NCBI GenBank assembly: GCA_034111025.1
Contig: JAWUYB010000027.1
Span: 1 to 58,100 of the forward strand
Reading direction: 5' to 3'
DNA length: 58,100 nucleotides
Origin: Candidatus Altimarinota bacterium
GTDB lineage: Bacteria > Patescibacteriota > Gracilibacteria > BD1-5 > UBA6164
How positions within the stretch are numbered: position 1 is the first letter of the stretch; each line of letters opens with the position of its first letter. The translations under genes were made by a program, and so were the position numbers. The notes below the pieces were generated by a model. It was not told the DNA's origin. It was given only the letters and a program-made list of their open reading frames with translations, and made no database searches. Shown piece by piece: positions 1-58,100 of this stretch.

Positions 1-80
1 AAGAAGGCAGAAAGCATGAATAAAACTACAAATCATCAAATCAGTAAGGGGTCCACAAGTTTTTTATTATTATATAAACA

Positions 81-107
81 AAAAAATCTAAATAAATAGA
101 TTTTTTT
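81..107. terminator. Bidirectional hairpin terminator (aaatcta-aataaa-tagattt flanked by A/T runs)
   Basis: Inverted repeat 84-90/97-103 with an A-run before and a T-run after. It lies just downstream of the minus-strand CDS ending at 147. Confidence 0.45.
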
Positions 108-146
108 ATTATTTTATTAGTTTTTTTTATATTGTAAAGAAAAATT

Positions 147-1784
147 TTATTTCGAACCTACAACCTCAAAGTTCTCTCAAATAAAGTTTTTTTCTCATCA
201 AATAATTATATGATTTGATAAGACACTAATAGTTCATGTTCATGAATCATCTATAGGGTTAATATAAACTCAATATCAGCTCTGAGTATATGATTCTAGG
301 TGATATGAAAGTGTTGCATTTGAATTATTAGCAAAGAAAATAGCATAATCTTTATTTTGAAAATCAAATACAAATTCATCACCTGTCTTTTCTTTTGCTA
401 CTTCTAATGATCAATCTCACGCGTTCAATTGTATATATCATAAATATTCATCTATGTTTTTACCTTCATATGAATTAAGTGGTAATAATGTAAATTGATT
501 TTTATAAACTTCTCTATCAAATTCTAAAATTTTTATATTATAATCTAAATCTTCTGTATTAAATGTATTTATAAATACATGAGCATTATTAGTATCTCAC
601 ATTTTTACATTTAATATATCATCATTATTCGTATTATTTTCTATTATTTTTATTGTTTTATAATTATTCCAATAAATATGCTGATAAGAAGTATTCGGAT
701 CAACACTACCAAAAATTGTTTTTCTAGGAATTACATCATCATCTTGATAGTTATTTGGAAAATATGTATTTCAAATAGAAGTAACCTTATAATTATCAGA
801 ATTTAAATCGTCATCAATCCCATCATTTCATTCAATTCAGTCTTTTGAAAAACTCATTAATGTATTATCAGTATCAGTAAATACTCTATTTCCTTCCCAT
901 TCTTCATTTCATGCTGATATTGTATTTAATAGATATATTTCAAATTCAGATATATCTAAATATCTTCAATTAACTTCTAAGCGTATACTATCAACATCGT
1001 TAGTTAATCATCTATATTTTAAGTCTATTTCATGATATGTTCTTCATCTCATTCCAGATAAACTTGTATTAAATACTACTGTAGAGCCATTATAGAATTT
1101 AATACTTCAATTATCCCAATAAACCCATCATCAATGACTCGGTTTCCTTATAATGATTTTTCATATACTTTGATTAGATCATACTTCAAATTCAAGGTAT
1201 TCTACTGAGTTTCTGTAGTTACTATCAAACCATGTTGAAGTATTATCATCCACACTGTTAGCTTTAACATAAGAACCCCATGCTGTACTAGAACTGACAT
1301 CTCAATTATTTAGATTGATATGGCTATTCTCAACCGTTATTTCAGTACCGACAGATTCTATTATATTTACTATATCTCCATCATATTGAGCAGTACTAAA
1401 GTCATTAACTTCATCATCATAATGAATTTTAAAATCATCTCAGTTATATGTACCTAAACAATGGACTTTTCAATATTGATACACAAGAGTTGTAGCTATT
1501 CAAGTGATCCTATTAAGAGATCAACTCATGGTAATATCTTGTGGACAAGAAATACCATCTAAAAATCACTCTCAATTCGCATTATATTTAATAACAGATT
1601 CTATGGCTATATGTCATTTATTATATATATTTGAATATACTTCTTCTTGATTATTTCAGACATCAATATTATTTACAATAACATAGGAATTATTATATAC
1701 TACTATTCATACAACCAGAGCTATATTTACAAGCAACATTACATATAATAATATACTTCATTTCTTATTTCTATCTAGAATCAT
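147..1784 (-). CDS. Membrane-anchored PilX-like minor-pilin candidate with discoidin/galactose-binding-like domain (545 aa)
   Basis: With TGA=Gly there is one uninterrupted 546-codon frame from ATG (1782-1784) to TAA (147-149), where the standard-code track shows no ORF at all. The N-terminus MILDRNKKGSILLYVMLLVNIALVVGIVV is a PilX_N-like hydrophobic helix. The central segment ...NSVDDNTSTWFDS..VEYLEFEV..IRLEVNGRYLDISEFEIY resembles the F5/8 type C (discoidin) fold. Confidence 0.6.
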
Positions 1785-1788
1785 TTTT

Positions 1789-2412
1789 TTAAAAAATTAG
1801 ATTTATATTAATAATATCTTCAGGATTTATATTATCCAAGCGTAGATCTTTATTACTATCATTATAGTACAACAGTACATCCAAATCCATATTAATAATT
1901 GTACCAGAATTATAGATACTCATTTGGAAATCTTTCATTTTTAATCCATCGAATAATTTATCTGGGAAAAATTTTAAATCATATACTAAGCTTGGATTAG
2001 AATTAATATTTGTCAGTTCTGTTTCAGATAATTGTCTGTATCCTAAAACTTTATCATAATAGAGTTCATAGTTTAACTGTTTTTCAATAGACATTGTCTC
2101 TTTGTTTACAACTCAAAAAATCACTCATTTTGAGGAATCAATATTTTCCATGAGCATTATATCACTTTGACTCCCTGTTGCTGTGGTAGCAAGTAGATTT
2201 TGATCAATGTACCCTCCTCTTGCGTATTTATTAAAAATATCTTTGAAACTAAAGATGTCTTCGTAAATTTCAGTTTTTTTATTTGAACTTATAACAGTTT
2301 CTATACTATCAGCTACAAATGTTAATACTATAAGCATTACTATTGTAGAAATAGTTATCGAAATAACTAATTCTACCAATGTCAAAGCTTTTTTTGATAT
2401 GAAAGATTTCAC
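1789..2412 (-). CDS. Type IV pilin-like protein (prepilin-type N-terminal helix), 207 aa
   Basis: Track ORFs 2125-2412 and 1789-2094 are in the same frame and are joined through TGA codons (2125-2127 and 2113-2115). The N-terminus is MKSFISKKALTLVELVISITISTIVMLIV. The true stop is TAA at 1789-1791. Confidence 0.7.
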
Positions 2413-2478
2413 TATTAAAAAAAATTAAATATAATATAAAAAATCAATTTTATTATACTAAATTTGAATATTTTGCAA

Positions 2479-3813
2479 ATGAAACCACAAAAGAAGGCAG
2501 AAAGTTTAGCAGCTGTAATTATATCAGTTTTTATTTTATCAATAGCTTTGCTATGAATCATGAATATTGTATCGTTTAGTAAAGACACAGCTATTGATTA
2601 TGAAACAGAGATGTTCAAACATATTATTAAATCAAACTCAGAATCCCTTATAAAAGCATTTGATTATGATAACTTAGAAAATCAGGAGCTTTTTTATATC
2701 TATAAAGATACTGAAAATAAGCAATATAGAATAATGACTGGATCAACGAATAGTTGAAGTAAATATGTTGATAAATTATGAAACCGTATTAATGATTTAG
2801 ACGAAGGGATTTGAAAAACATATAAGCGTGAATTTATTCATAAATCGGATATTCTAAAACATAGAATTGATCCTCCTGAAATTCCAAATATAATTTATAA
2901 TTATGATGCTCAAAATATTGATTTGGACCAAAACTCTACGTTAAATGATGGAGATGCAATAACTATATGGAAAGACTCAGCAAATAATCATGATGCAATA
3001 TGATCTTGAATATGAAACTCTCCTATCTTATATATTAATGAAATTAACTGACACCCTTGAGTAAAATTTGATGGATTAAACGATTTTTTAAGAATTGAAA
3101 AAAATGCAGAAATAAATAATGATGATGTTTGTGATACAAACTTACTATTCAATCAAAAATCATTCACTATGGTTATTAAAACATCAGATGATGTGACAAG
3201 TGAACAAGCAATTTATGAACAATGATGAGTAGCAACAGGATATAATTTTATGATTCGTAACTGAGATTTATATGCTTGAGTTCATAATGTAACTAAAAGT
3301 GGTACAAATTATTCTTGTTATCAAGATAGAACACAAGACCGGGATGACTGGCATAAAGCTAAATCAATTAGTTTAGGAGAAGCCCTCCCAAATACAGTAT
3401 ACTATGTAACTGTAGTACAAGATTCTAATAATTTTGATATTAATGGGAATCCTATAGATAGCTTAAATAAATTACAAATATTTTTAAATTGAGAACTTGT
3501 CATTGAAACAGATCATGTTGATCCTCAGCCAGAACATGATATTTGAGGTTTATGAGCAGTTTATTCAAATAATGTAGAACCTTGGAAAACATGATCGAGT
3601 TATTCTGATGGGAGAGAACATAATGTAATTAACTGTAGTGAATGTAATTATTTTAAATGAACTATTTGAGAATTTATTTCTTGGAATCACGCTTTAACAA
3701 AGGCAGAAGTAAGAGGAATACATAATTATTTATTAGAAAAATGGCTCCATTGAAAACAAAATGTTAATTATTCAATAATTGATATTAATATAAGTAAATA
3801 TAATTCTAACTAA
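2479..3813 (+). CDS. LamG/concanavalin-A-like (Laminin_G_3-type) domain protein with pseudopilin-like N-terminal helix, 444 aa
   Basis: Frame runs from ATG 2479 to TAA 3811-3813 when TGA is read through, and is in frame with track ORF 2560-2757. The N-terminus is MKPQKKAESLAAVIISVFILSIALLG. The LamG_3-like tail is ...VKFDGLNDFLRIEK..FTMVIKTSDD..LQIFLNGELV..FKGTIGEFISWNHALTKAEVRGIHNYL. Confidence 0.6.
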
Positions 3814-3825
3814 TAATAAATCAGA

Positions 3826-4614
3826 ATGAACATAAATAAAAAAGCATTTACATTTGTAGAACTAATAGTTTCTACAGTAATCATTATCGTACTTACTAGT
3901 ATTTGATTTGTTTCATATGTAGATTTTATTTGAGATTCAAGAGATGCTCAAAGAAAATCAGACTTATCTAAAGTATCTTCTTCATTAAAAATTTATAAAC
4001 AAAAAAGAGGTTATTATTCTCCTCCAGGAGATTCTTTCTACATATTAAATCAATGAAAGCAAGTATCTCAACAATGAAAATTGAATAAAAAAGTATTTTT
4101 AAATACACTAGATAAGCTTCCTTCTGATCCAAAATCAGGAACTTATTATTCTTATGCTGTAACAAATAATAAACAAGAATTTCAACTTGCTGCAACACTA
4201 GAAAATTGAGAAACTGAGATACCTTTATTAGAATGAAATTATAAAACTATTTCAAAAAACATACTCCCTACTCTGTTGTTAGCAGTAGACTCTAGTGAAG
4301 ATATAGAAATACATGACTGAGTATGAACATGAACAATCAATAGAAATAAATTTATATTTAATGATGTAGAATATAACTTACCATACACTATTGAAAGTCC
4401 TTATCTTTCATATAATGAATGAACTGATTTTGCTACAAATTTGGCAAAAGCAGAAGATTTAAATAGTTTTTGGCAAAATAATGATTATAGAAATTGTATA
4501 GAAATCCTAGAAGCTGGAAAGTCTATATCTGATAACTGAGTATTAGAAGAATACCAAATACTTTCAGATACTGGAGCATTAACTAATACATGATGTACTT
4601 TCTTAACTCAATAA
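3826..4614 (+). CDS. Type IV pilin / GspG (PulG)-like pseudopilin, 262 aa
   Basis: The N-terminus MNINKKAFTFVELIVSTVIIIVLTSIG is followed by DSRDAQRKSDLSKVSSSLKIYK, which is typical of the GspG/PulG N-terminal region. Frame runs from ATG 3826 to TAA 4612-4614 with many in-frame TGA. Confidence 0.75.
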
Positions 4615-4642
4615 AAAAAACAGATTTAAAATCTGTTTTTTT
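4615..4642. terminator. Bidirectional rho-independent terminator between convergent pilin gene and hisS
   Basis: Stem aacagat (4619-4625) pairs with atctgtt (4631-4637), with an A-run before and a T-run after. Confidence 0.6.
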
Positions 4643-5960
4643 ATTTTTGAATAATTTTTATAGCTTCTTCTAAAGAAATATTTGTTTGTTCTTCAGTAAT
4701 TGTATTTTTCAGTTGAACTATATCTTGAGAAATTTCATTTTCACCTGCAATTAAAACAAATTTAATTCCTTTATTGTATGCATATTTCATTTGTTTTTGA
4801 ACTTTAGCACTATCTAAATAATATTCTGTATTAATATTATTATTTCTGAGTATTTTTACAGTATTTAAATTCTCTACTTGAGTATCTTCTCACATATTTA
4901 AAACAAGTACTTTAGAAACCGTTTTTTCTTTTAATTCGATGAGTTTTAATTCTCTTAAAACTGCAAGAAGCCTAGATAAACCTATACTTCCCCCCACACC
5001 TGGGAAATTATTTTTTGTGAAATTACTTGCAAGATTTTCATATCTTCATCCTGAACTCACTGATCACATTTTTTCAGCACCTTTTATAAAAGTTTCATAA
5101 ACAGTTCCAGTATAATAGTTTAGACCTCTTGATATTGTAGGGTTAATTTTTATATAATCCTCTTTTACTCCTAAGGTTAATAGGTTATTGTATACATATC
5201 TAAGCTCTTCTAATCCTTCTTGTAATAATTCATTTTTGTTTTCTGAAAAATATTCTAATATTTCTCATGAGTTTTTTTCAGTACTCAGAGTAATATATTC
5301 AACTATTTTATCTTTTTGTCCTTCAGTGACTCAAATATCTGCTAACATGACTGCAAATTTATCTCTTCTAACTTTGTCTTTTTTATCTATCACTCAGATA
5401 GTTCAAACTATATCTGTTATATCTAAACTTTCTAGAAATCAAGATAAGAATTTTTTATTATTTATATTGATTTCAAATGCTCCAAAATCAAGTTCTAATA
5501 ACGAATTATAAATAGTAGAAAGAACTTCTACATCAGCAAATATTGGTAATTTCCCGTTTCAAACTATATCAACATCAGCTTGATAAAACTCTCTATATCT
5601 TCCCTTTTGAGGCCTTTCTCATCTATATACTCTTGCTATATGTTGTCTCTTAAATGGAAAAGATAATACTCCTTCATATTGAGCAACATAACGAGCAAAT
5701 GGTACTGTGAGGTCAAATCTAAGACCAAGTTTAGCTTCAGATGATTCTTCCCCATTGAGTCTATATATTCAATATATTTCATTATCATCTGCTCATTTTG
5801 CAGTAAGTGAATCAACCCTTTCAACTACTGGAGTATCAAGAGGTGTAAATCATGAAAGATTATAATTTTTTTTAATTATTTCTTTAAATTTTTCTTCTAA
5901 AATTTGTTCTTCAGGCATATTTTCATAGTAGCCTGATATTGGTAATGGTTTAACTATCAT
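4641..5960 (-). CDS. hisS: Histidine--tRNA ligase, 439 aa
   Basis: Read-through translation gives [99 protein letters not shown], the class II HisRS motifs. The C-terminal anticodon-binding part reads ...FVLIAGENE. Confidence 0.9.
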
Positions 5961-6475
5961 TTTGATTTTATTAATTTTATTATTTTCTACATTATAGAAT
6001 AATGTATTTTTTTTACAATTTATATTTATATATTTCAGCAACAGTGCAAAATTAACGCATAAAAGTAATTTTTATAAATATTTTTCTTTTTATATGTCAT
6101 GTTTAAATTTATGATAAAAATAAAAAACTGCTCTCCTTACGTATAACAGTTTTTATATAGATATAATTCAGCCAAAAAAGCTAGAAACTGTTATGTTCAG
6201 AATCTATGATGATGTAAAGATTTTTGATAATTATTTCACATATCTATAATATTTATTTATTAATTCATATAATTTATACTTTTTTATGAAAATTAGTCAA
6301 TGTATTGTCTGAATATTTAAATTAAAATAATGTGAATTATCCCTATAAATAAGTAATATAATAAAATATATAATAAAATAATAAGTTTATTTGACAATTA
6401 TTTGATTTAATTTTTAAAAACATATATAATATATGTATACAACAAATAAATTAATTGTAAAACAAAAATAAAAAC

Positions 6476-7414
6476 ATGGAAAAAACTAAAAAAATAAATC
6501 TTTCTGCGATAATGAAAAAACCGCTTGAAAACGAATTTAATCTCACAAATGAACAGTGAGAACATATTGAAAGCACTACACATCCTACAATTAAAGCTTG
6601 AGTTACGATTAATATCAGTTCTATTAAATCTGATAAAATTGTGGAAGAAGTGATAATAGAGGAAGTTGAAGAAGTTATAAAAGATGAAAAAACTCTTTTT
6701 TATGAATCTCTTACATCTAGAGTCCTTCCTATAAAAAAAAGAAAAATTCAAGAAAAGAAAAAGAAAATAGATTTAAAAAGTACAAAAAAATCAGATAAGA
6801 ATGATGATGAAAAAGAAGATAAAGAAAATAATTGCAAAACGATAATAGATAAAGATTGAGAAGAAAAAGAAGTTTGTGATATTAACCTATGAGTTAATTC
6901 AAAAAAAGTAGATAATGATCTCTTTCTAAATTACCAATCAGATTATAAGAAAAAAGAATCTATAGTAATAGATACAATACATAAATTGAAAAAACTTGCA
7001 GATATAAAAAAACTTACAAAAACGAATAAAGTATTTGTAGTTTCCATTATTATGGTAACAGTTCTATGATTATCATTTCTTTTCTATATTGATCCCGAAA
7101 CACATTCATTAGAAAATTATAAAACAAGTATATTAACTATAGCTTGAAAAGAAGTAACTCAAGACGAATTAAATAATCATCAAATTGAGATAACAAATGA
7201 TATAATTTGGCAATTAAATCAAAATAATTTATGATGATATCAATTAGATTTTGAAATACTAACAAATAATAATTGAGAAGCTATATATAAGTTTGATTGA
7301 ACAGAGTATAATTCTAAAGATTCCCTTGATATTGGTATAAGGGAAAGACTAAAAAAATTAAAAAAATTCAAAATAAAAAATTATTTGAGAACAAAAAAAG
7401 AAATTTCTAACTAA
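6476..7414 (+). CDS. Hypothetical single-pass membrane protein upstream of pilB, 312 aa
   Basis: Frame runs from ATG 6476 to TAA 7412-7414 and is in frame with track ORF 6641-6859. It has a K/E/D-rich N-terminal half, a TM segment VFVVSIIMVTVLGLSFLFYI, and a C-terminal domain of about 100 aa. I recognise no family. A PilN/PilO-like role is only positional speculation. Confidence 0.55.
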
Positions 7415-7430
7415 AAGAAATTTCTTTTTT
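7399..7430 (+). terminator. Hairpin terminator (two copies of the self-complementary agaaatttct) plus T-run
   Basis: agaaatttct occurs at 7399-7408 and 7416-7425, followed by ttttt. Confidence 0.5.
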
Positions 7431-7530
7431 ATATTAAAAAAAATATTTAAAAAGTGTCAATAGATTATATTTAACAAGATTTTAAATACATGATATTATA
7501 ATAGAGAATAAAAATTTAAAACAAAAAATT

Positions 7531-8751
7531 ATGGCAAATAAAGCAGAATTAGATGCATTAAAAATGACTCGAGATGTTTGAGATATCGTTGAGTATGTAT
7601 GAAATACATTTAAAGAGGCTATTGATCAAGAAGCTTCTGATATCCATATTGAGCCAAATGAACATTTTTTAATGATTCGTTTCCGTAAAGATGGTGATTT
7701 TATACTATTTGATAAAATAGATAGAGAAAATATTTCTGCTGTGGTAACGAGACTCAAAGTACTATCAAAGATTAAAATTGATGAAAATAAAAAACCTCAG
7801 GATTGAAAAATTGTATATTATTATGAAAAAGAAGATAAGAATATTGATATCCGTCTCTCTACCCTTCCTACAACTTATGGTGAAAAGGTAGTAATGCGTA
7901 TCTTGAAACAAGATGATAATTTAACTAATATTGAAGCTTTATGACTTATAGATGTGAATCTTGAAAAAGTAAGAGAAGCACTGACGAGTAAATATGGGAT
8001 TATGTTGGTAGCTGGACCTACTGGTTCTGGAAAATCAACTACTTTATTTGGTATTTTAAAGAATTTTAATCCATTAGATTTAAATATATCTACTCTAGAA
8101 GATCCAATCGAGTATGATATTGAATTTGTAAATCAATCACAAGTGCAACCAAGTATTTGATATACATTTTCTTCCGGATTAAGATCATTAGTAAGACAAG
8201 ATCCAGATATTATCATGGTTGGGGAAATAAGAGATAAGGAAACGGCAACACTAGCTGTAGAAGCTGCACTTACTGGTCATTTGGTATTATCAACAATCCA
8301 TACCAATTCAGCAGCAGGTACAGTACAAAGACTTATAAATATGGGTGTAGAACCATTTCTACTTGCATCAGCAATGAAAATGGTAATCTCTCAAAGACTT
8401 TCCAAACGAATATGCCAAAATTGTAAAGAAGTTTTTCCTATTAAAGAAACTCAAATACCAAAACTAAAAGAACATTTATCACCAATATTAGATGAAAAAA
8501 TAGAAAATTTAACATTTTATAAATGAGTTGGTTGTGATAAATGTAAAGGTTCTGGTTATAAATGAAGATTATGAATACATGAAGTATTAATATGTTGAGA
8601 TTATTTAGAACCTTTGATATTAGAAAAAGCTTCTGCTAATTTAATGGCTGAATCAGCTATTAAAGAATGAATGGTTACGATTGTTCAAGATGGTTTATTA
8701 AAAGCACTGTTATGAGAAACAACTGTTGAAGAAGCATTAAAGCTCATTTAA
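7531..8751 (+). CDS. pilB: Type IV pilus assembly ATPase PilB/GspE family (short form), 406 aa
   Basis: Joins track ORFs 7954-8160 and 8215-8526 in one frame through TGA. Motifs: PQDGKI, Walker [41 protein letters not shown] (the TGA falls at the conserved Gly), [13 protein letters not shown], and the Cys cluster CQNC..CDKC. The long N-terminal GSPII_E_N domain is absent. Confidence 0.9.
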
Positions 8752-8775
8752 CTATAATTATAATAAATATAAAAT

Positions 8776-10674
8776 ATGTTTGGTTTTAAAAAGAAAACAC
8801 AAGTGGATGAAACAAAAATTCAAAGTTATAAAGATGCAGTAGAAGCTGTAGAAATCTTTATGCAAATTTATGAGTGGGAAAAATCTAGAAATGCTCTCTT
8901 TGAAATTAAATCAAAAGAAAAATCATCATTAGATGAACTTATTCAGAAAATTGATTCTGAAGATAATATTCAAGCTCAGCAACAAAAAGTAAAGTTAATG
9001 AGTAATTATAAAAATAAAGAAAAACAACTTGCAAAGTTAGAAACTGAATTAGATAGTAAAGAAAAAAAATATAAAAATGCTTCTGAAAAAGAAAAATTTA
9101 AAGTACGTTTTCAGAAGATTAAAAATGAAATTGAAAACCTTATATCAAACAAGAGAGCTATTGATGCAATGGGTTTACTACAAAAATTTCTTGAAGAAAA
9201 TACTGAAAATTCTGTCGTAATTAAATTTTTTAATAAAGAGAAAAAAAATTTACATCAACATATTGAAAAACAAAAAAGTATCGAAGAAAAAAAATTCAAA
9301 GATAATGCAAAAATGCAAGCTATGAAATTAATATGAAATATTGTGAATTTAGAACCTGAAAAAGAAGATAATAAAGAGAAAAAACTTTCATGATTTGCAA
9401 AATTTAAAGCAAAAATGAATTTTTATAAAAGAATAAAAAATAAAGCCAGAAATAAAAAATTATTAGATGAAATTAATATTCTTATAGATGCAAATTCTCA
9501 AGTAAAAAAAGATCTTGCAAAAGAAAAATTAGAAAATATACATAAAGGTTTAATTAAAGAAATATCAAATAAAAATATCATATGATATGACTTATATGGT
9601 AAAATTTTATGAAGTGATAAAATTTCATGAGATACCTTTGGATTTCATGAAGGAACAACAAAATATAATTTTTTCTTATGAGATGCAACTGGTCACGGTA
9701 TTAGAGCTGGTTTTATAGTTACTTTATTGAGTAGATTATTCAATGAACATTTAAGTAAACCAATCGATGAGCTAGCCATGGAAATAAATAATGGTTTAAA
9801 ACAAGATTTAAAAAATAGAAATTTCATTACATGAGTATTTTTTGAAATTTTAAAAAGTAAAGTTGATACATTAAGATTTGTCTGAATGTGACATGAACCT
9901 ATGTTAGTTTATCGTGAAAATACTAAAATAGTAGAATCTATTATACCTGGTTGATTAGCAGGTTGAATAAGACTTATCAAAGAAAAAACAGATGTAAAGA
10001 TTAAAGATATTGAAATGAAATCAAATGATATCATTTTGATCTATAGTGATGGTATTATTGAAAATAAGAATTCTGATTGAGTTTTTTATTGATTAGGAAG
10101 ATTAAAAATTGCTTTTGAAAAAATATTATCAGTAGAACAAGATACTACAAAAATATACGAATATCTTGTTAATGATGTACAATTATTTAAATGATGAAGT
10201 GCTTTTGAGGATGATGCTAGTGTTTTGATTATAAAAAGAGATACTGAAAAAGATATTATTACTGAAAATTCAGATTATATTCAAGATATTACTTTAAAAA
10301 AAGGTCTGAATAAAAAACAAGTAAAAAAGTTTGGATGAAAAACTAAAGATGAGATAGAAGTAGAATTAAAAAAGATAAAGAAAGATAAAGATACAGAAAG
10401 GATCTTAAAAATTTTAGAAAACCTCTATTATACATGAGAGATATTACTATTAAAACAAGAAGCTATTAAATATATTAAACAATGATATATTCATAAAAAA
10501 ATTAATCTCTATCTAAAAAAAGCAATTGATAATGAAACCAAATATAAAGTAGACCAAAAAAATCAAAAAATGAGTAGTAAATATATAGTACTTACAGAGC
10601 TTTATAAAAAATGAGATCACCAAACAGTTATTAATGAAATTGAGGAAATAATTTCACAAGACGGAAATATTTAA
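8776..10674 (+). CDS. Coiled-coil protein with PP2C/SpoIIE-type phosphatase domain, 632 aa
   Basis: Track ORF 8776-9336 (K/E-rich coiled coil) continues through TGA into GDTFGFHE..FFLGDATGHGIRAGFIV..GMGHEPMLVY..ILIYSDGIIEN..FEDDASVLII (SpoIIE/PP2C signature). A further coiled-coil tail follows, and the stop is TAA at 10672-10674. Confidence 0.75.
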
Positions 10675-10686
10675 TAAATACACTCT

Positions 10687-11901
10687 ATGTTTTGAAAAAC
10701 ATTTTATGATAAGTATGGGAATTTTGAAAATGAAAAATTCATCTTACTTCTCGAAAAAACAAAAAAGGCTCAAGAGATGAGTAAATATAAAAAAACAAGC
10801 AATATGAATCAAGATATTGCTCTATTTAATAGTGTGAGTAAAAAAGAATTATGGCAGTTTATTAATAAACTTTCAATTTTTGTAAACTCAGGTATTGATA
10901 TTAAAGGTGCATTATGAATCATGGCTAAGCAAGTAAAAAACCCATTTTTACAAAAAATTGTTTTAGAAATGAAAGACAATATTGATCACGGTATATGAAT
11001 CAGTGAAACTATGACACAATATCCTAAAGTATTTGATACATTAACAGTTGCATTAGTTTCAGTATGAGAAAAAACAGGTCAATTATGAAAAATTTTAGCA
11101 GAACTAGATTTCAATTTACTAGAAAGTATAGAATTAAAAGGAAAAGTAAAAGGTGCAATGATGTATCCTATGATACTTTTGGGTTTAACAATTTGTATGG
11201 TGATATTTATGATGATATTTATTGTACCAAGAATTACTGAAAGTTTTACCAAAGCTGGTGCTGACTTGCCTGCATTAACACAAATGGTGGTTAATGTTTC
11301 TAATTTTTTAGTATGACAATGGTATATACTCATTGCTTATTTTGTATGAACTTATATTTTATTAAAACTTATAAATTCTTCATATTTTTGAAAAATGCTG
11401 TTTGCAAGTTTTTTTATAAAAATGCCAATTTTTTGATATGTAGTAAGGCAATCAAATATAGTATTTTTTATTAAATCCTTTACTATATTATTAGACTCTT
11501 GAGTTTTACTACTAGAATCTCTTAAAACATCGAGTCAAGTAGTATCAAACTTGGCATATAAAAAAGAATTAATTAGAATTAAAAATGAAGTTGAAATTTG
11601 ATTAACAATTTCAAAATCTCTTTGATTAAATCTTGATTATGAAGCAAGTGTCTATATGAATCCTTTCTTTCCTGAAGAATTTGCATATGTTGTAAGTACA
11701 GGTGAGGAAACTTGAACTTTATCAGTATCATTACAAAAAATCTGAGCTAATTATAATGGTGATTTAAAAAGATATATTTGAAATATGTCTAGTATGATGG
11801 AACCAGTTATTATTGTGATAGTTGGTGCTTTAGTAGGAACAATTGTAGTTGCAATTATGATGCCATTCTTCCAAATGGGTGATGTAGCTAAAAATCTATA
11901 A
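10687..11901 (+). CDS. pilC: Type IV pilus platform protein PilC/GspF family, 404 aa
   Basis: Two T2SS-F repeats are present (..LVSVGEKTGQLGKILAELD.. and ..VVSTGEETGTLSVSLQKIGANY..). There are several TM segments, and the C-terminus is EPVIIVIVGALVGTIVVAIMMPFFQMG. The standard-code track shows nothing on this strand. Confidence 0.85.
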
Positions 11902-11936
11902 AAAAAAATAAAGTTCAAAAAACTTTATTTTTTTAT
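11902..11936 (+). terminator. Rho-independent terminator after pilC
   Basis: Stem ataaagtt (11908-11915) pairs with aactttat (11921-11928), followed by a T-run. Confidence 0.55.
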
Positions 11937-11968
11937 TTTTTTATTTAGTATAAAGGAAAAGAAGCTTA

Positions 11969-11997
11969 TTGACTTATGTGAAAAGTAATTATATCTT
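11969..11997 (+). promoter_or_regulatory. Sigma70-like promoter candidate for the major pilin gene
   Basis: TTGACT (11969-11974), a 17 nt spacer, then TATCTT (11992-11997). This would give a leader of about 145 nt before the ATG at 12144. Confidence 0.35.
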
Positions 11998-12143
11998 ATT
12001 AACTAAATCATTAATAGACATATTGTCTATTATAAATAATTGCTTTTCTCTTCGAAATAAGATAGAATTGGAATGTCTTAAAAACAAGACACTAATTTTC
12101 AAAATTTACTTTTGTATTTTATTTTTTAAACAGATATAATTCT

Positions 12144-12689
12144 ATGAAAAATACAAATAAAGCATTTACACTAGTGGAACTAATTGTAGTTATCACTATA
12201 CTTGCTGTTCTAGCTACTGTTGCATTTATATCTTTTAGTGGTCAAACACAAGAAGCGAAAAAATCTAAAGTTGTTTCTGATTTAGCTAACTTATCTAAAT
12301 CTATTGAATTAACTGATACAGGGATTAAAAATATTATTTCTGGAGCTTCATCAACTAATGAAGTTACTGGTACTGCAAATGGTGATACTATAGATGCAAC
12401 TACTTATGGTGTTGGTTGAGTTGACTTTACAGTTGTGAATCAAAATCCTTCTGAATTTGTTGATGCTGAGGGTAATGCTTATATGTTTGCATACTTTGCA
12501 TCAGGTTCATTTAATAAATACCAAGTTGTTGGTCAAGTAAAAAACGGTGCTGGTGATAATGTATCATTATTAAAAGGGAGTTACTTCCAAGTTGGTAATA
12601 CTGATGCTCTTGGTCTAGTTTCTGTTAATAGTACTAGTACTACTGGTCTAACTAATGAAGAAGAAATTGGTCAAACTTCAATTTACTAA
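12144..12689 (+). CDS. pilA: Major type IV pilin candidate, 181 aa
   Basis: The prepilin N-terminus is MKNTNKAFTLVELIVVITILAVLATVAFISF. Track ORFs 12144-12419 and 12435-12689 are one frame joined by a single TGA. The gene is monocistronic, sitting between a promoter-like site and a strong terminator. The globular part is G/T/S-rich. Confidence 0.8.
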
Positions 12690-12701
12690 TAAATATTAGT
12701 T

Positions 12702-12738
12702 AAAAAAAGACTCTTCTTTCGAGAAGGTCTTTTTTTTG
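12702..12738 (+). terminator. Rho-independent terminator after pilin gene
   Basis: aaaaaaagactcttc-tttcga-gaaggtct followed by tttttttt. Confidence 0.65.
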
Positions 12739-12789
12739 TCTTATATTTTTAATAAAAAAATATTTAGCATAATTTCTGTATATCTTTAT

Positions 12790-13875
12790 TTATCTTTCTA
12801 AACTATCTTTTATAAGCTTAGGATTGTTAGCATACTTTAAACCTTCTTCTAGAGTAATTGTACCCGATTGAATAAGATTAACAATATCTGTTTCAAGTAA
12901 TTGCATTCATTCTCTCATCCCTATTTGGATAACAGATGGTATTTGATGGAGATCATTTTCTCTAATTAAATTAGCTACCGCTTGATTTTTATATAATATT
13001 TCTTTTGCTAATTTTACTCATGTACCATCACTCGTTTTTAATAATCTTTGTGAAAATACTGCCACTAAAGAATCCGCTAATTGAAGTCTTATTTGATTTT
13101 TATCAGCAGCTTCAAAACTATCTAATATTCTTGTAATTGTTTGATAAGCACTACGTGTATGTAGTGTTGAAAAAACTAAATGCCCTGTTTCAGCGAGTCT
13201 AAGAGCCATTTCCATTTCAGATTTTGATCTCATTTCCCCAAATAGTATCACTTGAGGATTTTGTCTCATAGCACCAATTAATGCAGTTTCATAATCTGGA
13301 ATATCTCTCCCTATTTCTTTATGTTCAATAATTGACATTTTATGAGAATGTACATATTCAATTGGATCTTCTATAGTAATAATATGTCTATTATAATTTT
13401 CATTTATATAATCAATCATAGCAGCAAGAGTTGTTGTTTTACCAGATCCAGTTGGCCCAGTAACTAATATAAGTCATTGTCCTAATTTGGTAACATCTTT
13501 GTAAATATCCGTTAAACCTAAATTTTCAGCGTTTGGAATATCAACCGTTAAAAGTCTTAATACAGTCATATAATTTCACATTTGAAAAGATATATTAACT
13601 CTGAATCTTCTTCTTCAAAAGCTAAAAGAAAAATCATAATTTTGATCCCTATTTAGTATTTCTAATTCTTCAAGAGTAATTAATGAATGTGCAAAATCTT
13701 TTGAAGATTCCGAAGTAAATTTTTCTACTCCATCATCTAAACGAACAATATCTCCTCCAATTTTAATCGCTGGGTAAGTTCATACAGTAATATACATATC
13801 ACTCCCTTCATTATCAATCATAACTTGTAATAATTGATCTTTAAAAATATTATCCTCGATTATTAACTTGCTCAT
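12790..13875 (-). CDS. pilT: Twitching-motility (retraction) ATPase PilT family, 361 aa
   Basis: The frame contains track ORF 13018-13419. Motifs: ..RFRVNISFQMG.., Walker [30 protein letters not shown], and GEMRSKSEMEMALRLAETGHLVFSTLHT. ATG is at 13873-13875 and TAA at 12790-12792. Confidence 0.9.
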
Positions 13876-13938
13876 CTAAACGGTATTAATATATAATTAC
13901 TATCATTGTATCATATAAAGATTTAAGGAACAAAAAAA

Positions 13939-14778
13939 CTAGAGATTATTTAGCTTTTTTATTTTTGGATTTTTTTTCATAAATATTCCTGCATTTACAA
14001 GTAATGTTAATGCAACTAATACCCATGTTTCAGAACCAGTATCTGGTGTTTTAGCAGCATTTAGAGCTATATTTTCTAGTTCTAAAACTTCTTTACCTTC
14101 ATCATCGATTAATACAGCTTCTTTTTTTATAACTTCAACAGTATCTGTTGTTTCAAAGTCATATAATTCTTCATTAAAAGATATATTTTTAAATGCTCCG
14201 TCTTCTAATGATAATATCATTAACATATATTGACTATGAGACATAATAGCTTTTTTTAGATGTAATTTTAATTCTTGTGGTCCAGTATATGAAATTGTAT
14301 CTACAAATATTTCACTAAATACTTTAAATTCAAAATCTGAATCATCTACAAGATTTTTGAAATATACTTCTAAAGTTCTTTTATCAACAGTAACAATTTT
14401 AACTATCCCTTGATCTTTAGGTTGATACATATTTGGAATTTCAACATCAAGAAAAGATTCTTCTGTTCTAAAATCGATATTTCAATTTGCACCGAATATA
14501 GTTAATAGATTATAATTGGTTAACATTTGTAGGTCTTCTTCTAGAGTTAAGATCACTTTATTATGATCATTAATATCTCTTGTAGCAAAACTAACTAAAA
14601 TATCTTTTAATACTTTTACATCACCTGTAATAGCTTCTGATAAAGTAACATCACTCGATAATGATAGTTGTATTTCATGACTATTCATAACTTCAATATT
14701 TTCAAGAGTAGCTGCATGCGTAGTATTTGTAATAATACTTGTAATAAATAGTAGGAAAATAATTTTTAAAAGTTTCAT
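13939..14778 (-). CDS. Secreted protein with C-terminal sortase-like sorting signal, 279 aa
   Basis: Track ORFs 14482-14778 and 13939-14430 are one frame joined by TGA (14482-14484). The signal peptide is MKLLKIIFLLFITSIITNTTHA. The C-terminus is KTPDTG + SETWVLVALTLLVNAGIF + MKKNPKIKK. Confidence 0.65.
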
Positions 14779-14922
14779 AACTGAAATTTTTAGATAAATA
14801 AATATATATATCTATTACATCACATAAAAATCTCTGTGTCAAAAAAAAAGTATAATATTTTATCATTTTGTAATAAGTTCCTTTTGTTTATAATAACTTC
14901 AATTATTTTTTTATATTCATAT

Positions 14923-15861
14923 ATGGATTATATTCTATTAATCATAGGTTTTCTTTTATTAATCAAATGATCAGATTTACTTGTAGATTGAGCTAGTTCT
15001 ATAGCGAAAAAATTTGGTATTTCTTCATTAGTTATTGGTTTAACAATTGTAGCATTTTGATCAAGTTCACCTGAATTGGTCATTAATTTAATTTCTTGAT
15101 TTCAAGGGAAGACTGATTTAGCTGTTTCAAATATTCTAGGAAGTAATATTTCTAATATCTTATTAATTCTTTGAATTACCGCTTTAATTTGTCCAATAAC
15201 TTTACCTCAATCAACGGTAAAGAAAGAAATTCCTTATTTAATATTTGTAGCAGCTATATTAATACTTCTTATATATGATGGAAATATTAATACCTTTGAT
15301 GCAAGTATATTATCAATATTATTTTCCTGATTTTTATTCTATACATTCAAAATTGCTAAAAATTGAAATAATGAAGAAGAAAAAAAAATCGATCTTATGT
15401 CGAATAAAAAAGCTACTATTTATATAATACTTGGTTTTATCTGACTCATAGGTTGATGAAATATGATTGTGGATAGTGCTGTTTCAATTGCTTCAAATTT
15501 TGGTTTACCAGAAGCCTTTATTTGAGTTACTATCGTTGCTATTGGGACATCTTTACCTGAACTTGCTGTGAGTCTCATAGCTGCGTTTAAAAAGCAAACT
15601 GATATAGCTGTAGGTGCAGTGGTAGGTTCTAATATATTTAATACATTATGGATATTAGGTGCAACTTGATTAATAACTACCCTTCCTGCATATGAATGAA
15701 TACATATAGATTTATGAGTAAATCTTATAGCAAGTATATTAATATTTGTTTTCGCTTTCACATTTAAAAAACATTTACTAGAAAGAAGAGAAGGTTTTAT
15801 ATTACTTATTGCATACTTGAGTTATATAGGATATCTCATTTCAACAGTAATAACTACATAA
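14923..15861 (+). CDS. Ca2+/cation antiporter (CaCA/YrbG-type Na+/Ca2+ exchanger), 312 aa
   Basis: Two alpha-repeats are present, [14 protein letters not shown] and [14 protein letters not shown], with [12 protein letters not shown] and [12 protein letters not shown]. About 10 hydrophobic segments are visible. The frame is recovered only with TGA read-through. Confidence 0.85.
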
Positions 15862-15881
15862 AAAAACAGATGAATTATCAT

Positions 15882-16262
15882 CTATTTTTTTTGTTCTAAG
15901 TATGTTTCTAATATTAAAGCAGCAGCTATATCATCTCTTTTAGAATAATCTCCCATCTCAAGAGATATTTCATCTGCAGCAAAACTTGTAAATCTTTCAT
16001 CACAACCTTCGATAGATATATGTGGAAATTGTTCTGATAAATACTTCATGTATTCTTTTGTTTTTTCTAGTTGTTTATTTTTTTTTCCATATAAGTCATA
16101 TGGAAGTCCTATAACAATAATTCTAATTTTATATTCAGAAACATATTTTTTTAATGTTTGCATCAGCTTTGGTCTGAGTACAATTTCTTTTGGGAAAACT
16201 ATTCATGTTTGTTCGATAGCAATTCAGCAACGTTTATCTCATAGATCAATTGATAAATACAT
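15882..16262 (-). CDS. ruvX: Holliday junction resolvase-like / pre-16S rRNA nuclease RuvX (YqgF), 126 aa
   Basis: Track ORF 15882-16163 extends upstream through three TGA to MYLSIDLGDKRCGIAIEQTG, the YqgF N-terminal motif. The start overlaps the rplI stop (TAATG). Confidence 0.8.
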
Positions 16263-16714
16263 TAATTTTCTGGGTTAATAACTACTTTAATTTTTGCGCT
16301 AGCATCTTTTCAAAGTTTGATATAAACTGTAGTCTCTCAGAGTTGTTTTATATGACCATTTGGTAAAGAAATATGTTTTTTAGTAAGAGCTATTCTACAT
16401 TCAGATTTGATTGCTTTAATAATATCTTTTTCACCAATTGCTCAAAAAACTTTATCATTCACTCATGTTTTGAGTGTAAAATTAAAAACTTTTGAATCTA
16501 GTAAATCCGTGATATTATGTTTATTTTCTAATAATTCTCTTCTATGAAAATCTTCTTTTTTAAGAGTATCTTTGAATTTTTTTTCAACTTCAGGAGTTAA
16601 TTCAATTGCATATTTTTTTGGAAATAACATATTTATTGCATATCCGGGTTTCACTTCTTTTACTTCACCTTTTTTTGCTACATGTAATACATTTTCTAAA
16701 AATAATACTTTCAT
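16262..16714 (-). CDS. rplI: 50S ribosomal protein L9, 150 aa
   Basis: MKVLFLENVLHVAKKGEVKEVKPGYAINMLFPKKYA... is the typical L9 N-terminus. Track ORF 16463-16714 continues through TGA to TAA at 16262-16264. Confidence 0.85.
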
Positions 16715-16774
16715 ATGATTTTATATTAAAGACTAATTTACTTAAGTATACATTATTAATAAAAAATAAAAAAT

Positions 16775-16803
16775 AAAAAAACTGAAATATTTCAGTTTTT
16801 TTA
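16775..16803. terminator. Hairpin terminator downstream of nusA
   Basis: Palindrome actgaaat/atttcagt (16781-16796), flanked by an A-run and a T-run. Confidence 0.6.
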
Positions 16804-16813
16804 TTTTTCTATG

Positions 16814-17884
16814 TTATTTTGATTCTTCAATATCTTCAATAGATATTTTATATCAAGTTAAACTTGCAGCTAGATGAACATTAAGTCCATTTTTACCAAC
16901 AGCTCTTGCTCTTTCTGAAGCATTAATATAAGCTTTGGCATACATTTCATCTTCATTAATTTCAACTCTAATTACTTCTGCAGGAGAAAGTGATTTTTTA
17001 ATGATTTCACCCATATCTTCTGAATTTGGGATAATATCGATTTTTTCACCTCCTATTTCTTCCATTACTGATTTAACTCTCATACCTTTTTGTCCAATAA
17101 GTGTACCTACGGCATCAATTTCTTCAAATGTAGAAGATACTAACATTTTAGTTTTTATACCAGCTTGTCTTACTACTTTATCTATTGTAATTATTCCTTC
17201 TCAAATTTCAGGAACAAATTCTGCAAATACTGCAGGAACCATTTCAGCCCTTTTTCTTGATAACACTACTTTTGGAGCACCAGTTTCAGTTTTAGCAACT
17301 TCAGCAACATATACAAAAAGCCTTGTCCCAGCTAAATAATTATCTCTAGGTACTTGTTCAGATTTTGGTAAAACTACTTGATTTCCATTATAATCAAACA
17401 ATACTTTCCCACTTTCAACTATATCAATTTTCATAGAAATAACTTCACCTTCTTTTCCATCAAATAATTCATATATTTTTTCTTTTTCAGTATCACCTAT
17501 TTTTTGAATAATTACTTGTCTTGCTGCTTGAGAAGCAATTCTACCAAATGATTCTGCATTATCTTCTCACATTACTTCATCAGTAACATCAAGTTCAATT
17601 TTATCACCTTCTGAAAAATTTTCAGCATCATCTCCTAGTTCTTCAAAACTAATTTCAAGAGCTGGATTTGTAACTTCTTTTACTACAATTTTTTCAATTG
17701 AAATTTCAATTTCATATGCTTCAAAATCTAATTTTACAATTACTTCTTCATCTTTTGCTCAGAAATCTTTTTTATATGCAGTTCTAATAGCTGCTTCAAT
17801 AATTTCAATTAATTTTTCTTTTGGAATTTTTTTTTCAGCTGAGATAATCGATACAGCTTGTTCTATTTGTTTTAAGTCTAACAT
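16814..17884 (-). CDS. nusA: Transcription termination/antitermination factor NusA, 356 aa
   Basis: Joins track ORFs 17201-17434 and 16853-17146. The N-terminus is MLDLKQIEQAVSIISAEKKIPKEKLIEIIEAAI. An S1 region (GEVISMKIDIVESGKVLFDY) and KH regions (AVGTLIGQKGMRVKSVMEEIGGEKIDII; RARAVGKNGLNVHLAASLTG) are present. Confidence 0.9.
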
Positions 17885-17904
17885 TTTTTATTTTTTTATT
17901 TTTT

Positions 17905-17946
17905 AAAAACAAAACGAGAACTTGTGGAACAAATTCTCGTTTTTTT
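17905..17946. terminator. Hairpin terminator downstream of ftsZ
   Basis: Stem acgagaa (17914-17920) pairs with ttctcgt (17934-17940), with A/T runs on both sides. Confidence 0.55.
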
Positions 17947-18005
17947 CAAACGTACAAGCAAATAATATGATTTTTTTCTTATTTTGCAAATATTTTTTAA
18001 ATGAA

Positions 18006-19205
18006 TTACATTTTTTTTCTTAAAAATGTTGGAATGTCTAAATCTTCCCCAGAGTGAGTTGTACCTGAATTTGTATTAGCAGCAGGAATAACTCTAGAAT
18101 CATTTACTGATCTTCTACCAAATGGACTCATACTTGGAGTATCAATTGTTCTTTTTTGTTCTTGAAAGGTTGCATTTGAGACTTCATCAAATCAGGTTGC
18201 ACAAACAGTAATTTTTAGTTCACCATTGTATTCTTCATTAATAGTAGCACCAAAGATAATATTTGCATCAGGATCAACAGATTCAGTAATTATTTTTGCA
18301 GCTTCATCAACTTCAAACATTGATAAATCTGTACCTCCTGTAATATTGAATAATAATCCTTTAGCTCCAGCGATAGATAATTCTAAAAGTGGTGAATCAA
18401 TAGCAGCTCTTGCAGCCTCTACAGCTCTATTTTCCCCTGAACCATATCCAATACCCATAAGAGCAGATCAAGCATTTCTCATAACTGATCTAACATCAGC
18501 GAAATCTACATTAATCATACCTGGTTGAGTAATTAAATCTGAAATACCTTGTACCCCTTGATTTAATACTTCATCTACAATAGAGAAAGCATCTAATAAT
18601 GGAGTTTTTTTATCGATAATAGATAAGATTTTATCATTTGGAATAGTTATAAGTGTATCAACTTTTTCTTTTAATTGTTCATAACCATCGATAGATTTTC
18701 CTAATCTATTTTGACCTTCAAACCCAAATGGTTTTGTAACTACACCAACAGTAAGAGCACCTACCTCTTTAGCAATTTCTGCAACTACAGGAGCAGCACC
18801 CGTACCAGTACCTCAACCTAATCCACAAGTAATGAAGACCATATCAGCACCTTCTAGAGCTATTTTAATATCTTCTCTTGATTCTTCAGCTGATTTTTTA
18901 CCAACTTCTGGATCTGAACCTGCACCTAAACCACCGGTAATAATTTTACCAATATTGATTTTAGTAGGAGCAAGTGAACTAAATAATGCTTGAGCATCTG
19001 TATTAATTGAAATAAATTCAACTCCAGCTAACCCTCATTCAATCATTCTGTTTACTGCATTATTTCAACCTCAACCAACTCAAACAACTTTGATTTTTGC
19101 GACTGGTGAAATTGAAGAAGCTATATTTACTTCTTCAGGACCAGTAGATTCAACATGTGCAGAACCAGATAATAAGCTTTTTAGTTTATCTTCTCTCATT
19201 GACAT
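18006..19205 (-). CDS. ftsZ: Cell division GTPase FtsZ, 399 aa
   Basis: KIKVVGVGGGGNNAVNRM is encoded gtt-TGA-gtt-ggt-TGA-ggt-TGA-aat. [16 protein letters not shown] also contains a TGA, and so does [18 protein letters not shown]. The C-terminal peptide is [12 protein letters not shown]. These are textbook FtsZ motifs, intact only if TGA=Gly. Confidence 0.95.
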
Positions 19206-19232
19206 AATAATTGGAATTAATTAAATATAAAA

Positions 19233-20468
19233 TTATGGTAATAGTTTTTTAAATGTATTTATAATTGATTCAAAGAATCCTCATATGTTTACAGAAAACA
19301 TTTTTCATGATATTGAATACTTATTCGAAAGAATCATTGTACCAATAACACTTGCAAATACTGGATCTGATATTAATGAATCGTTGAAATCATCTTGCGA
19401 TACAGGTAATCATATAAATACAGGTAATTTTAATGATTTTTTTCAAAGATCTACAAAACCTTTAATCTTTGTTCATCCTCATACACATATAGCTCATTCT
19501 GGTAACATTCAGTCCTTTCAAATTTTTTTAAGTTCTTCACGAATGAAATAAAATATTTCATCATAACGAGCAGTAACGATTTTTGATAAGTATTCTAATG
19601 AAACAACTGATTCTTCATGTTGATCATATATTGATAATACTATTTCTTTATCAGAAAAACCATCTTTATTTTCTAAATCTAATTCTGCGTAATCTAATTT
19701 TAATTTTTCAGCAACGGTAGTTGAAGTCCTTAATCCTAGTGCAATATCATTGGTAACATTATCTCAACCAATTGATATAATTCATGAATATTTTAAACTT
19801 CATTCTTCATAAACTGATACTCAAGTTGTAGCAGCTCAGATATCAATACATACAACTCACAGTTCTTTTTGTCTTTTAGATAAAACTGATTCTGGAGCGC
19901 TGAGAAGATTTGGATAAATATCATATATTTCAATTCCGATATCGCTTACCGCTTTTTTAATATTATTAAGAATATTAAAATTCATTGAAAAAATATTTGC
20001 TTCTACATCCATTTTTCTTGCGGTCATTCAAATTGGGTTTTTAACTCAAGGTTCTAGATCAACGATAAAATTTTCTGGTATTACCTTTAATATCTCTCTA
20101 TTTGGTAAATCAACACCTCATTTAGCCATTTCTAATGCTCTATCTATATCTTCTTCAGCGATTTCTCATCATGATACAGCAACAATTCATTTATTTTTTA
20201 TTACTTCATATGATGAAGAGTTAAATGAAATATACGCTCCTGCAGCTTCTTCTCAAGACATTTTTTCAGCTTCTTCTAAAGATTTATCCAAGTTATTCTT
20301 AAATTCTTCCATATCAAGGATATTTCCTTTTCTTATTGCATTTGAATCTGAAACTCAAACTCCAAGGATGTGAAAATCTTCTTGCGAGTCAGAATCAAAA
20401 TATCAGATAATTGTTCTGATTTTTGAACTTCAAATATCTATAGTAGTTATTATGTTAGATACTCACAT
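19233..20468 (-). CDS. ftsA: Cell division protein FtsA, 411 aa
   Basis: MGVSNIITTIDIGSSKIRTIIG.., VVCIDIGAATTGVSVYEEG, IGGDNVTNDIALGL and GAICVGGGTKIKG form an actin-like ATPase pattern. The gene lies immediately upstream of ftsZ. No ORF appears in the standard-code track. Confidence 0.85.
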
Positions 20469-20716
20469 TATATATTATTCTCTTAAGTTATAATTATGTT
20501 CTATTTTTTTATACAGATTTTTTGTTTATAATAAGAGGTTTTTGCTTTTTTTACAAAACCCTTATACATAAGATTATATTGAGCAAATACCCTTTTACAA
20601 AGCAAAATTAACAACTCATGTTAAAAACAAAAAAAACAGGTCTATTTTTTGCAATAATTCAAAAAAAATGTTACCTTATATATAAGTTAATGCTCTAAAA
20701 AATTAAACACAAAATT

Positions 20717-21919
20717 ATGAAAGCTTTTTATACGATTTTTCAGTTAATTATCATCTTAGTATTACTTTCTAATATTATGTTATTTTTCTTATTTTGAGAA
20801 GACGTACTTAATGTAGATAAAAAAATTATGTATATGATTCTTGCAAGTATTGTAGTTATAGAATTTTTAGTATTATCACATGCTATTAATAAATTCTTTT
20901 ATCAACCTATTAAAGACCTTGAAACAACTATAAAACGTTTTTATCATGGTGAATATAAAAATAATAATATCCAATTTAAAGAATCTTGGAATCCTAACTT
21001 AAACTTTGTATTAAAGTTTTTCGGGCAAACCCTTAATACCCTAAAAAACATTAAAACCGAGTTCTTACATGGGAAAGAAATCAAGTCTGAAGTAGACTTA
21101 GCTGGTGAAATTCAAGGAAAAATGCTTACAAAGAAATTAACAAAAGTTCCAGACTTAGATATTATTGTTAAATCAAAATCAGCATGAGAAATTTGATGAG
21201 ATTCTTATGATATTATTCAAGTTAATGATAATTATTATATTTATGTATGAGATGCTACATGACATGGTGTTGGTGCTTGATTTATTATGATTATGGTAAA
21301 TGCTCTTATAAGTGGTTTTGCAAAGGTATTCAAAAATGGAAATACAATTTTATCAAAAACAAATGAAATTCTAAAACCAAGAGTAAAGGCTAATTTACTT
21401 ATGAGTTTATTAATGGTCAGATGGGATCAACAAGAAAAAAGAATGTTTATGACATGAGCATGACATGAGTACTTGATGATATATAAACATCAAAAAAATA
21501 AATGTTATAAAATTAAATCTGGTTGAGTTGCCTTAGGTATGGTCAAAGACTGTAGTAAAATTCTGAAAGAACAAGAAATTCAATTTGAACCTAATGATAT
21601 TATAGTTTTATATAGTGATGGTATAACCGAAGCTATTAATAAGTCTCAAAAAGATGGTACTGAAGAAATGTTTTGAGAACAAAGATTAATAAATGCGATT
21701 GAACAGTCTCCTAATATTCCGAATAAAAAATATAAATCTAGTAGATCTATATTTAATAATATTACGATAGAATTATCTCAATTTATGTGATATAAACATG
21801 TACAATTAGATGATGTAACATTAGCTACCATTCATTATAAATGAGTAGATTTCGATATAGCTCATGATTTTGATAGAGAGATAACTGGAGATTTTATAAC
21901 AGAATGGAATTGGAATTAA
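20717..21919 (+). CDS. Membrane-bound PP2C/SpoIIE-type phosphatase (2 TM + linker + phosphatase), 400 aa
   Basis: In frame with track ORF 20828-21187. The phosphatase domain reads GEIGGDSYDII..YVGDATGHGVGAGFIM..MTGAGHEYLMIY..IVLYSDGITEA..LDDVTLATI. This is a paralog of the phosphatase domain in the pilus locus. Confidence 0.75.
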
Positions 21920-21946
21920 AAGCACAAACAAAATTGTGCTTTTTTA
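21919..21946 (+). terminator. Rho-independent terminator
   Basis: Stem agcacaa (21921-27) pairs with ttgtgct (21934-40), followed by ttttt. Confidence 0.6.
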
Positions 21947-22051
21947 CTTAGAATTAATAATAATTAAAAGTACAGTGCAAAAACATATATTTTCTTTACA
22001 ATTGGCTAGCTAATATTAAAATAATATAAATTATATTCTAATTAGATACTA

Positions 22052-23914
22052 GTGTCAAACCAAGAAAATTTAAAACATTTAGTGAGCATAAATATCTCTT
22101 GAGATGTTTATACATATATAGACACAAAGAAAAAATTTACTCTAAGTAAAATATCTAAGCAAGAATTAGCACAAGATGACAAACAACTACTAGAAACAGA
22201 AAAGGAATATAAAGAAGCGATGGCATATGTAAAAGATGCTATTTCACCTGCTTATATGAAAATTCTACCAAATAAATTACAAATCAATAATACTTTAGCA
22301 AGAACTTTCTTTGTATATGCATACCCGACATTTTTAGAATGAAATTGGTTATCACCTATTATTAATTGGGACATTAAATACGATATGAGTCTTTTTATAT
22401 ACCCTGTTGAATCAGCAGATATTCAAAAATTTCTAAAAAAGAGATTAACTCAACTTCATTCAGAAAGATCAATTAATGCTGAAAAAGGTTTAATAAATGA
22501 CCCCGCTATTGAAGCTCAAATTCAAGATGTTGAAGAATTAAGGCATAAACTTACTAGATGAGAAGAAAAATATTTTCATTTTTCTTTATATATTACAATA
22601 TATGCAGAAAATGATGATCAATTAAATAAAATTTGAAAAGATATAGAAACTATATTAGCATGAAGAAATGTCCTACAAAAACAAAGTTACTTAAGATCTG
22701 AACAAGGTTTTATTTCTACAGGACCTTTTTGTAAAGATGAACTTTGAGTATACAGAAATATTTCTACAGGTTGATTATCAACAACTTTTCCTTTTTCATC
22801 AAGTACATTAAGTCATGATGATGGTATATTATATGGTATAAATACACATAATAATTCATTAGTATTATATGATAGATTTAAGTCTGAAAATGCAAATATG
22901 ACAGTTTTTGCCAAATCAGGTTCAGGTAAATCATTTGCTGTTAAATTAGAAATACTTAGATCCCTTATGATGGGTATCGATGTAATAGTTATTGATCCTG
23001 AAAATGAATATCAAGCATTAATTAATCAAGTTGGTTGAAGTTATTTAGATGTGAGTCTAAATTCAAATCAAAGAATTAATCCTTTTGACTTACCCCTTCC
23101 TTTAAAAGATCAAAAAGAAAAAGCTTGAGATTTATTAAGATCATGAGTTATTAATTTAATTGGATTAATGAATCTGATGTTATGAAAAATGACACCATTA
23201 GAAGAATCATTAATGGAAAAAGCTCTTATTACTACCTATAGTTTAAAGTGAATAACATTTGAAGATGATAGTATTCTAGGAAAAGAAATTCCAGTGATGA
23301 AGGATCTCCAAGATGTATTAGATACTATGGATTGAGCCACTACACTGGTAATGAGAATTGAAAAATATACTACTTGAATATTCTCATGAATATTCTCTCA
23401 ACAAACAAATATTGATTTAGGTGAATGATTACAAGTCTTCTCTGTTAGAGATTTAGATGATATACTCAGACCTATTGCAATGTATGTTATATTAAATTAC
23501 ATGTGGAATAAGGTAAAGTCTAGTAACAAAAAAAGAATATTAGTTATTGATGAAGCTTGGAATGTAATGCAACATGAAGATTCAGCTAGATTTTTATTCT
23601 GATTAGTAAAAAGAGCAAGAAAATATAATCTTGGTATTACAACTATTACTCAAGATGTGGAAGATTTTATAAGTAGTCCATATGGGAAACCTATTGTGAC
23701 CAATTCTTCTATTCAAATATTATTAAAACAATCTAGTGCATCTATAGATGTTCTACAAAATGTATATAAACTTACAGAACAGGAAAAATATATATTATTA
23801 AATGCTGCTGTTTGACAAGGGTTATTCTTTGCATGAACTGAGCATGTATGAATTCAAGTTGTTGCTTCTTTTTATGAAGAACAAGTTGTTACTACTGATC
23901 CAAATGCAAAATAA
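22052..23914 (+). CDS. VirB4/TrbE/TraC-type (AAA_10) secretion/conjugation ATPase homolog, about 620 aa
   Basis: The frame is open from 22046 to TAA at 23912-23914. Candidate starts are GTG 22052, GTG 22082 and ATG 22220. Walker A is FAKSGSGKSFAVK and Walker B is RILVIDEAWNVM. The N-terminal ..LARTFFVYAYPTFLEGNWLSPII..SLFIYPV.. is typical of VirB4-like proteins. Confidence 0.75.
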
Positions 23915-23925
23915 TTTGAAGAATT

Positions 23926-23953
23926 AAAAAAAATCCCGACAGGGATTTTTTTT
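23926..23953. terminator. Bidirectional terminator between convergent genes
   Basis: Stem aaatccc (23931-37), loop gaca, stem gggattt (23942-48), with an A-run and a T-run. Confidence 0.6.
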
Positions 23954-24707
23954 AATTACATGTTTGCATTTTTTTAGTTGAATATTTATATCAATCAAAC
24001 TCAATTGGTTCAGATTCCCATCTTGATCATCCACTTACCGTGTATGTACAAGTCGATTCTCAACTATAATAAGTATTTGTTAATCAAATTAAACAAGATC
24101 AATTTTTTTCATTATTAGTTGTTCTTTTATTTCAACATCCATATGTATATGAAGAAGAAGATACTGATGACCAAGTTCCTGTAGGTGGAATAGCTATCCA
24201 TGAAGCTGATTTAATTCTCATATTATAATGTTTTGGAGAATTTCATGGTAGAATTAATTTAAATCATGTTTTTGTTACATTTGAATAAGATATTCAAAGA
24301 TCAAAAGTTTCAGATCTAGAATCATTAGATAAATAGAATCCTGCTGCAGATACTACAATTTTAGGAATTCAACTAAATGGTTTTTGAAAAACCACATTTA
24401 CAGTTTTATTACTATTACTCGTATTATATTCCATACCAGCTTGTACTCACTCAGGCGTAATTGATGCAGCTGGTGAAAAACAACTAAATACCCCCCCTTT
24501 ATATGTTAAACTTTCTCACTCTCAACATTCTGGTATATCAGATTTAGATACTTTTAAATCAAATGTATTGTTTAAATCAGTAGCATCTAAAATTTCTCAA
24601 TTTGTAAATGTTGTAGCAGCAATTACTGCTCAAGTTATTAAAACGGATGTTAGAATAACTGAAAAAGTAAGTTTCCCTACTTTTTCAAAAAATTTATTTT
24701 TATCCAT
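23952..24707 (-). CDS. Membrane-anchored H-type lectin domain protein, 251 aa
   Basis: N-terminal TM segment LTFSVILTSVLITGAVIAA. KTVNVVFQKPFSGIPKIVVSAAGFYLSNDSRSETFDLGISYSNVTKTGFKLIL...RIKSASWIAI matches the H_lectin pattern (V.F.kPFs.pP.Vvv...nVT.tGF......sWiAi). The tail is Cys-containing. Confidence 0.6.
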
Positions 24708-24748
24708 AATATATATTTATTATCGTTATTTAAAAAGTATCTCTTTTT

Positions 24749-27700
24749 TTAGTCTTTCGCAAAATATGAAGGACTTGTTGACCATCTATTATCTCTTTCA
24801 ATAATTATAGGGGCTCTGACATGCTCAGTTTTAGCCGTTCTTAATCAACTAGTTCAATACGCTATTCAAGTTAAATCATATATTAGACCTCATGATGATT
24901 TTGAACTCGTTCTTGAACTAGGGAAACTTAAATCTAAACTAGAATCATATGGAACCATACCAGAAACTCAACCAAAATTACTTGCATTGACTAATGTATA
25001 CCTTCTCAAGAAAGATAAATCATATACTTTTTTGGTATCAGCGTTTGTACAATCTTGTTCAATATATGGACATTTTCACGTTTTATCTCAACTAATAGTA
25101 TTGAGAGAAAATACTGAACCATATATATGTAATTGATTTAATAATTGATCTGGAGTTTGGTAATTAGTTATAACACTTCAACTATTATCAGAAGAAACCA
25201 AAGGTCATTGAGATAATAGGAATGCATCAATATTTGTTACTTCTTCATCTATACTCATCCATCATCCTTGTGTTCAAGTGTTTAATAATCTATCCTGAGT
25301 AATTGAACTTGATATATCAACATTAACTAAACCTTTATCAGTAATAGATGCTATTAATATTTGTCAATTAGTAGAATTTGTATTTATATTCGATTTTATA
25401 GTAACTCTTCAATCCATTACAATAAGTGAATTCATTCCTGAAATATCACAAGTAGTTCAACAATCAATGGTTACATTTCATTTATAAAATGCAATTTTTT
25501 CGTTATTTATATTAAAGCTACAATCTGAATGATCACTTGAAGACATATCTAAGTTATCAATATTTCAACTACACCATTTATTTATTTTATTTACAGAGAA
25601 TATTTTCTTCTTAATTCTTTCTAATAATTCTGCTCTTGTATAAGGTCTTTCTAAATCTAGAGAAGCTAATCATACTTGAACATCATTATTTACTAAACCA
25701 TCTATTTTATTAACAAGTCCTGTGATAGCTATATCTTCTGTTAAGAAATCAACTGAACCATTTGCACTAATATTTGGGAAATAAGCACTTGCTTTTGGTT
25801 CTTCTCATACAACATTAGCTACAATTCATCTTGATATAGATGGTATGTAAGTAGTACCATCTCACGCTTGATAACCAATATATGAAACATATCCCCATGT
25901 ATCAAAACTTGCTCATGCTTTTGCTGCATATTTAGCTAAGAATGAATTGTTAATACTATTTCAAGAAAGAGTATTAAATGCATTTTTTAAAACATTATCA
26001 ATATAGAAATCTGCTCTTAGATTAGTATTTATATTATCTGCATCAAAGAATTTATCAGTAACCATATAAGTTCAGATACTAGTACCATTATTTACAATAT
26101 TTTTTGTATGTTGAGTATTTATACCATCTCTAAGAATATTTAAATCAGCAGCATGGTAAATAAACGGAGAGGCAAACTCAAAATTGAAACGTGATCATTG
26201 AGATCCTAATAATGTATCATTATAAAGTCCAGATGTAATTTTTCAATATCTATCTAAATCTGTATCTCTATTTATATCCGCTTCTAAATTAATATTATAA
26301 CGATTATTTTGTTCTTCTCTAATATTAGACTCTATATCAATTATTTTAGTTCAGTTAAAACTTAATAACTCATTTTGGTTAATTGGTAGATGAATTGATG
26401 ATAGATTTGAATGTATAATTTTATTTGTAACACTTGCTAATTCAAGTATCGCTGAATCACTCATATAATCATATCAACCAACGGTTGGTAATTTAGATGA
26501 GATACTAAATTCAAAATCTCAATTAGAATTTGCATTATTTTCTTTTAATACAACATTGTTAAGATTTACATTTCAACTCAGTTCAGTCCCTACTATATCA
26601 ACAGCATTATTATTAGCTCATCAATGTAAGTTATTAGTATGACTTGTGTTTAAACCATTTATAAAATCTAATTCTGTAGAAACATTTCTAATCTGAATTG
26701 CTCCTAAATATGCATTCCTAATCCTGTTAGAATACTTATCTCTTAATGAATAAGAAGTTGTATATTTATCAGGGCTATTTGCAGGATTATTTGCAAAAGC
26801 AGTAGTAGGCATATTAATTTTGATAGTTGAAGTACTGTTATCAATAATATTAGCCATTACTCTAAAGTTTTTGAACACTGTTGTTCAATCTATACAATTT
26901 CAAACAATATCACATATTTGATTCCCTGAAATTCAAGGAGTTTCAAATACTACTCAATAGTTTCTATAATTCCCTGTTTCAATTTCATTAATATCTGTTA
27001 CATCAACATCTGATAAATTAAATGCTGGTGAACTAACACCAGAAGTGTTAGCTGATAATAGAGCAATTTGTTGAACTGCACTATCATTATGTTTTTCAGT
27101 TTTTAATTTTATGTTTGGTGCCATATGATCATTAGCTCACCAGTTATAGTTTATTACTGTAGATTCATTTGCAGAAATCATCTTTGAATTTTTAGATGAA
27201 AGTAATAAATCATCTCAATTTGTAAAGTTTAAAGTGAATAAGCTTGGATCTGGTTTTGATTCATCCCTGTATACATAAAAGGCTTTTTCAGAATAATTTC
27301 ATGCATTATCTGTTAGACGTACATTAATAAATGTCCCATCATTACCTGTTAATTGAGAAGCAACGGTTCGTCATTTACTAAAAACAAATGTTTCTAAATC
27401 TAAGTTTTTTTGATTTGCCATATCTAGAGCTAGATCAATGATTTTTGTTTCTTGATACCCTGTAGTTCCTCATGGAACAGTATTTCATTTATAAAAATCA
27501 ATTTTATCTAGACGAGACACATGATTAATGTGTGATTTTCCACCATAAGTATCAGTCGCTCAATCCAAAGCAACATTTATTACTGGACTTGGACTAGGTG
27601 GTAAACCACCTTGTTTATATCTAATTTGTGATACATCTCATTGATTATATACTTTTTCAGATGCAGTAGAAACATTATCACTATAACTAGACATTAATGG

Positions 27701-29086
27701 ATGTGTTAGTCCAAGATCATCAGATGATACATGATTAATTCATAGAGTTTCTGGTTTCGTTCAAGTATAAACTTCTTCATTTATATACTGCCCTAAACTT
27801 TTTTCCGTAAAAACAAAATCTCAAAATTTAGGAGCAGTTTTATCAACTTTATATATAAATTGTTGTTTAGAAATGTTATGAGCATTATCCATAGCATAAG
27901 TATCAATAGTCAATACTCATTCTCATATTATTTGAAATCCCATTCCATTAGTTATTGTAGATAAGTCATCTACTCAACCATTGATAGGCAGTGTGGCTAT
28001 TGATCATACTTTAGTAAATTTTTTATCAATACATGGTCAACCTGTTATTTCATCTTTATGTGAGCTACACCATGTTAATTTATAATTAGTTTCTGGTGAC
28101 ATTCATGCAAATAATCCATCATCGAAAGCTGTACTAGTAGATCAAGCAGTTGGCCAGTTTCAAACAGCAACAGGAGGTGTATATGTAATTGGTTTTGTTT
28201 CGGAACATGACGCGGTTAAACCTCCATTTGTACCTTTACATTTCCAAGTCCATGCAATAGTTCAACTAACTGAAGATGCACTATCTAAACTTCAAATTGA
28301 ACAATTATAATGAGTAGCACTACAAGAACCATTCTCTGCTACGACTGGTATGGTACGTGAACATGTTTCACTTTGCCCACCATTTAATCCTGAACATTCC
28401 CATTTATATTGAGTAGAACTATCAGGTAAATCTATATAAGATCCGGCTGTACATATCATATTACTTGGATCTATTGAACAAACTCAGGCTACTGCATAAG
28501 CTTCACACTTATTTCAAACTTGGTTATATCATGAATCACAAACGTCTACAACACAACTATCTGTTCATGTATCATAACGATTACATTCTAAATATTGTGT
28601 AGTAGAAAGATTCTTTTTACAAGAATCATATGTTGAAGTACAACTATCTCCATTATTAGGCATTGGATTACAGACAGAAACCCAAAATAGATCTGCTGCT
28701 ACTACTTCTCAAAATTGTTGCCGTGTTTTAGCATAATTTGTTTGAAATTTTCAAGTACCATTAGTTATAGTACAAGTTGGTGTAGTAGGAATAGTATTTG
28801 TACAGTCTGTACTATTGTAAAAAGTTCCTCATTCATAATTACATTCAGTAATATCCATAAAATTGATACAAAGTCATCTATCATAACATGAACCTATATC
28901 AAAATTACATTGAGCATTATGTTCTGGGTAAAAATCACAGCAGGCAACCTGTGAAATGCTTATTATATCATTACCAAATTGATTAGGGTTTCATGTATGA
29001 CATGCCATAAGAGCATTACTCTGATTATTTCAAAAAGAAATATAACAAATAATTAGAATCAGAATGAGAGATAAATATTTTTTCAT
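24749..29086 (-). CDS. Giant secreted Cys-rich surface protein (putative adhesin), 1445 aa
   Basis: A 4338-nt frame runs from ATG (29084-29086) to TAA (24749-24751) with TGA read-through. The longest standard-code ORF inside it is 85 codons (track 26621-26878, in frame). Signal peptide: MKKYLSLILILIICYISF. An EGF-like module CVVDVCDSGYNQVGNKCEA is present, along with two repeats, YKWECSGLNGGQSETCS and WTWKCKGTNGGLTASCS. The C-terminal motif is LHIYGSVFSLNTISGDKTGKCPYIEQDC. Confidence 0.7.
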
Positions 29087-29155
29087 AATATTTGATTAAA
29101 TATAAGTTTAATTTTATTGTAGCAGATTATAGATTAACTAGCAATTAAAGGAGTA

Positions 29156-29455
29156 TTAATTTCCTATGATTGTATTCACTAATTTTTTTTGTGATATACA
29201 ATAATCCATTGCTTGTTTATTAGATAATATATCACAATTTATATTTAGTATTTCTCTAATTCATCTTTTTTGTTGTATCTCAATTAATTCTGATAGTTGT
29301 TTATCATGCATCTTTGGAATATTAGGGTTATCAGAATACTGATCTAATATTTTATTATTTTGATTATAAATAATCATAAAACCTATAGCTATGAATCATA
29401 CTAAAATTATGACTCATATTATGAATGATCTATTTTTATGATGTTTTTTAGACAT
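29156..29455 (-). CDS. Small single-pass membrane protein, 99 aa
   Basis: MSKKHHKNRSFIIGVIILVGFIAIGFMIIY.. with frame ATG 29455 to TAA 29156. It lies between the two Cys-rich genes. Confidence 0.45.
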
Positions 29456-29474
29456 AATTTATTATTAAAAAATA

Positions 29475-31577
29475 TTAGTTTCCTAAAGTATCTGGACTTC
29501 CTAATTTACTAGTTCAGATAATAAATGGGTTTGAACAACTTTTTTGAACAAGCAATGATGCTTCTCATCCAGTAATGCTTCATTCATTATAAATACTTTC
29601 TCAAGTAGCAAGAGATGATTTTAAATTAAGCATGTTACATGCACTTATATTAGTTGTATTACTTGAGTCAGTTACATCTGAACAAGACACTAGTTTATAT
29701 TCACTTCATAATATACACCCTCATACATATCAAATATTATACCAATCATATATTACTGGCATAGCTTCACATGTACTTGAATCTGCAGATAATACATAAC
29801 CAGAATCACAATCAAATTTACATACACTATCATCAGTTATTGCTATACCATCACATTCATATTTAGCATAGGTACCATCAGCTAAAACAGGAGATTTCCA
29901 AACTTTACCTGCTACAGTTGGACAGGTTCCAGTTCAGTTTTGAATATATTGAGTACATAATACTTCGTTCGGATTAACTCCATCGTTCATAATAAAGCTT
30001 CAGTCTATAGTTGAATTATACCATGTATCAGCATCAAAACTTGAATCAAAAACTGAAGTAGCTTGTTCTTTATAGTCATTATCATACTTATATGTAGAAA
30101 CAGGTCTAAAGGTTGGACCTGAGTTATCAATTCTAATTGCGTATGTTTTATTAAATAATTCTGATTTATTAGCATCTAGACTTATTGCATCTATTAATGA
30201 TCTTGCCGCATCATAAGCAGTTATTTTTAAATAATTTTCTCATTCTCATAAACAATCATCTAATCTTGTTTTTCAAAATAATGTTTTTAAAGAAACTATT
30301 CAACTCATTCCATATACACTTGATGTATATGCATTAATTGTTAATTCTGAATATGCTGGATCAATTCAATTCGAAGTATTTACACTGGATAATAAATCAG
30401 TTAAAGCCAATCATGTAAAATCATAATATGCTGAACATCTTCATAAGTCTACTTGTACTTTAGATAGACCTGAGACATCTTTGACAGTTATAGAAAAATT
30501 GTCTACAAGATCTAATCAATCTGTCTTATTGTAATGTTCACAACCAGGAGTATTAATATTAGTATTTGATCCATATGTTCAAGAAAAAGGAGCAATTGCT
30601 TTATATTTATTAAGATTACACCATTTTATTGTATCAGTTTGTAATGAACCATAACTTGCCGTAATAGTTGGTCATGCAGAATCGATTTTTGCATACCTTC
30701 ATTCAGCAGTACACGTATTTTTTGATTCCCTAATATTCCTCCTAAATATTCAAGCTCATATTTGATTTACCGTATTGGAATCTAGGTAATTATTTAATGA
30801 TTGAAATTTATTACAAACCCCATTGCTACCTGCTGTTGAATAGTATGAACTATTTAAAATATCACATGTACTTAACTGAATATTTTTAGCTGGTGTATGG
30901 TTTGTTCATTCAGCTGTAGTTATACATTTAATATTGCTATCAGTTCATAATATAGCATGATCTGAAGGAACTGTTATTAAATCTTTTAAATTATAAGTTT
31001 TAGTATCCTTATTTTTATCGTAATATGTTGATGATGTAAAAATTGGAGTTGTTTTTGATAATGTTTGACAACCATTAGCACCTGTTCTACATGACTTATA
31101 AGTATTACATACTGTCCCGTTTTCAGTATTCCACTCTAAACAACTAGAACTTGTAGTTTTACAGCTAGTATTTCTTAATTCTGTTCATACATTATTCCAA
31201 GTAATAAAAAAATCATTACAACTTTCTCACAAAGGTATCCATTGTACATATCATTTGTTTGTACATTTTTCCATTAATTCCTGATTATATTCTGTACATA
31301 TACTAGGTCATAGAATTTTACAAGTTGTATTCACTTGATCATATATATCACAACCACAAGCACTATTGACTCATAATTTATTTAATAAACAAGAGGCTGT
31401 TGAACACGAATATCATGTTTTGTAGTTATTTTCTGAATTTGCACATGTTTGCTCTGGACTTACTCAAGAGCTTTGTACAATAGTTCATGGAACATAACCA
31501 GCACTTACAATATTATTGATAAATAATGTAAATAATAATGATAAAAATAGTACTCAAAATACATATTTTATTTTCAT
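29475..31577 (-). CDS. Secreted Cys-rich protein, 700 aa (shares modules with the 1445-aa protein)
   Basis: Signal peptide MKIKYVFGVLFLSLLFTLFINNIVSA. Many Cys residues are present. IDNSGPTF parallels VDKTAPKF in the giant protein. The C-terminal EGF-like module is VCKFDCDSGYVLSADSSTCEA. Frame runs from ATG 31577 to TAA 29475-29477. Confidence 0.65.
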
Positions 31578-31804
31578 GACATCTAAAGTTAATATTAAAT
31601 ATATTCATAATACGATTTATAGTAACATTTTTTATATTAAAACCAAAATAAACAAATAAAAAAGTCTTGCATATTGCTATATTTATCTTTTGTTGTGTAT
31701 ATATAATAATTATCTTTAAATATTCTGAAAAAATAGCTTATTTTTTTGCAAGTTATTTTTTTATATGTTAGGATATGAATGTATGTTATTTATAAAAATA
31801 AAAC

Positions 31805-33076
31805 ATGAAAAAAAGTATCTTTTTACGCTTAGAACTACAAGTAATTCTTTCATTGATTTTTGCAATATTTGTATGAATTTATATTCCTCAAATATTACCT
31901 TATATTGAATGGATGTGAGTAATGTTTATGACTGGATTAAAAGTATTTTTAGGGCCATTGTTATTCTTTTCAATTACTACAGCTATATTAAGTTTAGGTG
32001 ATTTTAAAAAATTATGAAATATTGGTGCAAGAACATTCGGATACTATATGCTAACTACTACTTTAGCAATATCTACTTCTCTGGTTCTGATGAATATATT
32101 ATCTCCAGGTAAAAATTCTAGCCTATGAGATGAAATAGAGTTTAATTCAGCTCAAGTACAAGAATTATCTTTTACACAATTTTTACAAGATTTAATACCA
32201 TCGAATATTTTAACAGCATTTGTAGAATTTAATGCAATGCAAATTGTAACCTGTGGTATAATATTAGGGATATCTTTATTAGCACTTTGAAAAATTAAAA
32301 AAGTTAATGAGATTAATTCTTTATTTAGTACATTAAATGAATGAATATTAAAATTTATAGGATTTGTAATTAAATTAACTCCATTTGGTGTATTTGCTAT
32401 TGTAATGAAAGTCGTAGTCGAAAATTGATCAAATGTAATGTTGGATTTAATACCTTTTGTGGTAGTAATATTACTCGCATTATTTATACATGCCTGTATT
32501 ATTCTTCCTTTCATTGGTTTTATAATTTGAGGATTTGATCCATTTAAATATTTTTGGAAAGTCAAGGAAGCAGTTTTAGTATGATTTTCTACTGCTTCAA
32601 GTAGTGCCACTATGTGATTATCTATGTCAGTTGCTAAAAATAAAGCAAAATTATCTGATGAAGTAGTTGACTTTAGTTTTCCTATTTGAACAACCATTAA
32701 CATGGATGGTACAGCTTTATACCAAGCATGAGTTGCTATATTTATTGCTCAAGTATTCTGAGTAGATTTATCAATTGCTCAACAATTAACAGTTGTAGTT
32801 GTAGTAATCCTTGCATCAATTGGAGCAGCATGAGTTCCATGAGCTGGAATACTAATATTAACTACTGTATTCCTAAGTGTTTGATTACCAGTTGAAGCTA
32901 TATGAATAATACTGGCTGTAGATAGGATATTAGATATGTTTAGAACTGCTGTAAATGTATGGTGAGATCTACTTACTGCGAAAGTTGTGGATAAATTTTA
33001 TAGAAATACTCTTGCTCATACTGTAATGGAAAACATACCAAATAAAGATATAAAAAAAGCTCTAAAAGATATATAA
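31805..33076 (+). CDS. Dicarboxylate/amino acid:cation symporter (DAACS family), 423 aa
   Basis: FPIGTTINMDGTALYQAGVAIFIAQ, ASIGAAGVPGAGIL and AVDRILDMFRTAVNVWGD are classic GltP/SstT-type motifs. Track ORF 32152-32703 on the minus strand is antisense to this gene and spurious. Confidence 0.85.
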
Positions 33077-33090
33077 TAAACAAAGTAATT

Positions 33091-33127
33091 AAAAAGATAT
33101 AAAAACTTGATTTTATATCTTTTTTTT
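33091..33127 (+). terminator. Rho-independent terminator
   Basis: Stem aaagatataaaa (33093-33104) pairs with ttttatatcttt (33111-33122), followed by a T-run. Confidence 0.65.
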
Positions 33128-33242
33128 ATAAAATACTCTTGCTTCTAAACCCACGACAAGTGGTTGTGGACTTTATTCTGAGTGTAAAACAAAATGGATA
33201 AAGAGACATAAATCAAATATTTATTTATATAATAATATAACA

Positions 33243-33707
33243 ATGGCTAAAGAAATAAAAGGATATATTAAATTGCAAATTAATGGTGGACAAGCTACGC
33301 CAGCTCCACCAGTTGGACCTGCTCTAGGTCAATATGGAGTACCTATTCAAGAATTTACTTCACAATTCAATGATAGAACTAAAGATAAAATGGGTGTTAA
33401 ATTACCTGTTATCATTACTGTGTACGAAGATAGAACATTTGATTTCGTTGTAAAACAACCACCAATGTCTACTCTTATTATGTCAAAACTAAATATTAAA
33501 AAGGGTTCTGGAGTTCCTCAAAAAGATAAAGTTGGGAATTTAACTTTTGATCAAGTTAAAGAAATTGCAGAAGAAAAAATGCCAGATTTAAACGCTGTTG
33601 ATATTGCTGGTGCAATGAAAATAGTTCAAGGTACTGCTAGAGCTTCAGGTGTTACTACTGAAATTGACGGTATGACAAAAGAAGAAGTTGCTGCTAAATT
33701 AGCGTAA
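33243..33707 (+). CDS. rplK: 50S ribosomal protein L11, 154 aa
   Basis: The ORF is intact in the track with no TGA. MAKEIKGYIKLQINGGQATPAPPVGPALGQYGV... is the canonical L11 N-terminus. Confidence 0.95.
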   Translation: MAKEIKGYIKLQINGGQATPAPPVGPALGQYGVPIQEFTSQFNDRTKDKMGVKLPVIITVYEDRTFDFVVKQPPMSTLIMSKLNIKKGSGVPQKDKVGNLTFDQVKEIAEEKMPDLNAVDIAGAMKIVQGTARASGVTTEIDGMTKEEVAAKLA

Positions 33708-33716
33708 TTAACTCAA

Positions 33717-33751
33717 ATAAAAAAAGATATTCTTAATTGAATATCTTTTTT
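33717..33751. terminator. Hairpin terminator after rplK
   Basis: Stem aagatattc (33723-31) pairs with gaatatctt (33738-46), with an A-run and a T-run. Confidence 0.6.
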
Positions 33752-33755
33752 ATTT

Positions 33756-34127
33756 ATTAGTAACATGATAAAAATTTAGTTTATTTCAATCTAAATCTCT
33801 AAAATATCATGCATAAAATCCACTATCTCCTCTAGATCAAGGTTTTCCATCATCTATTCATCCTAATTCAATAGCTTTGTTATACAATCTATTTACTTCT
33901 TCAATAGAATTTAACTCAAGTGCTATCATTGAACCATTTCATATAGTTGCAGATTCTTTATCAAATGGCTTTGTAACTGAAAATCCTGGAGTATTATCTC
34001 ATCTAGACCAAGCAACAAATCTCTCCATTTCTATAAATCTTTTTGCTCAAATTTCTCAAAGTAAATTATCATAAAATTTTATAGCTTCATCAAATTTATT
34101 TGTTCAAATAGTAGTATATCCTATCAT
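33756..34127 (-). CDS. VOC (glyoxalase/bleomycin-resistance fold) family protein, 123 aa
   Basis: MIGYTTIGTNKFDEAIKFYDNLLGEIGAKR...GFYAGYFRDLDGNK. The frame is recovered with about 9 TGA read as Gly. Confidence 0.6.
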
Positions 34128-34156
34128 TTTGTATTATGTTATTAATATAAACTTTT

Positions 34157-34789
34157 TTATATAATTTCAGTAATTTTTTCAATTGGGAACCTAACTTTAG
34201 CTAGCGCAGAATATTTATCATCTGAAGCTCTATACCCTATTGGCATAACAACTACTGTTGAGAATCATTTTTCAGTTAGTCCTAATATTTCATCATATTT
34301 ACTTGGAACTATTCCCTCCATAGCACAGCTATCAATTTTCATTTCAGCTAGTACCGTCATAATATTTCCTAGAGCAATATAGATTTGTTTATTAGCCCAA
34401 ATATTTTTTTCTTCAACTGACATTCTTGATAAAAATCCTAACATCATTTGTTTATATTCTTCTAAACTATCTATTGCTACATTTCTAGTTATAGAAATAT
34501 CATTTATAAATTCTTGGACAAGAGTTTCATTATCAATATTATTTCTAGCAAAAACTAAATGAAGTGGTGCATCTACTACTTGTTTTTGAAACCAACTATG
34601 CTCTAATAAAGCTTGTTTTTTATCTGAATCTTTTACTACAAACAATTTCCATGGTTGTAAACCAAAAGAAGATGCAGATAATCTAAAGGCTTCTAAAATT
34701 TTTTCTAAATCAGCCTCACTAATGTTTTTTGATGAATCAAATGTTTTTGTAGCATATCTCCAATTAAGGTCGTCTATAATTTTGCTCAT
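34157..34789 (-). CDS. NAD(P)H nitroreductase family protein, 210 aa
   Basis: Track ORF 34265-34789 continues 36 codons through a single TGA to TAA at 34157-34159. Motifs: RYATKTFD, SASSFGLQPWKLFVV, VVMPIGY. Confidence 0.8.
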
Positions 34790-34930
34790 GTTTTAAATTT
34801 TATATATAAATCACTATACTTTATATAGTAATTTTATTTTATATATATTCTATACTTTTACAAGTTTTTTTATTGAATTTTATCTAAAAATATCTAAGAT
34901 AGTAATAATAACACCATAATAATAAAAACT

Positions 34931-35248
34931 ATGAGTGAAAAGTGTAATTGAAATAGTATATGTCCTATTATGACTTTAATATCGTTCATTTCAAAAAAAT
35001 GGGTATTACTTATTTTAAAGTCGATTCATGAAGGCTGTGTTTCATATACAGATATTGAAAAAAGTCTTCCTCAAATAAATCCAAGAATATTATGTAATCG
35101 TCTTATCGAGTTACAAGATTTTTGATTCATTGAAAAGAAAATTATCTCTCAATCCCCTCTTAGATCTGTTTATTGTCTCACTAAAAAGTGAGAAAGTTTT
35201 TCTATAAATATTGATACAATGATCGAATGGACAAAAAAATGGATGTAA
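34931..35248 (+). CDS. HxlR-family winged-helix transcriptional regulator, 105 aa
   Basis: CPIMTLISFISKKWVLLILKSIHEG..RILCNRLIELQDFGFIEKK. The gene is divergent from the nitroreductase, a common pairing. Confidence 0.7.
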
Positions 35249-35272
35249 TAATTTATAAATAATATTTTTCAT

Positions 35273-36043
35273 ATGAAGTCAGAGAAAAAAACATCATTTT
35301 ATAAATATATTAAAAAAAATAAAAAAACACTTAATGAGTTATCTATAATAGTAAATATATTTTTCTTATTTATTTTATTATTTGAGTTCTTTGTTCCTAA
35401 CAGTATTGTACTTAGAGATATCCAAATAATATTATGATGACTATTTGTATGAGAATTATTTTTAAGAATAGCAATACATAAATATAAATTTTCATATATC
35501 TTTAATATCTTTAACATTATCGATTTAGCAATAATAGGAGCAATTTTTATAAGATATTTTTATTGAGATCATGCATTATTACATTTTTTTACTGCTCTTA
35601 AGATACTCAGATCATATAGAGTAATTCATGATTTATCTAATGCTAATAAATTCATAGATAAAAATAAAGATTTAATATTTTCAGTATTAAATCTAGTGAT
35701 ATTTACTTTTTTCATGGCAAGTTTAGTCTTTGTATTTCAAGTCAAGCAAAACAATTGAATTAACTCGTTTTTAGATGCTTTATACTTTACATTAGCAACT
35801 CTAACTACTACGGGATTTTGAGATATTACAGTTATCTGAGATACGGGGAAAATATTAGCAATCATTATTATGACTTTAGGTACAGGTTTATTTTTAAGGC
35901 TTGTTACTGTCATATTTCGTCCAATAAAAAAATATACTCCATGTAAACATTGTTGATTAAAAAGACATGAAAAAGATGCTTCTCATTGTAAACATTGTTG
36001 AAAAATTGTTTATATAGAAAATGACTGAGAATCGATTGATTAA
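35273..36043 (+). CDS. Potassium channel (voltage-sensor-like TMs + pore) with C-terminal double CxxC zinc-ribbon, 256 aa
   Basis: The selectivity filter TLTTTGFGD is encoded act-act-acg-gga-ttt-TGA-gat (35806-35826). The C-terminus reads PCKHCGLKRHEKDASHCKHCGKIVY. Confidence 0.8.
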
Positions 36044-36056
36044 AAAAACACTGATA

Positions 36057-36577
36057 TTTAACTGCCCCCTAAAAAGTAGAGTGAAATAAAAAAACACTCT
36101 ACTTTTTTTGTATTTGAAATATAATAGAAGAAAGTAATTACTTTGTAATTAAAAACTTATGGCAAAAATTAAATATACAAGAGAACAAATAAGAGAATTA
36201 AAGAAAAATAAATATGTAAAAGAACTCTACAAAAAAAACTCACGGACACTATCCCTAAATCTGTAATTTTTGAAATAATATTTTGATTATCAAAAATATA
36301 TGATCTAGAAATACTTTGTCATATAGCTCAAGTATCAATTTCTTGATATTACAAACAGTAAAATAACTCTGAAAAACAACTATTAAGTGAGCGTTAATAC
36401 ACTCAGATCAATGATTCAATTATACTTATCCATCATTCAGAATATTATTAGAAAAATCATGATACATTCAATCAATGTCGAGAAAATGAAATTGTATTGA
36501 TAATGCTCCGACTGAATCATTTGATAAATTTATAAACTGTTTTTTATTTCCACTACACTTTTATAGGATCAGTTCAA
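36057..36577 (+). mobile_element. Decayed, internally deleted IS3-family (IS150-like) element, remnant A
   Basis: The ends are inverted: left tttaactgccccc... (36057-) and right ...gatcagttcaa (ending 36577). Inside are an orfA start MAKIKYTREQIRELKKNKYVKE (ATG 36159) and a transposase C-terminal fragment YIQSMSRKGNCIDNAPTESF (about 36464-36530, with TGA at the conserved Gly of SRKGNC). The frames are broken by TAA/TAG. Confidence 0.65.
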
Positions 36578-36590
36578 TATCAGTGTTTTT

Positions 36591-38093
36591 TTAATAGCTG
36601 TATGCGCATCTTGTTGCAATATTTGTACCAGTAATACTTGATGTTTTTACTATAGAGTAGAGTCAGTTTTCTCTACTATCAGTTACTGTTTCATTATAGT
36701 CTCATCATACAACCGTTATATAATTACTATTTCTTCTTACTGTTCCTATTCATTTTTCTTTTGAAAAAGTTGTTTTTGGTCAAAATAAATTTTTGAAATT
36801 TTGATCTGTTATATTCGACCAACTGTAATATGTCGTAGAAGATGGAGTTCCTTGTATGGGAAATAAATCTAATATATTTCTAAAAAAAACTCCTGTAGGA
36901 TTACTTATTTTCATAGTAGATACTTCATTATAATTAGAATCTTGAAAAGTATAGAGGTTTAATGTTTTAACAATCTCCCAATTATTTCATATTAAATCCC
37001 ATATAACTTCTCCATTTGATAATGTTAATTGTCTTTTTTCATCTTGAACAGAATTTCAATTCGTTCATGTTATTAGAGGTCATCCTGTATTAAACCCCGT
37101 AGTATCATTTCAATTATTTCATCAAATGATATGACCACTTCATACTGATCCATTTGACCAATTAACATCAACTTGTTCTATATTTCTTACTAAAGTTAAC
37201 CATTCCATCATAGTCATCATATGATATTGATTTCAATTTCATCTACAATCTTTTCATATACTCAGTGAATTTATACTAGATAATGGTGCACTTCATGCTA
37301 CTGTTTGATAATCAAGAGTATCATCATTTCAAGGTGTAGATGCTTCATATTTCCCTATACAGAAATTTGGTTGACCAAGTTCTAGGTTTCATGGAACCTT
37401 AATATAGTTATCAGGACATATATGAGTTGTGCGAATTTGTGAATTTAAAGATAATTGACCTCATATATATAATGCAGGCATTATACTTGTAGTATCGTTA
37501 CTATAAAGAGATTTTACTAGTTTTACACTAAATATTGGATTAAGTATATCAAACTCTCATTCGTCTATTACATCTTGAGATCTATGAATAGGAGTATTAT
37601 CAGCTTCTAATATCATTCATAATCCTGTTCATTTAAAATATGGATATCTATCACTATAATCAACTGCTGCATATGATTGATTATTAAAAAAACCTATAGA
37701 TTCATCCTTTGGATTTTCTAATAGTGTTAAAATTTGAGCATTATTTCAACTCAAAAAATAACTATAAGGTTCTCAATCTAGTGGATCAGTTCAACCTTGT
37801 GTAATACCAATTCTACCTAGATTCGTTTTTCATACATCTCATTGATATCATACAATGGTTCCAGATAATGTTATTGGTATTGAATTTTCTGATAGAAAAA
37901 AAATAGAATTTGTAACTTTATGATATTCTATAGCTCTTTTTATAACCGATATATTATGTATTCTATTACCATCTCTTGCTAATGATGCATATCATAGAAA
38001 TGAAATGAATCAAATTGTAGCTAGTATGGCAAGTATTGTTATAACTACGATTAATTCTACTAAAGTGAATCCTTCTCTTTTTTTACGATTCAT
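36591..38093 (-). CDS. Pilin-like N-terminus fused to FGE-sulfatase/SUMF1-type (C-type-lectin fold) domain, 500 aa
   Basis: Prepilin helix MNRKKREGFTLVELIVVITILAILATIGFISF. FGE-like motifs: ICPDNYIKVPGN..NFCIGKYEAS, YHMMTMMEWLTLVRN, VIWDLIGNNWEIV (GNvWEW-like), and the terminal VVGGDYNE...ATRCAY. Frame runs from ATG 38093 to TAA 36591-36593. Confidence 0.7.
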
Positions 38094-38200
38094 TTTTATT
38101 TTTTATTATTACTATATGTGTAGTATCTTTTACTGAATCTTTTGTTAAATACAAATAATTATAATCAATTCGCTTTGACATTAAATGAAAGCTGTTTCAA

Positions 38201-38244
38201 TATAGAAAAAGAGAAGAATATTAATATTCTTCTCTTTTTCTATA
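38201..38244. terminator. Perfect 44-nt palindrome (hairpin terminator) overlapping a stop codon
   Basis: tatagaaaaagagaagaatat|taatattcttctctttttctata. It overlaps the TAG (38240-38242) of the upstream minus-strand CDS. Confidence 0.55.
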
Positions 38245-39136
38245 TTCTATTATGAGCAATAAGTTGAGTTTTTCATTGAGAACTAAGATATGCTTGATAT
38301 GTATGCATATCAAATCAAGCATCTATCTCTATAAATTTCTTTAATTCATCAGCATACGCTACTAACATGTTTTCATCATAATCTCAATTATCGATTTTAT
38401 GTGTTACAGTTATCATTGATTCTGATTCATATGAGTGTCATAAAATAAACTTATAATTATATTCAGCTGCATCGTGAATAAGATCATATTGACCTCAATC
38501 ATTGATATTATCTAATGATCCATATTTTATATTTTGTTTATTTCTTAGTAATTCATTAAAAATTCTTTGAGATGCTATTTTATCAGTTTCACTTAATTGT
38601 TGTTGTTCAACTAAATATTCAATAGTTTTCAAGTCCCCTAATGCTTCTCCTATATGACGATACGAGTACTCAGAAGTATTTATATTATAATTTTCTTCAG
38701 GTAAATAATCTATAAATTCTAAAGATCAAATTTCATTCTGAATTATTGCATTTTTTAATATACCTGCGTCCAGGTGATATTCATTTGCTTGTTCTAGTAT
38801 TTTTTCTTCGTTAATCTGTATTTTTCCTGTCAAAACATCCACTTCACCTAAATTCCTAGTAGGTATATTCACTTGATTTTCTTCTTTCAAAATTATATTA
38901 GCCTCATTTCAATTTGGGGGAATATTTAATGAATTGTTATCATTTTTTGACAATTCAGTTGTTGCTGTAATAACAGTAGCTAGAGCTGCTGCATATATGA
39001 GAGAGTTCCCTTTGTTTTCTAATATAATTGAGATTTTATTCGCAAAAAATTCCTTAAAATTTTCAAATTTTAATTCTTTATTATTTGCTAGATTTAAACT
39101 TGCATTTGTATTGAGTCCTTCATTAATTGATTCCAT
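38240..39136 (-). CDS. Hypothetical protein, 298 aa
   Basis: Track ORF 38909-39136 continues through TGA to TAG at 38240-38242. One hydrophobic stretch, SLIYAAALATVITATT, is present. I recognise no family. Confidence 0.5.
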
Positions 39137-39388
39137 AATAATTCCTTTAAATTATATGTAATATTATAGCTATATTTAAGATTAACACAATAAAAAAACA
39201 CCAATTTGGTGCTTTTTTTATTTAGTTAGCAGGGGTGATTAATCCTTGCTTGTGGTATCACTCAAATAATGAACAGGAATACGTCATTACTAGGGATTTC
39301 CGTAACACTATTTTATTGTTTATTATCAATAAGTCAAATTAAATATAGAAAAAAGAGATAAGCATAAGCTCATCTCTTTTTGTTTATC

Positions 39389-40450
39389 TTATAATTCACC
39401 TCCTTTTACGAGGAATAATCGAACAACTGGATCTGTGTAAGTCCCAGCATCGATATCATCGTACATAGTTGCTAAATTAATATTTAAATTCATAGTTTGA
39501 CCAAGAGAACTAATACTATAAGTACCAATTCTTCCAGTTGTAGAAGATACAGGAACTCCTGAATCGATAGTAACATCAAGGCTATATTCAACCTCAGCAC
39601 CATCAACAGTAAGAACTACATTATAATCCCCTACTTCTAAACCACGAACTCCAAAATCATATATCATACTATCACTTCTATCCGGCATATTATCAATCAA
39701 TACACCAGGGCTGCTTAGGATTACTTCACCTACAATAAATGCTGGACTAATACTCATTCTACCGTCATTGACGTTTAGAGATAAATTTTCAGTAAATACG
39801 TTCCCAAAAGTAGGATCGTAAGCAATATTGCCAAGTTTTTCACCACTAGAATCACTAATTAACTTTGGTTGATCACCAATTTCGTATGTTAATGTGAAAG
39901 CAGTTTCATCAGCATCCAAAGTAATCGGGATTACTTTGTTTGCTACAGTTTCTACTTGATAATCTTCACCTCTAACTACGTAATTACTATCAACGATAGC
40001 TCTTACAGTTAGTTTTGTTAGGTATATTTCAGGATCTAAGTTTGTTGTGACATTTGGAAAAATATCAAATAAAACAATCTCAGTACTAAAGGTAACTTGA
40101 CGTTTCCCATCTTGAACTGGACCTAAACACTGTTGAACTAAATTATGTTCATTATCAGTGCTTGGTGGAAGTGAAATACTTGGAAAAATAATATCTTCCC
40201 CAGGTAAAACATCAACAGATGTTTGCAATTCATTTAACCCTTGCGAAGTAATTCCCTCTGCCAGTTTGATATACAAACGACATTGGTCAATTCCATCATA
40301 CAAGGCATAAAATGCAGCCAACTGACTCGTAGTCAAGAGATCACCTTTGTAGATAATCACCGAACCATCAGGTGCAGTAACAGACACATCTTCAGCAAAA
40401 GAATTTACTGAGATAATGAGTAGAAGTGTATATAATATAAATGTTTTCAT
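39389..40450 (-). CDS. Secreted hypothetical protein in GC-richer, TGA-free island, 353 aa
   Basis: The ORF is intact in the standard-code track. The signal peptide is MKTFILYTLLLIISVNSFA. Local GC content is clearly higher than in flanking DNA. The gene ends in TAA. Confidence 0.75.
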   Translation of the reverse strand: MKTFILYTLLLIISVNSFAEDVSVTAPDGSVIIYKGDLLTTSQLAAFYALYDGIDQCRLYIKLAEGITSQGLNELQTSVDVLPGEDIIFPSISLPPSTDNEHNLVQQCLGPVQDGKRQVTFSTEIVLFDIFPNVTTNLDPEIYLTKLTVRAIVDSNYVVRGEDYQVETVANKVIPITLDADETAFTLTYEIGDQPKLISDSSGEKLGNIAYDPTFGNVFTENLSLNVNDGRMSISPAFIVGEVILSSPGVLIDNMPDRSDSMIYDFGVRGLEVGDYNVVLTVDGAEVEYSLDVTIDSGVPVSSTTGRIGTYSISSLGQTMNLNINLATMYDDIDAGTYTDPVVRLFLVKGGEL

Positions 40451-40467
40451 AAAAATATTCCTGTAAC

Positions 40468-41055
40468 TTAGCCAAATTTACGTATAATACGTACTATGAC
40501 TTCGCCGTCTTGCGAGTTTTGGGCATCTTCAGTTGTCGGGATTGTACTAGGTATATCTGCATCACGCTCCGTAGTTGGAGTTACAACCGTTGGTGGCCCG
40601 TTTGAAGGGACAATTATTCCAAATGGAATAATACCCCCCTCTTGAGTTCCGCTAATAGGTGGATCCACAATTATTCCATCATCCTTGCCAGGACCTACTA
40701 TAGGTTCTGGTCCAGGAATAGGAGTATATGAACGTTTTGTATCATCGTCCGTTTTACCATCATCAGTTTCATCTGTCGATTTATCATCAGCTTCATCTTT
40801 CGATTTGCCATCAGTTTCATCTTCAGTTTCAGTTTTCTTTGGTTTTATAGGTACACTCTCAAGTTTGCGTTCAGTAAATGCAGAAGTAATCAGCTTCTGA
40901 TTATCAACACAAGCTACCTCGAAAGGTAGACTTCCTGTATGCGTATGATTTGATTTTGGGTGTAAATACCAAATCGAAAAAACAATCATAAACGCTACAA
41001 GCATTCCCAACATAAATGGTGGGTAGCTTTCTTTTTTAATTAAGGTCCGAGACAT
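40468..41055 (-). CDS. Membrane-anchored acidic/Pro-rich hypothetical protein in the same island, 195 aa
   Basis: The ORF is intact in the standard-code track. TM segment FMLGMLVAFMIVFSIWYL. There is a D/E/T/K-rich low-complexity region. AGGAGGG lies about 12 nt upstream of the ATG (plus-strand ccctcct at 41068-41074). Confidence 0.7.
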   Translation of the reverse strand: MSRTLIKKESYPPFMLGMLVAFMIVFSIWYLHPKSNHTHTGSLPFEVACVDNQKLITSAFTERKLESVPIKPKKTETEDETDGKSKDEADDKSTDETDDGKTDDDTKRSYTPIPGPEPIVGPGKDDGIIVDPPISGTQEGGIIPFGIIVPSNGPPTVVTPTTERDADIPSTIPTTEDAQNSQDGEVIVRIIRKFG

Positions 41056-41189
41056 TTCATATTCTCTCCCTCCTAGTTTAGGTTAAAAAAATCAGTTGAG
41101 GTATAAAATAACCTAACTGACAGCTTGACATACAAATGTATATCGGCTATAGATTATATAAAATGCCCAATTAGTCAATTTAAAATTGA

Positions 41190-41232
41190 AAAAAGTATAT
41201 ACCCCTTACTACAAAGGGAAATATACTTTTTT
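41190..41232. terminator. Long hairpin terminator
   Basis: aaaaaagtatata-cccctt-actac-aaaggg-aaatatactttttttt. It lies downstream of the minus-strand CDS ending at 41273. Confidence 0.55.
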
Positions 41233-41272
41233 TTATTAATAATTCATCAAATTATTGTCAGTAATTTCATTA

Positions 41273-42055
41273 TTATTCGTATGCAATATTTCTTTCTATT
41301 TTTTGATATAAATAATCTAAAATATTAAGTATTTTTGAGTATTTTCAATTTATATTTTTTTCATTGTATTTTTTTCTTAAATTTTCTAATAATTGAACTT
41401 TTTTTATAAGAAATCTTTCTTTTTCTATGTGATTCATACCATTTGTCCTATTTAAGAGTTTAGTAACAATGATATCTACTTTTACAACAACTTCTTTTCA
41501 TAATATAAGAGAGTGTTTATTATCTAGAGAATTACTCACATTGAGTTTTGATCATAAAGATTTTATTTGAGCATCTATTTCTTTAGGATATTGTTTATAT
41601 AGACTAGAAATATTTTTTCTAATAAACATATAGCTATGATAATCACTTTGAACTAATCATAAGTTATTTGATCATGTTGCTTCATTGAAATATTTACTTC
41701 ATCCCATATACATCATTTGACCTGTAAAATCCATGTAAATAGAATATAAACTTGATGCTTTTATAGTATTTTTAGAAAATTCACAGTTCCCTTCATTATA
41801 TACACCTTGATTGATTTCACATAAATCTTGAGCATTTGATATTTTTTTTGGTTCTTCTATTTTCTTCAAGCATTTTGGTGTTCATTTTTCCATACAATAC
41901 ATTTCCGTACAAGCTCATATTTTTCATTCAAAAACACTACAAGTATTACAACCATCATAATATCTAGAACATGTATTCATTTCAATGAGTTCTGCTGCTT
42001 GAGTTCAAATAGAAAACATCATAGAAAATAATAGCGCAAAAATTATTTTTTTCAT
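41273..42055 (-). CDS. Secreted hypothetical protein, 260 aa
   Basis: Signal peptide MKKIIFALLFSMMFSIGTQA. The N-terminal part is Cys-rich (CSRYYDGCNTCSVFEGKIGACTEMYCMEKGTPKC). Frame runs from ATG 42055 to TAA 41273-41275 with TGA read-through. Confidence 0.55.
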
Positions 42056-42124
42056 AACTTATAATTAATAAATATATACTTCTTTATACGATAACTATAT
42101 CAAAAAGTGACAAAATATATAATA

Positions 42125-42283
42125 TTAAATAAATAATAGAATAGAAATAATAGAAAGACCTATCATAAATGCCTTTTTCATATCAAAATGATCTTTATAA
42201 AAAATAATAGATAATATGATTGGTATCAAAATACTAAATGAATTAATAGTAAACGCAATTGCGTAGATTAACCAAGTTTCCAT
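42125..42283 (-). pseudogene. Deletion-derivative copy of the adjacent EamA transporter gene (first 9 + last ~42 codons)
   Basis: Encodes METWLIYAI + AFTINSFSILIPIILSIIFYKDHFDMKKAFMIGLSIISILLFI. The 5' ~30 nt (attgcgtagattaaccaagtttccatgaat) and the 3' part closely repeat the sequence of the gene at 42353-43210. Confidence 0.6.
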
Positions 42284-42352
42284 GAATAAAAAAAGTTTAG
42301 ATTATATGAGTATAATCTAAACTTTTAAATCTGAATTGCAAAGGAAAATATT

Positions 42353-43210
42353 TTATATGAATAATAATATTGAAATAATTGAAAGAGCTATCACAAATCA
42401 TTTTTTCTTATTGAAGTGATCTTTATAAAAAATAATCGATAATATAATCGGTATTAATATACTAAATGAGTTAATCGTAAACACTATAGCTAAGTTCCCT
42501 GTCATAGCTTTTTGAAATGATGCAAAAGCTAAGAAATGAAACACCCCGAGAATCACTCCAAACTTTACCATTCATTGTTTATTATAATTCCCTTTTGAAT
42601 TCTTATGAAAAAATTTATAACTAATAGCTGAGATTATTGCACCAAGTAACATTGATATAAATATGAAAAATTCTATATTTACTCCAACCTCCATTACTCC
42701 TTTAGCAAAGCCAGCAGATATTCCAATAAAAAGAGATGTAAATATTACAAATATAACTCATTTTTTGAGATTTTTTTGAATTTTATTTTCATGTGAAGTT
42801 ATTAACATCAGAGGGATTAATATTCATATTAATATTCAAATTCCTTCTTTAATAGTTAATACTTCTTGGAAGAGGAAGAAACTTACCAAAGTAACTAATA
42901 CAGGACTAATAGTTTTATACAGAGGGTAGAATATCACAGTATCAATATTTCTCATCCCCTCCATTCTCGTGAGCATAGAGAAGAAATAAAACAACACGTT
43001 TCAAAAAGCAAAAACCATCATTCATTCCCATCCGTCTATTTTTCCTCACGTATACAAGAAGTATATGAAAGCGACCACAGCTCAGACACTGTATCATAGT
43101 AGAGAAGTCAAAGAACCATTATAGTTCTTTTCTGTTGAGACTTTCAGTAAAAAGTTATGTATTCCCGCAGTGAATATTGAGATGATTGCGTAGATTAACC
43201 AAGTTTCCAT
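42353..43210 (-). CDS. EamA/DMT-superfamily transporter, 285 aa
   Basis: About 10 hydrophobic segments: METWLIYAIISIFTAGIHNFLLK...IVFTINSFSILIPIILSIIFYKDHF. Frame runs from ATG 43210 to TAA 42353-42355. Confidence 0.6.
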
Positions 43211-43315
43211 GAATTTATTTGAATTTAAAAAATATGAAGGAGTATAGTCTTTTATAATTAAAACACAAAAAAAGAAGCTGGTGAGCTTCTTTTCATTTAT
43301 TTAAGTCCTTTTTTT

Positions 43316-43432
43316 CTATGATCCTTTTTTATTACCTCTTCTACGAAAACGTGTTCGTTTGTTTCCAGTTTCACCTTTCAGCTTTTCAAGTCTTCGAATC
43401 TCTGCTAATACTTCTTGATTAGATATTATCAT
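43316..43432 (-). CDS. Possible small basic protein, 38 aa
   Basis: MIISNQEVLAEIRRLEKLKGETGNKRTRFRRRGNKKGS, followed by the hairpin agaagct-ggtg-agcttct (43271-43292). The ORF is short, so the call is tentative. Confidence 0.3.
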   Translation of the reverse strand: MIISNQEVLAEIRRLEKLKGETGNKRTRFRRRGNKKGS

Positions 43433-43518
43433 AAAAACTAGTTCCCTTTAGAATGAATAGAATAGATTATATTTATATATATATTATTTATTTTGTCAAC
43501 ATATATTCTTAAAAATTC

Positions 43519-43956
43519 ATTATTAAAAAAATAATTCTTAGTTTATCAGCACTATTTCTAATCATTACAGCTTCATCAGTACATGCAGATTGTATGTATG
43601 AAGAGTTAGAACCATCATGTAATATATGATGAAACACCATCACAAGTTCTTGGGATATTCCTACAGCATATCAAGGAGAATGTAAAGCTACAGAAACTAT
43701 CAACGAAGCATCAAAAGAAATCATATCAGATTTCTTATATGAACTTTTATCTAAAAAAGATTATATAACATCTGAAACAGACACTTATTACAGACTTTCA
43801 AATGAATGACAAGAATATATTCAAAATAAACTCTTCTCTGCTGTACATTTAGTAATCTCAAAAGAAATTAAAAAATCTTCACCAAATTATAAAAATATTG
43901 CTATCCTCAATCATCTTGTGAGTCTAGTTGGGTATGATTATTATATGAGTAGATAA
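43519..43956 (+). CDS. Small secreted protein with no canonical start codon upstream of its signal peptide, ~145 aa
   Basis: The frame is open from 43513. It begins K-F-I-I-K-K-I-I-L-S-L-S-A-L-F-L-I-I-T-A-S-S-V-H-A (signal-peptide-like) and ends at TAA 43954-43956. The only candidate starts before the signal peptide are ATT/ATA (43519, 43522, 43531). The first ATG lies after the signal peptide. Confidence 0.45.
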
Positions 43957-43958
43957 TT

Positions 43959-43985
43959 AAAAAACGCGTTATGCGTTTTTTTTTA
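43959..43985 (+). terminator. Rho-independent terminator
   Basis: Stem aaacgc (43962-67), loop gttat, stem gcgttt (43973-78), followed by a T-run. Confidence 0.55.
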
Positions 43986-44075
43986 TTAAAATACTTTTTA
44001 ACAAATAAAAATAATATTCGTTGCTAAAATTTGTTCGGCATGTATATTTAAGTCAATTATCATTAATTATTACAT

Positions 44076-44912
44076 ATGTTCAAATTTATGATTGAAGGAG
44101 CAAAAGACAATTTAGATGAAAAACTTAAAAGTCCTTTTTGGTGAAGTATGATAGCAACATGGTTAACATGGAACTGGAAAGTTTGGTATGTTACTATTTT
44201 TATAAGTCACGAACATTTAGGTACAGGTTTAAATAAAATTGATTATATCAAAGAAATATCTAATTGGATTAATTTATTCAATTCAATATCTTGTAATAAA
44301 TTTATCCCTGTTATTGAAACTTATAATTTACAAAATTTATTTATTTTTTCAGGTATTATTTTTCATTGGATTATAATGCCATTATTCTTAAGTTGGTGAA
44401 TACTGATTTTTGTAACTCCAAAAATCAGTATTTGGTTTAAAAAGAAACATAGAGATAATAAAATTGAGGAAAATAAAATTAAAATTGAAGAAATAGAATC
44501 TAAAACTGACGTTTTAAATGCTCAAGAAAAAGTAAAAAATAAAGAATTAGCATTCCTTAAACAACAAGAGGAAATGCAAAAAGTTATTGAAAATTTAAAA
44601 AAAGATGCAAAATTATCAAATCAAAACAATAAAACTGAAGAAGAAAAATGGGATGAAGATTATATTAAATTTAGTAAAAATTATAATGATATCTTATCTG
44701 AACTACCAAAACTAATTTATATTCATCATGGATATTTTAATATTAGATACAAGTTAGGTGCAGTTTATAAAGTATGATATAATTGATCTAAAGCAATTCC
44801 AATACTACATGCCTTTGAATTAATAATAATGGACAAAGAAATAGATGCAAAATATTTATTAACAACGAAGTGAAAATATTTTCTCAAAAAAGCATCTCTT
44901 GCCGCAGAATAA
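44076..44912 (+). CDS. Hypothetical membrane protein with coiled-coil linker, 278 aa
   Basis: In frame with track ORFs 44148-44399 and 44574-44777. The N-terminus has Trp-rich TM segments (IATWLTWNWKVWYVTIF), followed by a K/E-rich coiled coil. I recognise no family. Confidence 0.55.
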
Positions 44913-44938
44913 AAAAGAAGACTAACGTCTTCTTTTTT
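44911..44938. terminator. Bidirectional terminator between convergent genes
   Basis: Stem agaagac (44916-22), loop taac, stem gtcttct (44927-33), with an A-run and a T-run. Confidence 0.6.
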
Positions 44939-47048
44939 ATTCCCCGGCTTCTTTCATACTCAATTGAATTTTCCCAGTTTTTTCATCTATACTCATAAGT
45001 TTCACTCTAACCTTTTGCCCAACTTCAACTACTTCTTTTGGATCAGATATATATCTGTTTACCAGTTGAGAAATATGAACCAGTCCGTCGTTTTTGAGAC
45101 CGATGTCAACGAATGCTCCGAAGGCTACTACGTTTCTAACTACTCCGTCGAAAGTTTCTCCTTGTTTGATTGTTTTGATATCTAGTTTTTGACCAGCTTT
45201 TTGATGAGAAGAATTCACTCTTGGATCGTGACCGATATTTGCGTGAGATTCTAAGATAAACTCAACCGTTCCAGCTGTAGCATCAGTATAAAGTTCTTGA
45301 AGTTTCGCTTTATTTGATGCAAAACTAGCAACTGTAATGTTATTTTCGATAACATATTTAGCTAATTCATATTGATCAGGATGGATATCTGTATTATCAA
45401 GTGGTTCAGGACTTTCTGGTACTCTCAAAAATCCAATGGCAAGTTCAAATACTTTGTCTGAAAGTTGTTTTTTAAGATGTGCTCTTGATTTATAAGGTCT
45501 ATGGTTGTAGATCTTTTTCGCTGATCTTTTATCGATACCTGAAATATGGTTTAATACATATGATGATGCATTATTTACATTAATCCCGATTTGATTGACT
45601 ACATCTTCTACTACGTACCCAAGTTTTTCTTCAAGTTTTTTTATTGGCATATCATGTTGATACATCCCTACTCCGATACTCTCAACTGGTACTTTTACTA
45701 GTTCTGATAATGGATCGATAAATCTTCTCCCGATCGAAACTGTTCCTCTATCAAGTGAATCTAGGTCTGGAAATTCTTCTTTTGCGATTTTACTTGCTGA
45801 ATATACAGAAGCTCCAGATTCGTTTACGATAAATATTTCTCCATCGAATATTTCTTGAGTTAAATCAACTGATTCATTACAACCTGTACCATTCCCTACA
45901 ATAACTACTTCTATTTTATATTTAGTAATCCAAGATTTTAAGAAAGCTCTTGCTTTATCTTTTGAAAAAAGGAATATTTTATTAAATTCGAGAGGTTCAC
46001 CTAAACTATCTAATACTGCGATTTTACAACCTGATGCAAATCCAGGATCGATTGCTAGAATATTTTTCCCGTATTCAGGTTTCGTCATAAGAAGTTTTTC
46101 TAGATTTGTTTGAAATGAAGCAATAGCATCATCTTCTCATAGTTCACTTAATAATCCTCTTACTTCTGTTTCTACTGATTTGAATAGAGTTGTATACCCT
46201 TCTTTGAAAGCTTCTTCTAAGAGTTCAGTAAATTGACTTCTTAATTCAATAATTCTTGAGTAATGCATTCTCACCCCTTCGTATGTTTTATCAGTTTTTT
46301 CAATTTTAGCTGAAATGATTCATAAGTTTTCACCTCTATTTAATGCAAGAATTTGATATGGTTTTATTTTGAAAAGAGGACAAGAAAAATCAGCATAAAT
46401 ATCAAATTTAGGGATTTGCTTTGTATCTTTTTCATTCAATTTCTCAAGAGCTTTTGCTGTTTTGATTTTTGATGAAATAGTTCCATATTGTTTCAGTGTT
46501 TCTACTAAATCTTCTCTCATTGCTGAGTGTGATGAAACTTCTGCAGCAACTATAAAATGTGAACCTTCTAAGATGACTTCTAGCGTATTTTCTTCTGATA
46601 ATAATACTTGAAATTCTTCTGATTTTTCTATAGTTCCAGCTGTTATATTTTGTTTTATCATATCAGCAACCACTTGAAAACCTTTTTCAATAGCGATCAT
46701 TGCTTTTGTTTTCTTTTTTGATTTATATGGTTTATAGATTTCTTCTACTTGTTTCAAAGTTGAAGCTGCTAGTATATTAGCCATAATCTCATCAGTCATT
46801 TTATCTAATTCTGTAATCCCATTGATGGCAGTTTGCTTTGCAGAGAATAGATTTTCTTGTTTCTTTTGAGTATCTATGATAGCACGAATTTGATCTTCAT
46901 CGAGATTCCCTGTGATTTCTTTTTTATAACGAGCAATAAAAGGGACAGTAGCTCCCTCAGCAATTAAGTCTAGAACGACTTTTACTTGCCCAACAGCAAA
47001 GTTTAATTCTCAAGCAACACTTTCATTATAAATTGGTTCAACTAACAT
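44937..47048 (-). CDS. tex: Tex-like transcription accessory protein (YqgF + HhH + S1 domains), 703 aa
   Basis: Joins track ORFs 46320-46799 and 44937-46088. Sequence landmarks: GATVPFIARYKKEITG, LAIDPGFASGCKIAVLD, VIVGNGTGCNES, and the C-terminal S1 domain GETFDGVVRNVVAFGAFVDIGLKNDGLVHISQL. Only 3 TGA occur in 703 codons. Confidence 0.9.
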
Positions 47049-47081
47049 GCTTTTTCAAAATATTAAAAAATAGATATTTGT

Positions 47082-47112
47082 CTCATTTTGAGAAAATATC
47101 TATTTTTTGCAA
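47082..47112. repeat. 31-nt intergenic repeat, copy 1 (hairpin/terminator-promoter element)
   Basis: ctcattttgagaaaatatctattttttgcaa is identical to 47913-47943. It lies between the methyltransferase stop and the tex start. Confidence 0.8.
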
Positions 47113-47126
47113 GTAAATATATGAAA

Positions 47127-47885
47127 TTACTTTTTTGTAGCTATAGCTTGATTAATAAAATCAAATCCTAGGATATGTCATAAAAATACTTTATATCATT
47201 GTGAATAGTCTTCATTGACTTCAAATCAACTTGATGACAGCATAGTTTTTGTATCTGTAAAAAATCAATTATGATATATTCATTTTTTGACACTATTTAC
47301 GTAGCCAGATTGTAAAATAGCAAACACTTTACGTTGAATTTTCGAAATTAAATTACTTCATTCAGGAACATATGTATCTAAAATATAAATATTTCCTCAT
47401 GGTTTTAAAACACGATAAGCCTCCTCTATCATTTCTTTTTTAATTTCATCTGTATGATGATGTTGCATTTGAATATCAAAAATAAAATCAATACTGTTAT
47501 TTTCAAATGGTAAATCCTGAGCAAATCATTCAATAAATTTAATTCTATCATCTCATTGAAATTTTTCTTCAGCAATTCAACGCATTCATGCAGAAGGTTC
47601 GATTCAATAAAAATCAAATTTAGTACCCAATAAACTTTCTACAGTTTTTTTCATTTTATGTCACTGTCAACTTCATCTCTCTAAGAGAGTTCCATAAATA
47701 ATAGATGATTGATTAATTGATGTTTCTTCTAAATATTTTTGAATTGTTGGAATAATAATATATTGATAATACTCTGCACGTATCCATAGTACAAAATTAT
47801 TCCACGAGCTTTTCGAACGTTCATCATAAACTTCTTTTAATAATTCTGTTTTCAGAACAGGAGTATTATTGGTTTTTTTTAACAT
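47127..47885 (-). CDS. Class I SAM-dependent methyltransferase, 252 aa
   Basis: Track ORF 47673-47885 continues as ..LLERGSGQGHK.., where all three Gly of the ExGxGxG motif are TGA (plus strand 47661-47680). Later motifs are ..FIFDIQMQHH.. and ..LKPGGNIYILD... Confidence 0.8.
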
Positions 47886-47912
47886 AAAATATTGAAAAGT
47901 AAATATATTACT

Positions 47913-47943
47913 CTCATTTTGAGAAAATATCTATTTTTTGCAA
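47913..47943. repeat. 31-nt intergenic repeat, copy 2
   Basis: Identical to 47082-47112. It lies between the DUF389 gene stop and the methyltransferase start. Confidence 0.8.
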
Positions 47944-47957
47944 ATAATTCTGGAATA

Positions 47958-49100
47958 TTATAATCGAAATACTCTTGTGATTTCAAATTGTACTTTAAAA
48001 TTATCTCAGAATTGTTCTCACATTTGTGATTCTATCACTGATAATATTTGTACTATATCTGCTCATTCTTGTGCCTTAATTTGAACATATACTTGTAACG
48101 ACTTTCATACTTTCTTAGTAGTTATATTATTTACTTCAAAATTATCTTGTACAAAGTTATTTTGCTCTAAAAATTCTTCTACTTGATGTGAAACGATATA
48201 GTTATTCTTTAAACTATAAAAAGACATAAGTAATGGTGCAAGAATTAATAATATTAACACACTAATAATACCTATTCTTCTTATAACTGCACTAAATCAT
48301 TTTGAATCGTGTGGAGAAAAACCATAAAACCAAAAGAATATTGTAGCAACTAATACGATAGCAAAGAGATTAGCTAAAAATAACATCAAAGCTGATCATG
48401 CTGCATAGAAATTTCAAAAGGCTAGATATATTCATACAACAGCTAACGGTGGCATTAAAGAAGCTGCCATAGCAACTCAAGCAATACTTTCACTTAATCG
48501 TGAAAAACGTAGACTCAGGACAGCTACCATAGCTGAAAATATTGCAATGAAGAAATCTAAAACATTTGGATTACTTCTTGCTATTATTTCTGTTGTTTCT
48601 ATATCAAAACCAAAAAGTTTAGTGACTAAAAATCAAAGTAATATTGCAAAAACAATAGAACCTATAAGGGACTTTAAAGCTGTCTCAAGTCATTTTTTCA
48701 CACCTTTTGCTATAGAAAAACTCAGAGCATTAATAGGACGTAATAAAGGTGCAATCAACATGGCTCCAATTACAACTGCAACTGAGTTTTGCAATAATCA
48801 CAGAGTCGCAATAACACTTGATAAAAATATTTCAATCCAATAAAGTCTATCTAATTTTACTTGTGCTTTTATTTGAGTAGCTACCGTTTCTTTTTCCTCA
48901 TTTTCTAATTCTAAAAAATCAATTCTATCAAAAAAGTGACTGATTTTATCTTCCATTGAGCTTTTCGCTTTATCTGAAATTGGATCAGTTGTATCTGTTT
49001 GTTTAAGAATTTCTTTTACCTCTTGCTTAATCTCTTTTTTTTCTATTTTAGAAAGCTCAATAAATTCTTCTTCGGAAGATGATTTTTTATTTTCTCACAT
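47958..49100 (-). CDS. DUF389-family integral membrane protein, 380 aa
   Basis: ..VVIGAMLIAPLLRPINALSFSIAKG.. and ..AASLMPPLAVVGIYLAFG.. are typical of DUF389/TIGR00341. The N-terminus is acidic. Track ORF 48547-48843(+) is antisense and spurious. Confidence 0.65.
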
Positions 49101-49209
49101 CAAATTATTATAATTTTATACTATATATATAATAATACTATACATTTTATTTTATTACAATTAATGGTTAAAAAATAAAAATCAAATAAAAGACATCAAT
49201 TGAGGTCTT

Positions 49210-49887
49210 TTATTTGATTAAATCTTGTTTTATTTCTTCTATTTCTATTGCTGGTGTTATTCTTAGAGGATCCCCTAAAAATTTTGGTCTAGATTTAAAT
49301 ATTTCGATATCTAAAAATGCTTTTACACGAGCAAGTACTTCTCTCTTTTTATTATATGAATCTGCTATATATACTTGTAAATTTGTTTCCATACCATATG
49401 CTTGTATTCATAATCTTTCAGAAATATACATAGCTCTTTTAAGATGAAAATCTTGAGTAAATAATGTAATATGTTTTACAAAAAATAAATCTCTTGCTCT
49501 ATATAAAGTATCATATGTATCAAATCATGCATAATCTGGATGAATATGACTCGTTGATACTCCTAAACTAATAAGGTATTTTTTCATTGTATCAGGTTCG
49601 TTATAGTTTTTATTACTATTATCTCCTGAGACTATAATTTGTTTAATTTTTCAAGCATTATAAGCTTTTGCTGCAACTTTTAATCTATCTTTGAGTATAT
49701 CTGAAGGTGTTGAATTATTAATCACTGACGCTCAAAAAACTAAACCTACTTCATTATTTGGTAAGTCGCTAATTTTTGTAAAATAGTTTTGATTTGAAAA
49801 TCAAAGAACATAAATATTAATAATATATATTACTAATATACCTATGCTTATAAAGCCTATTCATCAGAAAATATACTTTTTCATCAT
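49210..49887 (-). CDS. SanA/YdcF (DUF218) family protein, 225 aa
   Basis: N-terminal TM, then ..VGLVFGASVINNSTPSDILKDRLKVAAKAYNAGKIKQIIVSGDN..EPDTMKKYLISLGV..DYAGFDTYDT. Track ORF 49210-49392 is its C-terminus. Confidence 0.75.
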
Positions 49888-49893
49888 TATCTT

Positions 49894-50019
49894 TTATCAA
49901 TATAAACGAATTAATAATTCATAATACACAGGCATTAACATAACAAAACATATTGAAATCAAAAAATAAATTCTTGATTTTGTAAATAATTTTTGAGTTT
50001 TTTCTTTTTTTTCTTCCAT
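49894..50019 (-). CDS. Possible small membrane protein, 41 aa
   Basis: MEEKKEKTQKLFTKSRIYFLISICFVMLMPVYYELLIRLYG. The ORF is short and unsupported by homology. Confidence 0.25.
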
Positions 50020-50027
50020 AAAATATT

Positions 50028-50927
50028 TTATTTTATAAATTCATTATAACGTCTAAACCATGTATATTGTCTTTTGGCATAATTTCTATTATGCTGTTGA
50101 ACCAATCATATACATTCCTCTAGTGAAATTTCTCATTTTAAATAACTTACTATTTCGATATATCCAATTGTTTTTAAACCTGGGGTTTCATCAGAATATA
50201 TTTTTCTTAGGTTTTTAACTTCTTCTATAAGTCATTCATCGAACATCATTCAAACACGAGTATTTATATTCGTGTATAAGCATTCTCTGTCTTTAATTTC
50301 TGGTGTAAGAAACAGTATATCATATTTTAGTTCTTTTTTTGTTCTAAAATCTTGTTTAGACTGTCCTGTTATAATTTTTACTTCCAATGCTCTAATAACA
50401 TATTGAACATTATTTGGATGTAACTCTTTCGCATATTCAGGATCTAAAGCAACAAGTTTATCGTAAACATATTGATTTCCATATTCTTTCGCTTCGTTTT
50501 CTAAAATTCCCCTTAGTACTGAATTTGCGATAACTTTTGGGATATTGAAATTAAATATTAAACTATCAATATATAATCAAGTTCATCCACATAGAATGGG
50601 TATTTTCCTTTTACTATAAATAAAAGAAATAATTTCTTCTGTATTATTCTTAAATTCTCCTACCGAATATACTTCATCTGGATTAATTAAGTCTAACATA
50701 TGATGAGCTACTCCTTGCATTTTATCATATGTAATTTTTCCAGTTCAAATATTCATCTGCTTATATATTTGACGACTGTCCGTTGATATAATTTCCGATT
50801 CTAATAATTTAGCTACTTTTATACTTAAAGAGGTTTTTCAAGATCAAGTTGGTCAGTAAATTACAATAATTTTCTTTTTATCACTTGTCTCCTTTAAAAA
50901 ATTATTTATCTTTTTTTCTAAATCCAT
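50028..50927 (-). CDS. miaA: tRNA dimethylallyltransferase MiaA, 299 aa
   Basis: The P-loop IVIYGPTGSGKTSLS is encoded ..tac-TGA-cca-act-TGA-tct-TGA-aaa-acc (plus strand ~50832-50858). Other motifs: ISTDSRQIYKQMNIGTGK, PILCGGTGLYIDSL, QHNRNYAKRQYTWFR. Confidence 0.9.
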
Positions 50928-51033
50928 AAGTCTTTATAACTTTTTTAAAATATTTTATTATTAAATTTTAATCTTAAATAAGCGATTTGCAAATACTTTT
51001 TTATTATTATTTGTTTTTTTTGCTAAAAAAGTT

Positions 51034-51061
51034 TTGACATTAAATCAATTTTTCATATTAT
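51034..51061 (+). promoter_or_regulatory. Sigma70-type promoter for the tRNA cluster
   Basis: TTGACA (51034-39), a 16 nt spacer, then TATTAT (51056-61). It lies about 35 nt upstream of tRNA-Thr. Confidence 0.55.
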
Positions 51062-51096
51062 CTGTCTCGCATAAATGACATGCAAAAAAAACATAT

Positions 51097-51172
51097 TGCC
51101 AATTTAGCTCAGCTGGTAGAGCATTCGCCTTGTAAGCGAACGGTCATCGGTTCAAATCCGATAATTGGCTCC
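51097..51172 (+). tRNA. tRNA-Thr (anticodon TGT), CCA encoded
   Basis: Full cloverleaf folded by hand: acceptor gccaatt/aattggc, D arm gctc..gagc, anticodon arm ttcgc-CTTGTAA-gcgaa, T arm atcgg-ttcaaat-ccgat. Confidence 0.9.
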
Positions 51173-51236
51173 ATTAAATTATAAAACAAATTACGATTTA
51201 GAATTGTTAAAACTATAATTCGTGATTTTTGTTTCT

Positions 51237-51321
51237 GGGCAGATTCCAGAGTGGCCAAATGGGGTGGACTGTAAATCCGCTAGCTTCGCTTTCGTGGGTT
51301 CGAATCCCTCTCTGCCCACCA
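51237..51321 (+). tRNA. tRNA-Tyr (anticodon GTA), class II long variable arm, CCA encoded
   Basis: The sequence aligns closely with the bacterial tRNA-Tyr architecture: ..agtggccaaat.., anticodon loop ctGTAaa, a long variable arm, and T loop ggttcgaatcc. Confidence 0.9.
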
Positions 51322-51381
51322 TATATAAACCTAAAATATTGCGAACTTAATAAATCAAGCTCGTAGTTTTTTAAATAAAAT

Positions 51382-51466
51382 GCCCAGATGGTGAAATTGG
51401 TAGACACGTCGGTCTTAGAAGCCGATGTCTTCGGACGTGAGAGTTCAAGTCTCTCTCTGGGCACCA
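51382..51466 (+). tRNA. tRNA-Leu (anticodon TAG), class II, CCA encoded
   Basis: gcccaga..ggtagacac.., anticodon arm tcggt-CTTAGAA-gccga, a long variable arm, and T arm gagag-ttcaagt-ctctc. Confidence 0.9.
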
Positions 51467-51530
51467 TTTACCAAATATTTAAATATATTTTTGCCTTCGT
51501 ATTAAGCGAGCAAATTAAACAAAAATAATT

Positions 51531-51788
51531 ATGAAACAAGCTATACATCCAGAATCAAGAGAAGTTGTTTTCGTAGACAGAGCTGCTGAATACGTATTAA
51601 AAACAATCTCTACTGTTGCTACTAAAGATACTCACGAACATGAAGGTGTTGAATACCCTTGTGTATATATCGAATTATCTTCAGCTTCTCACCCATATTA
51701 TACTGGTGAACAAAGAATTCTTAAAACTGGTGCAGTTGATAAATTCTACGCTAGACAAAAGAAAATGGAAGAACTAAAAAACAAATAG
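51531..51788 (+). CDS. rpmE: 50S ribosomal protein L31, type B (no CxxC zinc motif), 85 aa
   Basis: The ORF is intact in the track. MKQAIHPESREVVFVD...YIELSSASHPYYTGEQR is the L31 signature. Confidence 0.9.
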   Translation: MKQAIHPESREVVFVDRAAEYVLKTISTVATKDTHEHEGVEYPCVYIELSSASHPYYTGEQRILKTGAVDKFYARQKKMEELKNK

Positions 51789-51798
51789 TCTTCAAACA

Positions 51799-51832
51799 AA
51801 AAAAGATTCAACGAAAGTTGAGTCTTTTTTTA
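51799..51832 (+). terminator. Rho-independent terminator after rpmE
   Basis: Stem agattcaac (51804-12), loop gaaa, stem gttgagtct (51817-25), followed by a T-run. Confidence 0.6.
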
Positions 51833-51893
51833 TGTGTATATCCCCTATATGAAAGTAATATTTGCCTTAATTAAATATTTTTAATAAAATTGT

Positions 51894-51922
51894 TTGACAT
51901 TTAATTATCTTCTATATAATAT
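51894..51922 (+). promoter_or_regulatory. Near-consensus sigma70 promoter for rplJL
   Basis: TTGACA (51894-99), a 17 nt spacer, then TAATAT (51917-22). Confidence 0.6.
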
Positions 51923-52114
51923 TTGTACTTTCTTAATCAAAGACCGTAGGCATATAAGCCCTACCGAGATATAAGAGGAAACGTTTAAACACAATTTGAA
52001 GAGATTAATCTTTTCATACAAATTAAATTTAAAACGAAACCCTTTTATCTCATACCGAGATAAAAGGGTTTTTTTCAAACAAGAAAGGTTACTTATATAT
52101 ATAACTATTAAAAC
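51923..52114 (+). promoter_or_regulatory. Ribosomal protein L10 leader with intrinsic terminator/antiterminator (attenuator)
   Basis: A perfect 14-bp stem aacccttttatctc/gagataaaagggtt (52038-52070) plus a T-run lies just upstream of rplJ. An upstream copy, taccgagata (51962-71), of the 3' arm segment (52053-62) could pair with the 5' arm as an antiterminator. Confidence 0.55.
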
Positions 52115-52696
52115 ATGGCTGTTACTAAACAACAAAAATCTGATATATTAGCTGGATTAGTTGCTCAATTTAAAGAAGCTAAATCAATCGGTTTTTCAAA
52201 AACTACTACAGTTACTGTAGCAGAATTTGCTGAATTAAGAACTTCACTAAGAGAAGTTGGAGCTACTTATACTCTTGCTAAAAAAACACTTATCAAAATT
52301 GCTATTAAAGAAGCATTAAATATTGATATTGATTTAGCTGCTTTAGAAGGTCAAATTGGAGTTGTATGTTCAAACGAAGATGCAGTTTCTGGACTTGGAA
52401 AAGTTAATGACTTAGTTAAAAAAAGTGCTGAAAAAATTGAATGGGCTGCTTGTATATTCGAAGGTGAATACAAAGGTCTTGAAGAAACTAAAGTACTTGC
52501 TGGATTACCATCAAAAGATACATTACTATCAAGAATGGTTGGATCTATGATGTCTCCTCTTTCTGGAATGGCAAGATTACTTGACGCTGTTGCAAAAGAA
52601 ACTGAAGCTCAAGGAAAAGAAAAAGCTGGTGAACTTGAAGCAAAAAAAGAAGAAGCAGAAGTTGTTACTACAGAAGAAGAATCTGAAAAAGCATAA
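52115..52696 (+). CDS. rplJ: 50S ribosomal protein L10, 193 aa
   Basis: The ORF is intact in the track with no TGA. It lies upstream of rplL. The tail is acidic (C-terminal). Confidence 0.9.
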   Translation: MAVTKQQKSDILAGLVAQFKEAKSIGFSKTTTVTVAEFAELRTSLREVGATYTLAKKTLIKIAIKEALNIDIDLAALEGQIGVVCSNEDAVSGLGKVNDLVKKSAEKIEWAACIFEGEYKGLEETKVLAGLPSKDTLLSRMVGSMMSPLSGMARLLDAVAKETEAQGKEKAGELEAKKEEAEVVTTEEESEKA

Positions 52697-52861
52697 TTGA
52701 TACCTGGTTCAGGAGAACTTGATTTTATCAAGTTCTCTCAACTAGCTATTAAAGTTAGTCATGTGAATTTGATTCAGAATCTCAAATACGAGAACTGAAT
52801 CTGAGATTTTGAAATAAAATCTACATGAAAAATATATTTATTATTATAACTATTTGAAAAA

Positions 52862-53230
52862 ATGGCTGAATTATCAAAAGGTGCTGCTCAAATTATGGAC
52901 TTAGTTAAAGAATTAACTATTGTTGAATTAAACGACCTTGTTACTGCTATGGAAGAAGAATTTGGAGTTTCTGCTGCTGCTCCTGTAGTTGTTGCTGCTT
53001 CTGGTGCTGCTGAAGAAGGACCTTCATCTTTCGATGTTGTATTAATTTCTGCTGGTGCATCTAAAATTGGTGTAATCAAAGTAATTAGAGAAATTTCTGG
53101 TCTTGGATTAAAAGAAGCTAACGCTATAGCTGATGCTGGTGGTAATGTTAAAGAAGGTGCTGATAAAGCTGAAGCTGAAGAAGTTAAAGCTAAATTAGAA
53201 GCTGCTGGAGCTGAAGTTGAATTAAAATAA
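52862..53230 (+). CDS. rplL: 50S ribosomal protein L7/L12, 122 aa
   Basis: The ORF is intact in the track: ..[52 protein letters not shown]. Confidence 0.95.
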
Positions 53231-53271
53231 TTAGTTATTTTAATTCTGATTCACTCAGAATTTCACATAAA

Positions 53272-53307
53272 AAAAAGAGAAGAAATTTTATTTCTTCTCT
53301 TTTTTTA
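53272..53307. terminator. Strong hairpin terminator after rplL
   Basis: Stem agagaagaaat (53276-86), loop ttt, stem atttcttctct (53290-53300), with an A-run and a T-run. Confidence 0.65.
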
Positions 53308-53586
53308 TGCTATAATATTTCAATCTTCTTCCCTTTCTAATAATTCTATAACAGAATTTAATATTATTACTTTATTTCTTTCGAACTCTGCTACGTTTAA
53401 TATTCAATCATTTGAAAAATTCCCTTTATTAAGAATTAATTTGCACATATTACGTACAGTAGATAGGTGTTTTAATACATTTTTTGTTGAATAATTTTTT
53501 ACTTCATTCACTGTTTTTGTATACCAATATCATAAATTTTCAGGAATGTTAATTTCTGATAAATCTTTTCACTTTAATGTATTCAT
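53305..53586 (-). CDS. Hypothetical protein, 93 aa
   Basis: Frame runs from ATG 53586 to TAA 53305-53307 with TGA read-through: MNTLKGKDLSEINIPENLGYWYTKTVNEVK... I recognise no family. Confidence 0.4.
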
Positions 53587-53607
53587 ATCTATATATAAAA
53601 AGAGAAC

Positions 53608-53862
53608 TTATAATTCTCTTTTTCATGAAATAATTTCGAATTTTTGTGTTCTAGTTAACTTCTTTATTGCATACTCTTTTTTAGATGCATCTGATCTATC
53701 ATTACATTCTTGAGTAAATACCATTTTTACTGGTCTACGCATTTTTGTAAATTTTGCTCATTTCTCAGAAGAATTATGTTCTTCTTCCCTACGTTCTATA
53801 TTAGTTGTAATGCCAGTATAGAGAGTATTATCTGAACATTCTAGTATGTATACAAACCACAT
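53608..53862 (-). CDS. GIY-YIG nuclease superfamily protein (UPF0213/YhbQ-like), 84 aa
   Basis: MWFVYILECSDNTLYTGITTNIERREEEHN..GAKFTKMRRPVKMVF is the GIY-YIG core pattern. Confidence 0.75.
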
Positions 53863-55104
53863 CTATTTAAAATTAATTGTAAATTTAGTTCATTCTCACT
53901 TCACAGAATCTATATTTAAAGACCACTTATATATATTAGCAATTTTTGATACTAAGGCTAATCATATACCAAAACCTTCTGTATTACGAGATTGTTCTTC
54001 TTGAAAAAATCTATTAAAAATATTTACAATATTATTTTTATCAATTCATACTCAAAAATCTTGTATTATACACTTATTATCCATATAAGAAATATTGATT
54101 GATCATCAATTATTTGAAAATTTGATAGCATTTTTTATTATATTTGATAATAGAATATATAAATATTCTTTATCTGCCAATATACAAAAATCTTTAGATT
54201 GCTTATGTTTAATGTTAATTTTTTTCTCCGTTATTATAGATTTATATTCTTCTAATATATAATTAATTTCAGGTTTGATCTGATTTTTTATAAATTTTTG
54301 ATTGTCTTGTATATCAGTAATTGTCACTAAAGCTTCTATAAGATTATTTAATCTATTTATTTCGTTTAAGTTTTCATTTATCATTTCTTCTTTATACTCT
54401 CAAAACTGTTTCATTAATTGAAGATTTGAATTTATAACTGAAATTGGTGTTTTTAACTCATGTCATGCATTATGGACAAAATCGTTCATTTCTATAATAT
54501 TATCTTCAACTGGTTTAAGATTTCTTTTTACAAATATATAACCTATAAATAGAAATAATATAGAAAATAAAGCTATAGCAATAAAAAATCTAATTATATC
54601 TGATACATATGTTTCAAAATCATAATCAAGCTGTTTAAATAATAAGAGTTGATATGTTTCTATTGTTCTATGGATTGGAGAGTATTTTATAATAGTACCT
54701 CCTTCTACTTTAACATTAAGTTCTTGATTATTTATTATTTTATTTACAGCGTTTATATCAATTTCTCAACGTATATTTTCAATTAAAACATTATTATATG
54801 AGTCTAATATAGCAAAATTCATGATTTTTCATTTTCCAGGCATATCAATAGTACTATCATATTTTTTTGAATCTCATAACTGTCTTTGATTTTTAATTAA
54901 GGTAGTTAATTTATTAAGAGGTATATTTTTTTCTATAATAATTTTAGAAAGAAAATTTAATCTATTTGTTTCTTTTTGAATTCCTGAAAGATATTTATAT
55001 GAAAAAAAACTTACCTGCAATATTCAAGCAATCAAAAAAACTAATAATGTAAAAATTATTGTAAGTTTTAATTGTACTTTTTTTAATGCGAACTGTTTTT
55101 CCAT
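53863..55104 (-). CDS. Sensor histidine kinase (2 TM, HisKA + HATPase_c), 413 aa
   Basis: H-box FVHNAGHELKTPISVI. N-box ..LLSNIIKNAIKFS. G-boxes DFGVGI and GFGIGLALV. Track ORF 54106-54384 is an internal fragment. The start lies 1 nt after the response-regulator stop. Confidence 0.85.
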
Positions 55105-55105
55105 A

Positions 55106-55765
55106 TTATTGTATTATATATCAAAATCATTTTCTTGTTTCTATTAGTTCTTTCCCTAATTTTTTACGTAAGTATCAAATATAAACATCTACTGTTTTCC
55201 CCATATTAAATTCATCATATTCTCACCAAACTTTTTCATATATATTTTGACGAGATAGTACTTTTCATTTATTTTGGGAAAAATATAAAAATAATTCAAA
55301 CTCCAAATGTGATAATTTTATCTCTCATTTAGAACCTATAACTATTTTTTTTTCTAAATCAATTAGATAACAATTTATAGATATTTGTGTTGTGGATTTA
55401 TTTTTTAAATTTCTACGTGTAAGTGAATGAATACGTGCTAATAATTCATCATAATCAAATGGTTTTACCATATAATCATCAGCTCAAAGATCTAATCATA
55501 ATATCATATCAGCCTTACTACTACGTGATGTTAACATTAATATTGGTATATCTTTTCCCTTTTCACGTAATGATTTACATACTTCATTTCCTTCCATAGA
55601 TGGCAGATTTAAATCTAATAATATTAGATCAAAAAACTCTGTGCTTGCAGTGTATAATGCCTGCTTGCCATCAGATACTATTATAGATTCTATATCTTTT
55701 AGTCTAAGAAATTGTTGTAAATTTCTAGACAATATTTGATGATCTTCAACAATTAATACTCTCAT
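55106..55765 (-). CDS. OmpR/PhoB-family response regulator, 219 aa
   Basis: The receiver domain is MRVLIVEDHQ..LILLDLNLPSMEG..ILMLTS (track ORF 55496-55765). It continues through TGA into a winged-helix domain: ..LSHLEFELFLYFSQNKGKVLSRQNIYEKVWG..VDVYIGYLRKKL. Confidence 0.9.
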
Positions 55766-55917
55766 ATATCATAGTTATAATTATATATACATAGTATATG
55801 AAAAAATATATAAAAAACTAGCTTCTAGATAATAGTTCCTCATTTTCTAGTTGTTATTTTTTTATATACTTTATTTCAATATATTTGTTTTTATTTTCTT
55901 TAGTTTACTGTTTACAT

Positions 55918-55935
55918 GTAAGAACGACGTAAGAA
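55918..55935. promoter_or_regulatory. Direct repeat GTAAGAA-N4-GTAAGAA upstream of the two-component operon (candidate response-regulator box)
   Basis: gtaagaacgacgtaagaa, with 11-bp periodicity. It lies about 150-170 nt upstream of the regulator ATG (55765). The same architecture occurs at 57387-57404. Confidence 0.45.
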
Positions 55936-55959
55936 TATCAAAAAAAAATCCTGTCTAAA

Positions 55960-56401
55960 ATAATATATAGTACAGTTCAAATGAAGGAGCTTGAGTCAAA
56001 TAAATATGTAGAAAAATGTACTTCAAAACAAATACAATTTACTGATACATTTAAAATCGAATTACTAAAATTATCGGACAAATGATTATTTTACAGAGAG
56101 ATATTCCATAAATTATGATTTCCAGATTATATTACTCATTCAAAGGTTCCAGAAAGAACATATACTCGATATAAGAACATCAACTGAATCTTTGTTTGGT
56201 CATATGAAGGATAAAATAGATATTTCTGAATGTCAGTCTTTAGAAGAAGTAAAAAGATATATGAATAAATATATTTACGAATATAATAACAAAAGACCCC
56301 AATGGGGTAGAAAAAAATGACTCCTGTACAATACAGAAATCATCTTTTAGATAACTAAAACTCTTTTTTATTTCCACTATACTTTAGTGGGGGCAGTTCA
56401 A
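55960..56401 (+). mobile_element. Decayed IS3-family (IS150-like) element, remnant B
   Basis: An orfA fragment MKELESNKYVEKCTSKQIQFTDTFKIELLKLSDKGLFYREIF (from 55981) is fused, after an internal deletion, to the transposase C-terminus ESLFGHMKDKIDISECQSLEEVKRYMNKYIYEYNNKRPQWG. The right end ...tttccactatactttagtgggggcagttcaa (to 56401) matches the ends of remnant A. An extra IR-like ...tagtacagttcaa sits at 55969-55980. Confidence 0.6.
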
Positions 56402-56421
56402 GTTCTCTCTTTTTTTTGTTA

Positions 56422-57264
56422 TTATTCAACAATATCTAATAAGCTTTCAACATCTATTTCATCTTCTTCTAATCTAGCATCAATTACATCTTGTAATGCT
56501 GTAATTTTAGATAATAATAATTCTTTACTTTCTTCTGATATTTTTTCATTTGCTTCAGTTTTATCATACATTTCTGATAATTTATTAGAAACTTTTTCTA
56601 ATTTATCAGAAGGTATTTTATCTAATCTAGAACCTAATTTATCAGCAAATGCTGTTTTATATTTCATAATTGTTCCAGATCTTTTTTCTCTGAACTCAGC
56701 TCTTTTTTCTTTCATTTCTTCTCTCATTTCTGATTTTTTATCCATCATTTCTATATGAGATTCATGTTTTTCTTGTAGTTTCATTCAAATTTCTGAATCT
56801 TCACCAACAATTTCTAACATTTTAGCTTTATGTTCTTCCCTGAGTTCTTTTGCTTTTTCTTTTAATTCAGTTCTTTTTTCAGCATCATCTTTAGCTTCAT
56901 TAAATCCTTCTTTTAATTCTTTCATTTCTGCTTTATGTTCATCCATCGCATCTTTTAATTCTGCTTTTGTTTCTTCATCTAAGTCAGCATAATATTCTTT
57001 CATTTTTCCTTTATATTCTTCTTTATGCTCACCTCTCATATCTTTCATTTCATCTCTTTTTTCTTTCATATATTCTTTTCTTTCGTCATTTACTTCTTTC
57101 ATTTCTTCTTTTCTTTCAGAATGGTTTTTTTTCATTTCCATTCTTTTTTCCATTTTTTCTTCATTATCCATTTCAGATGCATCATCCGCAAATACTCAAG
57201 ATATACCTAAACCAAATACTACTGAACTTGCTGTTAATCCAGCAATTATTTTTTTAGTTTCCAT
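56422..57264 (-). CDS. Secreted, highly charged E/K/M-rich alpha-helical repeat protein, 280 aa
   Basis: Track ORFs 56785-57171 and 56422-56784 are one frame joined by TGA (56785-87). The frame extends upstream to METKKIIAGLTASSVVFGLGISGVFA (signal peptide, ATG 57262-64). It contains repeated ..MKE..K..E..K.. heptad-like text. Confidence 0.65.
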
Positions 57265-57386
57265 AATTTCTTATAAAGTTATTATATAAATATTTAACAT
57301 ATTTACATTTAATAAATATGCTGTAAAGCAATGTTATAACACTTTGTAATTAATTGCAAATTACGAGATGATTATATAATATAAAA

Positions 57387-57404
57387 GTAAGAATGAGGTA
57401 AGAA
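57387..57404. promoter_or_regulatory. Second GTAAGAA-N4-GTAAGAA direct repeat, upstream of the E/K-rich protein gene
   Basis: gtaagaatgaggtaagaa, about 125-140 nt upstream of the ATG at 57264. It has the same orientation and spacing as the site at 55918-55935. Confidence 0.45.
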
Positions 57405-57498
57405 ATTAGTAAAAAAATAGTTTTTCATAAATATGTCACTGCTCATATTATCAAGATACTTATCTAGAAACTAATTTAGCATATATTATAACATAAAA

Positions 57499-57527
57499 AA
57501 ACACCTCATATTAGGTGTTTTTTACTG
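57499..57527. terminator. Hairpin terminator
   Basis: aaaaaaacacct-catatt-aggtgtttttt. It overlaps the stop of the lipoprotein gene. Confidence 0.6.
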
Positions 57528-57908
57528 TCTAGCCTTATATAATTCTATCATTTGTTTTTGTGCTTCTGATAAATTACTTTCTAATTTTATCCTTTCTAAT
57601 TTTTCTTTTTCTATTATTAATATATCTTGTTTTTGCTTTTGTTTTTCTTGCTCTATAAGAATATTAGTGTCATATCTATTTTGTTCTACTAATTCTTGTT
57701 TTTTAAAATTTCATTCAATTGTTAATCTTTCTTTTTCTTTTTCATTAGTAATATTTTTTAAAGATTCTTCAAAATCTAATAATTCTTGTTGATATTTTAC
57801 TTCTTCTATTTTTAGTTTTTCAGATTCATTTATGATAATTTCTTTTTCTGTATTATGAGAACAACTCATTAAAATAGTTAATAATAATAGTACAATTATT
57901 TTTTTCAT
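57522..57908 (-). CDS. Putative lipoprotein with coiled-coil, 128 aa
   Basis: MKKIIVLLLLTILMSC has a lipobox-like LMSC. Track ORF 57711-57926 continues through TGA to TAA at 57522-24. The start at 57908 is preferred because the upstream gene stops at 57919-21. Confidence 0.6.
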
Positions 57909-57918
57909 TTTCTCTATG

Positions 57919-58100
57919 TTAATCAATTATAATATTATCTAAGTATAAATATGTATCGATATAATATCATCCTCCCACTTCCCATCTAAAATCATACGTA
58001 CCTGGTTCTAAAAGTGGTGTTGTAAATGTATCATATGAATCAACTCATGTCGCTCTACTTACTTTGTATAAGTATTCTATATCGTTAATAAAGAACTTCA
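57919..58100 (-). CDS. 3' end of a CDS running off the window (partial)
   Basis: The frame reads ..KFFINDIEYLYKVSRATGVDSYDTFTTPLLEPGTYDFRWEVGGGYYIDTYLYLDNIIID, then TAA (57919-21). I recognise no family. Confidence 0.4.

Follow-up and report, generated by a model that had tools for sequence, protein, structure and literature searches.

Which residue, if any, does TGA specify in the genes of this 58,100-nt stretch of DNA (hereafter the window)? The sequence-only reading had proposed that TGA encodes glycine window-wide (translation table 25), and the open reading frames (ORFs), the columns aligned with Escherichia coli, the Pfam profiles, the homologues of an SDF-family transporter and the codon exchanges with relatives all agree with this proposal. 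We conclude, with a probability of about 96%, that the window belongs to the chromosome of an uncultured member of BD1-5/Candidatus Gracilibacteria (Patescibacteria, candidate phyla radiation) using code 25, in which UGA is an ordinary Gly codon and termination is left to UAA and UAG alone.

Open reading frames and gene models

We searched the whole window for stop-to-stop ORFs of at least 300 aa and found 2 with the standard code compared to 27 with TGA as a sense codon, while in the controls, where TAG or TAA was made sense instead, the number remained at 2. With TGA as sense, 52 gene models with a coding density of 86.5% were obtained. They end in TAA (47) or TAG (5) and none of them contains an in-frame TAA or TAG, so that the earlier claim that fragmented ORFs fuse into proteins ending in these two codons applies to all 52 models. 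In-frame TGA was counted 536 times among 16,698 codons (32 per 1,000) and occurs in 46 of the 52 genes, from the first gene (147–1784, 34 TGA) to the last one (57522–57908). Pfam profiles are covered end to end across TGA codons, for example T2SSE (6–369 of 370) and tRNA-synt_His (4–308 of 308). The features referred to in the text are as follows.

1–58,100, no strand: the whole window, a chromosomal fragment with 26.8% GC and 52 gene models when TGA is sense
4641–5960, minus strand: hisS, 13 TGA
7531–8751, plus strand: T2SSE/PilB-like ATPase, 11 TGA
18006–19205, minus strand: ftsZ, 7 in-frame TGA
19233–20468, minus strand: ftsA, 26 in-frame TGA
31805–33076, plus strand: SDF-family dicarboxylate/amino acid symporter, 18 TGA, the gene of the profile test
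34640–34660, minus strand: LQPWKLF motif of a nitroreductase, Trp encoded by TGG
35273–36043, plus strand: K+ channel with the selectivity filter TTTGF-TGA-D at 35804–35824
36367–36594, plus strand: remnant of an rve-type (IS3-like) transposase, 75 codons, 5 TGA
44937–47048, minus strand: tex, 703 aa, only 3 TGA, the query for relatives
47127–47885, minus strand: SAM-dependent methyltransferase with motif I ERGSGQG at 47661–47681
50028–50927, minus strand: miaA, matching Pfam IPPT 1–242 of 243
51098–51466, plus strand: tRNA cluster Thr(UGU)-Tyr(GUA)-Leu(UAG), with no further tRNA elsewhere in the window
52115–53230, plus strand: rplJ-rplL, TGA-free, with 26 of 26 Gly codons being GGT or GGA

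Under the standard code the in-frame TGA codons would have to be explained by lesions in pseudogenes, by errors of sequencing or assembly, by selenocysteine insertion or by programmed read-through. Nothing specific speaks for this: public table-11 gene calls exist, yet they yield only fragments (JGI calls on the same and near-identical DNA split Tex, MiaA and others), and a table-11 annotation of the window fragments 46 of the 52 genes, just as the sequence-only reading had expected when it called such an annotation wrong for nearly every gene. Moreover, lesions or errors would have to produce 536 TGA but not a single in-frame TAA or TAG, the essential genes ftsZ, ftsA, hisS, nusA and miaA would all be broken, and the TGA positions are kept as TGA or GGN in dozens of relatives and stand opposite Gly, not Cys/Sec. 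The specificity for TGA and the Gly-column statistics given below already refute the standard code, and we assign it a probability close to nil. Selenocysteine recoding is known to act on rare UGA codons at Cys/Sec sites and involves a SECIS element together with an 8/5-type tRNA-Sec that has a long variable arm; it is contradicted by the frequency of TGA at Gly positions as well as by the tRNA(UCA) of the clade, whose acceptor/T arm is of the 7/5 type and whose variable loop measures 4 nt.

The amino acid at TGA positions

Next, we determined which residues standard-code proteins carry at the TGA positions. Opposite 133 TGA columns the E. coli K-12 orthologues showed 61 G, 16 A and 2 W (Gly background 7.2%; binomial P = 5.8e-34 for the Gly count). 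The ln-likelihood of these columns was −278 for Gly, −344 for Trp and −350 for Ala, which places Gly ahead of every other residue by at least 66, with the Trp model, the next best one, trained on only 11 columns. In the same comparison G was found opposite 68% of GGT, 61% of GGA, 50% of GGG and 46% of TGA columns, and the residue profile of TGA resembles that of the GGN codons. That TGA faces G less often than GGT does fits a concentration of TGA in less constrained genes or positions, and the difference leaves room for low-level ambiguity. For the SDF transporter we used 28 distant standard-code homologues of at most 46% identity: 302 of the 504 residues (60%) at its 18 TGA columns are G, and 12 of the 18 columns contain at least 79% Gly. 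Pfam bit scores decreased in the order G > A > X > W depending on how TGA was read (for G/A/W: FtsA 107.9/89.7/69.0, SHS2_FTSA 69.3/61.6/49.9, Na_Ca_ex 218.5/215.3/199.3). Tabulating the residues against profiles, as the sequence-only reading had suggested, thus gives Gly.

The individual motifs cited earlier were all recovered. In FtsZ, whose E. coli counterpart has G at 6 of 7 TGA columns, the G-box reads VV-TGA-VG-TGA-G-TGA-NNA at 19065–19085 and GLG-TGA-GTGTG is likewise present; TGA does occupy Gly positions of both motifs, but the codons lie on the minus strand and not on the plus strand as had been claimed. Of the 23 TGA columns of FtsA that align with E. coli, 13 show G, and for MiaA the count is 6 of 10. 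All three Gly of the MiaA P-loop GPTGSGKT (50832–50855, minus strand) and all three of the methyltransferase motif ERGSGQG are TGA, and the PilB motifs occur as PQD-TGA (7795–7806) and SI-TGA-YTF (8152–8169) on the plus strand, in accordance with the earlier description. The K+ channel filter TTTGFGD is present as well, with TGA only at the second Gly and not at the first. Finally, SRK-TGA-NC was found at 36478–36495 (plus strand), with TGA at the Gly position as described; however, it lies within the 75-codon remnant and not in a full transposase. This remnant matches Pfam rve weakly (19.7 bits, E 1e-3, below the curated cut-off) and only with TGA as G, for which reason its identification as an IS3 transposase is only partly supported.

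Reading TGA as Trp (translation table 4) has to be considered, since Mycoplasmatales and some insect endosymbionts use this code, and since tables 4 and 25 suit the low GC content and the long ORFs with TGA as sense equally well. In addition, table 4 was reported in the same phylum, for some members of the patescibacterial class Minisyncoccia (preprint 10.64898/2026.05.24.727570), and among the close public homologues of the SDF transporter many have W at these positions (218 W versus 100 G). Most of these close homologues show W at TGA columns, catalytic glycines included, which we attribute to the fallback of gene callers to table 4 and not to biology. The scarcity of W in the E. coli columns and the lowest Pfam scores with W argue against Trp, and the composition does so too: as Gly, TGA results in 6.9% Gly and 0.5% Trp, whereas as Trp it would raise Trp to 3.7% of residues and lower Gly to 3.7%. 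Trp is still encoded by TGG, as stated earlier on the basis of LQPWKLF and GNNWEIV (36969–36989), both of which were found. Most directly, TGG of the window was opposite TGA of relatives in 0 of 104 cases and faces TGG/Trp instead. The column statistics (2/133 W and 0/104 TGG versus TGA) already refute table 4, and the Gly identity set of the relatives' tRNA(UCA) described below is also at odds with it, so that we consider a Trp reading highly improbable.

TGA was instead exchanged with Gly codons. Among orthologues from Gracilibacteria with 45% identity or more, TGA of the relatives stood opposite GGN of the window in 65% and opposite TGA in 13% of 1,284 cases, while GGA of the window stood opposite TGA in 40% and opposite GGN in 39%. 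The main exchange partner of TGA was GGA, which scored 52, compared to at most 7 for each of the other codons one base away from TGA. The closest relatives are contigs of Candidatus Gracilibacteria metagenome-assembled genomes (MAGs), with Tex 84% identical in the first and 67% or lower in the following ones, and the nearest MAGs are themselves full of in-frame TGA. All Tex orthologues scored at 50% identity or above contain 3–36 in-frame TGA each, except for those of three loci (L031, L033 and L034, 59%). As these three and further lineages with Tex identities of 44–49% appear to use the standard code at similar sequence distance, lineage alone is no proof of the code. The affiliation with BD1-5 (GTDB class JAEDAM01) is supported by best genome matches to Candidatus Gracilibacteria MAGs and with shared gene order, as judged by protein similarity and not by a marker-gene tree.

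We also considered that a further codon might be reassigned in addition to UGA. With 3 and 6 occurrences among 16,698 codons, CGG and CGA are hardly used, as in reassigned clades, and CGG is reported to be read as Trp in some Gracilibacteria (PMC8629427). However, CGA stands opposite Arg at both alignable conserved positions (T2SSE R293 compared to E. coli, and position 201 of the gene at 47958–49100 compared to 8 relatives), while the three CGG codons all lie outside the conserved columns that can be aligned. Code 25 with such an extension appears unlikely.

Probable decoding of UGA and its scarcity in some highly expressed genes

Since tRNA(UCA) and release-factor genes are absent from the window, we infer the decoding mechanism of its genome from relatives and literature. 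No tRNA with anticodon UCA and no glyS/glyQ, prfA or prfB was found in the 58 kb, and prfA and prfB were also absent from 1.22 Mb of pooled related loci, a sample without power in this respect. A metagenome scan for tRNA(UCA) yielded at least 120 loci, and 75 tRNAs were recovered. All 75 have 79 nt, the anticodon UCA and the full Gly identity set, and they lie on loci with a median GC of 27% and with ORFs that require TGA as sense. Pairing in the cloverleaf reaches 99.5%, and 9 pairs are compensatory. L157 (FtsZ 77.5% identical) and L118 are the closest carriers; in a related locus (L046) the tRNA gene adjoins tex. U73 and the acceptor G1-C2-G3 correspond to the Gly and not to the Trp identity set (rules according to PMC8629427). 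The tRNA is structurally atypical: its anticodon stem has 6 bp, which a compensatory change supports, and its D-loop lacks the usual GG. Its ARAGORN label ‘SeC’ results from the anticodon alone.

By analogy, a dedicated tRNA with anticodon UCA would decode UGA in the window's genome and would keep the identity set of glycyl-tRNA synthetase (G1:C72, C2:G71, G3:C70, U73). Release factor 2, the reader of UGA stops, would be lost, with RF1 serving UAA and UAG; every BD1-5 genome examined lacks prfB (PMC6851277). Trp would probably stay on UGG, read by tRNA-Trp(CCA), which we saw in 3 related loci, two of which (L033 and L034) look standard-code. Proteomics detected 97 peptides unique to UGA-Gly translation versus 3 for UGA-Trp (PMC4032931).

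TGA is the commonest Gly codon of the window (536 of 1,159, 46%), and its share rises to about 63% in the pooled relatives. Six of the 52 genes are nevertheless TGA-free, namely rplK, rpmE, rplJ, rplL and the genes at 39389–40450 and 40468–41055. The latter two encode a pair of secreted proteins (39389–41055) that look abundant. Across the relatives, TGA makes up 0 of 76 Gly codons in rplL and 1 of 51 in rplK, and rplJ and rpmE are similar. GGA, one base from TGA, is freely used in these TGA-poor highly expressed genes. Taken together with the atypical tRNA-Gly(UCA), this near-exclusion suggests that the reassigned UGA is possibly non-neutral; that UGA is still decoded more slowly or at greater cost than GGN and is under translational selection is a tentative explanation which we rate as rather doubtful.

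A dual meaning of UGA, which would usually specify Gly yet act as a stop, or be slow and leaky, in certain contexts, could likewise account for the near absence of TGA from rplL, rplJ, rplK and rpmE in window and relatives, and rare non-Gly peptides at UGA were seen by proteomics (PMC4032931). However, no model among the 52 needs TGA as a stop, the lengths and C-termini of the window proteins agree with those of their homologues, and TGA within 5 codons of true C-termini falls on conserved Gly (for example in the response-regulator tail RK-X-F-X-Y). Furthermore, catalytic Gly of FtsZ and of P-loops are encoded by TGA, and rplA and rplI do use it. We therefore regard a dual meaning as very unlikely and retain UGA as an ordinary Gly codon.

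Annotation and comparison with known systems

The reassignment observed here is the known code 25 in a known lineage and is already well documented; for biology it is one further confirmation of pervasive UGA-to-Gly reassignment in BD1-5. The value of the window is practical, not conceptual, as standard gene callers shred or mistranslate such genes. The common fallback to table 4 puts Trp in place of Gly, and the mistranslations contaminate protein databases, domain searches and structure prediction for the BD1-5/Gracilibacteria lineage.

The window closely resembles BD1-5/Candidatus Gracilibacteria with code 25, such as the closed genome of Gracilibacteria bacterium 28_42_T64 (CP042461.1; PMC6851277, PMC4032931), with the same UGA = Gly, UGG = Trp and TAA/TAG stops. 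GC is low in both (26.8% versus 28.9%), they have gene families and synteny in common (Tex 67% identical, tRNA Thr-Tyr-Leu cluster conserved), and TGA and GGN swap between orthologues. We see no difference in kind, and the window represents a different species or genus. Absconditabacteria (SR1), the sister order, also use code 25 (Campbell et al. 2013, as cited in PMC8629427): a tRNA-Gly(UCA) with G1:C72, C2:G71, G3:C70 and U73 lets them read UGA as Gly, and RF2 was lost. For this order, a reading of CGA and CGG as Trp has been inferred as well, whereas in the window CGA faces Arg and CGG occurs only three times. The code 4 lineages (Mycoplasmatales, insect endosymbionts and some Minisyncoccia) share the reassigned codon, low-GC reduced genomes and the loss of RF2, but they read UGA as Trp, while the TGA columns of the window are Gly and the tRNA(UCA) of its clade has Gly identity.

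Reading frames and the residue at TGA codons

The GC content of the window is 26.8%, and under the standard code only two stop-to-stop ORFs of at least 300 aa are found in it. With TGA as a sense codon this number rises to 27, the longest ORF having 1,448 aa, and since it remains at two when TAG or TAA is made sense instead, the gain is specific to TGA. We constructed 52 non-overlapping gene models with TGA translated as an unknown residue (X), which together cover 86.5% of the window. In-frame TGA occurs 536 times in their 16,698 codons and at least once in 46 of the 52 models, and all 52 terminate at TAA (47) or TAG (5). Several Pfam matches extend across TGA codons from end to end: T2SSE (6–369 of 370), tRNA-synt_His (4–308 of 308), SDF (2–387 of 387) and IPPT (1–242 of 243); FtsZ, FtsA, NusA, Na_Ca_ex, RuvX, L9, Tex and others are likewise matched across them. 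The claim of the sequence-only reading that TGA as glycine restores full-length proteins ending in TAA or TAG therefore holds.

Under the standard code, these codons would have to be pseudogene lesions, sequencing errors, selenocysteine sites or read-through sites, which we regard as practically untenable: such causes cannot yield 536 TGA codons with no in-frame TAA or TAG, and TGA is kept across relatives at Gly positions. That UGA retains some residual stop or slow meaning is very improbable, as no gene model requires TGA as terminator and TGA is present at conserved Gly positions five or fewer codons from true C-termini.

For identification of the encoded amino acid we aligned the X-containing proteins to their E. 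coli K-12 orthologues (ftsA/Z, hisS, nusA, miaA, rplK/J/L, tex, gspE/F, hofB/C, yggR, yrbG, gltP and ompR/envZ). Among 133 aligned TGA columns, 61 have G in E. coli, 16 have A and 2 have W, against a background of 7.2% G in all aligned columns (binomial P = 5.8e-34 for TGA facing G). For comparison, G stands opposite 68% of the GGT, 61% of the GGA and 50% of the GGG codons of the window, and the runners-up opposite these codons are the same as those opposite TGA (A, E, S, D, P). In a likelihood test with conditional distributions trained on the other 61 codons, Gly explained the TGA columns best (lnL -278), ahead of Trp at -344, for which training could draw on just 11 columns, and Ala at -350. 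Within the SDF transporter (31805–33076, plus strand), G makes up 302 of 504 residues at the 18 TGA columns in 28 homologues of at most 46% identity, and 12 of these columns are at least 79% G. Pfam bit scores with TGA read as G, A or W were 107.9, 89.7 and 69.0 for FtsA, 69.3, 61.6 and 49.9 for SHS2_FTSA, and 218.5, 215.3 and 199.3 for Na_Ca_ex. With TGA as Gly the proteins contain 6.9% Gly and 0.5% Trp, while with TGA as Trp the latter would reach 3.7%. Taken together, tabulating the TGA columns of the X-containing proteins against homologues, in line with the check proposed beforehand, returned glycine, and column statistics, Pfam scores and composition all agree on Gly, not Trp. An additional change of CGA/CGG to Trp on top of code 25 is improbable on the whole. 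At two conserved positions CGA is opposite Arg; for CGG, with three codons in the window and none of them in an alignable column, such a change may still apply.

The motifs cited in the sequence-only reading were all found, some with corrections. Those of FtsZ, MiaA and the methyltransferase are present, but their codons lie on the minus strand, where the plus strand had been given for FtsZ; the K+ channel filter TTTGFGD carries TGA only at its second Gly; and SRKGNC, attributed to an IS3 transposase, belongs to a short remnant:

36367–36594, plus strand, IS3-like (rve-type) transposase remnant, 75 codons with 5 TGA

No intact transposase is present. The rve match of the remnant is below threshold and appears only with TGA as Gly, there being no Pfam recognition with X at TGA. 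Three of the five TGA codons correspond to what we take to be Gly positions of IS3 transposases, and the mobile element therefore appears to have shared the code of its host. Overall, the observation of in-frame TGA at Gly positions is confirmed, and its interpretation as TGA encoding glycine is supported.

Codon exchange with relatives and public annotation

Relatives were found by a scan with the Tex protein (44937–47048, minus strand), using one genome per GTDB species. The best matches were the Candidatus Gracilibacteria MAG contigs CAXHZN010000009.1 and CAWUVK010000003.1 (84%), and identity to the closed genome CP042461.1 was 67%. Tex orthologues scored at 50% identity or more contain 3–36 in-frame TGA each, with three exceptions at 59%; these three and a group at 44–49% have no in-frame TGA and show long ORFs under the standard code. 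The window therefore falls within a recoded clade, yet standard-code neighbours exist. The three contigs at 59% (L031, L033 and L034) have a GC content of about 41%. The group at 44–49% (L055, L062, L067 and L092) is titled as Methanosarcinales or Woesearchaeota archaea and probably represents mis-binned or mislabelled Patescibacteria. Because L055 keeps TGA as stop at 26.7% GC, low GC alone is no predictor of recoding.

At the codon level (orthologues at least 45% identical), TGA of the relatives (1,284 cases) stands opposite GGN of the window in 65% and opposite TGA in 13%. Window GGA faces TGA of the relatives in 40% and GGN in 39%. Among codons one base away from TGA, GGA was the partner 52 times and each other at most 7 times, and window TGG was opposite TGA in none of 104 cases. 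From these alignments, the pattern reads as the signature of synonymous TGA/GGN exchange. UGA as Trp (table 4) fails every column test, with W at 2 of 133 E. coli columns and TGG never opposite TGA, and is thus extremely improbable.

The longest public contig with an identical L10 protein covers 13 kb within the span of the window. In JGI records the same DNA is fragmented by table 11 calls, Tex being split into 92 + 127 + 383 aa in one contig (L094) and 383 + 43 + 159 aa in another (L010), which bears out the earlier claim that standard-code annotation is wrong here; ENA records (L095) hold full-length proteins. The nearest 19 of the 92 public SDF transporter homologues show W 218 times and G 100 times at the TGA columns, and these records were therefore translated with table 4.

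A tRNA with anticodon UCA in relatives

ARAGORN and Rfam found only tRNA-Thr(UGU), tRNA-Tyr(GUA) and tRNA-Leu(UAG) in the window, and neither a tRNA(UCA) nor a release-factor gene; for this reason, decoding in its genome is something we infer. A search for RF1/RF2 homologues in the window and 119 recoded loci (1.22 Mb pooled) gave no match, which is uninformative as RF1 was missed too. The contig L094, 107 kb long and from a close relative, has no tRNA within 10 kb on either side of the query gene. Three relatives' loci carry the tRNA as follows:

L046, 9801–9879, tRNA(UCA), adjoins tex
L157, 5603–5681, tRNA(UCA), one of L096–L215
L118, 2307–2385, tRNA(UCA), one of L096–L215

The tex gene of L046 contains 33 TGA, 24 of them opposite Gly of the window. 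The minimum-free-energy fold of the L046 tRNA is not a cloverleaf; covariation nonetheless backs the cloverleaf, as does a score of 44 bits with Rfam's model for tRNA. Scanning metagenomes with the anticodon arm of this tRNA matched at least 120 loci, and 75 tRNAs were recovered from the first 80. A separate pattern match, in L052, was a chance hit within coding sequence. All 75 are 79 nt long with anticodon UCA, G1:C72, C2:G71, G3:C70, U73 and an encoded CCA, and this identity set is exactly the rule for calling tRNA-Gly(UCA) (PMC8629427). The family consensus is GCGGGGGTAACATAAAAGAGTGAGTGTACTAAGGCTTCAACCCTTGGGTGTGCSAGTTCAAACCTSGTCCCCCGCTCCA. Its cloverleaf is 99.5% paired, with compensatory changes at 9 pairs (17 of 25 distinct tRNA sequences). 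Of the 120 loci, the 65 of at least 5 kb have ORFs that depend on TGA being sense, and their median GC content is 27%. Among the matches listed, the nearest carriers are L157 (FtsZ 77.5% and FtsA 63% identical to the window) and L118 (VirB4-like ATPase, 75.7%).

The shape of this tRNA is atypical, with a constant length of 79 nt, a 6-bp anticodon stem whose extra outer pair is C:G (U:A in one variant), a 10-nt D-loop without the usual GG and an encoded CCA; ARAGORN mislabels it as tRNA-SeC.

The Thr-Tyr-Leu(UAG) cluster of the window (51098–51466) is kept in five relatives (L016, L020, L021, L028 and L042). The slot after Thr-Tyr is occupied by glyT(UCC) in E. coli (thrU-tyrU-glyT-thrT), by tRNA-Leu in the window and by tRNA(UCA) in L161 (821–1206), and in L181 (6993–7160) tRNA(UCA) lies 13 nt upstream of tRNA-Gly(UCC). 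The slot in L161 and the adjacency in L181 hint that tRNA(UCA) may have arisen through duplication of a tRNA-Gly.

Uneven TGA use, other genes and the known code 25

The share of TGA among Gly codons is 50–90% in many genes, 15% in ftsZ, 17% in nusA, 7% in tex, 6% in the pilin gene at 12144–12689 and 0 of 42 in rplK, rpmE, rplJ and rplL (33243–33707, 51531–51788 and 52115–53230; Fisher P = 1.5e-9 for r-protein genes against the rest). GGA is freely present in these four genes, and their avoidance of TGA recurs in relatives (L016, L020, L022, L023, L028, L042 and L045). Avoidance by all ribosomal protein genes is ruled out by rplA (10 of 18 Gly codons are TGA) and rplI (4 of 8).

Two adjacent genes at 39389–41055 (minus strand) are also free of TGA, with GC contents of 0.35 and 0.40 compared to 0.27. 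Neither has a Pfam match; one product has a signal peptide and the other is acidic, Pro/Thr-rich and membrane-anchored. L015 and L016 lack both genes in the syntenic region, and in the closer relatives L094 and L095 the pair is syntenic and TGA-free. Because of this conservation, and of only 13 homologues in 5.8 billion proteins, all of the same length, the idea that the pair was recently acquired from a donor with the standard code is unsupported; the absence of TGA is more likely due to high expression.

The window further contains a type IV pilus-like gene set (2479–13875 and 36591–38093) and other genes, among them two Cys-rich proteins in which no recognised domain was seen when scanned by eye:

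3826–4614, 12144–12689 and 36591–38093, prepilin-type proteins with N-methylation motif
7531–8751, PilB/T2SSE ATPase
8776–10674, SpoIIE/PP2C phosphatase gene between pilB and pilC
10687–11901, PilC/T2SSF
12790–13875, PilT-like ATPase
20717–21919, second SpoIIE/PP2C paralogue
22220–23914, VirB4/TraG-like P-loop ATPase
24749–29086, strand opposite the VirB4/TraG-like gene, Cys-rich secreted protein, 1,445 aa with 66 TGA
29475–31577, strand opposite the VirB4/TraG-like gene, Cys-rich secreted protein, 700 aa

Proteomics has validated UGA as Gly in an enrichment of BD1-5, where 97 peptides matched the Gly translation only and 3 the Trp translation only (PMC4032931), and prfB is missing from every BD1-5 genome examined (PMC6851277). 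The table 25 clade corresponds to GTDB class JAEDAM01, comprising BD1-5 and Absconditabacterales (preprint 10.64898/2026.05.24.727570). As code 25 occurs here in its known lineage, the code itself is already known, and only the differences in TGA use from gene to gene and the unusual shape of tRNA-Gly(UCA) are mildly new.

Follow-up and report, generated by a model that had tools for sequence, protein, structure and literature searches.

A putative minor-pilin complex with two lectin-fold modules encoded in a Gracilibacterium genome

Does a small gene cluster of a Gracilibacterium encode the tip of a type IV pilus that recognizes host or prey cells? This question is raised by the beginning of the 58,100-nt stretch of DNA analyzed here (the window), in which a pilin cluster arranged as A-B/C-D spans positions 147 to 4614. 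The source organism is marine and uncultivated. A preliminary description had suggested that four adjacent genes of a CPR bacterium begin with pilin-type N-termini, that two of them are fused to discoidin-like and LamG domains, and that their products might form a recognition device. Under translation table 11 the region breaks up into short open reading frames (ORFs), while under code 25, in which UGA is read as Gly, it yields four long adjacent ORFs whose limits agree exactly with those first proposed. The use of code 25 is justified because TGA coincides with invariant glycines in PilB (GYKxRLxIHE) and HisRS (SGxRY), and homologues bear the NCBI name Candidatus Gracilibacteria; the organism is indeed a code-25 CPR bacterium. 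The genes form two close-packed divergent pairs, minus-strand A-B and plus-strand C-D, with intergenic gaps of 4 nt (B to A) and 12 nt (C to D), as listed below (arrows mark predicted cleavage sites).

147-1784, minus strand: gene A, code-25 ORF, 545 aa, N-terminus MILDRNKKG↓SILLYVMLLVNIALVVG
1789-2412, minus strand: gene B, code-25 ORF, 207 aa, GTG start, KKA↓LTLVELVI, 4 nt upstream of A
2413-2478, no strand: B/C spacer, 66 bp, AT-rich, between divergent start codons
2479-3813, plus strand: gene C, code-25 ORF, 444 aa, KKA↓ESLAAVIISVFIL
3826-4614, plus strand: gene D, code-25 ORF, 262 aa, KKA↓FTFVELIV

The B/C spacer is presumed to be a shared control region. It has one sigma-70-like match in each direction, but we only infer such a role because these matches are no more common than in shuffled sequence (53 found versus 54 expected).

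All four proteins open with a short basic leader, a Gly or Ala at position -1, and approximately 21 hydrophobic residues. The -1 residue follows a Lys-rich leader and is Gly or Ala in 31/31 A-family and 23/23 C-family N-termini, counts in which a W standing for UGA-encoded Gly was scored as Gly; the -1 Gly of gene A is itself encoded by TGA, and leaders ending in Gly or Ala are also seen in orthologues of B and D. A regular expression for pilin N-termini, applied to the 58-kb window in six-frame translation, matched only A, B, D, and a candidate major pilin at 12144. Since this search placed pilin-type N-termini elsewhere in the window only at 12144, the occurrence of four adjacent genes of this kind is not due to chance. 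The Glu5 residue is present in B (LTLVE) and D (FTFVE) and absent from A and C, with Tyr or His at +5 in the 31 A-family N-termini and Ala, Gly, or Ser at this position in the 23 C-family N-termini. In the C family, the +1 residue is invariantly Glu or Asp, window C reading KKA↓ESLAAV, and we know of no characterized pilin with an acidic residue at this position. Against the Pfam N_methyl model, B passes narrowly (21.4 bits; gathering score, 21.2) and D stays under the gathering score (17.5 bits), while A and C match neither this model nor TIGR02532 and fall below every pilin HMM threshold. In AlphaFold2 models, a long helix (residues 2 to 68 in the A orthologue P0045 and 5 to 60 in the C orthologue P0016) is followed by β-strands. 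The N-termini are predicted to be of the pilin type rather than ordinary signal anchors, although A and C are still non-canonical in lacking Glu5.

Based on these features, B is predicted to be a canonical small minor pilin (KKA↓LTLVELVI, Glu5), and its orthologues retain [A/G]↓[L/M]T[L/F]xEL. D is likewise predicted to be a canonical GspG-like type IV pilin, in keeping with its initial assignment: it matches GspG model TIGR01710 at 1.3e-8, position 7 of the D-family profile aligns with the first residue of mature PDB pilins, and two invariant Cys residues, C224 and C257, lie near the C-terminus. D is the most conserved of the four proteins, with 97% identity to its orthologue in L006 and a dN/dS of 0.05.

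A, which reads KKG↓SILLY with Tyr at +5, is predicted to be a large minor pilin of non-canonical type, in which a pilin-like module at the N-terminus is followed by a lectin insert and then by a conserved β-rich domain at the C-terminus. It has 35 homologues, and every one with a named source is from Gracilibacteria. The description of A as PilX-like found no HMM support, as neither T2SSK nor PilX_N (the GspK and PilX families) was matched in Pfam at E values up to 1; only the size of the protein and its lack of Glu5 speak for this label. For both A and C, the modeled structures are those of orthologues 43 to 45% identical to the window proteins, not of the window proteins themselves. The model of the A orthologue P0045 (mean pLDDT, 81; moderate confidence) comprises the helix at residues 2 to 68, a sheet at 84 to 159, the lectin domain at 167 to 296, and the C-terminal domain at 314 to 564. 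The inserted domain of window A is located as follows.

915-1346, minus strand: galactose-binding-domain-like (discoidin/F-type lectin/CBM32) module of A, residues ~147 to 290, inserted cassette

The A-family profile matches PDB sequences of the lectinolysin lectin domain (4gwi and 3le0; E, 8e-7) across residues 7 to 149 of 153 and also matches the Streptococcus pneumoniae fucolectin-related protein (2j22 and 2j1r) and chitosan-binding discoidin domains. Foldseek matches of the insert in the orthologue model had TMt values of 0.83 to 0.85 and rmsd values of 2.3 to 2.5 Å overall, with 3le0 at 0.85 and 2.3 Å, and profile and structure agree on an eight-stranded β-sandwich across the whole domain. 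The discoidin-like fold suggested for A is thus borne out. The Pfam resemblance of window A to F5_F8_type_C is real and sub-threshold (E, 0.007; 16.9 bits; gathering score, 28.2); within the family, four members match F5_F8_type_C and three match F5_F8_type_C_2, with a best value of 1.7e-5. F-type lectins bind fucose through a His...Arg-x-Asp...Arg motif. The profile alignment to lectinolysin shows no conservation of this motif in the A family, where the consensus has Lys/Ser/Tyr at lectinolysin's Arg-Gly-Asp...Arg positions, and the protein-binding APC10/Doc1 subunits score level with lectins in the Foldseek comparison of the insert. The insert is missing from the short homologues P0058 to P0061 and duplicated in P0053, and it thus appears to behave as a cassette.

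C is a probable modular pilin with a non-canonical signal peptide. In the model of its orthologue P0016, which is 43% identical to window C and has a mean pLDDT of 73 (moderate confidence), the helix at residues 5 to 60 is followed by pilin-like strands at 71 to 125 and a β-sandwich at 137 to 470. The corresponding module of window C is as follows.

2872-3750, plus strand: ConA-like/LamG-type β-sandwich of C, residues ~132 to 424

Among the best Foldseek matches of P0016 is PilC of Streptococcus sanguinis (7oa8, E of 1.1e-8; 7oa7, E of 5.2e-8), along with clostridial neurotoxin binding (Hc) fragments, trans-sialidase chains, and CBM40. A jelly-roll β-sandwich is therefore assigned to this orthologue at E values of 1e-8 to 1e-6 and a probability of 1.0, and the LamG fold proposed for C is upheld by these matches. 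The neurotoxin Hc region matched by C is not itself known to be the sugar-binding part. Here, too, the Pfam call on the motif first quoted is genuine and remains below threshold: window C matches Laminin_G_3 (PF13385) at an E of 0.038 and 14.6 bits (gathering score, 27.6), and no member of set A1 matches this model at E values up to 0.01. The best orthologue, P0064, covers the full model at 1.2e-5 and 26.0 bits, and a Laminin_G_3 match is on record for the positional orthologue of C in L004. More than 10,000 proteins contain the LamG-like module, which is very common in non-pilin secreted proteins and giant surface proteins.

Genes for a pilus motor lie close by, with PilB, PilC, a pilin, and PilT encoded within 10 kb of the pilin cluster.

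6476-7414, plus strand: conserved single-pass membrane protein, 312 aa, just upstream of pilB
7531-8751, plus strand: PilB-type extension ATPase, Walker A GPTGSGKS, GYKGRxGIHE; T2SSE Pfam match on orthologues
8776-10674, plus strand: SpoIIE/PP2C-type phosphatase between pilB and pilC; Pfam SpoIIE, 1.1e-29
10687-11901, plus strand: PilC platform protein, code-25 ORF; T2SSF Pfam match on orthologues
12144-12689, plus strand: candidate major pilin, canonical, 181 aa, NKA↓FTLVELIV; Pfam N_methyl, 4.6e-8
12790-13875, minus strand: PilT-type retraction ATPase, code-25 ORF, Walker A; T2SSE match on the L001 orthologue, same position

The 312-aa membrane protein matched no Pfam family; its position is conserved in L001, L002, L003, and L007, and it is possibly an assembly-platform component. 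Synteny of the cluster with the neighboring PilB-SpoIIE-PilC-pilin-PilT genes extends to Gracilibacteria genomes with just 42 to 47% identity, so that the expected co-occurrence with pilB-pilC is seen in distant relatives. The divergent A-B and C-D pairs followed by pilB-SpoIIE-pilC are retained in L001, L003, L006, and L007 at 42 to 91% identity, with the phosphatase gene at the same position in L001, L003, and L007. The linkage to pilB is conserved in L001 to L003, L006, and L007, L002 ending after pilB. In L001 and L003, a pilin gene and a pilT-type gene come after pilC, the T2SSE gene of L003 being on the same strand as pilC. L004 and L005 have the four-gene unit, not adjoining pilB.

The modules of A and C diverge far more than their surroundings. 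When L006, the closest relative, serves as the reference, dN is 0.29 and dN/dS is 0.28 in the LamG module of C, versus 0.01 to 0.06 and 0.04 to 0.15, respectively, for B, D, HisRS, PilB, and the conserved membrane protein. Its hypervariable segments lie at residues ~151 to 240, 271 to 300, and 361 to 390. The module shares 57% identity with L006 (HisRS, 94%) yet 81% with L007 (HisRS, 84%), a pattern that shows segment exchange at odds with the genome backbone. In A, every comparison places the greatest divergence in the lectin insert, which is 49% identical to that of L007, compared with 84% for its flanks. By these measures, the lectin modules are the fastest-evolving parts of the locus. As the lectin-type modules of A and C vary fast between strains, these two pilins probably make up the sticky tip with which the pilus grips a host cell.

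Taken together, we consider it probable that the cluster encodes a minor-pilin complex at the pilus tip, whose two lectin-fold modules would serve to recognize host or prey cells, and every part of the preliminary interpretation that could be checked computationally was supported. Because proteins and lipids, too, are ligands of LamG and discoidin folds, "lectin" is used here as the name of a fold and not of a demonstrated activity. A to D would be minor pilins of the adjacent type IV pilus, with its PilB, PilC, 181-aa major pilin, and PilT. Each protein would insert into the membrane via its class-III-type N-terminus and would probably be cut after the conserved Gly or Ala by a prepilin peptidase whose gene would lie in another part of the genome. 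The four would then come together on the PilC platform as a priming complex and finally occupy the tip of the pilus, as do GspHIJK, FimU-PilVWX, and S. sanguinis PilABC. The Glu5-less A and C would be at or near the apex, displaying the discoidin/F-type-lectin-like and ConA/LamG-like modules, respectively, and the canonical pilins B and D would link them to the shaft. The lectin-fold modules would bind structures on the surface of a host or prey cell, most likely glycans. PilT-driven retraction would then draw this putatively epibiotic organism and its partner together, and rapid module divergence and segment exchange would retune specificity between strains.

Three other readings of the locus need to be weighed. 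A and C might be uncleaved, membrane-anchored surface lectins that lie beside two true pilin genes and mediate adhesion directly at the cell surface. The lack of Glu5, the scores under all pilin HMM thresholds, and the wide occurrence of LamG-like modules in non-pilin surface proteins would fit this, as would the finding that no prepilin peptidase (PilD) gene or motif was found in the 58-kb window. Such lectins would not be expected to have Gly or Ala at exactly -1 after a Lys-rich leader in 54/54 sequences, a predicted helix of 55 to 65 residues followed by a pilin-like sheet in the orthologue models, and tight coupling to canonical pilins in a conserved four-gene unit. In addition, Glu5 is missing from GspK and S. 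sanguinis PilA as well, both of which are tip pilins (PMC9934059), and the modeled structure of the C orthologue matches the pilin PilC; we regard this reading as distinctly unlikely. The same proteins could also be the minor-pilin set of a competence- or pseudopilus-type filament for the uptake of DNA or another substrate, with modules that serve assembly or bind the cell's own envelope. D resembles the pseudopilin GspG, and four minor pilins of which at least one lacks Glu5 are the pattern of ComGD-GG and GspHIJK, too (see also PMC9934059); moreover, type IV pili of CPR bacteria have been widely proposed to function in DNA uptake (PMC11452946). However, modules that diverge severalfold faster than the rest of the locus and swap segments between lineages are easier to reconcile with recognition of a variable ligand outside the cell than with a housekeeping function, and a PilT retraction ATPase is linked, which makes this explanation unlikely. 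Uptake of DNA or substrate and host recognition are mutually compatible functions.

The domain calls themselves might be overinterpreted, with both modules being generic β-sandwiches that are structural or bind protein and have no carbohydrate ligand. The sub-threshold Pfam matches of both window proteins, the absence of the F-type lectin sugar-binding motif from the A family, the equally high scores of APC10/Doc1, and the match to a neurotoxin Hc region not known to bind sugar all point this way. Nevertheless, the nearest profile and structure matches are carbohydrate-binding modules (lectinolysin, CBM32, CBM40, and PilC), and the fold assignments are significant (E of about 1e-8). We hold this view to be very unlikely, and it would change the ligand alone, leaving the architecture and the adhesive logic in place.

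[quoted passage not shown] If this is true, the LamG/discoidin allelic type found in metagenomes could be used to forecast which hosts these uncultivated bacteria have.

The idea of a lectin pilin is not new; it is established in S. sanguinis, and lectin-like minor pilins have been reported in Saccharibacteria. Raynaud et al. (2021, PMC8179133) defined modular pilins as a pilin module joined to a fold that is not pilus specific, and by structure and profile both A (discoidin-like) and C (ConA-like) are of this kind. In their InterPro survey, pilins with Laminin_G_3 (IPR012902 plus PF13385) were among the more common modular architectures and were frequent in CPR phyla (PMC8179133). C shares this domain logic and would escape such a survey, since its N-terminus and its LamG module both lie under the Pfam/InterPro thresholds, in part because most public copies are translated with Trp in place of UGA-encoded Gly. 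A resembles the "K" pilins GspK and PilX in being the largest of a four-gene set, in lacking Glu5, and in having its extra domain inserted rather than appended, and the apical-cap role of these pilins is predicted for A. The domain inserted in GspK is an α-domain (PMC8179133), whereas that of A is an all-β lectin fold that is followed by a conserved domain of ~250 residues, and the A-to-D set has two subunits without Glu5 compared to one in GspK/PilX-type sets.

Two more of the closest known systems are found in other bacteria. The S. sanguinis PilABC tip complex includes the lectin pilin PilC (PDB 7OA7/7OA8; PMC9934059 and PMC8179133), for which glycan binding has been shown and a role as a pilus cap binding host glycans has been proposed (PMC9934059). 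[quoted passage not shown] At the sequence level, no similarity between C and PilC was detectable; PilC combines a canonical, Glu5-containing signal peptide with an Ig-like linker module, whereas C has Glu or Asp at +1 and no Glu5, the second modular pilin has a vWA module (PilB) rather than the discoidin-like insert of A, and glycan binding by C is, at present, inferred. In the saccharibacterium Nanosynbacter lyticus TM7x, a CPR episymbiont, the two largest minor pilins, PilX1 and PilX2, are lectin-like and are needed for host binding, with PilX1 being a β-jelly-roll and PilX2 a fucose-lectin-like propeller that has a non-canonical signal peptide and is required for efficient host binding (PMC11623550). 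TM7x is from another phylum and translates its genes with the standard code instead of code 25, its lectin-like domains are C-terminal whereas that of A is internal, and its β-propeller differs from the discoidin insert of A. In both CPR bacteria, however, lectin-like accessory domains are carried on the largest of the known or predicted minor pilins, and the functional model is the same.

The four adjacent genes that the preliminary description placed at 147-4614 were recovered as code-25 open reading frames (ORFs) with exactly these limits. They form two tightly packed pairs, A-B and C-D, with gaps of 4 and 12 nt, respectively, which diverge from a 66-bp AT-rich spacer:

147-1784, minus strand: A, 545 aa
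1789-2412, minus strand: B, 207 aa, GTG start
2479-3813, plus strand: C, 444 aa
3826-4614, plus strand: D, 262 aa

A six-frame search of the 58 kb with a regular expression for pilin N-termini matched only A, B, D and a 181-aa pilin at 12144, and the clustering is therefore not due to chance. An origin of the genes by ORF-calling artefact or chance was also rejected, given their conservation and synteny. A promoter and terminator scan gave nothing better than shuffled sequence, and metatranscriptome runs from one study whose samples contain this DNA yielded only spurious matches of 35 to 40 nt to the locus, which speak neither for nor against its expression.

The genetic code used here is table 25 (UGA = Gly). 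Translation of 147-4614 with table 11 produced only short ORFs and fragments, and once TGA is read as sense, the six-frame ORFs of 100 aa or more add up to 1.33 times the window length instead of 0.32 times. Under code 4, the ORFs do not change, but Trp falls on TGA-encoded invariant glycines of conserved proteins, such as those in the GYK-x-RL-x-IHE motif of PilB and the SSG-x-RY motif of HisRS, and this code was therefore rejected. No UGA-reading tRNA-Gly(UCA) was found within the window. A tRNA cluster at 51098-51466 (plus strand) comprises tRNA-Thr(TGT), tRNA-Tyr(GTA) and tRNA-Leu(TAG). The G+C content is ~26%, the named homologues belong to Candidatus Gracilibacteria, and the locus is present in seawater and marine metagenomes. 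In most public copies (among the homologues P0001-P0061), UGA is rendered as Trp and not Gly; the window's own C is found in the database as P0001 with an "identity" of 95% and Trp for UGA. This wrong-code translation is an annotation trap that probably hides the domains of these proteins: it makes domain searches less sensitive, distorts alignments and probably explains the undetected domains and "hypothetical protein" labels of the public copies.

As first noticed from the sequence, all four proteins have a pilin-type N-terminus. It comprises a short Lys-rich leader, Gly/Ala and then ~21 hydrophobic residues. B (KKA↓LTLVELVI) scores above the threshold for Pfam N_methyl, and the GspG-like character ascribed to D (KKA↓FTFVELIV) was borne out by a match to TIGR01710 (GspG; 1.3e-8). 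Position 7 (Phe) in a profile of six D orthologues aligned to residue 1 of many mature PDB pilins, and a B-family profile gave only weak N-terminal pilin matches among PDB sequences. The pattern [A/G]↓[L/M/F][T/S][L/F]xEL is retained in the B and D orthologues of five further genomes. The signal peptides of A and C are noncanonical, and an NCBIfam search returned no match for either protein. All 31 A-family sequences have Ala, Gly or a Trp standing for a UGA-encoded Gly at -1 (a TGA-encoded Gly in the A protein of the window), and this family has Ser, Asn or Thr at +1 and Tyr or His at +5. All 23 C-family sequences have Ala or Gly at -1, and +5 in this family is Ala, Gly or Ser; Glu5 is absent, and +1 is invariably Glu or Asp (family alignment A1; 2497-2502 in the window, codons 7 and 8 of C). 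We know of no characterised pilin with an acidic +1 residue that lacks Glu5, and this residue might replace Glu5 in charge neutralisation. AlphaFold2 models of an A orthologue (P0045; pLDDT 81) and a C orthologue (P0016; pLDDT 73), which are 43 to 45% identical to the window proteins, have an N-terminal helix of 55 to 65 residues followed by a beta-sheet, and this predicted arrangement ahead of the extra domains corresponds to the pilin "lollipop." No prepilin peptidase (PilD) motif was found within the 58-kb window; A to D are presumably processed by such an enzyme.

The segment of A that had been likened to an F5/8 type C fold stayed below the Pfam threshold as a single sequence (F5_F8_type_C; E 0.007), and the fold itself was recovered with profile and Foldseek searches. 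A profile of 36 A-family members matched the lectin domain of lectinolysin (Sm-hPAF; 4gwi/3le0) over its full length (E 8e-7) and, at positions 150-288, also an S. pneumoniae fucolectin-related protein and chitosan-binding discoidin domains. The A-family model superposed on 3le0 with a TM score of 0.85 and an rmsd of 2.3 Å, as well as on CBM32 and APC10 domains. The His/Arg motif for fucose binding by F-type lectins is not kept in the A family, as judged from the alignment to lectinolysin. This lectin insert is an internal cassette, absent from the homologues P0058-P0061 (384 to 405 aa) and present twice in P0053 (696 aa). Conservation is high in its flanks, which are an N-terminal region with invariant C80 and C109 and a C-terminal stretch of ~250 residues. 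Residues 320-355 of A (~720-830, minus strand) contain the invariant Asp-rich motifs IDDDLNSDNY and QDDDVxPR(K), located in a low-confidence loop of the model that connects the lectin insert with the C-terminal domain; we speculatively take them to be reminiscent of Ca2+-binding loops such as the one in PilY1. Foldseek searches, including viral structures, gave no structural match for the C-terminal domain, and with the A model, the viral structures returned the discoidin domain again and nothing else.

A similar outcome was obtained for the Laminin_G_3-like tail proposed for C, for which the single-sequence Pfam match around the GTIGEFISWNHALT motif was weak (E 0.038) and the fold was found by Foldseek. 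The C orthologue model matched S. sanguinis PilC (7oa8, E 1.1e-8; 7oa7, E 5.2e-8; probability 1.0) and also clostridial neurotoxin binding (Hc) fragments, trans-sialidase chains and CBM40, all with a probability of 1.0. A C-family profile found nothing among PDB sequences, and Pfam searches of all C-family members gave no LamG match at E up to 0.01. The correctly translated C orthologue P0064 matched the whole Laminin_G_3 model (1.2e-5), and such a match is on record for the positional orthologue of C in the Gracilibacteria locus L004. In an exhaustive profile search, the module (profile positions ~130-417) was found in >10,000 representative proteins, many of which are giant and contain multiple copies of it. 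The matches P0063-P0208 include giant proteins of up to ~6,500 aa, often with many copies, and secreted proteins of ~540 aa. Eight non-pilin proteins sharing the module had no Pfam match (E up to 0.001). Several C-module proteins are Trp rich, which suggests that they, too, use code 25 and were translated incorrectly.

The cluster is linked to pilus motor genes, and the genes downstream of D also include the following:

between D and the membrane protein, opposite strand: HisRS
6476-7414, plus strand: 312-aa single-pass membrane protein with a Lys/Glu-rich N-terminal half, one TM helix and a small C-terminal domain
8776-10674, plus strand: SpoIIE/PP2C phosphatase
20717-21919, plus strand: second SpoIIE/PP2C phosphatase

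Past the 312-aa protein, the order is PilB, SpoIIE-type phosphatase, PilC, the 181-aa canonical pilin and PilT. The linkage to pilB-pilC was also found in relatives, with A to D followed by pilB-SpoIIE-pilC in L001 (GCA_028698305.1), L003, L006 and L007, even though A to D are only 42 to 91% identical in these genomes. L002 is truncated after pilB; L004 and L005 keep the four-gene unit, but it does not adjoin pilB. The 312-aa protein is always directly upstream of pilB in relatives and has no family match; it may be a PilN/PilO-like platform protein. The phosphatase at 8776-10674 keeps its place between pilB and pilC in L001, L003 and L007, and the pilus motor may thus be regulated by phosphorylation.

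The modules evolve faster than their surroundings. Compared with the nearest relative, L006, amino acid identity is 94% for HisRS, 97% for PilB, 93% for B, 97% for D and 91% for A; C is 67% identical overall, with 88% in the pilin module and 57% in the LamG module. The LamG module has a dN of 0.29 and a dN/dS of 0.28, versus 0.01 to 0.06 and 0.04 to 0.15 in neighbouring genes. This divergence is a mosaic, with residues 151-240, 271-300 and 361-390 at 23 to 47% identity and conserved core strands between them at 80 to 87%. L007 is less closely related (HisRS, 84%), yet its LamG module shares 81% identity with that of C. Module type and genome backbone are thus in conflict, an indication of variable-segment exchange or an old polymorphism. 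In all comparisons, the lectin insert had the lowest conservation within A (for example, 49% identity versus 84% in the flanks for L007). In one seawater metagenome (run X4), a co-occurring strain had 55 differences and 3 indels within the insert (871-1366) and 0 to 4 differences in its other pieces (low-coverage data). This strain is the only firm point from the metagenome contigs over the locus, which are shallow and fragmented, and zero-depth bins were not counted as evidence.

A third modular pilin of 500 aa (36591-38093, minus strand), far from the pil locus, has a canonical REG↓FTLVELIV (Pfam N_methyl, 1.8e-8), and its Cys- and Gly-rich C-terminal ~350 aa gave no Pfam match. A 251-aa membrane-anchored protein (23952-24707, minus strand) with an H-type lectin domain (Pfam, 1.6e-9) adjoins Cys-rich secreted proteins of 1448 aa (24749-29095) and 700 aa (29475-31616), and these three are candidates for further adhesins. 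A VirB4/TraG-type P-loop ATPase (22046-23914, plus strand; TraG P-loop, 1.1e-27; CagE_TrbE_VirB, 1e-3) is a predicted type IV secretion or conjugation component, and such components have been described for Patescibacteria.

While the genes, motifs, folds, synteny and rates were observed directly, we infer cleavage, ligands and lifestyle, and also that A and C would be located at or near the pilus apex, with two lectin-fold modules facing a host or prey surface, that PilT retraction would pull the cells together, and that specificity could be tuned through the fast evolution of the modules. A and C could also be plain membrane-anchored lectins, a reading that fits poorly with the invariance of position -1 and with the organisation of the operon. 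It is conceivable that the filament is mainly a DNA-uptake pilus, which is consistent with the data but accounts less well for the hypervariable modules. Binding of non-glycan ligands by the modules would alter the presumed ligand alone.

According to PMC11452946, no Gracilibacteria have been cultivated yet. The locus provides testable candidates for the means by which they recognise and attach to a host. The two modules, predicted to be surface exposed, are expressible alone and could be screened against glycans or candidate host cells, and their fast, mosaic variation could be tracked in marine metagenomes. The two protein families, A and C, are unannotated; unusual are the internal discoidin cassette in a K-like pilin, the two Glu5-less subunits and the invariant acidic +1 in C. 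The kind of system is already established, CPR bacteria included. The anatomy of A to D fits the minor-pilin priming/tip complex of GspHIJK and FimU-PilVWX, and S. sanguinis PilABC is a closer fit: there, the fibre is capped by two modular pilins plus a subunit lacking Glu5, and a ConA-like module enables PilC to bind glycans (PMC9934059). Modular pilins occur widely; fusions of a pilin to PF13385 rank among their more frequent architectures, with numerous examples from CPR bacteria (PMC8179133). N. lyticus, a CPR bacterium, is reported to have lectin-like minor pilins; its PilX2 carries a noncanonical signal peptide and is required for efficient binding to the host (PMC11623550). Because of these precedents, we read A to D as the minor-pilin set of the adjoining type IV pilus. 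Along with the findings in S. sanguinis and Saccharibacteria, the locus supports the idea of lectin-tipped pili as a general attachment device of single-membrane and CPR bacteria.

Follow-up and report, generated by a model that had tools for sequence, protein, structure and literature searches.

A clade-restricted operon of large secreted proteins and small membrane proteins is a candidate surface attachment module in a code-25 Gracilibacteria bacterium

Four minus-strand genes at positions 23952-31577 of the 58,100-nucleotide stretch of DNA analysed here (the window) encode, in coordinate order, a 251-aa single-pass membrane protein, the large secreted protein P1445, the small membrane protein P99 and a second large secreted protein, P700 (Table 1). 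The gaps between the genes are 41, 69 and 19 nt. The span given in the initial annotation is exact under genetic code 25, and the secreted or membrane topology that it assigned to the four proteins is borne out by N-terminal signal peptides or transmembrane (TM) helices.

Table 1 Features of the four-gene operon and its products
Feature	Position	Strand	Basis
251-aa single-pass membrane protein gene	23952..24707	-	ORF, code 25
H-type lectin domain, residues 102-173 of the 251-aa protein	24189..24404	-	Pfam PF09458
Palindrome TGAAAAAGTAGG-GAAA-CTTACTTTTTCA, codons 7-16 (F-E-K-V-G-K-L-T-F-S) of the 251-aa gene	24659..24688	-	nucleotide comparison
P1445 gene, 1445 aa	24749..29086	-	ORF, code 25
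P1445 C-terminal module, residues 1197-1439, with NQLHIYGSVFSLNTI..CPY..C..YDLSFLRRY and APIIIERDNRW	24770..25498	-	HMM match
P1445 conserved core, residues 297-1196	25499..28198	-	profile comparison
Two ~50-aa four-Cys repeats of P1445, residues 199-296	28199..28492	-	WxCxGxNGGx4C motif
P99 gene, 99 aa	29156..29455	-	ORF, code 25
P700 gene, 700 aa	29475..31577	-	ORF, code 25
Short Cys module of P700, residues 586-604, VCKFDCDSGYVLSADSSTCEA	29766..29822	-	string present; hhalign to P1445
End of P700 signal peptide and mature N-terminus A/G-Y-V-P-G-T-I (codons 26-33)	31479..31502	-	ortholog comparison

Under translation table 11 the longest ORF in the operon region is at most 183 aa. Reading UGA as sense raises the total ORF length of the window from 18.8 to 77.4 kb and its longest ORF from 400 to 1449 aa. 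UGA encodes Gly rather than Trp (code 25), because FtsA attains a higher Pfam score with UGA as Gly (107.9 bits) than as Trp (69 bits) and because a Cys module shared by the two large proteins reads CDSgY in one, where the Gly is specified by UGA, and CDSGY in the other, where it is specified by GGN. UGA accounts for 66 of the 118 Gly codons in P1445 and for 49% of those in the long ORFs of the window. A recent horizontal transfer of the operon from a standard-code organism is rejected because its UGA-Gly usage equals the genomic level; the operon is native to code-25 genomes. Chance ORFs are also excluded, since at least 10 independent contigs carry orthologs of these genes arranged in the same way. 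A promoter scan of this AT-rich DNA carries no information, with 62 sites where 66 are expected, and terminator-like matches fall mostly within coding sequence. In public protein collections these genomes are translated with UGA as Trp, which corrupts about 5% of residues.

P700 is a Sec-signal secreted protein with 32 cysteines (4.6%). Its N-terminal half is variable, its middle is conserved, and its C-terminal part is Cys-rich and differs among orthologs. P1445 has 35 cysteines, 27 of them within residues 27-352; the 251-aa protein and P99 contain six and two. Every mature ortholog of P700 and of P1445 has an even number of cysteines. P700 orthologs from eight loci share 36-62% identity, and the protein has no family match in Pfam, NCBIfam or PHROG. 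The only invariant non-Cys cluster in its first ~290 residues lies where the signal peptide ends: A26, G27, P30, G31, T32 and I33 are identical in all eight orthologs, including that of the rearranged locus L092. By analogy with the N-terminal peptide of CofJ (PMC6048534), the mature N-terminus, G-x-x-P-G-T-I, is put forward as a possible peptide for docking or sorting. Thrombospondin type-1 repeats have no Pfam match in the window proteins; the P700 ortholog at locus L007 carries TSP1_ADAMTS repeats above the Pfam cutoff (30.6 bits versus 23.8), and the L007 ortholog of P1445 has a TSP1 match below it (18.6 versus 21.6).

P1445, which is likewise exported by a Sec signal, has a swappable Cys-rich N-terminal region that varies among orthologs, a conserved core of ~900 aa and a conserved C-terminal module. 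Its four-Cys repeats contain the two WxCxGxNGGx4C units noted previously (residues 229-242 and 281-294); no Pfam model matches these repeats at E ≤ 1, and the unit recurs in 2-29 tandem copies in large proteins of unrelated bacteria (P0006-P0012). Around 24 representative clusters align end to end with the core over most of its profile. The core reaches an NCBIfam OmpL47-type domain below threshold (21 bits versus 40) and retrieves nothing from the PDB at E ≤ 10. It also contains strings of the type 'D.AGN...v..D..aP' that are suggestive of Ig-like domain boundaries. The C-terminal module, in which the previously quoted IYGSVFSLNTI...CP...C string occupies residues 1322-1346, is matched at E = 3.3e-31 (104.7 bits) by an HMM built from distant proteins of other lengths with the operon family excluded.

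Core and C-terminal module (~245 aa) belong to an uncurated family of 175 representative clusters. The C-module family is nameless in all sources, and one of its members comes from Ca. Gracilibacteria. Ten members give no Pfam or NCBIfam model, and a 10-sequence profile has no match in the PDB. The genomic surroundings of two distant C-module proteins differ (prepilin peptidase; radical-SAM/HxsD genes) and offer no functional lead. The earlier remark that the large proteins are not recognized as members of any characterized family holds for curated libraries but has to be qualified for P1445, whose C-terminal domain is common to many large secreted proteins of these bacteria while being covered by no curated library. 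AlphaFold models of the P1445 core and of P700 have a mean pLDDT of 27.8 each; they were made for homolog substrings with UGA read as Trp and from alignments of 4-5 sequences, and the mistranslation and shallow alignments probably contributed to their poor quality.

The two large proteins share the motif D-x-[ST]-[AG]-P-x-F, as first reported (DKTAPKF at residues 416-422 of P1445, DNSGPTF at 484-490 of P700), and the short Cys module. This module had been described as EGF-like with the pattern C-x-C-D-S-G-Y-x(5-7)-C-E-A. It is indeed present in both proteins, but its pattern is C-x(3-4)-C-D-S-G-Y-x(6,8)-C-E-A, and the EGF label finds no support: EGF-family profiles give no hit in the window proteins at E ≤ 1, the module has three or four cysteines only and so departs from the six-cysteine EGF pattern, and the best EGF matches in the L007 ortholog are below cutoff (EGF_MSP1_1, 14.2 bits versus 27; cEGF, 13.1 versus 26.6). 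The P700 orthologs at L005 and L087 are missing the module. Global homology between P700 and P1445 is rejected, as hhalign aligns just 54 columns (E = 0.006), at the short Cys module.

P99 passes the membrane once, by an N-terminal TM helix, and its ectodomain carries the conserved motif C-x11-C-x2-Q-x-K-L. Its orthologs sit between the P700 and P1445 genes at loci L001-L005, L087, L088, L091 and L007. The 251-aa protein begins with a near-invariant N-terminal anchor, which is followed by a linker, a Cys loop, the H-type lectin domain and a four-Cys tail; it contains all the strings quoted for it (KTVNVVFQKPFSGIPKIVVS, SNVTKTGFKL and ASWIAI). The lectin assignment is supported: PF09458 matches over profile positions 1-67 of 67, scoring 38.2 bits (E = 1.6e-9) where the gathering score is 24, and precomputed PF09458 matches are also found on orthologs. 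As a single sequence the 251-aa protein has no significant match in the PDB, and a four-sequence profile of the lectin subfamily finds as its best, weak match 3WMP (E = 0.21), deposited as a galactose-binding lectin. The domain family is that of Helix pomatia agglutinin, the discoidins and the coral lectin SLL-2 (3WMP). Those proteins are soluble and eukaryotic, whereas the domain here is part of a membrane-anchored bacterial ectodomain and is flanked by Cys-containing segments. GalNAc binding, which the initial annotation associated with the fold, is not to be assumed because the corresponding H-lectin site of CofB from enterotoxigenic Escherichia coli (ETEC) takes peptide, not sugar (PMC6048534). 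A type IV (pre)pilin nature of the small TM proteins is rejected: they have no N_methyl (PF07963) match at E ≤ 1, and the 500-aa pilin-like protein of the window, the positive control for the prepilin motif, scores 34.1 bits.

The 251-aa protein belongs to a mosaic paralog family of head proteins with 0-3 copies per locus, usually at least one. Lectin heads are absent from L007, which has no small TM head gene, and from L006 and L087, which have non-lectin heads only. As a proposed part of an attachment apparatus the H-lectin protein is a variable accessory rather than a core component. By contrast with these optional heads, P700, P99 and P1445 occur together at every locus found complete enough to judge, including one with a rearranged gene order, and so constitute a functional module. 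At that locus, L092, the P1445-like and P700-like genes are still adjacent and small TM proteins lie on the flanks. The genes thus co-occur and stay neighbours, in agreement with the single operon first proposed and not with separate transcription units of unrelated distribution.

The operon proteins have diverged several times as fast as the proteins encoded next to them. In the four closest relatives, identity is 42-62% for P700, 31-51% for P99 and 49-63% for P1445, compared with 84-96% for the flanking L11, SDF, FtsA, SpoIIE and VirB4. Orthologs have different modules towards the N terminus of P1445 and the C terminus of P700, and the head proteins are mosaic.

Code-25 Gracilibacteria are presumed to be host-dependent. 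We favour the interpretation, to which we assign a probability of roughly 55%, that the four genes form a clade-restricted, fast-diversifying surface attachment module, and that the operon most likely helps the cell to stick to a partner cell. The adhesin complex of the initial annotation is plausible in the light of the fast divergence and the above-cutoff TSP1 repeats of the L007 ortholog, but its adhesin function is still inferred. The greater part of each large protein is without a match to known domains, so the adhesin reading draws on the lesser part of the sequence and on how the operon evolves. P700 and P1445, which have Sec-type signal peptides, are built of disulfide-type modular extracellular domains. 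Neither has a recognizable membrane or wall anchor (TM segment or LPXTG), and they may be tethered at the surface by the P1445 C-terminal module, by the co-encoded membrane proteins or by both, with the G-x-x-P-G-T-I N-terminus of P700 serving to dock. Binding to structures on partner cells or particles, probably glycans, would then fall to the lectin head and to the variable Cys-rich modules that are exposed, and swaps of end modules and head cassettes would tune the specificity of binding.

The proteins are uncharacterized, and the system is of a kind expected for such organisms. For the related Vampirococcus, a part in host attachment has been proposed for large surface proteins that carry adhesion domains (PMC8080830). 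The large surface proteins of Absconditabacteria and Gracilibacteria, for example the giant membrane-associated proteins of Vampirococcus lugosii, resemble those described here in belonging to host-dependent code-25 Patescibacteria, in being large and exported with interaction or adhesion domains and in having had host recognition and attachment proposed for them without experiment. Compared by domains only, the two sets differ: PKD, integrin, fibronectin, DUF11 and WD40 domains in Vampirococcus (PMC8080830), an H-lectin, four-Cys repeats and the uncurated core and C-module here, where in addition the large proteins come with small membrane partners in one conserved module of several genes. 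Little is known of how episymbiotic or predatory Patescibacteria recognize and hold their partners, and hardly anything is settled for Gracilibacteria; the locus supplies a defined, testable candidate with a three-protein core, swappable lectin-type heads and an invariant N-terminal peptide.

The H-lectin head might instead be a trimeric docking platform that binds no glycan and holds a secreted operon protein, for example through the P700 N-terminal peptide GYVPGTIVQSSG, with that protein as the real adhesin. The model for tethering a secreted adhesin by its N-terminal peptide is the CofB-CofJ pair of the ETEC CFA/III type IVb pilus, in which an H-type lectin likewise sits at the end of a protein that is anchored N-terminally and encoded alongside a secreted one: the would-be GalNAc site of the CofB trimer binds the N-terminal peptide of CofJ and not GalNAc (PMC6048534). 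No anchor is recognizable in the large secreted proteins of the operon themselves, and the invariance of the P700 mature N-terminus would fit such an arrangement. However, L006, L007 and L087 all retain G-x-x-P-G-T-I while having no lectin head, so the lectin is not a general receptor of the P700 N-terminus. CofB is moreover a minor pilin that is assembled at the tip of a pilus; a prepilin motif is absent from the 251-aa protein, and its lectin head is optional among relatives. We consider this docking role unlikely.

There is a similarly small chance that the operon specifies a structural or protective envelope coat or spacer layer and that its fast divergence serves to evade phages or predators and not to bind a host. 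A conserved core and C-terminal module, with variation concentrated at the exposed ends, would suit large secreted proteins of such a layer; a fibrous surface layer is described for the related Vampirococcus (PMC8080830), and fast evolution is also expected for every envelope protein that is exposed and under pressure from phages or predators. The identifiable modules (lectin, TSP1 and tandem Cys repeats) are nevertheless binding modules, and the operon is missing from close relatives that share the same genomic backbone, which argues against an essential envelope role.

A genuine virB4 ends 37 nt from the operon. NCBIfam assigns its product to the monoderm CD1110 type (343.5 bits, cutoff 325), and the Pfam TraG P-loop model matches it with 97 bits. 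The operon could accordingly be the surface or adhesin part of a type IV secretion system (T4SS), with a role like that of PrgB in Gram-positive conjugation. The two are adjacent in every operon-carrying locus that extends far enough, and both partners and adhesins have been reported as undetected near virB4 in Gracilibacteria (PMC12102498). As with the PrgB-type adhesins near VirB4 (PMC12102498), large exported proteins here lie beside an MPF-FATA-related VirB4; in contrast to them, they show no homology, have no LPXTG anchor, are encoded convergently with virB4 rather than co-directionally and adjoin it in one clade only. None of the four proteins has a Pfam or NCBIfam match to a T4SS component or PrgB-type adhesin. 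Across 80 virB4 loci (GTDB species, VirB4 53-86% identical), operon homologs are present at one, the closest, L007, and loci L008 and L014 keep the FtsZ-FtsA-SpoIIE-VirB4-L11 backbone with nothing between virB4 and rplK. Since all operon-bearing loci share the whole backbone, the adjacency is best read as frozen synteny. On the synteny we reject a T4SS partnership as very unlikely; the operon is an insert specific to one clade, placed between virB4 and rplK, and VirB4 is not a conserved partner. This settles, for this locus, a question that recent T4SS surveys have raised, in that the missing partners of virB4 are not to be found in the genes next to it.

That the large proteins serve to attack prey cells, as secreted effectors or as lytic factors, is highly improbable, since Pfam, NCBIfam, PHROGs and PDB sequence searches reveal no hydrolase, toxin or peptidase domain in them, even though giant secreted proteins are reported to be implicated in cell-wall degradation by predatory bacteria (bioRxiv 10.1101/2023.11.21.568195). 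A phage tail-fibre origin is unsupported, PHROGs giving only noise at E > 0.02.

Variable surface-protein cassettes with a conserved 5' end are known from, for example, mycoplasma variable surface protein loci and shufflons. The small genes of the operon resemble them in having a near-invariant 5' segment with an inverted repeat, variable 3' heads, a mosaic build and a varying copy number; they differ in that all copies are complete and in direct orientation, that the operon contains no recombinase and that no inversion or switching is seen. It is conceivable, if decidedly speculative, that the conserved triad of P700, P99 and P1445 is a scaffold for exchangeable membrane-anchored heads, that the palindrome acts as DNA or RNA at a site of head duplication, deletion, recombination or differential expression that switches partner specificity, and that G-x-x-P-G-T-I locks the scaffold to its membrane partner in the manner of CofJ and CofB. 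The palindrome is nucleotide-identical in 8 of the 10 small genes, with the rare codons GGG (8% usage) and CTT (17%) fixed, and third-position identity is 0.86 within it as against 0.53 in the adjoining TM codons. It is unique in the window, where none is expected, and is confined to loci that carry small genes.

Under the standard bacterial code the operon region yields only short ORFs; once UGA is read as sense, the ORFs of the window sum to 77.4 kb instead of 18.8 kb and the longest grows from 400 to 1,449 aa. UGA encodes glycine in the window. Against Pfam, FtsA reaches 107.9 bits when UGA is read as Gly and 69 when it is read as Trp, its actin-fold motifs become DIgSSK and DIgAATTg, and the module common to both large operon proteins reads CDSgY in one of them and CDSGY in the second. 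The window (26% GC) thus comes from a code-25 bacterium, and the nearest GTDB records are labelled Candidatus Gracilibacteria. The four minus-strand genes placed here by the initial annotation match code-25 ORFs exactly, and all motifs it quoted are found in the proteins. From the intergenic gaps (41, 69 and 19 nt) and synteny we infer co-transcription; a promoter scan gave nothing informative. The operon uses UGA for Gly as often as the genome does, so these genes are long-term residents of code-25 genomes.

Features of the window and of related loci
Feature	Position	Strand	Remark
251-aa H-lectin protein gene	23952-24707	minus	ORF, code 25
1445-aa protein (P1445) gene	24749-29086	minus	ORF, code 25
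99-aa protein (P99) gene	29156-29455	minus	ORF, code 25
700-aa protein (P700) gene	29475-31577	minus	ORF, code 25
Near-perfect 12-bp inverted repeat, 4-nt loop	24659-24688	minus	inside codons 7-16 of small TM gene
Inverted repeat in relatives	L001 14450-14475; L004 8277-8302; L005 6985-7010, 7762-7787; L006 4501-4526; L087 11745-11770; L088 16834-16859		inside small TM-protein genes
virB4	22220-23914	plus	564 aa from first ATG
Membrane-anchored SpoIIE/PP2C phosphatase gene	20717-21919		directly upstream of virB4, co-directional
Type IV pilus genes, large pilin-like or secreted proteins	147-4614; 7531-13875; 36591-38093		
Pilin gene	12144-12689		
P700 orthologs with Gly run	L001 7347-9617; L004 1427-3490; L005 3-1811		
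Large-protein orthologs with thrombospondin-like repeats	L007 11731-15561, 16058-18778		
Large serine recombinase, 543 aa (Resolvase + Zn_ribbon_recom)	L087 1470-3101		just beyond rplK
Distant C-module proteins	L089 5099-7960; L090 14356-18412		

The 251-aa protein has an N-terminal transmembrane (TM) helix, and its residues 102-173 match the full Pfam H_lectin profile at 38.2 bits (gathering score 24), which bears out the earlier H-type lectin call. For a profile of four lectin-type orthologs the best PDB match, a weak one (E=0.21) aligning the same core, is the galactose-binding lectin 3WMP. The Cys-rich P700 and P1445 have neither TM segments nor LPXTG motifs and match no family in Pfam, NCBIfam or PHROG, the lone exception being a sub-threshold OmpL47-type (Ig-like) match. 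Their common Cys module had been labelled EGF-like, which finds no support: none of the EGF profiles gives a match at E≤1 and the module has just three to four Cys. It is the sole segment aligning P700 with P1445 (hhalign E=0.006) and is absent from some orthologs. The WxCxGxNGG units are genuine ~50-aa four-Cys repeats, found in 2-29 tandem copies in large proteins of unrelated bacteria. Structure models, made from shallow alignments and database translations with UGA as Trp, have a mean pLDDT of 27.8 for the P1445 core and for P700, too low to be of use. Public collections hold these organisms' proteins (P0001-P0005, P0013, P0023 and others) in that translation, with ~5% of residues wrong, and for this reason the window's own 251-aa protein appears there at 94% identity. 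The mistranslation probably contributed to the low-confidence AlphaFold models and may depress homology detection.

A word-indexed search of 5.8 billion proteins found five relatives of P1445, nine of the 251-aa protein and four of P700. Their contigs (L001-L006, L087, L088 and one from JGI) share the order SDF transporter, P700, P99, P1445, small TM protein(s), convergent VirB4, SpoIIE and FtsA; L007 and L091 have a P99-like gene as well. With VirB4, which is unusually conserved, as the anchor, a GTDB scan gave 80 loci (53-86% VirB4 identity). Because operon-family HMMs match only in the nearest of these, L007, and because L008 and L014 retain an intact FtsZ-FtsA-SpoIIE-VirB4-L11 backbone with rplK directly after virB4, the operon and SDF gene are a clade-specific insert. 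In L087 a recombinase gene adjoins the operon-bearing interval; none was found near the operon among the window proteins scanned.

Flanking L11, SDF, FtsA, SpoIIE and VirB4 are 84-96% identical between the window and its four closest relatives, against 42-62% for P700, 31-51% for P99 and 49-63% for P1445; in the more distant L007 the figures are 70-88% and 36-41%. The end modules of the large proteins are swapped among orthologs. Both L007 orthologs carry thrombospondin type-1-like repeats where the window proteins have other Cys-rich segments, and TSP1_ADAMTS exceeds its Pfam cutoff in the 906-aa protein (30.6 bits versus 23.8); a surface protein of Gracilibacteria thus has an adhesion module of eukaryotic type. 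P1445 versions in L087, L091 and L092 have short, Cys-poor N termini. Cys numbers are even in every mature ortholog, consistent with complete disulfide pairing outside the cell. Three P700 orthologs have 9-16 consecutive Gly after the first Cys-rich segment; the window protein carries a different insert there, which contains Cys.

Searched exhaustively with a profile of the P1445 core and C terminus, 1.84 billion representatives yielded 175 clusters at E≤1e-3, 45 of which reach E≤1e-30; ~24 of the clusters are 1,100-1,830 aa long with most of the profile matched. Two members were traced to contigs. L091 keeps the full arrangement, VirB4 included, and the more distant L092 has the order small TM proteins, P1445-like, P700-like, small TM protein; the partners are thus the same although their order has changed. 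That the partnership survived this change argues most strongly for P700, P99 and P1445 acting together. The most widely common part of the family is a ~245-aa C-terminal module (C-module); an HMM from distant proteins only matches the window P1445 at E=3.3e-31. C-module proteins begin with ordinary signal peptides, match no Pfam or NCBIfam model or PDB entry, and are 'hypothetical' wherever named (one from Ca. Gracilibacteria); many of the short representatives are fragments of longer proteins, of 850-960 aa. Two distant members lie near radical-SAM genes, one with an HxsD-family gene, and one is divergent from a prepilin peptidase gene (Peptidase_A24); with two cases only, these neighbourhoods may be coincidence.

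A near-invariant N terminus (MNKNKFFEKVGKLTFS...LTG.LVTG) is common to the proteins encoded downstream of P1445; beyond it they are mosaics that draw on two types of linker, a Cys loop, H-lectin or other alternative heads and the same 4-Cys tail. Their genes number zero in L007, one in the window, L006 and L087, two in L004 and L088, and three in L005, and the window's single copy resembles L088 copy 1 in residues 1-60 and copy 2 in residues 61-251. Because copy number and heads vary in this way, the lectin protein is an exchangeable accessory rather than core. The inverted repeat within these genes is identical, synonymous sites included, in eight of ten, keeps the rare codons GGG and CTT constant, and has a third-position identity of 0.86 versus 0.53 in the next 15 codons. 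It occurs once in the window and, in relatives, only at loci with small genes. These patterns show nucleotide-level selection. The repeat may account for the near-invariant peptide and could act as an RNA element or serve as a site of recombination.

Export signals, a modular architecture rich in Cys, a lectin domain, the conserved partnership of three genes, their fast divergence and the swapping of modules are all observed, and we favour an attachment module, with a probability of about 0.55. The conserved C-module and/or the co-encoded membrane proteins would retain the large proteins at the surface, and the variable modules and heads would bind a partner surface. Of the adhesin complex proposed initially, the lectin stands, the EGF part is unsupported and the adhesin role is plausible. 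A doubtful alternative gives the lectin a docking role like that of CofB, whose H-lectin trimer receives the N-terminal peptide of CofJ and does not bind GalNAc (PMC6048534). The mature P700 N terminus, A-G-x-x-P-G-T-I, is invariant in eight of eight orthologs and by analogy may be a docking peptide; since some relatives are without lectin heads, its receptor cannot be the lectin in every case. That the proteins form a structural or protective coat is equally doubtful. A type IV secretion system (T4SS) accessory is less likely still. With 343.5 bits against the NCBIfam CD1110 family (cutoff 325) the window VirB4 is genuine, and its adjacency to the operon is frozen synteny, not a sign of partnership; a recent survey detected neither T4SS partners nor adhesins near virB4 in Gracilibacteria (PMC12102498), a gap the operon does not fill. 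A lytic effector is very improbable. As an attachment module, the operon would belong with the proteins by which host-dependent Patescibacteria attach at their surface (PMC8080830), among which its conserved triad, its widespread C-terminal domain outside curated libraries, its exchangeable heads and its intragenic palindrome are unexpected.

The SpoIIE/PP2C-virB4 pairing recurs in 18 or more loci of code-25 Gracilibacteria (L007-L030 and L082, around 8400-11700) and goes unmentioned in the survey of T4SS (PMC12102498). The window VirB4 aligns to positions 187-734 of the 752-position CD1110 profile, and gene callers give 615-620 aa in relatives; either it starts upstream at a non-ATG codon or its N-terminal domain is reduced. 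By eye, the pilus gene set includes PilB/PilT-like ATPases and a PilC-like protein. Pfam gives no match for the proteins of 545, 444 and 262 aa at 147-4614, and the 500-aa protein at 36591-38093 carries an N_methyl motif.
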